64,000 bases of DNA from Amoebophrya sp. A120 (GCA_905178155.1 CAJINV010000006.1:1427876-1491875); one strand, 5' to 3'; shown: positions 1 to 64,000, numbered from the stretch's first letter. Notes: generated by a model not told the origin, from the sequence alone. Translations and numbers: made by a program.

Positions 1-341
1 GTCGTTTCTTGAGCGGTGGGCCAGCCTGCATCTGCTGTTTTGCTTCCTGATCATGAAGAAGAAAGTTTCTTCACAACAACTACTTACCTGTAGAAGTTTT
101 AAACTATTAAATGAGATAAATTTCACAACCAGCACGTGTTGTGCGTATTTGTAGTGGAAGAAGAGAAACTGAAACTACGCTTACTTAATGACTCTTCTAG
201 CGTTCCGCTTCCGCCATGAAAAATCGCATTGCGTATGCTGGTAGATGTAGAAGGAAATTTTTTGTATTTCAGTTCTCTTCCACATCTACAGTGTGCGGAC
301 TGTCTGGGATTGGAACTGATCCTCATCCCGGACTACTTAAT

Positions 342-431
342 AGAAGATTTTTTGAAATTGGCACAGAAGTACCTACTAGAAGAATTTTTGAAATTAGAAG
401 TGTGCTTAGTTGGCACAGAAGTACCTACTAG
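342..431 (+). repeat. Local imperfect tandem duplication
   Basis: tttttgaaatt and ttggcacagaagtacctactag each occur twice. Confidence 0.75.
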
Positions 432-458
432 GAAGGTCACGTCATTTTTATGTTGAGA

Positions 459-618
459 CATGCATTACAAAAGAAGTACCGTACTAGTAGAAATCGCATG
501 ACAAATAATTTTCTCGTTGTGAGAATTGCAATTTGGAATGCGGATTCGTCTTCAGGTACAGTTTTGTCTTGCATGATTGCGATTGGTACGAGTATACGAT
601 GCTTTTACATAATGCATA
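459..618. mobile_element. Degenerate family-B introner relic
   Basis: Ends ...aagtaccgtactagtag / gtacgagtatacgatgctttt...gcata with internal gcatgacaa. No clear TSD. Confidence 0.5.
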
Positions 619-2026
619 TTTATGAGAAACGTTGCACGTATTGTCGTGGTGGTCCACGACTTGATGTGCCGAAAAAAAGCGGAAGGAAGGACACCGGTTT
701 CGTTACCAGGTGCAGATAAACCCTTACCCTACTTCCCATTAATACAAAGGTGTTTGGCTGCAGAAAAGATGAAACTTGCGTCTGTCGGGCGCCAGCGAAG
801 GAGGTGAACACCGTTCGATTTCTACGTCATCTGTCGGGCAGGACTTTTGGGTAGAAGATGAGAAGAAGTACCGTGTTCATGTGCTCCTCGTCAAAGATTT
901 GGCTTTACGCACACACTTTATGCCCCCGTCGGTATTTTGTGCTATTCCTATTTCTCGATCTAGGTCAGGTCGAGATCAGTAAATGCAGTGGAAGATGAGA
1001 GAGGCTCTCCTCCGCTAGCGATATTATGTAAATGCAAAGATCTTCGATACAGCGTCTCAGTCTAGTAGCTCGAGTTCCGAAGGTGCGGTAAAAACAAAAT
1101 CCCTGCTCTCGATTCAAATGAAGATCGGCCGTCCTCGTGTCGCAGCTCAAAAATTGCGATATACCAAGCCTCGTCGGTTGAAACAAATTTGAGCTCTGTG
1201 GAGGTGCAACGAACTGCATTTTTCGCAAAATATTAAATCATCGAAAAATAGATCGCGATCTGTCGAAATCATAACGATCGAGACCGTCTGTGATCACGAA
1301 GATCAGGAAGTTTCGCATCTTCGTTGCAGTCGTGAACCTCAAAAGTAACGTAAAAAACCCCAGTGGCTGTAAACAAGATAAAAAAGTCGACGTGTAGCGT
1401 ATTCCCTATTTCTTCATCCTTGCTTATTTGTATCAGTTTTACGAAGCCCTGCATTCACCCTTCCTGTGTTCTTGCGTAGATCGAAGCACTTTGGACGGCA
1501 TTCGTACTCTTTTAAGAGCACCAGCTGCACACTGGTCGCTTGATATTTTCCACTTATAAATTTCGCAGCTCTTGATTATTTTTCGTTGTGTGATATTTAT
1601 GAAGTAGTATGGTTTATTGCGCACCAGTTGTTGTAACTGTACTAGCTCTAGCTGTTACGTACCCATTTTAGAATTTTTTTTTGGCCTTTGAGTATTACAG
1701 CGACATAAGAAGTGACAACATAGAATCAATTCTTTTTCTCCTCTTCAAAATTTATCGAGCTTCTTTCTCGATTCATCACAAGTCAGTTTGCACCACTATT
1801 AAAGAGCGGCGCTTTATTTCATCAAGTAACTCTCGAATAAACGAAAAAAGTGCATCGGTACGGAAAATCTCAACAGCATAAAACTTGCTCATGTTCAGCT
1901 TCAGCATAGGGAAGTACATGTAAGAAAACCGAATTTAAGGATACGGTTTCAGTTTCTGTAAAAGCATCCTTATCCTTCTCACACACAGGACGACGTCGAG
2001 CTTTTGAGAACTGTGGTCGCGACAAC

Positions 2027-5000
2027 ATGTTGAAGCTGCCTGGAGTTCTCTTCCACGTGGCCATCGCGCAGCTACTGCTCTTCTACACCGCGCGGCCCAA
2101 AAATGCAGAGCAGGGAGCGGCTTTATTGACCGATCTTGTCCCTGGTGGGTCGTTGTTCTTTTTTCAGGGGGTCTCAGCTGCTGCTCCTGGTCCTCGTACC
2201 GGTGCTCCTCGAAAGGACGACGGCTACGACAGCGAATTTTCCGACCTTGATGAGAGCCCACGCCTGTTGACAACTGACCCTTACTCTGTCGCGCAGCCAG
2301 GCGGGACCACGGCTGCTGGTGTAGGACCACGAGAGGAGGAGGACGTTGACCTGCACTTCAGCCCCGCAAGAGAAGACCCGTATCAACAGGTGGATCAAGA
2401 ATGCCACCCAGATCTTCAGCCGGCTGCTGCAGCTGCAAAAAAGGAAGGAGCAGCGGGTCCTGGTGCGGGTACAACTACACTCGCGGCGGCCCCTGCATCT
2501 GCAACTTGTTCCGAAGTACGACGACGAGACAAGGGTCCTCGTCGTGTGGACGTCGAGGAAGGTGAAGATCTACTACCTCCGGAGTTATGTGCAGACGAAC
2601 TGGAATCTTTCTGCGAGGACTCCGAAGATGAAGACTTTGACTTCGCGGCGCTGGGGGAACGTTTTCCCGAGGACGGCGAGATCTACGTCTCGGAGGACGA
2701 AGATCAAGATTTTCCTTATGATGACGACTGGGACGTGGACTTTGAAGGACAATACAAAGAAAAACGAAGTAGAAGTAGACCAGGCTATGATAGCAGGACT
2801 CCGACACCCCCACCAAGGCAAGAGAAGCAAGATCCGGAAGTTGTACATGTTGAGCAGCGAGGACCATCTCCGCTACAGGAGCGAGTAGCAGTAGCTGCCC
2901 GTGCTGGTCAACAAGAATATGGTCGTGGTTCCTCATCTGCTCCTCGCGGGCGCAGGAGCGGCGCGGTTTCATCTTCCCGCAGCCGCAGCCGCAGTCGTCG
3001 ACCTGGTCCCCGCCTGCAACTTCACGCCAACTACACACAGAGTAGTTCTTCACGACCTGGTGTCCTGCAACTTCACGCCAGGGAAGAACCAGGACGGAGG
3101 TCTTCGCCGCCGAGAAGCAGAAGCCGGAGTTCTACTTGTAGGAAAAAACGCAATAAACATAAAGCAGAAGCTGGTGATGGTGATCGCGCAGAAGCGCGGA
3201 AGCAAATGGAAGGCATATCAAAATGAGAAATCCACCCTGCTCCCGATATTGAAACGGAGATTTGTGATGTAGCATGATTCGTGATCACAAATTTTATGTA
3301 CGTTGTCATGCTAGAACGAAGGGAACGAAGAGATGCGGACTGTAGTGCTTGCTGGTGTTGGAAAGTAGCCTTGTGTCTTCAGCATGATGGGAAGCGACAA
3401 CTGGAAGCGCAAAACATCATGACAGACTGTCTGCAAGAAGTGAGGCCGCAAAAATCTCTTGGCCTTTCAGCAATACAAGTTGAATTGTGTACTCAAATCC
3501 AGCAATAATTAAAAGTTTCCTTTTCGATATGGGGCGGGGAGGGGCTTTTCCTCAGAATAAGACACGAGATCGCCACCGCGTACAAATGGAAGTCGAGGAC
3601 GGAACCGCAGCCGCACCAGTCGAGGACGGAACCACAGAAAATGCGGTAGAACAAGCGAAGACGAGTATGTCTTCCCAGAAATTAAATTTAAACCAAAAAA
3701 CTACACACCGTCTCTGCGACAGCAAGCCGAGGATGCTTTTTACCAGGATTGGAAAAAAGCGCAAAAGCAAAATCCGCATGCCTATCCGTTCTTTAACGCC
3801 TTGGTCAATTTCTTCCCGAAGGTCTCCGACCCGAGTGCGCCGATGAATCAATTGGAGTTCTTTTTGGACGATCATGTAGAAAATAATCCAGTGGGCGGAA
3901 GGACGAGCAATGGCCGCCGCGGGAATGGTCGTGGTCGTGGAGCTGCTGCAGCGACGTCGACCGCTACTATTCAGAGCCTTTTCCGGTTTTTTGATTTCGG
4001 CTTGACCATCAAGCACCCCTGGCAAACCTCGCAAAAACTATGGTCCCCGGCAAAGCCTCAGGAACTGTGGGGGATGGTGAAGAAGTATGTGGTAAAACTA
4101 AACGAGAAGAACCCCTCTCTCTTTATTCCCGTTCCCAACATTTCCGTTCCGGGGTATTTGCAACAAGAAGCAGACCACTTGAATAAAGTTAAAGCGGAGG
4201 GAAGAAGACATGATGATCAAAAAGTTGATCCCTACAACCCCCTCCAGCGTCTGGACAACGGAGTCGGTGGTGCGGTTGCATTGGTAAGGTTGAAAGCGGA
4301 GGAAGATCCACTGGCGAAGGCAATGACGAAGTGGTACCAGTACGAGAAACATCCGTATGACCACTATGAAGACGAGACACGACGAGAAAGTGATTGGGGA
4401 AGAACAAATGAACCAAAATCTTGGTCTTGGTACAAATTCGACTCTGAAAAAGAAAAGGTCCACCTGGTGAACCAAGCGACCAAGATATCAGAGTGCGCAG
4501 CTCGACGACCCGCCCTTGTTCCCACTGCTCATTTGAGTACTTATTCAAATGCATCAGCAGCAGCACAAGCAACGGCAGCAATTATGGCCCTTCCATATGA
4601 CAACTCCGCTGCACACCGATCGTTCATCTTGCAGTATTGTTTAGCTAGTTTCGAACTTCGTCATGCGAACTGCAGCTTTTTAAGTTTCAGTTTCACGCAC
4701 CAAGAGGTGGATTTGATGTATATTGGCATTTCACGACATTCCAAATCAAGGGAGACCGCGAGGGGGGCTCCTGAGTAGTTGTGCACTCGGATAAATTGTG
4801 TATGGCGGCCAGAAGACGGAGCTTTTACGACTGGATTCCCTGTGGAAGCTCGCTGCCTTGGTGATTAAGAAAGGAAATGAGGAGAAAAACCGGCTTTTGC
4901 AGCTAAAAGCAGAGTATCAAATGTAAAAGTGTCTGGGTCTGGAAGAATGCAAGTTTGTCATGCGTGTCTGGCATGACTCTGAAATCTGTCATGCAAATTA

Positions 5001-8000
5001 CCAAAGAGCCCCACTTTTCTGTCATGCAGAAACGTAGTTTGTCATGCAGAATAGGCAACACCTAGAATCTCAGAAACTTGTCATGCTGAGCCAGCAATTG
5101 TCGCCTCCTCATGATACGCCACACAGCATCACAAGTTTCCAGACCCAGACATTTTTACATTTGATACAGAGGAGATGCAAGAAAGTGGTCTGACGCAAGA
5201 AGCAGAGCGAAGCCCCCGCGCCGGTGGGTACTTTTCTCTCACACTTTTCGGTCTTTCTGCCGGCGAAAAGGCGCTTTATCAGCATTTGTTGCGGAGAAGC
5301 CAGGAAGAAGAAAGCAGCGCGGTCGTGGTGGTCGGGAGTGGGAGGGACGAGTATCTGCAGAAAGTGAACGAGCAAATGGAAAAAGAATGGAGGGACAAAA
5401 ATCGAGAAAAATACGACGAACAGGGGGTGATGAGAAAGGAACTGCGAGAACGCAGTAATAGTACGGGCGTAGAAGGAGGAGAGACTTCTTGGACCTCTAC
5501 TTCGTGGTGGAAGAAGCATCAGCCAGAAAAAGATCACAGCTTCGAATTTCAGGCCGGGAAGCACGTCTTGGAGCGGCAGGTCGCGAACGAGTACCGTGCG
5601 GTGAAAATTAAAAAGTGGTACAAGATGATGGTCGCCATTCGGCCGTTCGAGCAATTAGAAGAAAAAGCAACAGCAAGACAACACGTCCCGCTACAGCAAG
5701 GGCTCGCAGCCGCGCGAGTCCGGAAGTTTTTGGAAAAGAAAGTTTCCGGAAAACGCATCTTCCTGCCCCTCGCGGGGTCCGGATCGTTGTATGTGAAAGC
5801 GGTAAAGCAGTTCCGCCGGTCGATTTGCCCATTTGCGCTTGAGATGAAGAAGGACGACGCGACTAGGCAGTGGGAAAAAACAGACGATGGCCAAAATTAT
5901 GTGTTTGCGAAAACACCAACGACGCTGGAGGAGGCACAACACCAGCTGAATTCGTCTATTTTGTTGCATAACCTCGTTTACGCGAACGCTTGTCAGGTGG
6001 CGGTCACGACGTTTGGGAAGTGGGGTGAAAACAATGAAAAGCTCTACTACGACCAGAAGCTTAACGTCTACTACACCACTCTAACGGCCTCAACCGGCGA
6101 GACGGGTAAGACGCACCAGCTGCGGGCGCACGTCGTGGCGTTTTTCGCGAAGCATGGGTATCACGCCCACTTAGTCGGCGATGAGCTCTACGCGAAGGTG
6201 GCCACGGATCCGAAATACCGGCAGAGCTTTATCAAGAAGAAAAATCCCCTTTCCATATCGAAAAGGAAATTTGTGATGCTGATTTGTGACCACAAATCAG
6301 CTTTGTGTTGCGTACAAGGCAAACGGCACGCATGTGGCGCGATCATGATAGCCAGTCTGTCATGCGTTTTCGCCTATGTCAGACTTGTTTCTCATGCGCA
6401 ACTGCTAGCCGGGTGCGTAGTACCCAAATGGGCTTAGAATGTGCCGACACGCTCTTGCTGCAATACAAAGCTCATTTGTGTACACAAACCCAGCAACACA
6501 ACTTGTCTGTTGAGTACGGGGTGGGGCCTTTTTTCACTTTGATAAGCTTTCTCTTCCCCGGGCCAGAGGAAGCCGCCCTGTTGCAGTACCAGACATCTGC
6601 AAGTGGAATCAAGAGCAACATGGGCAGTTTACCTCCTTCTCTTCAAGAGTTAAGAGAACAAAGCAACCGAATCCGGAAGGCTATGAAGAACTTAGGGCAG
6701 TTATCGACCTGTGTAAAACCGTCCCCACCCCAGATTTGTCATGCAAATCTGCATGCCAAAAAAGTTTCTCATGCGGAAAAACCCATGAGAAGCATTTTCT
6801 ATATCGTGTTTTGGAAAAATTTGTGATGCTATAATCAGCCTGATGCGCTACATCTGTGATGCTTCTGAACTACCTAAATCCAATCGAGGATTACACTACG
6901 AGGACAAACTTGTCATGCCAAACAACCAAAGCTCCTGTGTGATTTGTCTAGCAGATTTCCCATCTCGACTCTGGTGCGGGGATGTTTTTAATCAGGATAG
7001 CAGTTTGATGATGATGATGATGATGATGATGAAGATTTGGAAACCAAAAAAAAGCAAGAAAGAATCATCCAGGAAGCAAAACGGCTGTATCCTGGGCAAA
7101 AGTATCGTACTCGTAGTAATCGCAGTCATGCATTACAAGTTTCTTTCTCAAGTTAAATCTGCATTACAAATTTTATTTCTCATGCTGAGGAAATTTGTCA
7201 TGTGATTTACACGTAGTGCGATGCTTTTGCATTTCATAGGCTGGATCTCATCCCGATTTTGCGTTCGTTTGATTTTGGGCTGGAATATAAAAGTTTAAAC
7301 TCCTATCCCAAGAACGGGGGTCGTGAAGCAGGAGAAAAACAACACCGGTCCTCGTCCAGAGGGCCCCATGAAGATCCTCGTGCCGGTTTTTTGGGTTCCA
7401 CAGCGGACCTTGCTCCAAGCCCTTGGGTAATTCAAGGGCCATGGAGTGGTCTACCGCACGCGGTGGACTACGAGGGAGTAGTTGCGGAGCAAGCCCGCAA
7501 GAGAGCGCTTTTCAACTACGAAAATGGCCAGGAATTCCGATTGATGCCTACAAAAACTGCGGTCGACTACCTGTCGGCCGACTTGGACGTCGTCGGGGGG
7601 GAAGTAGAGAAGGATCATCCCATGAACCTGAGCAATATTGCCGCCGACGACGCGAAATCTTTGCTGCTAGCGTACAAGAGGGACCAGATCGATTTTTACG
7701 TGTCTCACCACAGAGATAGTAGAATGGATAGAGATAGCACAGTTGCTGCAGAACAAGTGGTAGACGAAGAAACCAAAAAATCCCAAAACCGCATCAATGA
7801 CCTCTTCTCCATGTTCCTGAAAAAAGAAACCCGGATCATGGGGCTGCACAGCTGGAAGGCGGAGGTCTGCGTGCGGGTGTTAGTTGCAAATAAAGGTGAG
7901 CTAGTTCTTGATTACCCTGGTCGGCGGGTGGACCACCGGAAAAATGAAAATCGCAAGGTCTTGTGCGAGCAAAAGATCAGCGAGCCGGGCTGGTGGGAGG

Positions 8001-8056
8001 TTTGGTTACGGCAGAAACGGCTGCAGAATAAGGAGACTTTTAAGGAAGTGGTGTAG
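2027..8056 (+). CDS. Hypothetical protein, ~1443 aa after removing 6 introners; acidic/RS-rich N-terminus
   Basis: ORFs 2027, 3801, 5175, 6305 and 7259 join in one frame when each TAT..ATA element plus one 5-bp TSD is removed (e.g. LKAE|EMQES, RQSF|LFPG, KRL|DLIP). No family recognised. Confidence 0.8.
3216..3559. mobile_element. Introner family E
   Basis: TAT..ATA, TSD aggca/agaca; removal restores frame. Confidence 0.8.
4486..4793. mobile_element. Introner family C-like (aged)
   Basis: TIR tatcagagtgcgcagct / agttgtgcactcggata. TSD eroded; element+5 nt restores frame. Confidence 0.7.
4915..5166. mobile_element. Introner family A
   Basis: TIR tatcaaatgtaaaagtgtctgggtctggaa; TSD cagag. Confidence 0.95.
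6230..6544. mobile_element. Introner family E
   Basis: TSD agctt; frame restored. Confidence 0.9.
6702..6999. mobile_element. Introner family D
   Basis: TSD gcagt; frame restored (GQF-DDDD). Confidence 0.88.
7088..7238. mobile_element. Introner family B
   Basis: TIR tat-N4-(t)gcaaaagtatcgtactcg; TSD ggctg. Confidence 0.93.
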
Positions 8057-10016
8057 CATTAATACAAGTTGTAGAAGGAGCGATTTGTAGAGTATAGTTG
8101 TTGTTCATCTTGATTGTTATCACTGTAGAAGAAGAAGTACCTAACTATTTCACGTGGAGGTTACTGGAGATTTGGTGTTGTGCGACGTCGTCGTCACGCA
8201 TTTTTATGCAAGAATTTTTTGCGAAGACAAAGAACAACGCCAGGGCCAGTATGAAAAACCACTTGAAATTGATGTAAAAAACCGCATAGTTCTTGTCCCA
8301 CCGGAAGAAGAAGAGGAAATTTGTTACAGTTGCACAGTAGAAGAATTTGGAAGAGTTAGAGTCATGAAGCGTTTTTAAAGAACTTAAACATCACACGTCC
8401 TCGTCGGAGTAAGTAATGACACTGAGAAGTTGTAGTTGTACCCCCCAGCATGCCTTATGAAATAAGCAACCCAGCTGAATAAATTTCGTAAAAACGTAGG
8501 AGCTGGTGGTGCCCCTACTACAAGATTGATGAACAACTTCCCATCCAGGCGATAATGAGACTAAGAAGTCGTTGTAAAAGGGAAGTAGAACTCCAAGGCG
8601 AAAACGCCGAACAGAGTACATTCATCTGGAGCTGGCGCCACTCCCGAAAACCAAACTACTTATGAATATCCACCCAACGTCCTCCCCGGATGCATAAAAT
8701 GAAACGAAAAAATGCAACCTACTACTTAGTTAGGTTCCACACATGCTTCGAAAAATAAAACTAACCCCTCGTAACACCAAAGGAAAGCCAAACATGATGA
8801 ACAGAGCTCCCAAGAAGTTGACGAACAGAGCACCCAAGTACAAGTTGAAAGGAGGGTGAAGTCGAGAGCAAGTGCTCTGAAGAAATCAAGCTAAGAATCG
8901 AATATTCGAAAACCCCTCCTGCTTGGAAAAGATAGTAAAGAACTCCGCGCTGTAGTTGATCCTGCATAGTATACTGCTTTCACGATATAAAAAAATCAAT
9001 TACGAAGATATTGCACAGAAGATTACTTGTAACTGGGGAAGTAGGTTAAATACCTCCAGGCTCCTGCTGTGCACGACAGACTTAACAGGTGAACGAAGAA
9101 AAGCGTCATGTTTCTACTACAAGACTTGATGACCACTACTACAATTAGTTACTCGTCATGGCGCAATTCAACATCTCGTGAGAGGTATTAGAAGTAATTC
9201 CTCACGGGAGAGGACGAGTAGACCCCTTCACGTTTGCCACTACAATGGAAAGCATGTGCTTTTGCCGCTACAGCGTATAGAAATAAAATGAGTAAACGTA
9301 CTTCGTCTTCTTGCCCCGCCCTCAGCTCCTCTTGGTGATGGGAAGGTTTGAGTCGCGCTCCTTTGAGAAGCTGAAAAAGCAATTGTGTTCACCAAAACAA
9401 GTAGTTGTAGTAGTAGAGGCAGAGACTTTATTTTGGACGATGTCGATGGACCCAAAGCAGATCCTTTTCACGTTTGGGCCGTTCAACAGCTCAAAAGGGC
9501 AACGCGATCCCACAATACTATATTCAAGTTCACGTTTATTTGGCTTGAGACCACAGTGCGCTGCTGCTCCTGTTTGACTACTCAGTACTAAAGAGTTCTG
9601 TTCATTAAACTTGGTTCTGGCTGAGCAACGAATTTGTACTTAATATCACGACCACGTGCGGTCAACGTGATTTTTGTGATATAGCATTTTTTTACTATTC
9701 TACGTCGTCGTGATCTACTCCATTTGATGTGGCTCTGTTTTCCTTATTCTATGTCACAGCGACTCCAAAATTCTACGACTTCAAGAACCTTTCCGAACAT
9801 AAGCATAACATTGATTTCTCCATGTCTCCCTAAAAGGTGTGCTAAAGTACTGCAGCAGCAGATGTTTTCCTTGAGATACCAGCCACGGTATTACGAGTCA
9901 ACTTTTCGAAGAAGAACAAGAAGTAGATGAAATTCACCTTTACCTCCTTAGCAAAACCTCGACCAGACTCCGACCTTCAACTTCATCCATCTTGTTTCAT
10001 TAGTTGAGCGAGAAAA

Positions 10017-13000
10017 ATGTCCGCCCGACAGGCGAAGAAGCTCCAGGCGCTGCAGGAGCAGCAAAGGAAGGAGGAGGAGGCAAAATTGAAAAAGGAACAA
10101 CAAGCGAAGAACGGAAAAAACAAGTTGGACGCTGTTGACGAAACTGAAGAAAAAACTTCGGAAGAGGAAGAAGAAGACGAGGAGGACGAGCTTGCCGGGC
10201 CGGTGATTCAGCAACAACCCCGGAAAAATTTGTTCGCCGCGATGGTTTCGTCCTCAGACGAGGACGAGGAAGATTCTTCAGAAGACGAGGAAAGCGATAA
10301 TGGCAGTGGGGAGGTAGAAGAAAATTATAACCCGTCTAGTACTTCTCCCGCCCCCAAGAAGTCCACGAGCAAGAACAGTCCGCCCGGGCGGGGAGGGGGT
10401 GCTGCAGGAGGTAATGGCAACAACAAGGGGGCAAATAGCAAGAAAGCTACTTCTTCGTCACCAGACGGCAAGAAGAATCCCGACAAGCGTGAAGACCACG
10501 ATACTGACGAAGATAACGAATCGGATGACGACGATCTCAAAGCGTTAGAAGAGGAAGAGAAACGGCTTCTGGAAAATAACCTTCATCTAGACGGCGTATC
10601 AAACATCCACGGGAGTAGTTCATCCTCCCGTTGTGGAAACGCTATCAGAAAGCACTGCACCGGGTTGGAACAAATTCTGAAACTCAACAAGACCAATTTC
10701 TCGCCCGACGCCGAGCACCGGCGCATTTTCGGCACCGCGGCCCCGGTGAATGAGAGGAACAACATGCATATCACAAGAAAAAGTGTTAACGTTTTTAGCG
10801 GAATTTGTGATGCAGTAACGCATCAGAAAAGGTGCCCAAATTTGTATTGCGTAGCATGCATGGAAGGCAAAATTTGTAATGCATAGCTGCCATCTGTGAA
10901 AACCGTTACCGTTTACACTTTTTTGTTTGATAATGCAAGCCCAGCTCGAGCGGAACGGGGGTATTCGTCTGCCGCCGCACATTATCGTGAGAAAAAAGTG
11001 TTACAGTTACACACTCTGATGCAAGACAAGCAAGACAGACAACCTCTGTCATGCAGGAAATGCTTGCGTCGTTTCATTTGTGTTTTCCCTTATAGAAGTC
11101 TGCGCATTACAAATTTTCTTTGCCATGCAGAGCAACTTTGTCATGCTGAAATTCCAAGAAGTGTGTAGCTGTATACACTTTTTTCCTGTGATACGCATCC
11201 CGCGAGAAGCGGCGACCAGAATGCGTCAGATGATCAAATCCAATCAGTACCCGCCGCACTTCAAGAAGCTCTGGCTTTCCAACATCGATTTCCTCGAAGT
11301 CGGCCCAACCAAACCGGACCCCAGCATGAGTGGCAGTTGCGTGTTTTTCCAGACTACTACATCTTCACGGGCAGATGATATGCAACGCAAAAGCATAGTA
11401 CTAGTACAAATTGCATTACACATTAGCCCAGCATTACAAATTGAATTTGTAATGCTGATTTACCTTGAGAAAGAGATTTGTAATGCATAAATGCAATTAC
11501 TACGAGTACGATACTTTTGCACAGGATAGATGAATCCGCAGAACAAATCGGCACGCTCTACGGCCTTCAGCTGGACTTGAACAGCAAAAAAACGGAGTCT
11601 CTCGCGCTGGAATTCCAGGACATTGTTCGGATGTTTGATCCACACTTACTGCAGGAGTTCCTCACCAACGCAGCTCCGTTTTACATCGAGGGGCTGGTAT
11701 TAATCGCCGAGTTATGAATTGCAAAAGTGTCTGGGTCTGGAAGGTTGGATCTTGTGATGCTAACTTTGGACTCTAAAAAAATCTGTATTGCGTGACCAGC
11801 AAGAGGAGTTTGGTTTGTGCTACGCGGGGAGGGCATTTGTCATGCGGAGTAGGCATCAGGAAGGGTTCTAAAAGTCTGTGATGGTAGGGCATGCATCACA
11901 AACAATCCTGGGTCATGCAAAATATGCATGACAAACCCGGCAACCTTCCAGACCCAGACACTTTTGCATTTGATACGAGTTGATGCGGAGCCGGCAGGAA
12001 TACGAGGAAAGCTGGCTCTTCTGCAAACGGGCCTTGTACGTTTTGGAACTGCAGTTGCCACGGGGACTGGTGCCGGATTTTCTTGCCTACGATAATTCGT
12101 TTTCGTCTAGTGGTTCAACATCAACTACCACAGCTGTTTTGGAAACCACCATCCCCTCCCTCCACCCAACCGCCTACTATCAAATGCAAAAATGTCTGGG
12201 TCTGGAAGATTGCAACTTGTCATGCTAAATCTGAATCATGTAAAAATCTGTTTTGCATGATTGCCAAAAGCTGTCCGCTTTTGACCTAATCGCGAGGCAG
12301 TTTCTTATGCAGGATAGGCATGATAGAACTAACACAGAATCTGTCATGCTATGTCCTACATACCAGACCTCATGGGTCATGGAAAACCTGCATGACAAGT
12401 CTGGCATTCTTCCAGACCCAGACACTTTTGCAGTTGATACCTACCCGGTGATGGCAAGGGTTCTCTACCTGTACATGCAGTTATGAAAGTGCACAACTCC
12501 CCCTCCCCTTCATTTGTCATGCAAAATCCCAAATCCAGCTGCTGCCTTGTAGCACTGTTTGCATGAGAAATAGAAATTCTGGAAGCCCAAATAGCACTAC
12601 AAGCCGTGGTGACTTGTCATGCACAGCATACACGTGTGCTGGTGTTTGTATTGCTGTTCATACTAGTATAAAAATGAGGGGGAGGGGGAAATGTGTACTC
12701 TCATAGCAGCTGTTAGCGAACCGAGGGTTGTTCGTAACCGCCGCGGAGGTGTGCAAGTGGTTGTGGAAACTGACCTACTTCGGGGGCGAGGGGAACTCCA
12801 CGAAGGTTCAAGTTGTTGATCATGCTTCCGACGTCGAGACCGCAGCAAGTATTAAACAATCAGGCGAGCAGCAGCAGGAAGCAAGTGCAAGAAGCAGCAC
12901 AAGATACATTTTGGACAAGGGCAGTAAGAGTCAGTCCCCCTGGGCGATCCTTCCGGCGGTGATGGTGGAGAAAATACCAGAAGACGCAGAAGACGCAGAC

Positions 13001-16000
13001 AAAAAACTTGAAAAGCCCTCCATCTTCGAAAAACACTACGGCAGCGTGAAAAATCCTCTGCCAAATCTCCCGAACTGGTTCTACAAGGGGTTCGACCCCC
13101 TGCACGTCTTGCCACACTACCTCTACTACGTTTTACGGGCGAGAAAATACGAGTTGATCGACGAGATTTGCGGGGTGAAGATCATTTTCGACGAAAAGAA
13201 GAAGAATTACGAGTTTGTTTCCAATTTGGACTATTTCAACAATTTAGAGTACTTCGGAACCACTAGCAAATTTGACCCGGAGAGGGAATTTTCGGTGCCG
13301 CACTTGACAAATATGAGAGTGCAGAATTCCCCCGCCACCCTCTCATTTGTCATGCAAAATACCAAATCCAAGTGCTGCCTTGTGGTGCTGTTTGCATGAC
13401 AGACTTCTCTGGAACCCCGAATAGTACTACAGTATGCACGCATGAACTTGTCATGCACAGGCTCCACATCTGCGGACGTTTGTAGTGCTGTTCATGCAAT
13501 ACAAATGAGGGGGAGGGGGACGAGTTGTGCACTGTCATAACAAATCTGCTTCCCACGACGTGTTACGTGCACGCCTTGTCTTTCTACAACCGGTGGAACG
13601 CGAGTAGTGGTGGCAGTTCGGTGAAGAAGTTGTTTGATTTTGTGGAGAAGGAACCGTTTATGATTTCGGAGGTGTTCGATATGCTGTGCAAAAGTATCGT
13701 ACTCGTATTGCAATCATGCATTACAAATTTTTTTCTGGAGCTAAATCCGCATTACAAATTTCATTTCTCATGCTGAGGAAATTTGTAATGCAATTAAAAT
13801 TATACGAGTACGATACTTTTGCATTGCATATTCGATTGGAAGCATCAGTTGGTAGATTGGGAAAAGCTGAAGGATTTAAATCACGACTACGATCAGAAGG
13901 TTGTGGAATTCGAGGAAGAGGTGGAAAAGCTGCGAAAAGAAGAACAGGAATTACAAAACGCGCAGAAACACAACGACAGAAATAAACAAGTGGACAAAGA
14001 CGATGTTCTTGCAGTAGATTCTCCTTCCGATGAAGATGACTCCGTGGTCGCTGATTCCAGCGCGAACGAAGATATCGGTACTAGCGGCACCGCATCAGCA
14101 TATTCGAAGTCAGCCGCGTTCAACCAAAAGGTGAAGCAACTGGAGAAGCAGTATTTCCTGCCGACAAACATGAAGGAACACAACTCTCTCCTCAAACTTC
14201 CGACGGAAAACAACGCCAAGGTGCTGCTCTACCCGATCATGAAGGCGCTTTTCCTGTATCCGATCTGCTTTAAGCAGATGCTGGAGAAATCCGAGGCGAT
14301 TGACAACCTCGACACCGTACCGAAACACTCGATGCAATATTACAACGCAAATGTCAAGCCCGGGGAGCAGAAAGCATATGAATTGCAGAAGTATCGTACT
14401 AGTAGTATTGCATTACAAAAAATTAGCTCAGCATGTGAAATGGAATTTGTCATGCGGATGCAGCTAAAGAAAGAGATTTGTAATGCATAAATGCAATTAC
14501 TACGAGGAGTGCGATACTTTTGCATAGGATAAAGCAAGGACTTGGACGATTCTGTTCAACATTTTGTACGAGTGGAACACAGGATCAACATGTAGTGCAG
14601 GAGACTATCAAATGTAAAAGTGTCTGGGTCTGGAAACTTGTGATGCTAGGTGGCGTATCATGCGGAAGCCATAAGTGCTGGCTCAGCATGACAAGTTTCT
14701 GAGCTTCTAGGTGTTGCCTATTCTGCATGACAAACTGCGTTTTTGCATGACAGGAAATTGGGGCTCTTGGGTAACCTGCATGACAGATTTAAGAGTCATG
14801 CCTGAGAAGCATGACAAATCGCGCATTCTTCCAGACCCAGACATTTTTACACTTGATAGAGACGGCGCAGCTGCAACTTCTACGGGAGCAGCAGGTGGTC
14901 AACAAGAACTACATCTTCAAGAACAAAGCGGTATAATTTGGGAGGAGCTGAAACTAGAATCGGGCACGGCGGAGAAATATGAACTGCAAAAGTATCGTAC
15001 TCGTATAAATGCATTACAAGTTTCCTTAGCATGAAAAATAGAACTTGTAATGCTGATTTGCCTTCAGAAAAAAATTTGTGATGCAAGACTTGCATTTATA
15101 CGAGTGCGATACTTTTGCACCGGATAAGAAATTTTTCGTTCTTTTCACGTCCGAGCACGTGGTGAACTGGATTCATTTCGTCTTGGAGAAAATGATCCGG
15201 AAAATCGAGTCTTCGCCGTTGTTTTTGAAAGAGTACAAGCAGGCGCGGAAGGAGTTTGTCGGGTACATGTTCACGAACAATGTAGATGTTATCGCGGAGA
15301 ATTACTACTTGGACAAAACCGACCCGGAGGAACGGAAGGAGATCGACCGGTTGAAGTTCACCTACTTTGAAGACAAGTCGCTCGCAATTAAGGGCGGTTG
15401 GGTCCAATCCTGCTACAACGACTTGTCCTCCGCCGAATACAAGGAAAACGCACGGGACGCAATTCTCCCGGCGTTATTCCACCACAACCTCGCGACCGCG
15501 CAGAGTAGAGTCGGGCTGGGCGGACGGATGAGGCGAGGTGGCGGGGGTTTATTTCCCGGTGGTCTTCGGGGAAACAATAACGGACCGGCAGGGGCGCAGT
15601 TTTTCGTCGACGTGATGCGGCAATTAGCGGGGGCTGCGGATGAAGGCAATGGAGTACCTGCGGAGGCTGTGCTCGCAAGGCTGGCCGACATCGAGAACTT
15701 TTTGGGCGGTATATATAAAGTTTTTGTCGCGCTTAGATTTTTTGAAGCTGGTTGTATCTTTGGTCCTCTTGACCCTGGTGCAGTAGGAAATTTACTGCAC
15801 TGTAGAACGCGAAAATGGATGATGAATGCGGGATATCCCTACTTTTTCCGCCATCCCGATGAAGGAAGCCACGGTTTGGAGTAAGTACCACGAACTAGTA
15901 GTGGTCAGTACTGAGGTCATGCTCATCTTTTCAAGAGGACGCGTCGCTCAACGACACAAGATCAGTCTACTTCATCCCCTGCCACCAAAAGAAGTGGCAC

Positions 16001-17173
16001 GACCTGAGTGGCTATTCATTTTTTCGCAAGAATAGAACACAAAGCGCAATGTTCTTGTATGAAGCGCAATGTTCTCAACAAGCGAACATAACAATTTTTG
16101 CTTCTCTTTGGTCGTGAAAATTGTAAACACGAGGGAAGATGAAGCTGGACTCAATTATCGGAACTACAACTTTTCCTCCCCAACAGATGATGTCGGGCGC
16201 GTGCAAGCGTTGCGTGAACAACTTTTCTATGCGTTGCAAATATCTCTGGGTCTGGAGGGATGTACTTAATCTGTGATGCTGCATTTGCATACTACAAAAA
16301 TCTGTATTGCATGGACAGCAAAACAAGAGGTCCAGTTTTTGCCGCGGCGAGAGGGCATTTCTCATGCGGTATATTATAAGCATCAGGAAGCCCTCGGAAA
16401 ATCTGGGATGCTAGGGCATGCATCACAGACGTCAGTGTGCATTACAAACGTTGCGTCCTTCCAGACCCAAACATATTTGTATTTGATATTTTCGCGATGA
16501 TGCGGCAGGGGGGTCCACCTCCACCCGGGGCCGCTAGTACTACCCCGCCCGCCGCCGGTGGCGAGGAACCACCACCACCTGGGCAGGAAGATCCAGGACG
16601 TCTTCTTGCAGGTTTTCGGGCCGGCGAGTTCCACCTTGGTCGCAGTTTTTCCGATGTCGGCTCCAGCGATGAAGACGGGTCACCTCGTCTACCGGGACCG
16701 GGTCGGTGGACGAGCGAAGCCGGCCAATTATATGCCGCCGGCAAACGAAGTATCCGTATCTACGATACTTCTAGTACAGCTTGCATTACGCGACCCGCCA
16801 CTGTGAGAACAAGAATCCAATTTTGCAACACCCAAGAACATCTTCTCGCACTCGCCAAAGAAAGCAGATTTCTGTCATGCAGGAAGATTGCAATAACGAT
16901 TTTTAACGAAGTTGTACGAGTATAATTGATACGGTTCTACTTTTGCATCTTGATGTTGTTCGACGTGTCGCACAAGGAGCAGGCGCTGATGAAGCAGCAG
17001 ACGGATTGCAGCGAGAAGTAGATGACGTCGCACGAGGAGAGTCGGCAGAGGGAGCATCACCGGAGGAACAAGGCGCAGAGGGACCAGGTGGAGAGTACGC
17101 TGAAAATAACTACAGCTCTGACGAAGACGAAGAGTTGGCGGAAGTCATTCAACGTTCGCTGCGGGAGCAGTGA
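10017..17173 (+). CDS. TCF25: TCF25/Rqc1-like ribosome quality-control protein, ~1305 aa; 13 introners + 1 GT-AG intron (15709-16186)
   Basis: Spliced motifs resemble TCF25/Rqc1: NFSPDAEHRRIFG, PFYIEGLVLIAEL, CKRALYVLE, LYMQLLANRGLFVTAAEVCKWL, DPLHVL..YVLRARKYE, KALFLYP. C-terminal UIM-like DEELAEVIQRSLRE. Recognised by eye. Confidence 0.8.
10769..10932. mobile_element. Introner family F
   Basis: TIR tatcacaagaaaaagtgt; TSD atgca. Confidence 0.9.
10983..11193. mobile_element. Introner family F
   Basis: TSD cacat/cgcat. Confidence 0.88.
11379..11528. mobile_element. Introner family B
   Basis: TSD gatga. Confidence 0.93.
11713..11975. mobile_element. Introner family A
   Basis: TSD cgagt. 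Confidence 0.95.
12178..12439. mobile_element. Introner family A
   Basis: TSD cctac. Confidence 0.95.
12482..12705. mobile_element. Introner family C
   Basis: TIR tatgaaagtgcacaactccccctcccc; TSD gcagt/gcagc. Confidence 0.92.
13312..13539. mobile_element. Introner family C
   Basis: TSD acaaa. Confidence 0.93.
13680..13830. mobile_element. Introner family B
   Basis: TSD ttcga. Confidence 0.95.
14377..14531. mobile_element. Introner family B
   Basis: TSD aagca. Confidence 0.93.
14606..14858. mobile_element. Introner family A (inverted relative to the 4915 copy)
   Basis: TSD gagac. Confidence 0.95.
14978..15126. mobile_element. Introner family B
   Basis: TSD agaaa. Confidence 0.95.
16228..16488. 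mobile_element. Introner family A
   Basis: TSD ttttc, so no GT or AG is available in register. Confidence 0.93.
16731..16955. mobile_element. Degenerate introner family B (ends approximate)
   Basis: Eroded TIRs, no TSD. Removal plus 5 nt links ORF 16437 to ORF 16943. Confidence 0.6.
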
Positions 17174-18659
17174 TAGCGAGATGAACTACACTACACGAGG
17201 ACACTTTGCGTTTTTTTGGATGGAGCGGAGCAGCAGTAAAACTAAAAGCAGAAGTGGATGAGACAAACACAAAAAGCAAAACGAATCACCGATCGCCGTG
17301 CAGAAGATCTTGCTCATCACGAACAATTTTGTACACGACGAAATAAAAGCAACCACGATCGGGGAAGCAGCGACCACCCCCCCCCCCCTTCGGAAAGCAG
17401 CAGTGGCAGTGGCAGCACCGATGAAAAGATAAAAACGACAAATAAGGACCTCCCATACCTTCGGCCAAAAAGGAACCACGAGCCTCCCGCCAAAGAAAGA
17501 ACGCATTTTTTCGAGAAAAAGCAAAATTAACAACTACAACAGGTGCCGTGTCCATCTACAGCAGTCCCTCTTTGGTCTTTTATCAAACCGGAAAGTAACT
17601 CTGCAGCTCTGCATCTGATATAAATCAACATGAGAACGAGCTTTGTCATGCCACTCATCAGATGTTCATATGTGAACTTGGACTTCTTGCCTTGCGAGGC
17701 ATGATTTACGATCAAAAACGTTGCGTAACACTTTACGACGGCGAGCTAGTGTAGTTATTTTCCACCTTCTCCATACTTTCCTCCAATCACTCTTCCCCTG
17801 GGCTGAAGTGGACACGACTGGCCAGGCCGAAGTGGTTACCTGGCGGAAACTGTACTACAGTTGCTGGCTCTTCGGGAAACTGCTGGGCAAACGGATTCTC
17901 CGATTCGTGGCTTTCGTCGGAAACAAAACGAAAACTCTTCCGTTCTACGCGAAGAGGATACGACCGGGGATTTCGTCGCTTTGGCGAAAAGTAGCCGGCG
18001 CTTTTGGGCCGCGTGGTGGAAATAACGTGAATGGTGGTGGAGGGCGGCAGCGGGAGAACAATGCGAATGGGGTTGAAATGACAGAACAACGACAACATGA
18101 ACATCAGGAATAAAAAGAAAACTCTACGCGATGAAAGTTAGGTTACGACCGATTGTCTTCTGGTCGTCGCTCATCAAAGCAATACCAAGAACGTCAACAC
18201 TCGCAACGACCTATCCCTATCGACGCACGCAAAGTAATTTTTCAAGCGGGAATGAAATGAAGAAGCACGACTACACCAAAATTTGAATGCAACGTGTGCC
18301 GTTGTCGTGAAGGAACAAAAAGGCACCAGGCTCAAACGATGTTCCAATTCTTGACGAGTACCGCGAGCTAGTTTTTCGTCTCGTCTTTACAGGGCCGGAG
18401 TAGAGTCGGTTATTTCCACCCTAAGAACAATCAGAGGTCATTACGCACCGCCATCCCTGCACGAGTATTTTCTTCATACCACGATTTCCGTTGAGGGTAG
18501 TTTCATCTCCACACGACTCCAACGTAAACTCTAACTTGTCGCAGTTCCCATGATTACTTGAGCATTCGTTTCCACCACGACACTCACATTTTCATTTTTT
18601 CTCTACTTCGCTAAGTAAAGTGTGAATTTTGATTGTGTGGAAAAAAAAAATACCTGTGC

Positions 18660-19494
18660 ATGGAATTCCTCCCCCTGGACTCGCAAAGCAACGGTAAGTT
18701 CCTGACCCTAACGGAGAAAAATCAGATCACCTGCCACACCAACTGCCGCCAGGAATCCCAGGGCACGGCGTTTTTTCCTGTTTCATCTAGCACTTCGGGC
18801 CCAACAAGTCGCGGTTCTTTCACCATCAAATGCACAAACAAGCCGGGCCGCATGCGGTATTTCGTCGGGTTAGCCGACCATTTGTTCAACCCCGCAGCCT
18901 ATCAAATGTAAAAATCTCTGGGTCTGGAAACTTGTGATGCAAGAAAGGGAATAGTGAACTCACTATAATGCGCTGCCAAGCATGACAAGTTTTTTCCATG
19001 GGTCTGAGTTGCGTATTTCGCATGAGAAACTGCGTTTTTGCATGACAGGGAGGAGGAGCTCTTTGCGGCCATGCAACACAGAGCTCAGCGTCATGCCAGA
19101 CAAGCATGACAAATCTCGCAATCTCCCAGACCCAGACACTTTTACATTTGATACAGCCGGGTGTGCGGACATCGCGAAAAACTCCCTAGCGTCTTTAGAA
19201 AATCTGAAAGCCGGGCTGCATAAGAATACCGGTGGAACTTCTACGAAGAGTAATGTCTGTTTGCAGTCGTCGACACCGTCTTTTCACACCGGGAGCTTGG
19301 TGAAAGTCGAGTGGAGCTCTTGTTCTGGCGCCGGAAAGAATGATGAGAACAACAATCAGCTCGACGTACGAATCAGCGTAGACACCACGGGATTTTCGCA
19401 GAGTTGCAAGGTGGTTAAAAAGAAAGGCGCGGAATTGTTTGGCTTCGTGTCCCTTTACAATAGAGAAGCGGTTTTTGAGATCGTGGAAGAATGA
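18660..19494 (+). CDS. Small beta-rich protein, possibly SPRY/B30.2-like, ~191 aa, 1 introner
   Basis: Junction NPAA|GCADI is in frame. Motifs RYFVGLA, FHTGSLVKVEW and LFGFVSLY resemble a SPRY-type fold. Confidence 0.6.
18900..19153. mobile_element. Introner family A
   Basis: TSD cagcc. Confidence 0.95.
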
Positions 19495-20022
19495 TGGTGT
19501 TTTTGATCCACAACTTCTACTTTAGAATACTGAACGGTTGTTGTAAGCAACAAGAAAGAAAGTACTTGTTCCCGATTGAGATTGACACACAACGCTCGAC
19601 AGCATTTGAGATTTTGTTCGGCTCTCAGGATCGATGAAGAAGAACGTCCCCTGCTCTATATAGAAGTTCACGAGGATCTCTAGTAGAGAGAGGTGCGGCT
19701 TCTCTTCATCTTGGTCTGACGAAGAAGCACGATAAAGACTGAGCGCAAGAAGTAGGACCTCCTGCTGAGAGAGCACTGCGGAACAGAGAGCGGATCGTCG
19801 AGACCCAGTGCTCTGTGGACACGTGCTGTGGCGATCGTCATGAGAGCAGACCGAGGAGGACCAAACGTGGTAGATTTCACGCGAGTGTGTTGCTACCGAC
19901 CCTGTAACCGCGACACCATCGCCAGCACCAGCCTTTGCGTCATTTCCCGAACTTGCGGGCATGAGCACCATAAGCATTATTGACGCTCGTCGAATTTTTA
20001 ACATCTTCATTGCAACCCAACC

Positions 20023-22961
20023 ATGGATTTCTGTCGTTGTTTTCTCCGCACTTCCAGCACCTCCAACTCGTGGTTTTGGCGGTTTTGCACCGGGCAGAAT
20101 GACGACAGCTTTCTGCAGGAAGAGAGGCCAATCCCCTTGGAACACGCGTGGAATAAAACCAAGGAAGGACATGGAGCCGAAAACACCTTCGACCCGGACC
20201 ACCCTTTGCGTCGCTACGGGTTTCTCTCGTACTCCGCCTTGCCTGTTGCGGTAACGCCGTCGAAGAAAGTCTTGTCTTCTTCATCATCATCTTCCACCAC
20301 CTCGAGTAGGAGAAATAAGTTCGAAACCCACCTCCGTGGGCCGAAGTTGAAATTATGCAATACAAATTTTCCGTACACCTACACGTAAAAAAATGCATCA
20401 CAAATTTCTCTAACTTCACGCCTGCCGCTTGTGATGCTGAATAGGATTGAGGGGAAGTTTTGTCATGCTTGCAGAAACATGCTTTACCTTACGTGTACGG
20501 CAAGTTTGCTGTGGATAAAAATCGGGAAAAGTGTATTTCATCGTTTCGGAGCGGGAGTTGGTTGCTGTTGAATTGGAGTTGTATGTGAACGGGCTGTATG
20601 ACCTGCAGAAGTATCGTACTAATAGTATGAATTTCATTACAAATTTCTTCAGAAAGACAAATGGAATTCGAAACGCTGAATTACACAAATAAAACCCAGA
20701 TTTTCCATGCAAGCCTGGCGTGTATACAACGAGTACGATACTTTTGCAGATTATCAACGGCGGTTTTCAAGCTATGTTGAAGGAGAAGCAGGAGCAGCAC
20801 AAGATAGCGACAACCAACAGAAAATCCAGGAGTTACTTTTTTCCCCCTTCATGATCATCCGCAACTGCAGATTTGAGGAGCAAGAGGGTATGCACAACTT
20901 TGACACGTTGTTTACCAAATTACTAAGGGATCAGAACGGGAGTGCGAGCGGTGTGCGGCCCTCTTCCGGCGATTTGGACTACAAGATCTTCAAGTTGTCC
21001 TGGTTTGGATTGGATGTGAAATACTACTTCGCGGTTTGTACAAATGCTTTGGAAGGAGTAGATGCAAGGAGTACAACTCTCGCTGGTGGTGCGCAAACGC
21101 AATTAGTACCCACGTCGACAACCACCACCCACGACCAAGTAAATCCCCCCTCCGACCTGGAAGCTGCAACGCAGTTACAATCCGATATCGAGATGTTTTC
21201 ATCAATATCCTGTGCAAAAGTATCGTACTCGTAGTAATCGCATTTATGCATGACAACTCTCTTTTTCAAGGTAAATCAGCATGAGAAATTGTATTTGTCA
21301 TGCTGAGCAAACTTGTAATGCGATTACTACTAGTACGATGCTTTTGCATTTCATAATCAAAAAACAGCAACCGAACTATGTTTGCGGCGAGCGTGGCGTC
21401 GCAGTTTTCGTCGCTTGTGGGAGCAGCAACAGCAGTGGGTCCAGCTGCGGGGGCGTTAGCAAATGTTTCTAATTCATCATCGGCCTCTTCCTCCGCAGCC
21501 GCAACGCCGGCAACTGGTGCCCCGTCCTCTCCAAGCAAACTGCATAAAGCCTCAACAACCGCCCTGGACATCCCTCAAAACCTGTTCAAAACGTCTACCA
21601 GCCTGAAGTCCCAGAAAACCGCGGAGCAGTGCCGGCAAGAGTGGGTGGTCGCGATTTCCAAATGCGTGAAGAAAGTGACGCAGAGTCTGTATCCGAACGG
21701 ACTGCAAGGTATCAAATGTAAAAATGTCTGGGTCTGGAAGATTCTGAGACTTGTCATGCATGTTGTGCATGGGCCATGATGTCTGTGATGCATGCCCTAG
21801 CATCACAGATTTTTTCAGGGCATCTTGATGCCTATTCCGCATGACAAATGCCCTATCCTTGTAGCAAGAATTATACTCCTTTTGCTACTCATGCAATACA
21901 GATTTTTTTGGAATCCAAATGCAGCGTCACAAGTTGCATTCTTCCAGACCCAGACATTTTTGCAATCCATACAAGGGGGGAGCTTTCTTAAGGCGGTAGC
22001 TAGGACTACAATGGGCGTTGGTAGTGCAGCACCAGCGCCGGTTGGAAGATCAAAAGACCCGTTCGAGGAACAACTCCCCGACCTGCTCCTCTTATCCGGC
22101 TTCCTAGTTTACCAGTACCCAAGCAGGCGTGATTTGGTCTCGACGCTGTACTGCGAATTGCACGCGCAGGAAACTACAACGGTGAATGAAAGTGGGGATA
22201 AAGATGAAACCGCAGGCACGAAGAGTACGACGGCGAGTAGTACCTCACCTTCTGGGAATAAACTGGACGAAGAGAAGAAAAGACTGAAGTCGAAGGCAAA
22301 ACTCGTGCTGTATCAAAACGACCTCGATGTAGTGGTCAGCGCATCTTCACAAATGTTGAACAGCAATACGAGTAGTACTTCATCTTCTTCCGCTAAACTC
22401 CTGGAAATCCCGATTACCGAGGACACTCCTTTTTATGAAAAAATCGGCGTCAACTGCACAACCTTCTGCGTCGACAACACGCACCACTTCGCCGCCAGGT
22501 CGGAGCAGGAGAAAAAATTGTGGCTGCGGGTGATTGGAAATTTGAAAATCAAGGTGGCAAATAAAGCGCCAACTCCGGATGCGGAGGAGGTGAAGGCGTT
22601 TCGGGAATCGATTGTGGAATACATGGGAATGAACGGGATTTTGTTCAACAATAGTAACTCTTCAGCATCCTCTTTCCGCAATACAACTACTCTTCAATCC
22701 GACCCACTTTTAACCCGCGTGACCGACCGGCAACCAAGGGAATTCTTCGGTTTTAACCCCGCGGCGGATCGGAGGAGACTGCAGCAAGGCGGACCAGTTT
22801 CGACGGCGACGACAACATCAGGAACAGGAGCCTCTGGTGCCGATCATGAGGAAAGAACAAAACTGCCTTCCGTAGGGGGTATCGTGATGGGTCGTGCTGG
22901 ACCGTCGTCGATACAAGAACCACATCCTCCCAGAACAGCTGCGTCGAAGACATCGATGTAG
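20023..22961 (+). CDS. Protein with two PH-like domains, ~727 aa, 4 introners
   Basis: Exons join in frame. PH signatures: PLRRYGFLSY...AEQCRQEWVVAISK and LSGFLVYQ...FAARSEQEKKLWLRVI. Start codon uncertain. Confidence 0.7.
20354..20517. mobile_element. Introner family G (single copy here)
   Basis: TIR tatgcaatacaaattttccgtacac / gtgtacggcaagtttgctgtggata; TSD gaaat/aaaat. Confidence 0.8.
20597..20755. mobile_element. Introner family B, 3' end ATA>ATC, TSD eroded
   Basis: Clear family-B TIRs; element+5 nt restores frame. Confidence 0.75.
21206..21355. mobile_element. Introner family B
   Basis: TSD atcaa. Confidence 0.95.
21710..21971. mobile_element. Introner family A
   Basis: TSD caagg. 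Confidence 0.95.
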
Positions 22962-23775
22962 ATATGGTCCTGCAAGTGTAGTTCGTTGCGCGATTACGTA
23001 CACCGCTCTTCAGGACAGCGCTCGTGTATAGAGCTATCGGTTTCAGTTTCTGTTCGTCATTCTTTCTGCCTCGTGTGGGCGCCTGCTTTCGTGAAGATTG
23101 CTGCGCCAGCAATCGTGAATTCGTAAATTTGCACTCACGTGTGTTCGGTTCAGAGCCGTTTTCTTGATCCGTCGGTCTTGGTGGTGTCATATGTCGTTCG
23201 ACGTTGTAAGAGTTCTGGCTTCATCCAGTATTACCAAGAAATAATATGGCTCTCGTGCGCTCGATGAAAAAAAATTCGACAAAAAAACATCAAAGAACGC
23301 TGATTTTCTCCTGTCGTCCCCGTTCGGTCTTGGCGTTTCTCGTGCTATGGATGTGTTTCGGTTAGTACTATCGTTCTTGTTAGGTCTTCGTCTTCGCGCA
23401 GCTGCTTGTACAGTTCGCGTTCGTCCGCCGCAAATAATCGCTCATCGTCTGTGTCCAAAGCCACACTCTTGAGGTTCGAGAAGATGAAGAAGGCTGCATG
23501 ATCTACAGCAATTGCAATCTCAATGTTGTACTAGACCAGTGCACCATCAACCAGCCCCCTAGATTGTTAGTTTTACTAGCCGTCCTCGCAGTACCCCGAA
23601 GACGAGTCAACGATTTATTTCACAGTTTTGCATTTTTTCCCCGACACTTACACTTTCAACTTGTATGCAGTCTCCTGTTGTTCTCCGCCTCAACTACCGT
23701 TCTTGAGTGGGCGACATTAATTATTAAGCACCGGACCTCGTCATCAAGCCTTCTCGTGGCAAAAACGGAATAAAC

Positions 23776-24384
23776 ATGGTCCGCTCCTACTTCCACGCGG
23801 CCGCGCGACCCAGCGACAAGCGTCCCGCGTTCGCGCGCTGTTTCGCGGCCGTGCTTGGGCAACTCGTGCAAAAGCAGAATGTGGCTGTCGAGGCTACCCT
23901 TCTGGGAATCGCTTCCACCAGCGAAGGGAAAAAAGCTGGTGCGCAGAGCAGCAAGACGTCGAAAACAAGCCTCTACCATGTGGCCCAGCAACAGAAAGCG
24001 AAGCTGGCTGCAGGGGTCGTGAGCAAGAAGATGAACAATGGCAAAGCGAGCACCGAAATGAGTGTCGTTTCGGAAGCTGGTGGTCGCGCAGCCAAGAAGG
24101 AACAGGAAAGACAAGAAGAATCTTCCGCGGCGATGAAAACCGCCAGTGCCGCGGCCTCCAAAACTGCGCGCGGTCTGAGAGCGGGCGCCGGAACATCAAA
24201 TGGAGCAGCAACTGCGGAGATGATGAAAACAACTGCTGGCACTACCAAAGAAGCGGAAAACAAGAACCTGGCAGCGAGCAAAGCCAAAGTCGTCAAAAAA
24301 GAAGGAGATGACAAGTTTTTTGACAAAGAGTGGCAAGAAGAGCAGCACGAACTCGACTTTGACGCACAGTGGAAAGAGGTATGA
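23776..24384 (+). CDS. Hypothetical Ala/Lys-rich protein, possibly the first exon of a longer gene
   Basis: 202-aa ATG ORF ending in GAG|GTATGA, a good GT donor at 24379. Downstream exon not identified. Confidence 0.5.
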   Translation: MVRSYFHAAARPSDKRPAFARCFAAVLGQLVQKQNVAVEATLLGIASTSEGKKAGAQSSKTSKTSLYHVAQQQKAKLAAGVVSKKMNNGKASTEMSVVSEAGGRAAKKEQERQEESSAAMKTASAAASKTARGLRAGAGTSNGAATAEMMKTTAGTTKEAENKNLAASKAKVVKKEGDDKFFDKEWQEEQHELDFDAQWKEV

Positions 24385-25717
24385 GAATGTATTTTTGTAC
24401 AACTACAGAGTCGACCTCTCCCCCTCATTTGAAGAAGGGCATGCATATCATGCAGCAACAGAAGGAGAAACACCAGCACTAGCACTACTGGTGCAACAAG
24501 AGCTTGGGCAACATCATGACAAATGTACAGCAAGTTAGTGTTTTGTTCCTTGTTGTTCTCACCGTACGGCTCCTTCTGGTTCCGAATACTAGACCTGTCT
24601 TACAAAAATCAGTGCCGCAAGACTCGATTAAAACCACTGGCTGGATATGTATTTCATCGCATTATTTTTCAGCATGACAAATGAGGGGGACGCGGGGTTA
24701 GACAGAATTTCCACTCTGATAAGAGGCGTCGGACCGGCATGATGAGCACGTGAATCGTGTGCATGAGCAACTGCAGTGCGGTTGCTGCTGCATCGCTGCC
24801 ATCATCATCTCCAGTGTCGTTTGCTGCTGCCTCTGCATCGGCGCCATTACTGTGGCGGTCGTGGGGGACGTTTTGCACTGATGGGCGTATTGAACTTTCC
24901 GGGCTTGTTGATCATGAGGGAAAAGCGAGCCAGAGACGCGCGACACACATGATCACACACAACTTCTGTTTATAGCTGCACTAGCGGCTTTATTTCTTTT
25001 TCACTAGGCCGCTAAGGTAATATCAGTCTTCACATTATGTTTCTAGAAAAACAATAATTCTTCATCTACCTGAGTTGTTAGAGCCACGACCTTCAGGTTG
25101 TCACTCAACAAGGGAAAGAACAAGATGTTGCTAAGAATATAGAAAAGTGACAAGTTGTTGCTAAGAATCCCTAGTGCTACTTTTGACAAAATCACTCACT
25201 ATTCGTGGACGCCAATTTCTCATTTGAATTACACTGCAAAGACCCCGACATCATGCAGATCCACAAGCACAACGGCATAGTACACAGCCACAGACAGCCC
25301 TCGTGTTGGTCTCACAAGCTCTGACGTTGTTCATGGGTTGAATGCACATGATGAACTAGAAGTTGTTCGTCGGTTGCGGGTCGGTACAATAAACCTTCGG
25401 AGGTCGGGACAATCGTAGTACTAGTACCGGTTGTTTTTAATATTTTTTCACCGAACTTCGGTCCGCCTCCACCGTGCTCGTTTGTGTACGTAGATGAGTC
25501 GCAAGGCGAAAAACTACGTGGTCAAAAGTCGGTCGTCAATTTTGACACAGAAGTCCAGGAACCCGTGCGGCAGCCGGCAGCGGTAAGTACGGGGCAAAAC
25601 AAAATCGGTTTTACTACAGGTTTAGTCGGTGAAACAATACATTCCCCAATAAGCAGATTGCGAGTCTCTGCATAAGAAGAGCCAGCAAGAATACCAGAAA
25701 AACAGAAAACAAAAGGT

Positions 25718-26448
25718 ATGACTTTGTCGATCCTTGCCACAACATTTGACTCTGCACTCCTGCGAGACCAGACTGACAGGGTGTTGGCGTTGCTGCAAAA
25801 AGAGAAAAAGAAAAATAAAACGCAAAGCGAGGGGTACGTAGTAACGGTAAAAACAAACTTATTAACAGAGCGGTATCAAGGAGTAGCAACTAACAGTTGT
25901 ATACGCACTATAGAGGAGGAGGAGCAGCTAGTACACTTTGATTCATTTATCTTTGACTTGCTCCACCGTGTAGAAGCTTTGTTGACCTCCTGCTCTCTTC
26001 ACGCGGCCACTATTACCAAAAAATGCAAGACGCTGGTCCCGCCCTTGTAACCGCCTTTTTCGAGGCAAAAACAATCCTGACTGAGAAGGAAGGTGATGCG
26101 GATGGGGAACTGTGGGGCGGGATGCTGATGAACGTTTTTCGTGCACTTGACCAGTGCAAAGAGGCGGAGAAATTCGAAGACGCTCTGGCAGAAAATATCA
26201 AGGAAGAATTGGAGGGAAATGGGCAGGTACTGACCATCGAGAAGATGACGGAACTAAACTTGAACATCGTTCCCACGGCAAAGGCGTTCTGGCTCGCAGT
26301 GAGCGAGCAGAAGGAAGAGGGGAAAAAGGAAATGGAACAGTGGTGCCAAATCTTATCGGCGTGCACGGGGGCTGAAAACACCGAGGAGGGGGTGACAAGG
26401 TTTGCCGCATTTACGGAGGGAGGGTTAAATGTGGAGGATTTTCTGTAA
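25718..26448 (+). CDS. Hypothetical helical protein, ~196 aa, one GT-AG intron (25834-25973)
   Basis: GG|gtacg...tgtag|A joins ORF 25718 to the frame of ORF 26023 (SEG-SFVDLLLSSRGHYYQKMQD). Confidence 0.55.
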
Positions 26449-26817
26449 AAATGAAGCTGCGTGTCGGTGTCTCAGTTTCTTCTTTGGAGTAGTAGTACAG
26501 CACGAGGAGTGTAGAATAAATCCCGGGCAGCGGTGGTGGCCCTCGCAGCTTTTACTTTATCTCACTAAAAAAATAACGCAGTACATCGAGAACGCCGAGA
26601 ACGTTCCTTCTTTTTTCTAGCGTTGTATAATCCTCGTTTCAGTCGGTCCCTACAAAAATGCGGATCAGTTATTATTGCGCTTTTAGGCACGGCATGGGCA
26701 TAATCTCTCACTTTCACATTGACATGTTTAAAAATTTTCAACCATGTCGGCAGGTGGAAAGGTTATTGCGACCGATCTGTTTGCGTAGTAATCTGGTAAC
26801 CAAAGCGTGCGCAAGCG

Positions 26818-26872
26818 CTCGCAAGAGCGCTTTGCGCGCGGGCTTGCCCGCGCGCAAAGCGCTCTTTGCGAG
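26818..26872. repeat. GC-rich palindrome/hairpin
   Basis: aagagcgctttgcgcgcgggc-tt-gcccgcgcgcaaagcgctctt is a perfect 21-bp stem, extended by ctcgc/gcgag after a 1-nt bulge. Confidence 0.95.
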
Positions 26873-27682
26873 ATGCTCATCCATCGCAAACGCAGCGCGA
26901 AGGCTTTGCCGTTACCATATGGGAGGAACTCGGGGGTATGCAATCACTGGAAAAATCGGGCATTGCCAAGTGTATTTTGCCTTCAGAAAGCGGATCGGGC
27001 AGAATTGGAGGGAATTTTACCGAAAGCAGCCAAAACAGCAATTACCAAGCGGGGAGAGGGTAAAAAAGAGCAGTTTTGCAGCTCCGCCAGGTCTGAATCT
27101 GAAAAAAGATTGCGGCATTTTCGGCAAGGGCCGGTGGTGTGATGCGTTTTATAGCGGAAAATGCGTCACCTCCGGGCAGCTCCAGCCGCTTGAAAATTGA
27201 AAAAAAGCGCTGAAAAAATGCAATTTTTCGCAGCATACAAGCGGCCGACAAAATTTACCGATTTTCTGCAGTCCCCGGAAGCCGCTTGGTAATTGAAAAT
27301 GGCATTTTTTTGTGAAAAAGCAGAAGCCGCTTGAAAATTGCCGCTCAAGGGCGGTTTTTCAAATTGTCACGCGGCCCATACCGTCGAGATTGGACGAAAA
27401 AAAGCAGCCATCAAGCCTGCGGAGGTGTGTCCACCCCCCACGGTTTTCGACCTCTCTGAGGGTCGCAAATTGAAACCCTCCCCCCGCTTAGAAATGCCCG
27501 ATTTGGGTGGCCCAAAAGGGCTGCCGGAAATGAAGGAAATGGTCCAACTTTTTGAAGTTTCTGCATTTTACCTGGCCAGCGTGCCGCCGTGCATAACTTC
27601 ATGCGCGACGGCACAGTGGCCTTCAGAAAAGGCTATGCTTTTCAAGAGGCATCGAAAGGATGCCCCACTGCGAAGTAGCAGA

Positions 27683-27829
27683 CCGGATTTCGCATTCAAT
27701 GCTTATCGCAGGAGCCTGCGGGCCGCCGCGGGCGACAGTAGTTGTCCGCGGCCCTTTAGGGCCGCGGGGAAGTGGTGGAGCCCGCGGCGGCCCGCAGGCT
27801 CCTGCGATAAGCATTGAATAGAAATCCGG
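27683..27829. repeat. Long GC-rich inverted repeat/hairpin
   Basis: Perfect 40-bp arms 27694-27733 / 27780-27819, inner 10-bp stem ccgcggccct/agggccgcgg and outer ccggatttc/gaaatccgg. Confidence 0.95.
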
Positions 27830-28481
27830 AAGCCCCCGATGACCCGAACAGGTCAGGGCCAGGGGTCAGCTTGAACAAGGTTGGCGGGCCTTCGCGCTGG
27901 CTAGATGTTCGCGCACGCTTTTGGTTACCAATATCGCCCTCCGGGCGCGACCTTAATACACACTGAAAAATAGGCCCGACTGCTTTCTCATCATTTTCTT
28001 GCACGAGCGAACGTCGCCCTTGCCGCCTTGCGACCTTCTGTTCATTTTCATCTACCTCGATCTGCCACCGTTCTACCTCGCGTCCTCGTCGAGATGAAAA
28101 CGAAAAAGCATACTATTGTTTAGCGTTAGCGGTTAGCCCGTCCTTCATGAGGCTAGCACAACCTCCATGGACGTTGAGGTTGAGAGTTATTCTTGGAGAG
28201 GAGAGTTGTGATGATTGCTCTGGAAATTGGAGAGAACTTGTTTGAGGTCCAGTTTAATATTCTTGCGTCATCCTGTTGGTGAGAGCGTTTGGAGCTTCGC
28301 AACGGTCGTGTAGTTGTAGTACTTACACAAAGAATTCTGTATTGAACCAAGGTGAATATTTATCAAGTGGTAGTGCGTTGTGGAGGAGAGCAGCGCATTA
28401 AAGCTTAGCTAATTTTTATGATTGTCGAGTAGAACTACAACTACTTCTAGAAGGAACAACGGAAAAAACCTTCCAATCAAG

Positions 28482-31400
28482 ATGCGCGGCCACCACCACC
28501 ATTTAACCGCGGACCAGGTGGACGGGTTTTGGAATCCGGAGGACACAACATATCCACAGAAAAAAAACCGTCCCCATTCATGATCTTGTTTTGCATGACA
28601 AACAAAGGACTTTATACGTGTTTTGCATGACAAATTGGATGGAGATGGTTTTTTTTTCAGTGGACACAACATTGATCAAGACGACAAAGGCTACAACATC
28701 CGGTGGAGCTGATATTGGTGCTAGTACATCAATAACGAAACCGTCTGCTGCTTCAACATCGTCCGCGGCAAGTGCAACCAGTGCGGCAGGCGGGGGTAGT
28801 CTTAGTCACGGCGCAGTCAAACATGGCAGACACAGCAGTTTTCTACTCACACTCCAACCGGGGGGAGTTGTACCTGGTGGGTCGAAAACCTGTGATGCAG
28901 CAGAGCTAGAACGATCACGGAACAGGGATGTGTCGAAAACAGCATTCTACGCCGAGGACCCACCGTATGAGCAATCGGGAGAACCACCATTGACGCAAGG
29001 TAAGGATGAAATTGAAGCAGGTTTTTGTCATTCAATTATATCTTCTACTGCAGAAAGTGAAAGTTTTGTATTGCACAAGGCGCATAAGTAGCTGCATCAG
29101 CATCTTGACTACGTCATCAAAACCATCAGGTTGCGCCAAAGTCCTGAAGGCTTCCAACCAGCTCGAACAGGCCGCGCTGCGGTTACACGACGCAGGGCCG
29201 AGCCGGTTCGGCCGGCGATACTGTCCGAGCGTGTTTAGTATGCATTGCAAAAGGAAAAGTATCGCACTAGTCGAAATCGCATGAGAAACGTCCTCAGCAT
29301 GAGAAGTGGAATTTCTCATGCTGATTTACCTTGGGAATCAGATTTGTCTATGCAAGACTGCGATTACTACGAGTACGATACTTTTGCACAGCATATTTAG
29401 CTTCTGGGACACCGCAGTTTCGAACCTGGAGCAGGGAGGACGGAAAAGTACTTGTTTTTTAAAGCTGATTTCTCGGTTCAGGCTCATGCACGAAGATGTC
29501 TTCGTAGATCGGAGCATTTTTCGATCTCAAGTCGGTACACTCGTCGGATCTCGTTGGGCTACAAGATTGTTGAGGTGTCGATCATTTTTAGGGTTGGATA
29601 AAATTAAAATTTTGAATTTTCGTGGATTTGAACTAGCAACAAAAATGAAATTTTGAAATTTCGCAACCCAGAGGTGACTGACGCGTCCAGATGTGTGTTT
29701 TTTTCGTGCCGCAAAAACGGTGTCTACGGGGCGTGATTTGAAGAGAGCTTGGGGCACTTTTTGGCCGCGGTTTGGGCCACGCGCCCGTGGCTTTTTTCGA
29801 GCCGCAAAAACGGTGTCTACGGGCCGTGATTTAAAGAGAGCTTGGGGCACTTTTTGGCCGCGCTCTGGGCCACGCGCCCGTGGCTTTTTTCGAGCCGCAA
29901 AAACGGCGTCTACGGGTCGTGATCTGAAGAGAGCTTGGGGCACTTCTTGGCCGCGCTCTGGGCCACGCGCCCTTTACTTTTTTCGAGCCGCAAAAACGGT
30001 GTCTACGGGTCGTGATTTGAAGAGGGCTTGGGGCACTTTTTGGCCGCGCTCGGGGCCACGCGCCCGTGGCTTTTTTCGAGCCGCAAAAACGGTGTCTACG
30101 GGGCGTGATTTGAAGAGAGCTTGGGGCACTTTTTGGCCGCGCTCTGGGCCACGCGCCCGTGGCTTTTTTCGAGCCGCAAAAACGGTGTCTACGGGTCGTG
30201 ATTTGAAGAGAGCTTGGGGCACTTTTTGGCCGCGCTCTGGGCCACGCGCCCGTGGCTTTTTTCGAGCCGCAAAAACGGTGTCTACGGGTCGTGATTTGAA
30301 GAGAGCTTGGGGCACTTTTTGGCCGCGCTCTGGGCCACGCGCCCGTGGCTTTTTTCGAGCCGCAAAAACGGTGTCTACGGGTCGTGATTTGAAGAGAGCT
30401 TGGGGCACTTTTTGGCCGCGCTCTGGGCCACGCGCCCGTGGCTTTTTTCGAGCCGCAAAAACGGTGTCTACGGGTCGTGATTTGAAGAGAGCTTGGGGCA
30501 CTTTTTGGCCGCGCTCTGGGCCACGCGCCCGTGGCTTTTTTCGAGCCGCAAAAACGGGGTCTACGGGCCGTGATTTGAAGAGAGTTTGGGGCACTTTTTG
30601 GCCGCGCTCTGGGCCACGCGCCCGTGGCTTGTTTCGAGCCGCAAAAACGGTGTCTACAGGTCGCGACCTGAAGAGAGCTTGGGGCACTTTTTGGCCGCGC
30701 TCTGGGCCACGCGCCCGTGGCTTGTTTCGAGCCGCAAAAACGGCGTCTAGTACAGGTCGTGACCTGAAGAGAGCTTGGGGCACTTTTTGGCCGCGCTCTG
30801 GGCCACGCGGCCGTGGCTTTTTTCGAGCCGCAAAAAAGGTGTCTACAGGTCGTGATCTGAAGAGAGCTTGGTGCACTTTTTGGCCGCGCCCTGGGCCACG
30901 CGCCCTTTACTTTTTTCGAGCCGCAAAAAAGGTGTCTACAGGTCGTGATCTGAAGAGAGCTTGGTGCACTTTTTGGCCGCGCTCTGGGCCACGCGCCCGT
31001 GGCTTGTTTCGAGCCGCAAAAACGGTGTCTCCGGGGCGTGATTTGAAGAGAGCTTGGGGCACTTTTTGGCCGCGGTTTGGGCCACGCGCCCGTGGCTTTT
31101 TTCGAGCCGCGAAAACGGTGTCTACGGGCCGTGATTTGAAGAGAGTTTGGGGCACTTTTTGGCCGCGGTTTGGGCCACGCGGCCGTGGCTTTTTTCGAGC
31201 CGCAAAAACGGTGTCTACGGGCCGTGATTTGAAGAGAGTTTGGGGCACTTTTTGGCCGCGCTCTGGGCCACGCGCCCGTGGCTTTTTTCGAGCCGCAAAA
31301 ACGGCGTCTACGGGTCGTGATTTGAAGAGACGCAACAGCCGCTGTCCGGCCACTTCCGGTACATTGCGGGAGACAAGTCGTCAGCCCCAAGCTACTTATC

Positions 31401-32746
31401 ATTCATTGAGCACTGGCGTTTGATGAGTTTTCATCTGAATTTTGAGGCAGATAAAAATAAAATTTTAAGATTTCGTGGATTGCGACATCAAACACCTGAA
31501 AAAGTTTTGAAATTTTGCACGTTACACAGCCAGAGTCACCTGCTATCGCCAGACAATTTTATACTCATATAGCTAACAGGTACGACAATGATGTCTGGAC
31601 AGTTTTTTCCGGGCAATAAAAATAAAATTTTAGTATTTCGCGGATTTACAAGAACAATAAAAATAAAATTTTGAAATTTCGCTGTTTGTCATCACTAGAA
31701 GTTGTGCTGTTGCTGATGAAGAGAAGCCTCTTTCCACCTCGTCATTCTATCTGTGTACTCCTTGTGAATGTTTTGTGAAATTCGTTGCCAATAAAAATAA
31801 AATTTTAAAATTTCGCGGATTCCACCAATTTGGGAGGAAAATACAATCTGGTCATCACATTGAAAAAACTTGTTCAGTTGGCGCCGTCGTGACATCCTCC
31901 GCCGTCACGAGCGAGTCCGGATTAGCTGCAGCTGCAATTATGGCGGTGACGGCCGCAAGTGGAGCAACGAAAAACGAGGACAATAGAAGTCGGCGAGACC
32001 ACAGGCAGTGTAAAGTGTTGCCCAAGAATAGCTCCTCTTTGGGTGCTGGTGGTGTGTCAACAGAAGAAGATGAACGGATTCTTGCGGGAGGTCCACGTGG
32101 AGGTGATACAGATGGACAACAAGCACAACTACGAGATTTTTACTCTAGAACAACAAGCGACGAAAATATGGAAGAACATCAAATCGAGAACAACTACCTC
32201 CAGGAAAGCTGCGTCGACGGAACCATAATATCAGGCGGCGAAACAACTTCTACGCTACTAGAGGAAGAAGAAGAAGAAGCATCTTCCACTGCGCCATCTC
32301 TAACAAGAATGGCACCTCCTCGTCCGAGCTTGAAGCTGATAGCAGAACCGGTCAAGAAAATGCCCCCAGCGGCATCGGCGATAATAGCGACGACACCGGG
32401 TGGAGTAGAGGCGGTACAGGAACAAATAGATCCACCACTGACCCTGCCACTTCCGAAGATGATCGACGACGCGTACTTGTCCGGAATCGATTTAGACGGG
32501 AGTTTAAGTGATTTCGAGTTGGAAGACGACTGCGATACGGTCGTCCGTCAGAATTACGATCCGGAGGGGCACGAGTTGCAGTGGCAAGACCGAGCAGCGA
32601 ATGCGAGTAGATCTGCAGTAGTACACGACGACACCTGCTCTCATCAACAGCACCTCTACAACTACCCAGGTCTTCAAAGACCGATTTCCTCTTCTTCCTC
32701 TGTCAGCCCCGCACCACCGCCGCAGAGCGCGAAGAGCTTCCTGTAG
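28482..32746 (+). CDS. Hypothetical protein, ~473 aa; 2 introners, GT-AG intron 29000-29129 and a putative satellite-containing GT-AG intron 29448-31877
   Basis: Junctions DTT|LIKT, TQG|CAKV and VFS|FWDT are in frame. A|gtact...ttcag|TT is phase-compatible with ORF 31775-32746, but this last link is inferred. Confidence 0.55.
28551..28666. mobile_element. Introner family H (116 bp, ends ACA)
   Basis: TIR tatccacagaaaaaaaaccgtcccc / ggagatggtttttttttcagtggaca; TSD caaca. Confidence 0.85.
29239..29395. mobile_element. Introner family B
   Basis: TSD tttag. Confidence 0.92.
29698..31330. repeat. 93-bp tandem satellite, ~17.5 copies
   Basis: Unit ttttttcgagccgcaaaaacggtgtctacgggtcgtgatttgaagagagcttggggcactttttggccgcgctctgggccacgcgcccgtggc; 31-aa periodicity in the ORF track. 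Confidence 0.97.
31450..31823 (+). repeat. AT-rich dispersed direct repeats (taaaaataaaatttt-N3-atttcgYggatt), also at 29598-29665
   Basis: Copies near 29599, 29640, 31451, 31616, 31656 and 31790. Confidence 0.85.
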
Positions 32747-33605
32747 ACCGCAACGAGGAGAATTTATTTTTATACACCTTTTGCTACATCTTCGACTGCA
32801 GTAAATATTGCTGGCGGATTTTGCGAGCACGGGTTCTTGAAGAACGAATTTTGCGAACAGAAACTGAACTTCGTTGGCCGGAAGCGCGAGGACAGCGTGA
32901 CTATTATTGGAGTGTGATGAAAATATTTTCGAAGAAAACATACTTAAATAGAAATGAAACGGAACAAATTCTTTCGAGTTAGTTGAACAAGGTGAAGGCT
33001 CAAGAACTAGAGCCGAGGAAAATAGACCCGAAGTTGAACTTGAATCATTAGAATACATAGAACTAGGAGAACTCACTGGACGAATCTAATGTCTAACGCA
33101 AAAGAAACGCTTTTGCTAGTGGGGTGCTGATTACGTTTTTGGGAGCCCCCACATCTCTGCAATGACGAGAGGGCGCGTCAATCGATGCACGCATCTCGTC
33201 AGATGGTGTGTGTTTACACTAAGTGCTCGTACTAGTACACGACGTCCATGCTCGCATTGTATTCGCTTTCGCGCACCCGGAGGGTCCTACAACTTGCAGC
33301 GCTCGAAGAGGTGGAACTGCAGGGAAAATACTCCGAGTGGTCGCTTGAACATTTATTCGCTCGAGATTGATGCGCCATGCGATTAAGATTATGCATTGAT
33401 TATTCCCGGCCCAGCGACACGCTTTTCTCAGCATCGCGTTCGTTCAAAATACCGAATTAAGTACGAATCCGAGCAGTCGCCGGACAAAAATCATGAACGA
33501 CAGCAGGACAACACTAAGAGTTGTGCATAGTTTTAAGAAACAAAGGTCCACCAAGAACTACTTCACGAAAAATAAAGCATAAGCAACAGATAAATAAACC
33601 ACGTC

Positions 33606-36580
33606 ATGTCCCTCTCCCCCAGCACGACCGCCTCCTCAAAACAAGCCGGCGCGGCTTTGATGCGACGTGCGAGTAGTAGCTCCAGCACGACCTCCGCATC
33701 GAATGCAAACGCTGCTTCCTCCGTCCGGCTACTCCTTGTCCGTCACGGTGAGTCCGAGTTTAACGCAGCCATCCGGTCTCCCTCCTGGTGGCTCTCGCCG
33801 CGTTTTTACGCGAATGGGTTTGACCCGGGGATCCGCGACCCGCAGCTGACGCCGAAGGGATATGGCGTTCGCAACTGTTACATTCTCAACTGTTACATGG
33901 ATTCGCGATGCAAGAATGGGAAACGTGAAAGGGGTGGCATTGCGCGTCTTGCATGACAGATTTGGTACAGATTATCAGCCTGCTTGGCCTTTCCAGAATT
34001 TGTCATGCAGAACAGCTTGATCGTGTAGATGATAATGGTAGTTTTGCATGACAAATCATGTAACAGTTGAGAATGTAACAGTTGGGAACGCCATAAGGGA
34101 CGAAGGCAGAGTGTGACGAACCAGGAGAAACTGCAACAGGCGATACGGGATGAGTTGCGGAGGTCGCTGACGTTCGACGAGGGAGAGCAGGAAGATCATG
34201 CAGTTGGGGCTGCTGGGAACGCGAAACAACATAATTCTAGCGAGGAAATAAACAAAGCAGTGAAGCATGACAGGGCAGAAGAGGACGAAGAAGCAGCACA
34301 GCAGCTGCTCCCCGGTGCAGTGGAGGAAGTGGTGGACGCATCGGCGATAGCAAAAAATCCGAATGCAGCTGTACAACGAGGAAACAGTACCAGCAGCTCT
34401 ACGGGCGCCGCGAGCAGTCGAGCGCCATCAACCTCGTCGATGCAGCTAGCAATCTTCACCTCTCCCTTCCAGCGCGCAATACAAACGTCACTGCTTATGC
34501 TCGGAAGAGCGGATTTAGACGCGAGTAAATCACCGAAAACGCGCAGTGGTGCAGCTTCCAGCAATACAATAAACGCCGGCAGTGCAGAGGCAGAACAGCA
34601 TGACAAACAGCGGAAAAAAACTTCCTACATCGGCGGTTTTTTCCGCGCTCTGCTTCCCAGGACCTCGACGTATCCTGTGCAAAAAGGTCTCCACCCCAGA
34701 GTTGTCATGCAAATGCGCAATGATAGGAACATTTGTATTGCGCAGCTCCATGAGCGGCATAATTTTCAGTGGTGTTTTGGCATTTGTAATGCTGTAAACA
34801 GGATGAGAGAGCGGCTTTCTCATGCGGGGTTCCTTGCTAGCCAAAACTACACTGCAGATGGAAAGTTGTCACGCAGAACTCCCAAAACTTGGGGATTTGT
34901 GTTGCAGACTTCCCATCTTGACTATGGTACGGGGGCGTTTCTGGATAGGATACGACGAAAAGTAAGATCATGCCGATCGGGAAAGTGGACTCGAACACTA
35001 ATTCGATAGTATCAACACATGCAAATATATCTGGGTCCGAAAGAATGCAAGTTTGTCATGCTGAGTCTGGACTATGCAAAAATCTGTGTTGCATGATTAC
35101 CAAAAGTAGTTGCCCAATCAATCTTGACCAAGTTGGGAGGGAGTTTCTCATGCAGGATAAGCGTGATAGAGATCTCACAGAATCTGTCACGCTAGTAACT
35201 CCTGCATTCCAGACCTCAGGGGTCATGGCAAATCAGCATGACCAATCTCGCATTCTTCCAGACGCAGACATATTTGCAATGCATAGATAGCTGCGCATGA
35301 CCATGACCACGAGAGAACACTGACAAACAGCACCATGACCGGCCAAAACACCATCGTAGCCCTAGCAGCTCTCCGCGAACGGTGTAAGCACATCAGCGAT
35401 TTAGGGACACCGTTGGAGGAGTTAAAGCAGATCTATCCGGGCGTGAACTTTGACAGCAACGAGGGTTGTAGTACTTCTGCATCAACAAAAAATATCACGA
35501 CGTCGAAAAACGATACCACAGTTGTCGACCAAAAATCGTCAAGAACAGCAACAGACAACTCCTGGTGGCTCCCGAAAAGCAAAGTTGGTCTAGTGGACGC
35601 TATATGCATTGCAAAAGGATCGTACAACTCGTAGTATTGCTATACAAATTAGGTCAGCGAATTTGTCATGCTGATTTGCTTGAAAAAGAAATTTGTCTTG
35701 CATGACTGCGATTAGTACGAGTACGATGCTTTTGCATAGGATACGCGAGTAAGTGGGAACCCAGCTTGCTACGAGGGACCATCGAAAAGAAGGAGGAGGT
35801 ATATAATACTGTAGTTTCATTCCATGTTTTTGTCATGCGGTAAATGCAACTTTGGAAACAGGCTTTCGCTTTGTCATGCACGACAAGAACGACTGTAGTT
35901 GAAGACTGATTGCCGATAATCGTTGGAAATCATGGCAGTCGTAAATACAACTAGGTCCGCGCCCGCATAGACGAAGTGAAGCGGTTTTTCCTACAGCAAC
36001 AAAACGCAAATTTGATCATCGTCTTATGCACTGCATACATGTCTGGGTCTGGAAGAATGCAGCTTGTGATGCTAAATAAGGACTATGCAAAAATTTGTGT
36101 TGCATGATGACCAAAAGCTGTCCACTTTTGACCAAGGTGGGAGTGAGTTTCTTATGCAGGATAGGGATGATACAGATCTCACAGAATCTTTCATGCTGAA
36201 TCCTGCATTGCAGGCCTTGTGTGTCATGTTGAACCTGCATGAGAAGTCTTGTACTTACTCCTCCAGGAGACCCAGAAATATTTGCATCTGATACGTCTTC
36301 GGCCACTCCAACTACTTCCGGGCCTTCATGCCGAACAGCCGAAAGTTGGCGAACGCCGAGATTTATCCTGTGCAAAAGTATCGTACTCGTATAAATGCTA
36401 ATGCAAGTCTTGCATTACAAACCTTGTTCTCAAGCCAGATTAGCATTACAAATTTTATTTCTCATACTGAGGAAATTTGTAATGCATTTATACGAGTGCG
36501 ATACTTGTTTTGCAGTGCATAAGATTGCGAGCTGCACGCTCCACAAGGACGGGGAGGTGTCGGACGTGAAGTTTTTGTGA
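33606..36580 (+). CDS. Histidine phosphatase / phosphoglycerate-mutase-like protein, ~475 aa; 6 introners + GT-AG intron 35799-35954
   Basis: Motifs LLVRHGESEFN, DPQLTPKG|RRQ, FTSPFQRAIQT, LRERCKHISDLG, IIVF|GHSNYF and LANAEI, reassembled across elements. Confidence 0.88.
33861..34095. mobile_element. Introner family I
   Basis: 39-bp TIR tatggcgttcgcaactgttacattctcaactgttacatg (1 mismatch); TSD aggga. Confidence 0.95.
34671..34952. mobile_element. Introner family D
   Basis: TSD cgacg. Confidence 0.9.
35010..35285. mobile_element. Introner family A
   Basis: TSD gatag. Confidence 0.92.
35603..35743. mobile_element. Introner family B
   Basis: TSD cgcta/cgcga. Confidence 0.88.
36025..36293. 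mobile_element. Introner family A
   Basis: TSD cgtct; splits the conserved VFGHS motif. Confidence 0.93.
36364..36521. mobile_element. Introner family B
   Basis: TSD agatt. Confidence 0.93.
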
Positions 36581-37795
36581 TAATTAGTAGAGTTCCGGTT
36601 GTGTTTCACGTGAACACAGCAGATGAAGTAGGGACAGTACTACAAAATAATATCGCAGCTAGTTGTCGTGATTGCATTCGAATGAACTCGTCAGCGTTTT
36701 GTACCATAATTTTTTGAGGAGCATTGGCACGTTTGGTGCCGTTGCTCTGGCTTTTCTTGATACATGTATCTACGACCTACTGTGCTTGTACCATATTTTT
36801 GTCAACGCCCAAATTTTCCGCACGAAGACACTATGTACGATACAGCTTGTCACATGCTAAAAACGATGAAATAGAAACAAAGCCCTCACATAGCTTTACA
36901 ACAGTAGAAACGAAAGCTTGTTTTTCTGAAGATCATCGGCATGAGGAATGAAGAAAACTACAAGGGTTGTTCGTGGAGCAATTTACTTTCAACGAGAACC
37001 ACGAAAGGGCGGTAGTGGTTAATTCCAATCCGCTCTAGAGTTCTTCTCAGTAGCACGCAGTGCAGTGTTCGATACAATCCAAATCGTTTCGTTTAGCCGA
37101 AGAGTTTGGCGTCGTTTTGATGAGATTCCGTAAATCGGCGAAGTACCGCTACAAGTTCGTTCACAGCAGTTGATTGGTGTCTGTTGCTCACGACAGACTA
37201 GTGCTGTACATGTAAAAATCGTGTTTTGGAAGTTTTTCGTATCTATAGTCTTTTACGTTGGTCGTTCATGATCGTTGTGGTCCTCTCGTCGTAGCTGTCG
37301 TTCGGTTCTTTCACCGTGCGTCCATTCAGAAAGAAGCAGTGTGTTGTGTAGTTGGTGTTGAAGTCGCTGTACGTTGCTCGGCTCGTGCGTATCGTGGTTT
37401 GGTGTAGCGTGTATACTCGTCCGAGCATCTAAAAATTCTACACACAAAGGAAAGAATTGGCAAACTCACGTTCCTCTTCAGGTGTGAAAAAACTCAATCT
37501 CGCCCCACTTGCACCCATCAAACGCCCTCACCCTAACCCTTAACCCTAAACCGCATTGCACACTACACGATGAAGATGTGCTACCCAAAGTAAACTATGC
37601 TCAATTGTTTTTGATCATGCTTTTGCTTTTCTACGTGTCCCCCATCAGATGAAGCTGACCAAGAGGACAGAGTGTTTTGACTCCACCAAGTATTTTTGAC
37701 CGTTCCCCTCCGCCAGACCCAGAGGACGTGTCCTGTCGAGAAGCAGGAGCAAGTGGGAGCTCTACTCCAAAAGCAGAAGCTCGCTTTGCAAGAAA

Positions 37796-40700
37796 ATGGT
37801 AAAAACACCAGGTCAACAACCACGACCAGTCTATTCTGGTCATTTCTTCCTCCTGTTTCTCGGTGGTGACAGCAATAGAAGTTCCACGACATCCGCGTTA
37901 CGAGTCGGCGTTGTGGATTACAAGTTGAGTAGGGACAACAAATCCACTTCAAAAAGCAAAACTGCCCGCCCGACGTCGTTTTCCAGGCTCTTCGTGCCGG
38001 GCGGAAGGAATAGAGGACGAAAAGTTGGTAGGACAGAACAAGAAGATCTATCACCGATAGAAGCAGGAGAAGGAGATAGCGATGACCTTGTGTCGACTCC
38101 TGTGGCAGCAGCATCTCGGACTTCCTTGCACAGCAGAGATGATGATTATGAAGGAGCAGTCCTCAAGAACTCGTACTACCTCGACAAGAGCAGCTATGTC
38201 GATGGCGGTAAACAAGAGCAAAACCAAAACTACGAGGAAAGTAATGGCCACGGCTACGACTACGACGTGGTATCCTCGCAGAACAAACGGCACCTCGAAG
38301 AGGAGCTTGATCTTTCTTCTTCAAAACTGGAATTAATAGGGAAAAACAAGATTGGTAACGAAGAGGGTAGTGCCAGTAGCTCGGAGCAGGACTCAGTAGA
38401 ACCATGGAGAGATGGACGAGCCGGCGAGGACAACCTATACTACGCGAGCAGCTCGGAAGTAGACGAAAGTGTAAGTGACGAAAGAGAAGAGCAACGAGAG
38501 AGTTTTGTCGAAAACACTAGCCCTACTTCCGCCGAAGACGAGTCCTCCGACGATGATCATCATGATGACCAGCACCCGTCTGACGACATCTACCTGGGCA
38601 GTGCACTGGAGCAAGAACGACTACCGAAGCAAGCAAGCAGCTCAAATAATAGCCCCCCGCGGCTGACGTTGAAGCACAAGATGAACCGGAAACTGCACAA
38701 TAGAACTCCAGGATCGGCTCGTCCCGCTGCGGGCACCGTTGAAAACCCTTCACCGGCACGACCTGAATTCCACCTTCGAAAAGAACAAGACGCCGAAAGA
38801 GAAAAGGACAACTTGTTCCTGGAACTCGATCATACAAGAGGAAGAGCCAAACTCTCCACCTTCACGCCCGATGTGACGTTCGAAACGCACTTGGACGCCT
38901 GGTGCCGGCTCGGAAAATCCGAAGACAACTTCCTAAAAACCTACGAGACCGACGACTACAAGGCGTATTTAGAGGCTATCCAGGTGGATAAGAGCACGCT
39001 CACCTACTGGAGCGGGATAAGCTGCGAAGCGAAGTGTCGGGATAATCCAAACTGCTACGCCTACGAAAAATCCGTAAATACGGGGCGGTGCTCACTTATG
39101 GGAGTGTCAGGATTGAAATTGACAAGGTTGAAAAAATAACTTGTAATGCATAAAATCGATACCAGTAGGAAGCCCAATTTCCAAGCTGTCCATGACAAAT
39201 TTCGGCACCGTCTAAATCCAGTTTGTCAACATGCTCCTTGGGCACAGAAAAATACTTTTGTCATGCTCCTTTAGCAGCTCTATCCCAAACCCTAAATAGG
39301 CTCACAAAAATCTGCCTCACTTGCCATCCCGGCAAGACAGGCACTTCATGCCTTGCATTTTATGCATGACAAATCATTTCAACTTTGACGATTTCAAATC
39401 TGACACATCCATAGCACTGTTTCACGTGCCGGTCACCTGGACCGAATTACAGCAGAACGACCGTTACAAGACCAAGGACCCAAACACCAGCCGCAGGCGC
39501 TACACTGGGGTTTTCGCGTACACAGGTCAGAAGTACACCGCAACAATTCCGGAAAATGAACCCGAAGCTTATGCCAAGGGGTCTGTTTGCGGCGTGAAAG
39601 CGGAGAAGACCTATTCAACGCGATACCTGGATGCACTCGCTTACCAAGACCACTGGAATAGCATGTGCCGTGCCGGTCGGGTCGGGGATAACCTCGCAGT
39701 CGTGTCGCAAGACGGGGTACGCATTGCAGATATGTCTGGGTCTGGAAGCAGGTTGCAACTTGTCATGCGCATTTCAGACCGCACAACAATTTGTCTTGCA
39801 CAAACAGCAAAAGTTGTATTTTTGGCCATGGTGATGTTGAAAGCGGATTTCCCAGGCAGAGTAGGGATCGTGAAGCTCTTGAAGAACCTGTGATGCTAGT
39901 TCTGCATGCCAGACACTCTCTCTGGGTCATGCAAAAGCAAAACCTGCATCACAAACATCTGCATTCTTCCAGACCTAGACAAATTTGCATTTGATACGGG
40001 GTAGCACCGAACGTGTTATCGATATATTCCGGCGTGACGAGTGTCGCTATGAATTGCAAAAGTATCGTACTCGTATAAATGCATCACAAATTATTTCCTC
40101 ATCCTCAGCATGTGAGAGTATATGCATGATTGCAATACGAGTGCGATACTTTTACACAGGATAGTCGCTGACTGCAAACAAAAGTGCACCGACAATGACG
40201 CTTGCGTCGCGATTCAGTTGTTCTTGCACAACGCCAAGGATAACTGCAAACTACTGCAGTCGACAAACTTATCACAAGAAAAAACTGTTTCACCGGGATG
40301 ACTTATTGCATCACAAGTTTGCTCTACACCACAGAGGAATTTCACCACGAGCTTCCTATGGGAAAGTTCGCCTACAATAATGCACTGTCTTGCATGTGTA
40401 GCAAGACAAACATAATAAATGCGATACATTTTCTGCATCACAAGTTCACAGTGAAACATTTTTTTCTTGCGATAAAACGAGAAAGAGGACATTACGTACA
40501 CGCGAATTAACAAATCAAAATTGCGGGACAACCAGGAGGGCACGCTTTGTGCCGTGAAAATGTCCAAGTACCGGGAGATATCAAATGCAAAAATGTCTGG
40601 GTCTGGAAGATTGCGACTTGTCATGCTGTTTTTGGACTCTAAAAAAATTTGTATTGCATGACCAGGAAAAGGAGCCTAGTTTGTGCTACGCGGGTGGGCA

Positions 40701-43277
40701 TTTAACATGCGGAGTAGGCAACAGGAAGCCCTCTACTTAAAAATCTGTGATGGTAGGTCGTGCATTACAGACATCCTGGGTCATGCCAAATATGCATGAC
40801 AAACCCGGCAACAATCCAGACCCAGACATTTTTGCATTTGATAGGAGAAAAACAAGTGCAAGTGCGACAACGGAAGCAAGGATGAGGAGTGGTTTTGCAC
40901 AAAAGAGATTCATATCCTGTGCAAAAGTATCGTACTTCTCGTAGTAATTGCAGTCCTGAATTACAAATTTTTTTCTGAAAGTGAATCCGCATGACAAATT
41001 CCATTTCTCATGCTGAGCTAATTTGTATTGCGGTACAAGTACGACGAGAGTACGATAGTACTTTTGCGATTCATAATTCAGATGTGCGCCAGCTGCAAGG
41101 ACACAAACTACGAATTGAAGGATAATTACCCGGCCCCGCGACAGCGAGGCTGCGAACCGAAAGCGAACATTGTGACGCAGCCACCTGTAGAGCCCGTCAC
41201 GACGGAACAACCCGTCGTGACCAAGGAACCCGGCGTCACGGCAGATCCCAGCGCGACGGAAGCTCCGGGTGGAGACAATGGAAACAATGCTGCAGCAGGC
41301 GCGGACGGCGCTGGGGCTGGTACAACGACGGGTGGTGAGCAAGCGGGGGGTAGTGGAACAGGTAGTACAAGTACTTCCGCAGGAACTACATCAAATCATA
41401 CCCAGGATAACAACGCGACCTCCGCTGGCGGCGACGGCAGCATGCCGCAAGCGCATCTTGCGCCAATGGAGGGGGCCACGGTGGAATTTGTCAATGGCAC
41501 CTTGCAACAAGTGGTTCCTGAAGAAGGTGAAAATGCGACGAAAGAGGAAGAAGCAGAGGACGAGGGAGACGAAGGCTCCTTTTTCACCTCCAAGGTGGCG
41601 GGAGCCATCCCTGTTTGGGCGTTGTTCGTTATCGGTGGAGCTTTGTTGCTCGGGTTGGCTGGGTTTGGAGTGTACTTTGCGTGGTGCGGTGGAGCTGGCC
41701 ATGGTAGAAGTGTTGCGGCGGGCGGCCGCGCCAGTAGATTTTCAACAACATCCCGTGAATCTGCCCGTCCGTCCATCCCGGACATCAATATTGGTGGCTC
41801 AGCACGCGAGTCCGAGAGCATCAGGCCGAAGAAGAAGGACAAAAAGGAGGAGAAGAAGCACAGAAGTAGCCAGAAGAAGTATCAACATGAAAAATCCCCC
41901 CTCCCCATATCAAAATAAAAATTTGTGATTCTGATTTGTGGTCACAAATGATCATCTTTGTCTTGCCTATAGGGCAATAGAAGCCATGTGGCGCATTCCA
42001 AAGCCAATCTGTCATGCGCTTTCGGCTACTGCAAACCTGTCTGGCATGCGTTCTTGCTAGCCTTCTGCATACCCGAACCGGCTTAGGAAATGCTGCTAAG
42101 CACTTTGTTTCTGCAAGAGAAAGCTCATTTGTGTACGCAAATCCAGCATCACAGACTTCGTTTTGATGTGGGGTGGGGGGATTTTTCCTCACAATAAGAA
42201 GAATCACTCGTCTTCTGACGAGGACGAGAAGAAAAACAAAAAGTCAGGGTCCTCAAATAAAGCCGCGGGTACCAGCTTGAAGGACAAAACTACGAAGGAC
42301 ATGTCCCGCGCAGCACACGGCGCTTTGAAGGCCTTCAACGCAGACAAGGATCGTTCTGCAGGAACATCAAACCGGGCGAGCGCGAGAACGAGCAGTCACC
42401 GGGGCGATCATCATGACAAAAAGTTGAAGCGCAAGAAAAGTGAAGGGGAACATATCAAATGCAAAAATGTCTGGGTCTGGAAGATTGCCAGATTTGTCAT
42501 GCTTGTCTGACATGACTCGAAACTCTGTCATGCGTATGTGCAAAAAGATCGCTTTGTCTGTCATGCAAAAACGCAGTTTGCCATGCTGAATACGCTACAC
42601 ATAGCAGCTCAAAAACTTGTCATGCTTGGCCATGTATGACAGTGCGCCCAGTATTCCCTGGTTTGCATCACAAGTTTCCAGACCCAGACATATTTGCATT
42701 TGATATAACACTCTGGGCAGGAACGCTCGGACCGCGGGAGTCGGGTCAGTAATTTTGGGGTTGGTAGGAATAGCAGGAGATCCGTGAGTGCGCCTAGTAC
42801 GCGGGCAAGCAATATCAAATGCACAAATGTCTGGGTCTGGAAGATTTCTAGATTTGTCATGCATATTTTCCATGATCCATGTCGTCTGGAATGCAGGACC
42901 TAGCATGACAGATTCTGTCAGATCCCTATCATGCCTATCCTGCATGAGAAACTGCCTCTCGATTAGGTCAAAAGTGGGCAGCCTTTGGTAATCATGCAAC
43001 ACAGATTTTTACATGATTCAGATTTAGCATGACAAGTTAGCATGACAAGTTAGCATGACAAGTTTTTAATGATTCAGATTTAGCAAAAAAAAAAAAAAAT
43101 TTAGCATGACAAGTTGCATTGTTCCAGACCCAGACATTTTTGCATTTGATAAGCAAGGTGACGAATGACAGTTTCGGACCCAGGGCGAGCAAGTTCAGCA
43201 ACGATCGTCCTAGTGGATTCAATCTTTCACTGCTCAGCTCCGGGGAGCCCAAGAAGAAAGACAAGAAAAGGAAGTAA
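37796..43277 (+). CDS. Type-I membrane surface protein with PAN/Apple-like domains, Cys-rich module, Thr/Gly stalk, TM helix and basic tail, ~1060 aa; 9 introners
   Basis: PAN-like CEAKCRDNPNCYAYE..GRCSL and DCKQKCTDNDACVAIQ..NCKLL. TM IPVWALFVIGGALLLGLAGFGVYFAW. All junctions in frame to TAA at 43275. Confidence 0.8.
39097..39413. mobile_element. Introner family J (single copy here)
   Basis: TIR tatgggagtgtcaggattgaaat / atttcaaatctgacacatccata; TSD tcact/gcact. Confidence 0.87.
39718..39996. mobile_element. Introner family A (starts TAC)
   Basis: TSD cgggg. Confidence 0.92.
40048..40163. mobile_element. Introner family B, internally deleted (116 bp)
   Basis: TSD gtcgc. Confidence 0.93.
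40270..40474. mobile_element. Introner family F
   Basis: TSD aaact/aaacg. Confidence 0.9.
40579..40843. mobile_element. Introner family A
   Basis: TSD ggaga. Confidence 0.95.
40913..41075. mobile_element. Introner family B
   Basis: TSD attca. Confidence 0.92.
41880..42196. mobile_element. Introner family E
   Basis: TSD agaag; similar to the 6230 copy. Confidence 0.92.
42453..42705. mobile_element. Introner family A
   Basis: TSD gaaca/taaca. Confidence 0.93.
42813..43151. mobile_element. Introner family A with internal duplications (inverted relative to the 12178 copy)
   Basis: TSD agcaa. Confidence 0.93.
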
Positions 43278-44254
43278 GAAAAGACTGTATGATTTTCTTC
43301 TGCTTGTGCTTGTGTTTGTGTACTAGCAGGATAGATTTAATATTTTCGCAAGGAAAAAATGTACCTACACATGGTAGTAGTAAGCGTAATCACGATATTA
43401 AAAGTTGTTCCCCATAGAAAGATAGTTGTAAACCTAATCCCGCTTGCGAATTGCAGTACCAGGATGAGCAATTCGTTGATTTGATATAATTTAGTACTTC
43501 CTACCTCGAATGAAAATGGGTCTAGTACTTCTCCGTCCCCAGAATCATCACCATGGTACAACTACGTCCTACTTGGAAGAAAACAAGCACCACCAGACGA
43601 TCGTGATTCGTGCCGTAGCACATAATGATCTCTGTGCGTTTCTTGTTCTGGAAAAATTGTATTTGTTCGTCCCTGCTTGTGGTTTCCTCCTCGTGTAGTT
43701 TCCTTTGAAAGCTGAGTCGTCGTAGTAAGTACCACCTTCATTCAACTACTTGCACACCTTCGTCGTTCGTCCGGTGCAAGAAAAAATGCGATTGGAATGT
43801 GTTTGACATGCTGCGCTTGATGTTGTTACTCTTCTCGTCGACGTACAAAAGTGGTATAAAAGATCTTCGTCGTGTTTGTACAAAATGAAAATTTATCGTA
43901 CAAGAACTGCTCGCGATGATAGATTGCCTCGTTTGTTTCGTCCTGGTTATTTCCGTCGTGCAAAGATAAAGAAACCTGACCCTGAACTCGTGCAGATGGT
44001 TTGCATGCTTGCGCTTAAGAAAATGAACGTATATGGTTAGCAATGTCGTAGTCGTCGTGTACGACGGACTTTAGTTTCTTTGTTTTGTTGCATAATCGTC
44101 CAGTGTCCGTTTTACTTTTACTGTGTTACCCTGCAGGAAGAGCCCCCCACAGCCTGTACATGCGTACTGGTACCTACCACTAATCTCATCCCAATGAAAT
44201 AAAGAATTTAGTCGACAACCTTGAGAGCTATCACCCAACCTCATTTCAGACACA

Positions 44255-47200
44255 ATGATGTCCTTCATAGGGTCTGGCTCCCTGCTCGTCCCTGCGAACA
44301 AAACGAAGGTCGTCGTCGTGAAAATAAGCTCCTTTTATTTGGTCATCCTGTATCATGCTTCGATTTTTGGGTCTTTATTCAACTATGATGTTGAAGATTT
44401 CCAAAACTTAGCTCGACAGCGGAATAATTTTGACGATGTACTATTTGATGCCGAGACGAGGACCTCAATAGGCACCTCTATTTCCACCTCCACGGCACGC
44501 ACACATAGAAGAACATCGCTCGAAGAAAGAACAAGCACGAGTGCCTCCTCTCGAAGTAGTTTTTTCGCAGCGGCAATCAAACTGAAGGTAAATAAAGCCC
44601 ATTCGCCGGATCATGATGGAACAGAAACTCAGGAGCTGGCCCACCCCCGGAAGAACAGGGAAGTAGAACAAGATGTCCTTCTTGCGCGGCAGCGCAAAAA
44701 GTATATCAAGCTGAGGAAAAGTAGAAAGAAGACAAATAAAAAGCAGAGCTTTATCGCGTCTCTTCGAACAAGCACAAGAAGTAGCAGGAGCAGCAGCAGC
44801 GGTTCGAATGCGAAAACAGAAAGCATTAACTTGTCTGATGATGATCAAGTCGCTGCTTCGGCTCGTCCCTCCCCGACGGCTACCGTGCTGCAACTTGGAC
44901 GACGATCTAAAAACAGCAACTACCCTGCGAACGACTTCAACACCGCTACCAGACCGAAACTGTGTTTAGAGGAAAACTCTGCTGAGCGGGAGAACCCGTC
45001 GAAAGGGTTCCGGGAACACACCGACGATATGAATTGCAAAAGTGTCTGGGTCTGGAAACTTGTGATGCGAAAATGTGGATGATGGAAACAGTTCCAAATG
45101 CAACCTGGCAGGACAACTTTCCAGAACGCTTCTCCATAGGCAATCCGCATGAGAAACTGCGTGCTTGCATGTACAAAAGAGGCTGCGACTGTTGTAGGCT
45201 ATGCAATACAGATTTCCTAGGTATGGAAAGCTAGCATTACAAGTTCCAACCTTCCAGACCCAGACACTTTTGCATTTGATAGACGAGAACCACACCAAGG
45301 GTAAGGGCTACTGCCAGGAGAACCAGGCCCGGTGCTTTGGCAGTCACTGTCCCAAGAACAACGTCAAAACCGCGTGGGGCTGGAAACAGCGGTGCTGTTT
45401 CGACCGCAATATCAAATGCAAAAATGTCTGGGTCTGGAAACTCGTGATGCTAAAACGTGGATGATGGAAAAACTTCCGAATGCAGCCCAGCATGACAACT
45501 TTCCAGAATGCTTTCTCATAGGAAGTCCGCATGAGAAACTGCGTTTTTGCATGGCAAAAGTGGCTGCGTCCTTTGTTGCTTATGCAATACAGTAATGTGG
45601 GGTTAGCATTACAAGTTCCAACCTTCCAGACCCAGACATATTTGCAATGCATACGCAAGTGCGACCGGAAATTAAGCCCTTCCAGTGACCCGGGGCTATT
45701 TGAGAAGGATGAGGGGATTATTCCGCTCGGCACTGAGCACCCGGAGAGCTTCGCTTATTGGGTCGCCAAATTTGACTCGGAAAGCTGCAACGACTCGGAG
45801 GAAGTCTGTGTGCAGCACCCGAATTGCCGAGGTTTTTGGTACCCGGCCACCCCTTCGGAGAAGGAGACGCAAGACAATTTGAACCAGTGGCAGATGCCGA
45901 GCACCTGGGGCGCGATCGGGTTGCAAGAGCCGACAAACGAAGCAAAAATCGAGGTCACGGAGTCAAATCCAGCCCTCGGCCTGGACATCTTTTTGCAAAC
46001 GGAAAAGCGGGGCGCCTGTTGCGGCCTCAACGACTGCAATCCGCGGGAGCAGCACCGCTTGCAGGCTTGGCGGCAGTGCGGGAATAGCAAAGAGGTGTGT
46101 GAGGGCATGGGAGATGGGGGCTGCAAGCGGTGGTGGGTAAGTTTTGATCCGGATCTGTACATCGAGCCGGCACCTGGACCTGCCCTCCCAGAGGACAACA
46201 CCAATGCCCCCATAGCAGGAGGAGCGACGACGAAGCAGCCGGGATTAAACACGGAAACTTCCCCCGCAACGGGCGATGAAAATAGTAGTAGCGCGGACAG
46301 CACGAACAGCGAGGAAACAGAAGCAGGAGCTGCTGCTGCTGCTGGAGGCAATTCTACTGTTGCCGGCAGTACATCTTCCACTGCTGTCGCGAATGGTCTT
46401 CTGGCTCCTCCTGCTGAGTCCTCGCAGCAGGTAGTTCAGGAGTCTTTTAAAATCCCCGGTACTATCGAATGCAAAAATGATTGGGTCTGGAAGGATGCGA
46501 ACTTGTGATGCATACTTAGATCACACAAAAATCTGTCATGCTTGGACAGTCAGCAAAAGGAGCTCTTTGTCCTGTCGCCGGAAGAAGGTGTTTGTCATGC
46601 GGACTCGGCATTGGGAAACCGTCTCAAAACCTGTGATGCTAGGCCTTGCATGGCACATCTTCTGTGTCAAGCAAACACAGCATAACAAGCCTCAGCAATC
46701 TTCCAGACCCAGACATATTTGCATTTCATAGGTACCAACGAGACGCAATCGCTGGAGGAAGTCCAAGCCACGGCGGACGAATCCAAAGCGGAGGAGGAAA
46801 GCAGTGGTCTGTTTTCAAAAGTCGGCGGCATTTATGAAATGCAAAGCATCGTATTAGAAGTTGTAATCACATTACAAATTGGCTCAGCATGACAAATGGA
46901 ATTTCTCATGCTGATTTACCTTGAGAAGGAGAGTTGTCATGCATAACAGCAATTACTACGAGTGCGATACTTTTGCAATTCATAGCATTCCGCTGTGGGC
47001 GATCCTGGTCGTTGTGGTCTTTGCGCTGGTCGGGCTCGCTGGGCTAGCCGTGTTTCTTGTCTGCTGTAAGAAGAAAAAACCTGCCATTCCGGATATTGTC
47101 ATCCCGCCGCCGCGGCCTTCGACGGCTCCCTCAAGTTCTAGTAAAGATAAAAAAGAGAAAAAAGACAAAAAGGAAGATGCCGGTGATCTTCATGCAGTGG

Positions 47201-48358
47201 GTTCAGCGAGCAGCAAGACCGAGAAGAAGGAACAAGACCACCGGCATTTTCACGCCACTGGTACTACTCGTAAAACTACCTCTGCTCCTTCCCAGGAGAC
47301 CACGCACAACGTCACCAACTTTGGAGGTGGCGGCAGGCAGAGTGCGCGGCAGAGCCAGAGAAACAGAACGCCGACCCTGGATGATAGCGATGATGATGAT
47401 GGGAATAGGAAGGAAAAGAAGCACCATCACCATCACAAAGATGATGGGGATGACGATCATCATAGCGGCCACCACCATAGGGACCGAGACGATCGGGATA
47501 GAGATCATCGGGACAGAGATCGAGATAACAGGGACAAAAAAGAAAAAGACCACCACAGAGATCACGGCCACGACGACAGACACGACGACAGAAAGTCGCA
47601 TCGGGGCGGACACAGCGATCGCCCGAGCAAGATGCCCAGCAGCGACACGTATCGAGTTGCAAATATAGTATTTAGCAAAAATTCAATCTGGGGCAGGACG
47701 AAGAGTCAATTACATGCAGATGTTTGTGCACTGCAGATTTTGCACAAGAACCCACGGTGTATGTTCTAGCATCGCAAGTTTTGATTATGTGGTGGCTACT
47801 TCATATACCCACCTTGCCAGACAGATGCTCGCGGCTCCTCCGTGCAGCACATATTGGCGCGACCTTCATGTTGCACCTCATGCACGACAGATTTTTGTTG
47901 GATGATGTGCAAGGCCAAGGCGCATCACAGATTTGCAGAACTCGTTTATTCTAGACCCAGATCATGTGGACAAGAACATATTTGCATTGCATAAGACGAA
48001 GAGCGGCGGCCCCAAGTCGGACGATAGGGATGGCAGAAAGGAAAAGAAGGAAACCCCCAGTTTACGCGTTGCAAAAGTGTTACAAATCGTACACGTAGAA
48101 ATTTTGCATCGATCTGCTGTAATTTTTGCATGACAAGTTTAGGTCTCTGCTTCCAAAATCGAAATTTGCGATGCTGCGAGTCGGCTAAGGCTGCAGAGCT
48201 GTCATGATGCTTGGATGAACATCAACATACGGGTACGATAAAACGACTTTTGCCGAGGATAGTTTCGGCCGTCGATGGCTTGGTCGGCATTGCGACCTGG
48301 CGCCCCGGGGAGCCACGACAGGAAAGAGAAGAAGGATAAGAAGCACAAGGAGAGGTAA
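44255..48358 (+). CDS. Type-I membrane surface protein with Cys/Trp-rich repeats, TM helix and His/Asp/Lys-rich tail, ~870 aa; 6 introners
   Basis: Repeats such as YCQENQARCFGSHC..W, CNDSEEVCVQHPNCRGFW and CGNSKEVCEG..GCKRWW. TM GGI|PLWAILVVVVFALVGLAGLAVFLVCC. Confidence 0.75.
45028..45281. mobile_element. Introner family A
   Basis: TSD gacga. Confidence 0.95.
45410..45653. mobile_element. Introner family A (sister of the 45028 copy)
   Basis: TSD cgcaa. Confidence 0.95.
46463..46730. mobile_element. Introner family A
   Basis: TSD ggtac. Confidence 0.93.
46833..46984. mobile_element. Introner family B
   Basis: TSD gcatt. Confidence 0.93.
47650..47993. mobile_element. Aged introner family A
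   Basis: TIRs carry insertions; TSD acacg/agacg. Confidence 0.8.
48063..48261. mobile_element. Aged introner family B (starts TAC)
   Basis: Eroded TSD; element+5 nt gives a Lys-rich terminal exon. Confidence 0.68.
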
Positions 48359-49012
48359 ACATAAACATCGACTCTGATGTCTTTGTCTCAGTGGAAGCAA
48401 GTACTTGTGTATTGTCATGTTGAAATCTCGCAGAGTGTCCTATGTTGAGTATCTGCGTATTAAATTATATTGCAAGTAGGCAATGCCGCCGATAGTTCAC
48501 TTACGTTTTTTTCTGTTGCAAAAGTAACATTCAACCCCAGCACCCGCCCGACGCCTACGACCTTCAACTTCCATGTATCTATTCTTTGTTGCCTAACGAC
48601 CTGTAGAATTTATTGTTCGGACGAGTTTCGAAAAAGATTGTACCTTCATTTGCAATGTGATCACAGACCGAAGGGAAGAGAGAGTGGCTGCTTACTTCCG
48701 CGACCGAGGTGTGCAGGTACTGCCAAAGTGTTCCGACAAGAAAGAACAACAAGCTGGAGCATAATGTAGCTCCTGTTTGATATTTATTCGAAGAAGTGGC
48801 GTCTCCTGAAGGTCTCTCTTGGCCCCCCGCTCCTTTTTAGCGAGTCTCGGCGCATACAATCAGTCAGACGTAAACTCCCTCTATTGATGACATGCATTTT
48901 GAACAAGACAAGGAAGATCCACACTCCTTTCACTCGCAACAACAAACAACAAGAATTCCATCGAAGATCCAACGCAGTCTTCTGACGTACTAAAACTGCA
49001 CTAACATAGGTT

Positions 49013-49038
49013 CACACACACATACACACACACACACG
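49013..49038. repeat. (CA)n microsatellite
   Basis: cacacacacatacacacacacacac. Confidence 0.85.
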
Positions 49039-49465
49039 ACCGCTCTAACCACTATTTTTGTAGCTTCAGCAGCTGTCTACGCAAGAAACAGACTAAGTGG
49101 ATGCTGATGCTCGCCTTGGACTTATGATTTTTAGCTATTGAATTGTTTCTAGCACGACATGAAACTATCTTCTTCAGCGACAAACGGTTACGGTTCTTCC
49201 GGCAGATAGACATTGTCAACAACAATTTATTTTCGCGGCTAGAACCTAGTACTACTACTACACAGAGACAGTAAATAAAATTTTTACCAAATTAGTCCTC
49301 GACCAGCAGTCGTCGAGCAAGGTCGTTATAGTACCAGGCCGCGGGAGTAGTAGAATACTTGTTCGTCTTTTTGAAGAAGAACAACAACAGTCGCTCGACC
49401 TATATCACCTTGTCGTACTCCTCCTCCTCCTGAAGGCGTAAACCAAAACTCCTTCTTACTTCAAG

Positions 49466-52400
49466 ATGGCCCCAGCGACCTCCTCCTCCGCAGCCGCACC
49501 CCCCGTCGCCATGGACGTCGACGGCGAGGGTGAAACCAAAACGCCTGAAGAAAAAGTGGTCGAGGAGGTATTCTACCCAAAATTTGAAATCGCGCAATTA
49601 CGAGCGAGGTACCTCCGGGACCGGTCACCCGCAGTTCTGGCGGAATTGATGAAATACGTGAAGGAGGAGAGGATGCTGCCGTTCTACAAAAAGTTTTGTG
49701 AGGAGGCAAATGTAAAAATCGAGGACAAATTGGTCAAGGAAATGGAGAAAGAAGTGGAGGAGAAGGTACATATTAATTTAGCTGAATTGTGCTATTCTAT
49801 CTGTGAAACAGCGCTGATGTTGTAGTCGCTCCGGCAATTATTTTTGCAGCACCATGGGTTGTCATGCACAAAAGGGTTCGACTTCGTCTTCGATCATAAT
49901 GCCATAGGAGAAATAAGGATGGACGATGTCAGTAAAATGAAATCGCGAGGACTTTGTCATGCCAATAGAAGCTGCAGCACGGGCAGCGCGATCGGTCATG
50001 CGTTCTTGCAAGCATACAGGACAAGTTGATATTAAAATGAATTCTATAATCAGGTGAAAGCCTTCGACGAGAAGCTAAAAGACGCTGAAGAAAACCTTGG
50101 TGACGTGGAGGTAAAATCCGCAATACTCGACAAAGCGGACTATTTCAACAAAACTGGCGACCAGGAGAAGGCGTTCGAATTTTACGAGAAAGCCATGACA
50201 AAAACCGTGGGGGGTGGGTACCGGCTGGATAACATACTAACGAGGTTACGAATCGCATTGTTCAACGACGACCAAGAACAGATCAAGAAAATGCTAGCAT
50301 TGGGACAGGAAGAAATGAAGAAGGGTATTGTTTTATCGCTTTTTTGACAACAGCTTTAACTTGCGTTGCATCTGCTACTTTTGTATCTGACGATGATGGA
50401 AAAATATAAATGACACGTCGACCTGCTACTTGTGATGCCGCAAAAACCACCTACCATGATCATGTGTACAAGTAAGTTAGTATCGTGTTGCTGTGCAGCC
50501 ATAGACCACCTAGCTCCATCTTCAAAACTATCAATGATCAGGGGGCGACTGGGAGCGAAAAAACAAGCTGAAAGTGTATGAGGGCGTCTTCAAGGTTATG
50601 ACCGGCGACTTCGAAGCTGCGGCAAATTTGTTTCTCGCCGGCGTTGCAACTTTCACCGCGACAGAGATATTGAGCTTCCAGGACTTCGTACTACTTTTTG
50701 TGCAAGACTTTGAACTCGTTTCTGTTTCTGTTTCAACCACTCTCTTGGTGTTTTGTCATGATGCAAAAATTAAAATAGATTCAATTTCGAAAGGTGTTTC
50801 TGTTAGGGTGCTATTTATTGGCTCATGCAATAGTAGTACAAGCAGTTGTAAAGAAACTAAAGTAAAAAGACCAAAATTGCAGGTTTTCTACACGGTCCTG
50901 TGCTCCCTTATCGGCCTCTATCCAAGAAAAAAACATTGTAGGTGTACCTTTTTTGGAGGAACAGCATTACAAATTTGTCTGGCATGACAGCAAAAACCTG
51001 TCATGCGCAGATTGTACGTGAAAACGCCCTTTAATGGACCCTGCGATGCATGCCAAGCATGACAGACGCAATCACCTTGCATGTTGAGCATTACAAATGT
51101 ACACTAACAACGTTTTTTTTCTTGGATAGCCTCACCCGGGCGGATTTGAAAAAGAAGGTTATCGGGTATGACCCGCTCAGGTGTTACAATCTCAAACGTT
51201 GCAAGAGAAAATGGAAATCTGTGATGCGAGAGTGCATGATCTAGCCAGCTCTCATAGAAGGATTGCGCACGACAAGTTCCGGAGCCCCAAACAGGACTAC
51301 ATCCTGGCGAAATTTGTATTGCAAAAGGTGGAATGCTGTGCGAGTCTGTCATGCTCATCATGCAACACAAATTCCAGACTCTGTATGTAACGTTTGAGAA
51401 TGTAACGCTTGAGCAAGTCACATCGGGAGCCCCGAGATTTTGTCCGTCGTACACGAAAGGAAGCACATGAAGGAGTTTCTAAACGCGTTTTACAACTGCG
51501 ACTATTTCAACTGGTCACGGGAACTAGTGCACATCATCGACCACGTAAAGGACGACCGATATTTCTATGAGAGTGCACAACTCCCCCTCCCCCTCCTTTG
51601 TATGGCATGAACAGCAATACAAACACCACCACACGTGGAGCCTGTGCATGGCAAACGTATGTACCTCATGTAGTAGAAGTACTGCTTGGGCTTTCCTTCC
51701 GGAATCTGTCATGCAAACAGTGCCACAAGGCAGTACTGGATTTGCGGTTTTGCATGGCAAATGAGAGGGAGGAGGAGTTGCGCACTCTCATAATGTCCAG
51801 CCAAATTTGATGAAAATCAGCCGGCACTTGAGGTACAATAGCAGGATCTCCTCTAGGACTTGTGTTCCAATGCAATGCATGACACATAAGGGCTAGGGCC
51901 ACGAGAAGTTATTTCAGTGCAGCAATTCGGCATAAGACGAGGTTTAGAAATTCTCGATAGAAGACGAAATCTGTCATGCAATATACTACTCAAGCTCAAG
52001 CAAAAAGAAAAACTACCTCGAAAGCATTCACAACTTCACACATTCTATCCAGGTTAAACGCGTACCGGCAGTTCATCACGTCCTACAAGTCCGTCACCAT
52101 GAAATTGATGGCCGATACTTTGTATCAAATGCAAATATCGATCTGGGTCTGCTGGAAGAATGCCGGAGTTTGTGATGCAGATTTTGCATGTCCCATGATG
52201 CTTGTGATGCATGCCGTAGCATCACAGACTCTGCGACAACTTTCTGATTCTGATGGCCCAACCGCATGAGAACTGCCCTCTCCGCGTAGCAACACACTGG
52301 ACCTCTTTTGCTGTTCATGCAATACAGATTGCATCCTCCCAGACCCAGATCGATATTTGCAGTGCATACTTTCGGCGTTTCCGAGCAGTTTATCGACAAA

Positions 52401-52845
52401 GAGATCTACACGTTCATCTCGCAGGGCCGGCTGAAGAACTGCAAAATCGACAAGATCGCCAACGTGATCGAGACAATAGACAACGTGAAGGACGAGAAAA
52501 CGCTGTTGTACAAGGACATTTTGAAGGACGGAGACGTATCAAATGCAAAAATGTCTGGGTCTGGAAGAATGCAACTTGTAATGCGTATTTCAGAGCACAG
52601 AAAAGTCTCTCATGCATACGTAGCAAAAGCTCCCCACTTTCTGTCAGCAAAATAGGCGACTTGTCATGCGGATTCGGCATTGGGGAAGCTTCTCGCAACC
52701 TGTGATGCTAGAGCTTCCATGCCAGACCTTCTGTGTCATGCAAAAACAGCATGACTCTTTCACTTTCAGACCCAGACACTTTTACATTTGATAAGACGAG
52801 TTGCTGAACAAGATGCAGAAACTCGCCGCCGCGATCGACCGATAG
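49466..52845 (+). CDS. RPN7: 26S proteasome regulatory subunit RPN7/PSMD6, ~412 aa; 4 GT-AG introns (49766-50053, 50325-50541, 50688-50882, 51833-52052) + 5 introners
   Basis: Motifs DAEENLGDVEV, GGDWERKNKLKVYEG, TFTATE, RADLKKKVIGSPEIL, YRQFITSYKSVT, TFGVSEQFID, GRLKNCKIDK and DGDELLNKMQKL. Confidence 0.95.
50919..51128. mobile_element. Introner family F-like in RPN7
   Basis: TIR tatccaagaaaaaaac; TSD gcctc. Confidence 0.93.
51167..51422. mobile_element. Introner family I-like in RPN7 (ends ACA)
   Basis: TSD tcggg; restores VIG|SPEIL. Confidence 0.92.
51566..51792. mobile_element. Introner family C in RPN7 (inverted relative to 12482/13312)
   Basis: TSD atttc/atgtc. Confidence 0.93.
52123..52368. 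mobile_element. Introner family A in RPN7
   Basis: TSD ctttg/ctttc; restores ADTF|GVS. Confidence 0.93.
52537..52793. mobile_element. Introner family A in RPN7
   Basis: TSD agacg; restores DGD|ELLN. Confidence 0.95.
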
Positions 52846-53952
52846 TGAATTTGATGATGTCTTGCTCTTGCGCTTGAAATAAAGTCGAAGAAATTTTTAG
52901 TAGTGGTGGTGCTGGTGGTCCTTCTCCTCGCGCCGGTTGGGAAATCGCTGGCTGTACAAATTACAGCAGGAGGGCCACTCCTGCTCCTCTACTTCTACTT
53001 CAATTTCATCGCCATCATCTTCAGCGTACATCAAGGAGAAGTACACGGTTTTCTACACAAGAACTCTGTTTATTGGTCGAGAAACAATTGAACGTCGAGA
53101 CGAGGTTCACACGACGACCCATCTGGACCGGAAATCTCTATCCCTCAGGGGAAACTCAGATTTTTTCAAAAAACAATCCAAAAAATCTCCGCTCTCGTCA
53201 GTAGAAGTCGCGAACGGCTTGCTGGCCGAGAAAGGGACTCCCCAGGAAGTGCTAGCCTGCAGCGCTGGAGGTAGTTCAGGTGGTCGTGTTTGTATCAACT
53301 CAGAAGTGGAACTACTACATGCGTGAATGTTCATTGGTAGGAAGATCCTGCTGTGTCGCTCCTTGTACTACTAATACTATACGAGTTCTTGTGCATTGAA
53401 AATAACAAAAAGCGGTCCTCGAGAAGATCTTTCAACAGTTGCATGCAAAATGTTGTGTAGTCCGGGAGGACGATCCGTGCAGATAGTACAAATTCGCAGT
53501 GAGGACGAGACAGACGCAGTTTCACAGAGATGTGATTTCTTCTGGATCTCAATATTACCTGCCACGCTCGACTTTTTCTGATCCTGATACACCGATTTGA
53601 AGTTTTTTTCCAGCTGCAAATTCAAATTTGTGTTTGATGTCCTGCTCCAAGCAAATAAGTCCGCAGATTACGTAGAGAAACTACAATACATGACCTTTTT
53701 AACCAGCGCCACTATAAGCGGAATACATATGAGATGAATAACAAAAAGTATGGATCAAAAGTGAAACAACAGTGGCGTGAGCCGAAAGCGAATAAAAGTC
53801 TTGATGTCATAGCCTGATGTTGTAATATCGGATGTTTCACCAATTTATTTGCGCAACCCGTCTCTAAACTTTGATTGTCAAGTAAACTTAAGAAACCTTC
53901 ACTCAACCTCCACGCCAACGACCTTCAAACACGACAAGAACAATTTACGCAA

Positions 53953-54285
53953 ATGTCGACCACCTACTATCCCGCCGGGACCTACCAGGGCCACCGGCCG
54001 GGTTACGTTTTTAAACTCGGCGACCAGGGGCAGGGCTACTACCAGGATCTCGGCACAGCGGCGGCCGTAGCGGCGTTTTTTGGGCAGCAGCAGAACGGCG
54101 GGGCGGGCAGCAATATTCCAACGGAAAGGCCAAAACCGGTGTACAACAAATTCGCGAACGATGGGAGTTACTACGCAAAAATAACGGCAATGCTGCAGAA
54201 GAAAGCCCGGATTGAGAAGGCAGAGAAAGAAAAGATGGCAGGTATAGTCGTATTTAACAATGGCGATTCTGACAGACAGCACTAG
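53953..54285 (+). CDS. Hypothetical protein, first exon (probable GT donor at 54242)
   Basis: Starts MSTTYY; contains GHRPGYVFKLGDQGQGYYQD and NKFANDGSY. 3' structure unresolved. Confidence 0.5.
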   Translation: MSTTYYPAGTYQGHRPGYVFKLGDQGQGYYQDLGTAAAVAAFFGQQQNGGAGSNIPTERPKPVYNKFANDGSYYAKITAMLQKKARIEKAEKEKMAGIVVFNNGDSDRQH

Positions 54286-55693
54286 ATACTGCTGCTTTTT
54301 CTAGTACTTGTCATGCGAAATTAACGCGCGCAGTGTAGTGTGATACGGCCTAGGACTTAGCTAGAAGTCGCGCAGAAGAACATACCCGTGGTATCCGAAA
54401 CTCCTCAAAAAATCTGTGTTGCAATAAGTCCTGATAAACTTCTAAACAGCAAACGGCACCCTGGGTGGTGGCAGTGGTCAGCAGCCACCCGCCGACATGG
54501 AAGTAGACGATCCAGTAAAAGAAAGGGAGAGGCAACAATTTTTGGCGGATATGGCTGCAGCCGGGCAGAAGATGCAGGCGGGACACTGATAGAGTTGTCA
54601 ACATCTTCACTACAGAAGTATTTGGCTCCACTCCGTGCTACTCTGAGCGTCCGATTCTCGCTGATCATCAGGTGATTGATTCATGCTGGCACAGAAGGTG
54701 GATCTTCATCTTCATGGGAACAAAGAGGCAACGTTGATTAGCGTCTAGCTACAAGTAGTTCAAAGAAGACGATGGAAAACAAAAAGACTTCGTACGAGGA
54801 CTTCTAGCGGACTAACTTCTATGTCAACTCATTTATACTTGTTTTTTTTGTTCAACTTCTTTCTTGTCTCGGTGGCTTACTACCCTGCATCGGTAACTCC
54901 GAGGAAAATCGGTACGCGTGGGTGGGCCAGAGGTGTAGTGAATGCGAATCAACAAAGTATTGTGTGGATTCTGTCTAAAGGTAAAGATGGTCATCGTGAA
55001 GATCGTGAAGATGGCACAAGACCTAGAATAAAAATATAACAAAATGGCACTTCGTGCTCGAGCTACTAGTTGCCCACCGTGAACAAAGAAGATCCCGTTT
55101 ACCTACAAATTCGGTCAAGAAATCTCGATCTCAGAAAGTCCAGAAAAAAAAAAGTTATTCGACCCCGCATCGTATTACAGTTGTGAAAAGCAAATCTACA
55201 TCGTAAAATCCGGCTTCGGAAGTGCTGGCAAACGATTCTTCGGTTGGATCCATTGTAAGATGTTGAGAGGGCTGCTCGGAAGATGAGGGCGTCTCCGTAA
55301 CTAACCAAACACCTGATCATCCTCGGAAAATTTCCGACCTCTGAGTGCGACTGGAGTTTCGGTTCTTTTTGCAACACAGAGATCATTTCATGCAATTCAA
55401 CAACTGTGATTTTTATGCTTCCTCCATACACATCAGGCCCCTGATTATTCTATTCACGCAATAGTCAACATCAAGTCTTGAGACCATCTCTAGTACAAAG
55501 CTTGAACTTGTTATCCGCAACAGCAACCATCAAAAAGCAACAACTCACAAAGAAAGCCTGCTCAGCGCATAATAATCGCATTCTGATCTCGCACACTAAT
55601 CGCCTTCTGATCTGGTTTTAGATCCGAGACTAGGTTTGATTCATTTTTTTGATAAGAATTTCTCGGTCCTGCTCCCGCCCTGTCCAAATAAAA

Positions 55694-56062
55694 ATGAAGG
55701 TGCTCTTCACTCTTGGTGCCAATACCGCAGCGCTGGTACTATTGGCCTCCTTGTCCTTGTTTTCCGAGAACATTTTTGCGGTCAATGCCGTGAAGGTGGA
55801 TGGCCGTCGTGGCCAAGAGAGTAATCATCTTGCGGCGACGGGACTTGCGATGCACCCTCGTCCGTTCGAGTTCGCCGGAGGACCCGCTGATGCGAGTCGT
55901 GTTCACGCAGAGTGCGTGGAAGGCTGCTTGGCATTCCTACAACATAGCAAGAAGAAGGCAGCCCGGGGAACAGCCAGTGCGAAAGCAGAAGCAGGGAAGG
56001 AACGGCTTTCGCGTCCGCAGTTGCAGTTGGAGGCCCAACAAGGATTGACCAGCCACAACTAG
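55694..56062 (+). CDS. Small putative secreted protein, ~122 aa
   Basis: ATG ORF with signal-peptide-like N-terminus MKVLFTLGANTAALVLLASLSLFS. Confidence 0.5.
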   Translation: MKVLFTLGANTAALVLLASLSLFSENIFAVNAVKVDGRRGQESNHLAATGLAMHPRPFEFAGGPADASRVHAECVEGCLAFLQHSKKKAARGTASAKAEAGKERLSRPQLQLEAQQGLTSHN

Positions 56063-57482
56063 TGCCCCGGATGAAATAAACGTCCTCAATAGTGAACAGA
56101 AACACAGTGCAGTCGGGCATGATGTTTCTTCGAACCTGGCTGTCCTTCGATACTCCGAGCAGCTTGATTCGGCAGAGTATAGTAAAACGCTGTGGCCGGT
56201 GGAAAAACAGAAAATTGTACGATGGAGGGCTCCAAGACTGGACGAGCCGGCGTTTGTGAGTTACTAGCCTTAAAGAAGTTTAAACCCTTTTGGGTTTTTT
56301 TTTGAAATGTACTGTATGAACTCTACCAAGAACAGCAGGAGCGTACGGCAGAAAAGCCAAAAAGTAGCAAGACGAAGCATATTTGCTTTAACGCTCACTG
56401 CAAAATTTTTTGCTTCCGCCCCCATAATTTCTTCTCAAAGTGCTGAGATTGTGAGTGACTCTGTATGATTAAAGGGCATTATAGTATTCTACGTAGATGT
56501 CCATTCTTGAGGAACATCAACACGGAATACGAATAAAGACCACATCTACATGTAAACACAAGTACTCAAACACTCAACCCCAAGATCCTGGATTTGTTCC
56601 ACTTGTGCTGGAGATCCTGGATTTGTTCCAGTACCCTCAAATACAACGGAACACCAGCTGGCTACGATCACAACAACTCTTGTTTGGAAACTTCTTCAAA
56701 CAATCGCAAAAACCGATATTTTGAAGCAAAACGTAACGTAGCATCACACCAGATTGTCTTATGTACGGAGGACCAATCGCGGAGCCTCTCGCACCGAGCA
56801 GGCTCTGGTTTTGGTGCTTGTGTTTTCATCTGCTGAAGATATAACGGTGTAGTACTTTAAGGTGTTCAAGTTTATCGAATTCGGCTTTGCCCAGGAGCGC
56901 AGAAACGGTAGTTCTTGAGCGCGTTCTTTCATTGATCGCGCTGTCGGTTCCGTTAGCGGTTGTATGAAATGGAAATCATTGTATTAATACGGCATTAGAG
57001 AAATTTTGCGAAGCTTTGTTCGTCTTGTTCTTTTCTTTCTACCGACCACGGCTGTTCGAAAAATCGGCTAATGTTCCGGAGCTGCCAAACCGAACAAGAA
57101 CGACCAGTGCTGATTTCGAGTACTTTGGGCTGGACAATGAAGCTGCACGAGGAACAAGGACACGGCCGAAAATTTTTGCGGTTAATACTTTGACCGGCTG
57201 GAGCTGCTGAAAAGAACGAGCACCCCGCACGAAGAGCGACGAAGATGATGTGGACCCCGCCTCTATCGTACGGAAAACAAGATGAAACTGTGTAAAGTGC
57301 CTGGATTTTTCGGAATCACAGCACGACAGTTGACGCTGCAGATGCACTCTGTATGTATGTTTACAAAAAAATAACCCTGTCTGCAAGGGCTTGCATGAGA
57401 AGAATTGATTATATGCAATGGACTGTGGCACTCACACAGCTTTTATTTCTTTTTTCGGGCACAGCTTCCACCCCCGCCACCA

Positions 57483-60400
57483 ATGGACCACGACAGCATC
57501 AACCTGCAGCAGTACAACCACAAAGGGAAAGGGATTTCGATTTCCGGAGCTGGCGCGGAGCCAAGTATGAGCAGTTGCAACAGGGGCGAGCATAAGTATA
57601 GCAAGTCCACCAAGTCACCAAAAGGACAACGGCACGGGACCAGACGCACGGGGACCGGCGTGTTCTTGGGCAACATCTTAAATCTTCGCTTCTGCAGCTG
57701 GCCGTCCTGTTGCTCGTGGTCTCTAGCAGCGGTAGTGCGACAGCAGTACAAGAAGATAAAACGCGGCTGTTGCAGCCGCGGTCAGCTGCCGCCTCGTCGA
57801 AAGTCATGCATTCCTTCTTCTTCAAATTGCGGTAGAATTGTGGTAAGAATACTCTGTGGGCCGAAGTCTATCTGGAATGTTGCTCTCTTGGCGGTGTTCC
57901 TGTGGCTACTTACCGCTGTCTTGTTGTACGTGGCGGTCGTGGGTGCGGGTGGGTGGTTCTTTTCGCCAAGTGGAAAAAACTACACCGATGTTGAGGATAT
58001 AGTGGTCCGGAATAGAATTCTACTTCTAGGTAACCTCAGCTGCACGCTGGTACTGCAACTGTGCCTTACATCCCTCGTCACGCGGTTCATAAGCGAGCTG
58101 GAAAAAAGCGGGTGTTTCGGAAATGGTAGAGGGAAAATAAATCGAACTGAAGAAGAAGAAGACCATCGGAAAACAAGGAACAAAAGGAAAAGAAGGAGAA
58201 GCCAAGAAACAATAAATCGCGCTGCCTACAACCGGGTTGTGACCCGGATTTTCCAGAAGCACTACTTCAAACGGCACAGAGCATTACTGTACAAAGGTAC
58301 TGGGAGTTCTTCTTGTCATGCGGAAATACAAGTACAACCCCTTGATGCAGCGCCGGCACCAGTTTCTGGTACACACTCAACATCTTCCGAAACGGCAGCA
58401 GCGCCATCTAGTACAGCAGCTCCTGGGCGTCGCACCAGCACTACTTATCTTCCGTCGATGGATTTCCTGTCCGAAAACCTCGTCCGGGCAACCGTAGACG
58501 AGTTTTACGAAAGAGACCAGAAAAGGGTAGAATTTTTGGAACGCCACCTGTCCCCGGCGCTGACGGTTGTCAGTGTCGTGTTTCTGTTTCTCGCCGCTGT
58601 TTTCGGGGTTGCCAGTTGGTGGTTGTTGGGAACAACTTTCTTTGATGCAGGACGAGGAGATTCTGACCTCTTACAAGAAGTATCGTCGGAGGAGGTGAAC
58701 GACGGGCAGCACGAGGCAATGGAAAGCAACGGGGAACTATCAAAGCAAAATGAAGCCTACAACAGAAGTGCCCAGTTTCTTCTTTTCCACCTACTTCCAG
58801 CCCAGCTCCTGCTTTTCCTGACCACAACACTTTTCCCCATACTAGCCTTCGTCACGTTTTTCATTTTGAAGAAGCTCTTGGTCGATACAATTCTAAAGCG
58901 CAGTATTTTCAAATATCCTGTGCAAAAGTATCGTACTCGTAGTAATCGCAGTCACGCATGACAAATCTCCATCTCAAGGCCAAACAGCATGACAGATCTC
59001 ATTTGTCATGCTGAGCTAATTTGTAATGCAATTTACTGCTAGTACGATACTTTTGCAATGCATATCAAATCCCGGATGGCGAAAGTCGACGCGTTCCGGC
59101 TGGCAGAGGACATTGAGAGCCAATTCGTGGATGGAAATCCGTTGAGCGTAAACTTGAACGGACCAGCTGGAGGAGGACCTCCGCGAGCTGGGGAGCATAT
59201 TCGTTGTGGAGAGCAGGGATTACAAAACGTATCCGCAACTTGTTCCGCCGGCACTGTGGAAAGCCTATTGCGGGACCTGTTGGTGTCCGAAGCGCTAATT
59301 TTCGGAACTCGAGCTACTAGTAGTTGCGCAAATAAGGGAAATTATTTGGGGATTCGTCGTGACAGCATCAACCCATTCTTTTCCTGCTACTTGCCGGGAA
59401 TCGCGGCGGCTGCACTGGTGGTGGTGTTTATGACTAGTCTTTGTGCCGCCGCAGTGACCTTCTCGTGCTTTTCCTGTAGTACTTCTCGGGGAAACAGCAT
59501 GACAATTCGCTCCGTGGGCCCTAGCAGTAGCAGCTCGGCGGTACTGCTTGCGTGGACGGTAGCATCTGGGTTTCTTCTCTGCCTTTTGTTCTGGCGCACG
59601 TACTCCGAGAGGGGCAGCTCCTGTAGGAAGATGAAAAACAGCACACAAGAACGACAGCTTCTACAGCAGGAAGATCAACAGAGCTGCAGGCACAGGAGAG
59701 GCAGAAGGAAAACAAAAACTGCGGGAATTATGAACAAAGATTGCTCATCCGCCAGTCGAGACCGACGAAGTCACAACAACCACGCGAGGAGAAGGAAAAA
59801 AGCTGTACCGAGGACCAGCACACCTGAAGTAGATTTGATCACCTCCGACCTGCCGCTCCTCCGGGATTTCAAGCAGACTTTTCACGACTCAACCCTGTTC
59901 TATGGTGAGCAAAAACGTCCCCACACCAGAGTCAAATTGGAAAATCCGCTAGACAAATCACCCGGCTCTGGCTGTTGTGCATGACATGTTTCCCTCTGCA
60001 GTGTAGTACTGGTTAGCAAGGGAATCTGCGTGAGAAAGCCATTCTCTCATCCTGTTTATAGCATTACAAATTCCAAAAAACGATTGGAAAAGCCTCTTAT
60101 GGAGCTGCGCATTACTTCAAACGTCCCTGTCATTGCACATTTGCACGGCAACCCTGGGGTGGGGATGTTTTTACACAGAATATGTTCCGCGCGGTCGTTC
60201 TTTTCTTCGCGACGCCGATCATTTTCCTTATCGTTCTTCCGGTTTCGTTCTTCGCGAAAAGAATGGAAGTGTGGAGGGGCTATTGTTCTTATTTCTGGCG
60301 CGGAGATGATTTTTATGGACGCAGCGGGCCGCGCCGTGAGAAGTTGTTGTACCCCAGCGGGGATAAGAAGAATATTGGCAAAAACGTCTTGCTGAAGGCG

Positions 60401-63400
60401 AGCAAATATCAAGACGCATCGTCGGCGGAGAACGAAGAGCCCCAGGTGGAACCGGTTCTTGGCCAGAACAGGAACAAAATGAACCCAACAACAGGTGGCG
60501 AAGTAGATGAAGATGATGATTGTCACCCCTCTACTACCTCGTCGGAAGATTCGGTGACAGCGGCTGTGCGGAGGTTGAAAGACGTAGATGAAGATCGAAA
60601 CAGATCATCAACTACGGAGGAAGATACTGCCATGTTGGCCATGCAGAACGTAGATACAGTGGTTTGGTTGTCACCTTTCGGAAGCTGCTGTAGCAGTTGC
60701 GGTAGTACAACAACTATCAGCACCTTCTGCCGCCGTGTGGCAAACTCGTTCCGCAACAATTTCCTCTACACCCTTTTCACGGACCGAACCACCTACGTGT
60801 TGATAAAAATTTTCAACACGAAGAAAAAATCTTCTGGAACAACTACCTGGGGCACCCTTGCGACCGCGCATGACAGGAATAGTTTCTGTGAAACAAAAAA
60901 CGCATTCCAAATGAACGTCTTTTCGCAGTTACACAGACTTACCATGTGCTGTCTCGTTGTGCTTCTGATCGCATGGGGTTGGGGCTACTTTTTGGGGCTG
61001 CAGCAGCTGTTTCATTTTTCGACAACTTCATCTACCGACCATGCGGTCGTGCAGCAGGACGAAACAAGTCAATCCTCTTCTCCCCCTGGAAGATCTGATT
61101 TTTACAGTTCCCTTGCGATCCTTTTCGTGCTGGAGTGGGTCTTTCTCACACTTCTCTCCCCGGTTCTGGGTCTTGTGACCTCGCTGGTTCCGGTTTACGC
61201 GGTAAATGCGAGTTTGGTTTTCGACGGCGCATTTCTGTCGAACGAACGCCTGTTCCCATACCGATACCACGCCAACGACCAGAATGACACCGCATCATCA
61301 AACGGCGCCGCTGCCTTGTACGTGGTGGTGGCCCAAAACGCTTTACTCGCGTTGGTCTTCAATTTCATCCTCCGAGCGGCCCTACACCTGACACTGACGA
61401 AAATCCATATTGTGAGGAGATACCTGTCTGTTGGAGCTTACCACGTGATTTACCAAGTTTTACTTTTCCGGCCGAACAGATTCGAGACGTTTTGGAGACA
61501 GTGGGACCAAATTTTGGACAGATTGGTGGAGGAGGAGGAAGAGAGGTTGGTCGTTTTGGCACAAATAAACTACAGCGACTTCTACAACCCAGAGAATTCT
61601 TGTTCAGCATCTGATAGAATTTCTCCTGATGCGCCAGCGCCACAACTTCTGCTCACACAAAACTACAAATCCGTCCTTCTTCTCTGTCCCTACGGAATCC
61701 GGGCAATGTTGCAAGGCAGAAGGGAAAATTTATTTTCCTGTGCGACCGCATCTAGAACAAAGACAAACTACCTCACATTTTTCCCAGCTGTTCTGGTCGG
61801 AACTTGTTTAGGGTTCTTTTCGACCACTTGGATGCGCGAAGACCTGCAATTTGATGACACGATCTTGGACACTCCGGGCTGGCAACTACTCAACAGCACA
61901 CTCTCGAATCTTCTTCTCACCACCTACTTCGTCATCGCGCCGGGATATTTTTTCCTCTCCCTCGTCGCAAGAGTAGCAGTTGGGGGTCAGAGCGACCTGC
62001 TCACATCAACTTCATCTTCATCTTGTGTTGCAGGAACGCCAGGAGCTCCACATCGTCGTCCTCTTTCCACCCTCTACGAACGCCTCTTCCTGATCCCGAG
62101 AAGCGATTGTGACTCGATTGACTTGGACTACGAACTTCACGAACAGAAGACGCTCAAACTGTTGGAAAACGCGCTGCTTGAAAAGTTGATGCCGGTTCAG
62201 TACCGAACCTGTCTGGTGCTAGGTTCGAGTTGCGTCGCGATTGGGTTTTGGGGGTTGGTTTTGGCGTTGTTGGTTTCGAGCTTCCTCTTTATTGTCCATC
62301 CCTCAGCAGGTGGAGCGTCGTCGGGTTGTGCGCTACTTGCTGCCGAAAACGAAGAGGATCAAGAGGAACAACATCTGCTCTCATCTGGAAAGATGATTTT
62401 CCAGCCTTTGTTCGCAGTACCAATTTTCCTTCTCTGCATCGGCAACATTCTCTGTGCGATTTTTTACCGAAAAAAGCGGCTTTTAACCAAGAACGCGGTC
62501 GAAACGAGAAGACACAACATGCGGGAAGGGAATATTAAACGCGTGTCTATGACGGTGTCGGAGGAAGATATTGGGAGGTTCGGATACCCCTTGATAGCTG
62601 AAGATAGCAGCAGCAGCAGTCGCACCGGACTGCTGTCTGATAAACCTCGTGCGGGTCGTGACTGCATCACAATGGAATCGAAATCGAAAACTGCGACATC
62701 CGTACTACTGGCTGTTGGCTGCACAGTAGGAGTCAAAAGCGGATCAATCCAGGGCGGAGGGGGTAGTAGTTCATCTGGAGAACAACGACGAGACTACAGT
62801 CCGGGGACGAGAGGCGGGAGACATACAGACCAATCCACAGAAAATACGACGCCGTCGTCTACTGAGATAAACAAATCAGAAAGAACTACTACATCAGGCA
62901 GTGAAGTAGATGCTTCTTCGGATAGGAGTCCAAGCAGTGACGCAACAAGCAGCAGCTCCGCGGGCCGTCGGACAAGCCGCGGACGCCCAACAGCACGAGG
63001 ACTTTCACACAAGCGAAGGAGTAGCTCTAGTTCTCGTGTCGTGGTCACCAGCAATAAACATCGTACTATTACCAAGCACCCAAAGAACGAGAAGTTTCTC
63101 GCTTCGAGGTTTGTCACCGAGTTCTTGAACGTACGCGGGGGTACGACAAGAAGTGGAACGACCCGCGGTGGCACAAAGGATTATAGAGGAGCCACCGTTA
63201 ATACAGCAAGCTACAACTTGTCTTCCACGCGTCGAAACGAACGGAGGCAGGGTTTTTCAGCAAGTACTACATCTCCCTCTTGTCGTCCCTCCTTCCACCT
63301 GAAAAAAAGCCCACTTCTTTCCCTTCAATTCAACCCGATTTCCCTGACGTTCGAAATCGCAGACACGAGTTCGCCGCATTTCATCCACATCGGCCAGAGG

Positions 63401-64000
63401 CTTGTGGGGTATTTAGATTACAACGAGGAGAGCGAGGAGTACCTGAAATTGCAACGGGCAAAGCACAAGGACTTCGACAAACGGCAGCCTTCCAAGAAAA
63501 ACCCGCGCGGAAAGAAATTTTTTCAGTCCGCGGACCTGTTCTTGACCGATTTGAGCTTGGACAGGCGGGAAAGTAGTGCCGCTGTGGATCATGCCACGTC
63601 GAGGACTTCCAATGTTAACACCACCAGTTCATCTTCGACCGAGCAAAGATATACGGAGCACGCGTACAGGGAAGAAGATGGGTCTTGGTTAGTAGAGAAA
63701 AGGGCGAGGGAGTTTTTAGCCATGCGCCGGAGCTGTGAGTTGAAAACGAAAAGAGTTTCCACTGAAACCATTCAAACAACCACCACCACGCCGCCGAGAG
63801 TCGTGGGAACCACAATTGGTGCTGGGGCGGTTTTGTCGCTGCCTCCAGTGCATCAACAACATTCAGCTGCTGCGTTCTTGACCACGACAAGTAGCACAGA
63901 GCAGCAGCAGGCCGATGCAGCTGTGCTCCACCTTCCACAACAAGCCACCGTAGCAGCTCGGGGAAGCACCAGCAGCTCCGTGTTGGAGCTGAAAATTCCA
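57483..64000 (+). CDS. Large multi-pass membrane protein, 2 introners, runs off the window end
   Basis: Junctions IFK|SRMA and TLF|RAVV. The frame starting at 60188 was open at every spot-check to 64000 and is missing from the ORF track, consistent with having no stop. Many hydrophobic segments. Confidence 0.72.
58914..59064. mobile_element. Introner family B
   Basis: TSD tcaaa. Confidence 0.95.
59901..60182. mobile_element. Introner family D (inverted relative to the 34671 copy)
   Basis: TSD tgttc. Confidence 0.92.

Follow-up and report, generated by a model that had tools for sequence, protein, structure and literature searches.

Probable precise removal of MITE-type introner elements as non-GT-AG introns in a 64,000-nt window of the Amoebophrya sp. 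A120 genome

Genes in a 64,000-nt stretch of the Amoebophrya sp. A120 genome (CAJINV010000006.1:1427876-1491875, hereafter the window) are interrupted by short elements with inverted ends (TIRs) and 5-bp target duplications (TSDs). With the run X1 taken as RNA, our results support the view that these elements are introns without GT-AG boundaries which are precisely removed at the RNA level. They are very probably the introner elements already published for this strain, RNA-removed transposons of the MITE type. Neither the phenomenon nor its reading is new, as the same conclusion was reached by Farhat et al. (2021, BMC Biol 19:1, PMC7789003), who described 29,850 copies of A120 introner elements.

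Elements, families and host genes

An independent scripted scan of the window found 46 elements with TAT...ATA ends (TAC in one), 116 to 339 bp in size, with inverted ends of 30-40 nt and a 5-bp direct repeat flanking every one of them; the two repeat copies are identical in 37 elements and differ at one position in nine. End-to-end TIR alignment scores were 9-30, while shuffles reached at most 7, and every one of the 46 folds into an end-to-end hairpin. BLAST of the elements against the window, together with frame tests, added the copies at 3216-3559, 4486-4793, 20597-20748 and 460-611, and with such looser copies (about four to six more) the total comes to approximately 50-52. The 54 elements given in the preliminary description are near that total but above it; the TAT...ATA ends, inverted repeats and 5-bp duplications that it reported were borne out by the scan.

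Over the 92 ends of the 46 elements the consensus is T A T S M A W T G C A A A A, with TAT in 99-100% and A at positions 11-14 in 82-91%, and this one motif (TAT, seven variable nucleotides, AAAA) is common to all families in the window. The duplication is strictly 5 bp across families and without composition bias. For family A, a first look at the 115,520,608-bp genome gave at least 4046 candidates, among them 40 full-length matches at 87-90% identity, and family B, which also has many copies in the genome, is represented by six plus and six minus copies. TIRs, a TSD of fixed length, the lack of coding capacity and the many copies are the characteristics of MITEs and class II TIR transposons, and the elements represent several families of non-autonomous DNA transposons of the MITE type with a 5-bp target duplication, thousands of which have inserted into coding exons in both orientations. 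In the search for an autonomous partner, the integrase locus L004, which has matching ends, turned out to be a nested Copia, and those of the integrase locus L008 match by chance. The search for a cognate transposase gave no match to the hAT dimerisation domain, and a further lead for the cognate autonomous element, L009, had no Pfam match.

The features are listed below in window coordinates. No strand is assigned to the elements, both TSD copies are given where they differ, and the basis is the TIR/TSD scan unless another is named.

460-611, decayed family B copy, degenerate ends, without matching TSD, outside long frames (BLAST)
3216-3559, family E-like element, 344 bp, TSD AGGCA/AGACA (BLAST and frame test)
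4486-4793, probable old element, family D-like ends, without clear TSD (TIR score 10 and frame test)
4915-5166, family A element, TSD CAGAG
6230-6544, family E element, TSD AGCTT
6702-6999, family C element, TSD GCAGT
7088-7238, family B element, TSD GGCTG
10008-15881, plus strand, host gene, weakly TCF25-like (1203-codon frame, 11 elements; cDNA-like contig)
10769-10932, element, singleton in the window, TSD ATGCA (scan; skip implied by X1 contig numbering)
10983-11193, element, TSD CACAT/CGCAT, mismatch at position 2 (scan; X1 piece start 11196)
11379-11528, family B element, minus orientation, TSD GATGA (scan; X1 skip 11373-11527, 155 nt)
11713-11975, family A element, TSD CGAGT (X1 skip 11708-11975, 268 nt)
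12178-12439, family A element, TSD CCTAC (X1 contig arithmetic)
12482-12705, family D element, TSD GCAGT/GCAGC, mismatch at position 5 (X1 piece start 12706)
13312-13539, family D element, TSD ACAAA (X1 skip 13307-13539, 233 nt)
13680-13830, family B element, plus orientation, TSD TTCGA (X1 skip 13675-13830, 156 nt)
14377-14531, family B element, minus orientation, TSD AAGCA (X1 contig arithmetic over 14371-15126)
14606-14858, family A element, TSD GAGAC (same arithmetic)
14978-15126, family B element, minus orientation, TSD AGAAA (same arithmetic)
16228-16488, family A element, TSD TTTTC (scan; without GT-AG register)
18900-19153, family A element, TSD CAGCC
20354-20517, element, TSD GAAAT/AAAAT
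20597-20748, family B copy, degenerate right end (BLAST and frame test)
21206-21355, family B element, TSD ATCAA
21710-21971, family A element, TSD CAAGG, has GT-AG register (scan and register count)
29239-29395, family B element, TSD TTTAG
33861-34095, element, 39-nt TIR 97% complementary, TSD AGGGA
34671-34952, family C element, TSD CGACG
35010-35285, family A element, TSD GATAG
35603-35743, family B element, TSD CGCTA/CGCGA
36025-36293, family A element, TSD CGTCT
36364-36521, family B element, TSD AGATT
37700-43274, plus strand, host gene, about 1092 codons, 9 elements (frame reconstruction)
39097-39413, element, TSD TCACT/GCACT
39718-39996, family A element, TAC...ATA ends, TSD CGGGG
40048-40163, element, 116 bp, family-B-type ends, TSD GTCGC
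40270-40474, element, TSD AAACT/AAACG, mismatch at position 5 (frame test)
40579-40843, family A element, TSD GGAGA (scan; at least 4046 first-look genome candidates)
40913-41075, family B element, TSD ATTCA
41880-42196, family E element, TSD AGAAG
42453-42705, family A element, TSD GAACA/TAACA, mismatch at position 1 (frame test)
42813-43151, family A element, TSD AGCAA
45028-45281, family A element, TSD GACGA
45410-45653, family A element, TSD CGCAA
46463-46730, family A element, TSD GGTAC, has GT-AG register (scan and register count)
46833-46984, family B element, TSD GCATT
49466-52845, plus strand, RPN7 gene, 10 exons, 5 GT-AG introns, 4 TIR/TSD elements (PF10602 and gene model)
50919-51128, element in RPN7, TSD GCCTC (scan and gene model)
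51566-51792, family D element in RPN7, TSD ATTTC/ATGTC (scan and gene model)
52123-52368, family A element in RPN7, TSD CTTTG/CTTTC, mismatch at position 5 (colinearity with 8amz_R)
52537-52793, family A element in RPN7, TSD AGACG (scan and gene model)
58914-59064, family B element, TSD TCAAA
59901-60182, family C element, TSD TGTTC

Removal of an element with 5 nt leaves an open plus frame across 42 of the 46 sites, compared with 21-27 after out-of-phase removals, which agrees with the earlier claim that taking out an element with one TSD restores the frame; the number of ten interrupted genes was also about right. Element lengths fall into all three phases ((length+5) mod 3 = 16:16:14), which makes reading through the elements impossible, and there are stops inside them. 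Fused frames of 1203 aa (11 elements), 741 aa (four), 868 aa (four) and at least 2053 aa (two) were obtained. Among the added copies, taking out 3216-3559 plus 5 nt joins the frames 1910-3223 and 3561-4775 into 839 aa, and the frame across 4486-4793 is open only if 308+5 nt (or +2, +8) are removed.

The best defined host gene is RPN7, in which the five conventional GT-AG introns and the four elements stand side by side, and a genome-wide profile search found its domain (PF10602) at this locus only. Once the elements are taken out, and only then, the product is residue-by-residue colinear with PDB 8amz_R over residues 239-371; the residue count across element 51566-51792 is exact, and the exon ends at element 52123-52368 map to residues 320|321. 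The frame is intact after removal as had been claimed, but the length given, 413 codons, was not reproduced, our model having 420 codons from the first ATG or 405 from the second. Names had been proposed for two other genes. The label "TCF25-like" for 10008-15881 is backed by Tcf25 Pfam matches in two exons in colinear order, but both are weak (E 0.05-0.14), and the name "phosphatase" has the RHGESEFN motif as its sole basis, an exon-by-exon Pfam search of that gene having given no match. CCT genes also carry elements.

Removal from RNA and position of the junction

Two runs bear on the fate of the elements: X1, which is transcript-like and was taken as RNA by guess, and the DNA-like X5. An X1 contig of 3688 nt (depth 75.6) lying on 11196-15710 is without at least nine elements, and each skip is exactly the element plus 5 nt. 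Between 12172 and 12706 it has only 37 nt, namely the exon 12440-12476, while 14371-15126 is covered by 184 nt, i.e. the stretch minus three elements with 5 nt each. A second contig ends at 16222, at the TSD border of element 16228-16488. The two raw RNA runs, X8 and X9, gave no reads at this locus, and the junctions are those of assembled contigs. Plus- and minus-oriented copies of family B are both skipped in one contig, so elements of both orientations are removed from the transcript. X5 unitigs, on the other hand, run continuously from exon into element at a depth of 40-48 (exon depth 46-66) and cross all exon/element borders at single-copy depth, and no empty-site joint was found among the supported joints of this run at the locus. 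The elements stay in the DNA, and their excision from the transcript restores the frame as it was before insertion. The earlier claim of precise removal as non-GT-AG introns is upheld by this pair of runs.

Ciliates, which are alveolates as well, have IESs, whose hallmark is the precise excision of elements with TIRs and TSDs. Excision from the DNA of transcribed nuclei in a similar manner would provide a clean template and so explain clean transcripts, and the precise loss of TIR/TSD elements does resemble IESs. It is nevertheless very improbable, since X5 joins exons to their flanking elements at exon depth, its supported joints include no empty site, and nuclear dimorphism is not known in Amoebophrya. 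Template switching by reverse transcriptase, too, has a classic substrate in a hairpin between short direct repeats. The elements could accordingly stay in the mRNA and be lost in a jump between the 5-nt repeats, with the genes dead or the elements bypassed by ribosomes; the transcript evidence is all cDNA-based, which would suit such an artefact. This too is highly unlikely, because a single contig at full exon depth lacks nine or more elements at once, elements are situated in the single-copy essential RPN7 and in CCT genes, their lengths fall into all three phases with stops inside, and mismatched TSDs obey a consistent rule by which the nucleotides kept avoid stops. Selection on such a rule is possible only if removal happens in vivo.

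There is practically no chance that the genes carrying elements are pseudogenes whose intact copies lie at other loci, or that nearby cryptic GT-AG sites are used: RPN7 matches nowhere else in the genome, X1 skips exactly the element plus 5 nt, and for 44 of the 46 elements none of the six frame-restoring registers offers a GT-AG. The other two have the TSDs CAAGG and GGTAC. U2-type GT-AG/GC-AG termini are confined to 2/46 elements, while RPN7's five other introns have them. The preliminary description had singled out the TSD ttttc (16223-16227 and 16489-16493) as offering neither GT nor AG, and this TSD indeed gives no GT-AG in any register.

The junction could be placed with the help of five elements with mismatched duplications (10983, 12482, 40270, 42453 and 52123), one of which was read from a piece boundary and not from a shown base. 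An X1 piece starts at 11196, which implies that the upstream A (position 2) of the TSD of element 10983 is kept, and another starts at 12706 with 0 mismatches, which implies that the downstream C (position 5) is kept at element 12482. At 40270-40474 the frame is open (612+477 codons) only with the downstream G (position 5), at 42453-42705 only with the upstream G (position 1), and at 52123-52368 in RPN7 the conserved Phe is obtained only with the downstream C. The mismatched duplications therefore put the junction inside the duplication and not at the element ends: in these five elements 2-4 nt of the upstream TSD copy and 1-3 nt of the downstream copy are kept. Intron limits drawn as TAT...ATA plus one whole TSD were for this reason slightly off, and both cuts lie in arbitrary sequence a few nucleotides outside the inverted-end helix.

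Possible modes of removal

A signal in the inverted ends, or in the hairpin that they form, fits the arbitrary TSDs, the removal of both orientations and the hairpins in 46/46 elements. Cut sites would then be measured from the terminal hairpin instead of being read from boundary nucleotides, and the hairpin may bring the two exon ends together. Guidance by the hairpin is correlative, as any TIR element folds in this way. The remover could be a divergent, structure-tolerant spliceosome, to which we give about an even chance. Two points favour it: a nearly complete set of spliceosomal proteins has been reported together with U2, U4, U5 and U6, and the genes concerned also have GT-AG introns that are spliced. 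U1 snRNA is reported absent, a shaky report in view of a U1-70K homologue in strain A25 and of our own Rfam searches, in which even U2 was missed.

A non-spliceosomal route, in which an endonuclease recognises the inverted-end helix and cuts the single strands at a fixed distance of a few nucleotides from it, a ligase joins the exons and the intron is perhaps freed in circular or linear form, comes second and is less probable. Junctions in arbitrary TSD nucleotides on both sides, removal regardless of orientation and end-to-end folding in all 46 elements speak for it, as do the euglenid nonconventional introns, whose ends are TIR- and TSD-like and which are freed as circles, possibly independently of the spliceosome. 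On the other hand, a candidate enzyme is not known, the flanking TSDs form no bulge-helix-bulge motif, and according to a review the spliceosome of Fritillaria evolved to process MITE-derived non-canonical introns. A specific version, with cuts 1-3 nt 5' and 2-4 nt 3' of the TIR helix followed by ligation, has a similar, fairly low probability; if true, the two offsets would sum to 5 nt and so correspond to the transposase's 5-bp stagger, which would make every insertion of this transposon type harmless from the start. The structure- or TIR-guided system alongside the spliceosome that was originally proposed thus retains its structure-read signal, but a structure-reading divergent spliceosome is equally compatible with the data.

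Comparison with known systems

The A120 introner elements of PMC7789003 have inverted ends with a TAT triplet, seven less-conserved nucleotides and at least three As. They share with the window elements these TAT-N7-AAA ends, direct repeats over the boundaries, hairpins, variable non-canonical splice sites, thousands of copies and RNA-supported removal. No difference between the two is an essential one. The direct repeat is strictly 5 bp in the window and 3-5 in that study, which saw no family-specific motifs and doubted mobilisation by a transposase, whereas the window elements group as clear MITE families with a shared end motif; the border position, left open there, is placed here inside the repeat. 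Our small additions are the removal of both orientations, the single end motif with a strict 5-bp TSD in all families and the junction inside the TSD.

Euglenid nonconventional introns (Milanowski, Guminska et al.; PMC11282704) are alike in their variable non-canonical borders, paired ends that bring exons together, TSD-like junction repeats, suspected MITE origin, presence alongside conventional introns and obscure removal mechanism. In euglenids the ends pair over a short CAG/CTG stretch (+4..+6 with -8..-6) and the introns form no recognisable repeat families, while the TIRs of the window elements measure 30-40 nt; excised circular RNAs were demonstrated in euglenids. The CAG/CTG pairing is absent from the window elements, whose positions 4-6 are S-M-A with G at position 6 in 9%. 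Canonical introners of Micromonas, Aureococcus, Polarella and others (Huff 2016, Gozashti 2022/2025, Roy 2023) are likewise TIR/TSD DNA transposons that create introns genome-wide, but they carry or co-opt GT-AG sites for the ordinary spliceosome, unlike 44/46 of the window elements; A120 appears in Gozashti 2025 with tens of introns per gene that derive from introners. Introns of Fritillaria and Oikopleura resemble the window elements in MITE origin, non-GT-AG boundaries and nuclear handling, and differ in that their boundaries fall into a few recurring types (AG-A(N), for instance) and that their removal is attributed to a modified U2 spliceosome, where the window boundaries are arbitrary. 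Ciliate IESs also derive from transposons, interrupt coding sequence and leave an intact gene when they are cut out exactly, but a domesticated transposase takes them out of the DNA, whereas the window elements stay in it, as seen in X5.

Elements of the window and the frames they interrupt

The window has a G+C content of about 48%, with an AT skew that is steadily positive on the + strand, and it holds 331 inverted-repeat pairs, the longest of which mostly have 30-45-nt arms starting with TATCAAATGCAAAA... or TATCCTGTGCAAAAGTATCG.... In a strict scan, which required alignable ends of the form TAT...ATA and an identical 5-bp repeat on either side, 36 elements scored 9-28 in end alignment, the maximum in three shuffles of the window being 7. 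When one TSD mismatch and a TAC start were allowed, 46 non-overlapping elements of 116-339 bp were obtained. BLAST of the elements against the window added three copies (3216-3559, 20597-20748 and the decayed 460-611) and the frame test one more element (4486-4793), which comes near the 54 elements of the preliminary description. Of family A there are 18 copies (about 255 bp), of family B 12 (about 150 bp) and of families C, D and E 2-3 each, with singletons besides; one end motif is common to all families. The logo of 92 ends reads T-A-T (99-100%), S, M, A, W, T, G, C and then A-A-A-A (82-91%), while the 5-bp duplication has no base preference. Such a signature is left on insertion by a transposon that cuts its target with a 5-bp stagger. 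A near-perfect palindrome at 27694-27819 (62+62 nt, 89% complementary, 2-nt spacer) has a core at 27704-27809 which begins with TATCGCAGG and ends with ATA, the flanks ATGCT/AGCAT prolonging the palindrome. The structure is possibly a foldback mini-element that has no direct-repeat TSD.

Removal of each element together with 5 nt opens a + strand frame of 1203 aa across 11 elements (10008-15881), as well as frames of 741 aa (4 elements), 868 aa (4), 2053+ aa (2), 614 aa (3) and 477 aa (5). An open frame bridges 42 of the 46 sites with the additional 5 nt, and 21-27 sites with out-of-phase amounts. It had been claimed that taking out the element and one TSD restores the frame, and these results bear it out. 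Since (length+5) mod 3 is distributed 16:16:14 among the 46 elements, translation through them is impossible. A protein search for a published gene model gave no match. The 581-aa frame at 29678-31420, where both strands have long open frames and the Pfam matches to GPHH and SipA_VBS are marginal, is probably a low-complexity region. The conserved and essential chaperonin CCT/HSP60 genes, examined at 11 further loci of the same genome (L010-L020), contain 15 introners. The 5-bp TSD is exact in 13 of these, and several loci are free of introners.

Transcript-like sequence, DNA-like sequence and RPN7

Sequencing runs were compared with the window over 10650-16600. The transcript-like run X1, whose RNA label is a guess, gave an assembly of 41 Mb, which is transcriptome-sized, and contains 55% of the words of this stretch. 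One of its contigs (3688 nt, depth 75.6) matches 11196-15710 in pieces, with the following gaps.

Gaps in the X1 contig (each corresponds to one element and 5 nt)
155 nt: element starting at 11379
268 nt: element starting at 11713
233 nt: element starting at 13312
156 nt: element starting at 13680

Two composite gaps behave in the same manner: across the elements at 12178 and 12482 the contig has 37 nt, which is the exon remaining after both are removed, and across those at 14377, 14606 and 14978 it has 184 nt, the exons remaining after all three are removed. A second X1 contig ends at 16222, the border of the ttttc duplication. The DNA-like run X5 contains 76% of the words of the stretch, and in it single unitigs connect every unique exon with the elements on either side, at a depth (40-48) the same as that of the exons (46-66); element sequence reaches a depth of up to 10^5. 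The skips in X1 and the exon-element unitigs in X5 together mean that the elements are kept in DNA and absent from the transcript. Removal is thus exact in transcript-like sequence, with the RNA label of X1 guessed, and the elements are retained in DNA; excision from DNA, which would give the same gapped contigs, is exceedingly improbable beside these unitigs. We likewise give almost no weight to an RT artefact, in which the elements would stay in the RNA and be skipped only in its copies. Each of two raw RNA runs of 2026 (X8 and X9) contributed only 2 partial reads over these 6 kb. The summed depth of the elements in X1 is far above that of the exons (up to 1748 vs 75.6), and contigs of other loci pass from elements into unrelated flanks, which points to an abundance in X1 of RNA that contains elements, whether unspliced, excised or antisense, or of carried-over DNA.

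The gene for RPN7 allows removal to be followed at the protein level. The Pfam domain PF10602 (RPN7) matches a single locus genome-wide, which lies inside the window and has both kinds of interruption.

Interruptions of the RPN7 gene
49766-50053: GT-AG intron
50325-50541: GT-AG intron
50688-50882: GT-AG intron
51181-51417: GT-AG intron
51833-52052: GT-AG intron
50919 (start): TIR/TSD element
51566 (start): TIR/TSD element
52123 (start): TIR/TSD element
52537 (start): TIR/TSD element

The joined model is open for 420 codons; joined models served as frame and length checks only, and structure searches were run exon by exon, with the following matches to the solved RPN7 structure (PDB 8amz_R).

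RPN7 exons and matching residues of 8amz_R
51419-51565: residues 239-285
52054-52122: residues 298-320
52374-52535: residues 321-371

The first two matches leave a gap of 12 residues, which the short exon 51798-51832 fills exactly, so removal of element and 5 nt rebuilds a conserved RPN7 with zero residues gained or lost. That the interrupted genes are pseudogenes is scarcely credible, RPN7 being rebuilt in this way at its only locus. The GT-AG intron 51181-51417 itself holds a TIR element at 51183-51406 (GTTACAATCTCAAACGTT... / ...AACGTTTGAGAATGTAAC) with no matching 5-bp TSD, and this resembles an introner whose splicing uses ordinary sites lying a few nucleotides beyond its ends.

Splice signals and the position of the junction

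A 5-bp duplication leaves six equivalent junction registers, and GT-AG is available in any of them for 2 of the 46 elements (TSDs CAAGG and GGTAC). For the ttttc TSD at 16228, said earlier to offer neither GT nor AG, GT-AG is found in none of the six. Within + strand genes family B has 6 copies in one orientation and 6 in the other, and one X1 contig skips copies of both orientations, therefore a one-stranded internal signal cannot be required. In RNA folding with 10-nt flanks all 46 elements pair end to end in the minimum-energy structure, with a median z-score of -8 relative to shuffles. Removal is independent of boundary nucleotides and of orientation.

The register ambiguity is broken where the TSD copies differ by one mismatch, as they do in 9 of the 46 listed elements and in 3216-3559. 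Such mismatches are present in about one fifth of elements, and the base that survives in mRNA shows where the cuts fall with respect to the hairpin, a position left unknown in Farhat et al. 2021 (PMC7789003). At the element starting at 12482 (GCAGT/GCAGC) an X1 piece begins at 12706 with zero mismatch, so position 5 of the downstream copy is kept, while the piece start at 11196 implies that position 2 of the upstream copy is kept at 10983 (CACAT/CGCAT). At 40270 (AAACT/AAACG) the upstream T would make a TAA stop between frames of 612 and 477 codons, and the downstream G gives Glu and a single gene of 1092 codons. This TAA, at site 40265-40479, is the only stop between the two frames and is present in the upstream TSD copy only; the two probably belong to a single gene of about 1092 codons (37700-43274). 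At 42453 (GAACA/TAACA) the downstream T would make a stop and the upstream G would not. In RPN7, at 52123 (CTTTG/CTTTC), the downstream C gives Phe, as in plant, human and rat RPN7, and the upstream G Leu. From these five mismatched sites it follows that the transcript retains 2-4 nt of the upstream copy, and hence that the intron starts 1-3 nt before TAT and stops 2-4 nt after ATA. As a preliminary result from five sites, the junction lies inside the duplication, and the intron is neither the element with its downstream TSD nor the upstream TSD with the element. Two mismatched TSDs in CCT genes were uninformative on register, being synonymous (Lys/Lys) or conservative (Thr/Ser), and one seemingly informative site at a further locus (L013) was a false positive, antisense to a gene on the other strand.

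Removal machinery, known introners and larger elements

A helix of the paired inverted ends would fix the cut sites at constant distances that sum to 5 nt. We see about an even chance that a structure-tolerant spliceosome removes the elements; removal by an endonuclease and a ligase is possible, at below even chances. The preliminary description had proposed an excision system beside the spliceosome: precise non-GT-AG removal stands on the X1 skips and the register test, and the second machinery is reasonable but unproven. In the literature we found no paper naming the removal machinery. The Rfam U1 model had no match in the 115-Mb genome, and U2 likewise none, though U2 is reported as present, which shows this search to be too insensitive. 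Given that a U1-70K homologue is present in Amoebophrya strain A25, U1 snRNA, reported as absent, may have escaped detection.

The window elements share their motif and the whole phenomenon with the introner elements described in A120, which have 3-5-nt direct repeats at their boundaries, form hairpins, have non-canonical junctions validated by RNA-seq and, with 29,850 copies, make up 17% of the genome (Farhat et al. 2021, PMC7789003). In later work A120 figures in a list of species that have gained introns on a massive scale through introners, and a 2024 review sets its introners beside the nonconventional introns of euglenids (PMC11282704). The observation from the window is confirmed and was described well. 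All of it has been published before, and the window adds no discovery to it. Amoebophrya demonstrates that a eukaryote can live with transposon insertions in its coding exons by the tens of thousands, because each is removed exactly from RNA without standard splice signals, and this bears on the origin of introns and on how far splice-site recognition can loosen.

Candidates for an autonomous partner were taken from integrase (PF00665) loci. One of 8.35 kb (L004, 248-8599; G000:C1:15330547-15338898), bounded by family B ends and by perfect copies of the TSD GACGA, was rejected: it is a Copia retrotransposon (LTRs 348-571 and 8320-8541, integrase, SH3, RVT_2) nested within a family B element of 150 bp, and the B/LTR junction is unique in the genome. 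Such composites could pass for TIR-flanked "autonomous" elements. At another integrase locus (L008) the pairing of ends was by chance. The hAT dimerisation domain PF05699 had zero matches in the genome, in a search whose control was blank too. Neither these searches nor a 3.1-kb element about 1.52 Mb beyond the window (L009:2709-5826, on G000:C6) revealed an autonomous element with a transposase. The latter has TIRs of about 50 nt starting with TATAGCGGCGGCAAAAGC and a G+C-rich interior with open frames on both strands, none with a Pfam match. A family A element at L008:2561-3308, with the exact TSD CAAGT, has grown to 748 bp by a 92-nt duplication together with a 13-nt tandem array in which TCACCTGTCGCGG is present 12 times.
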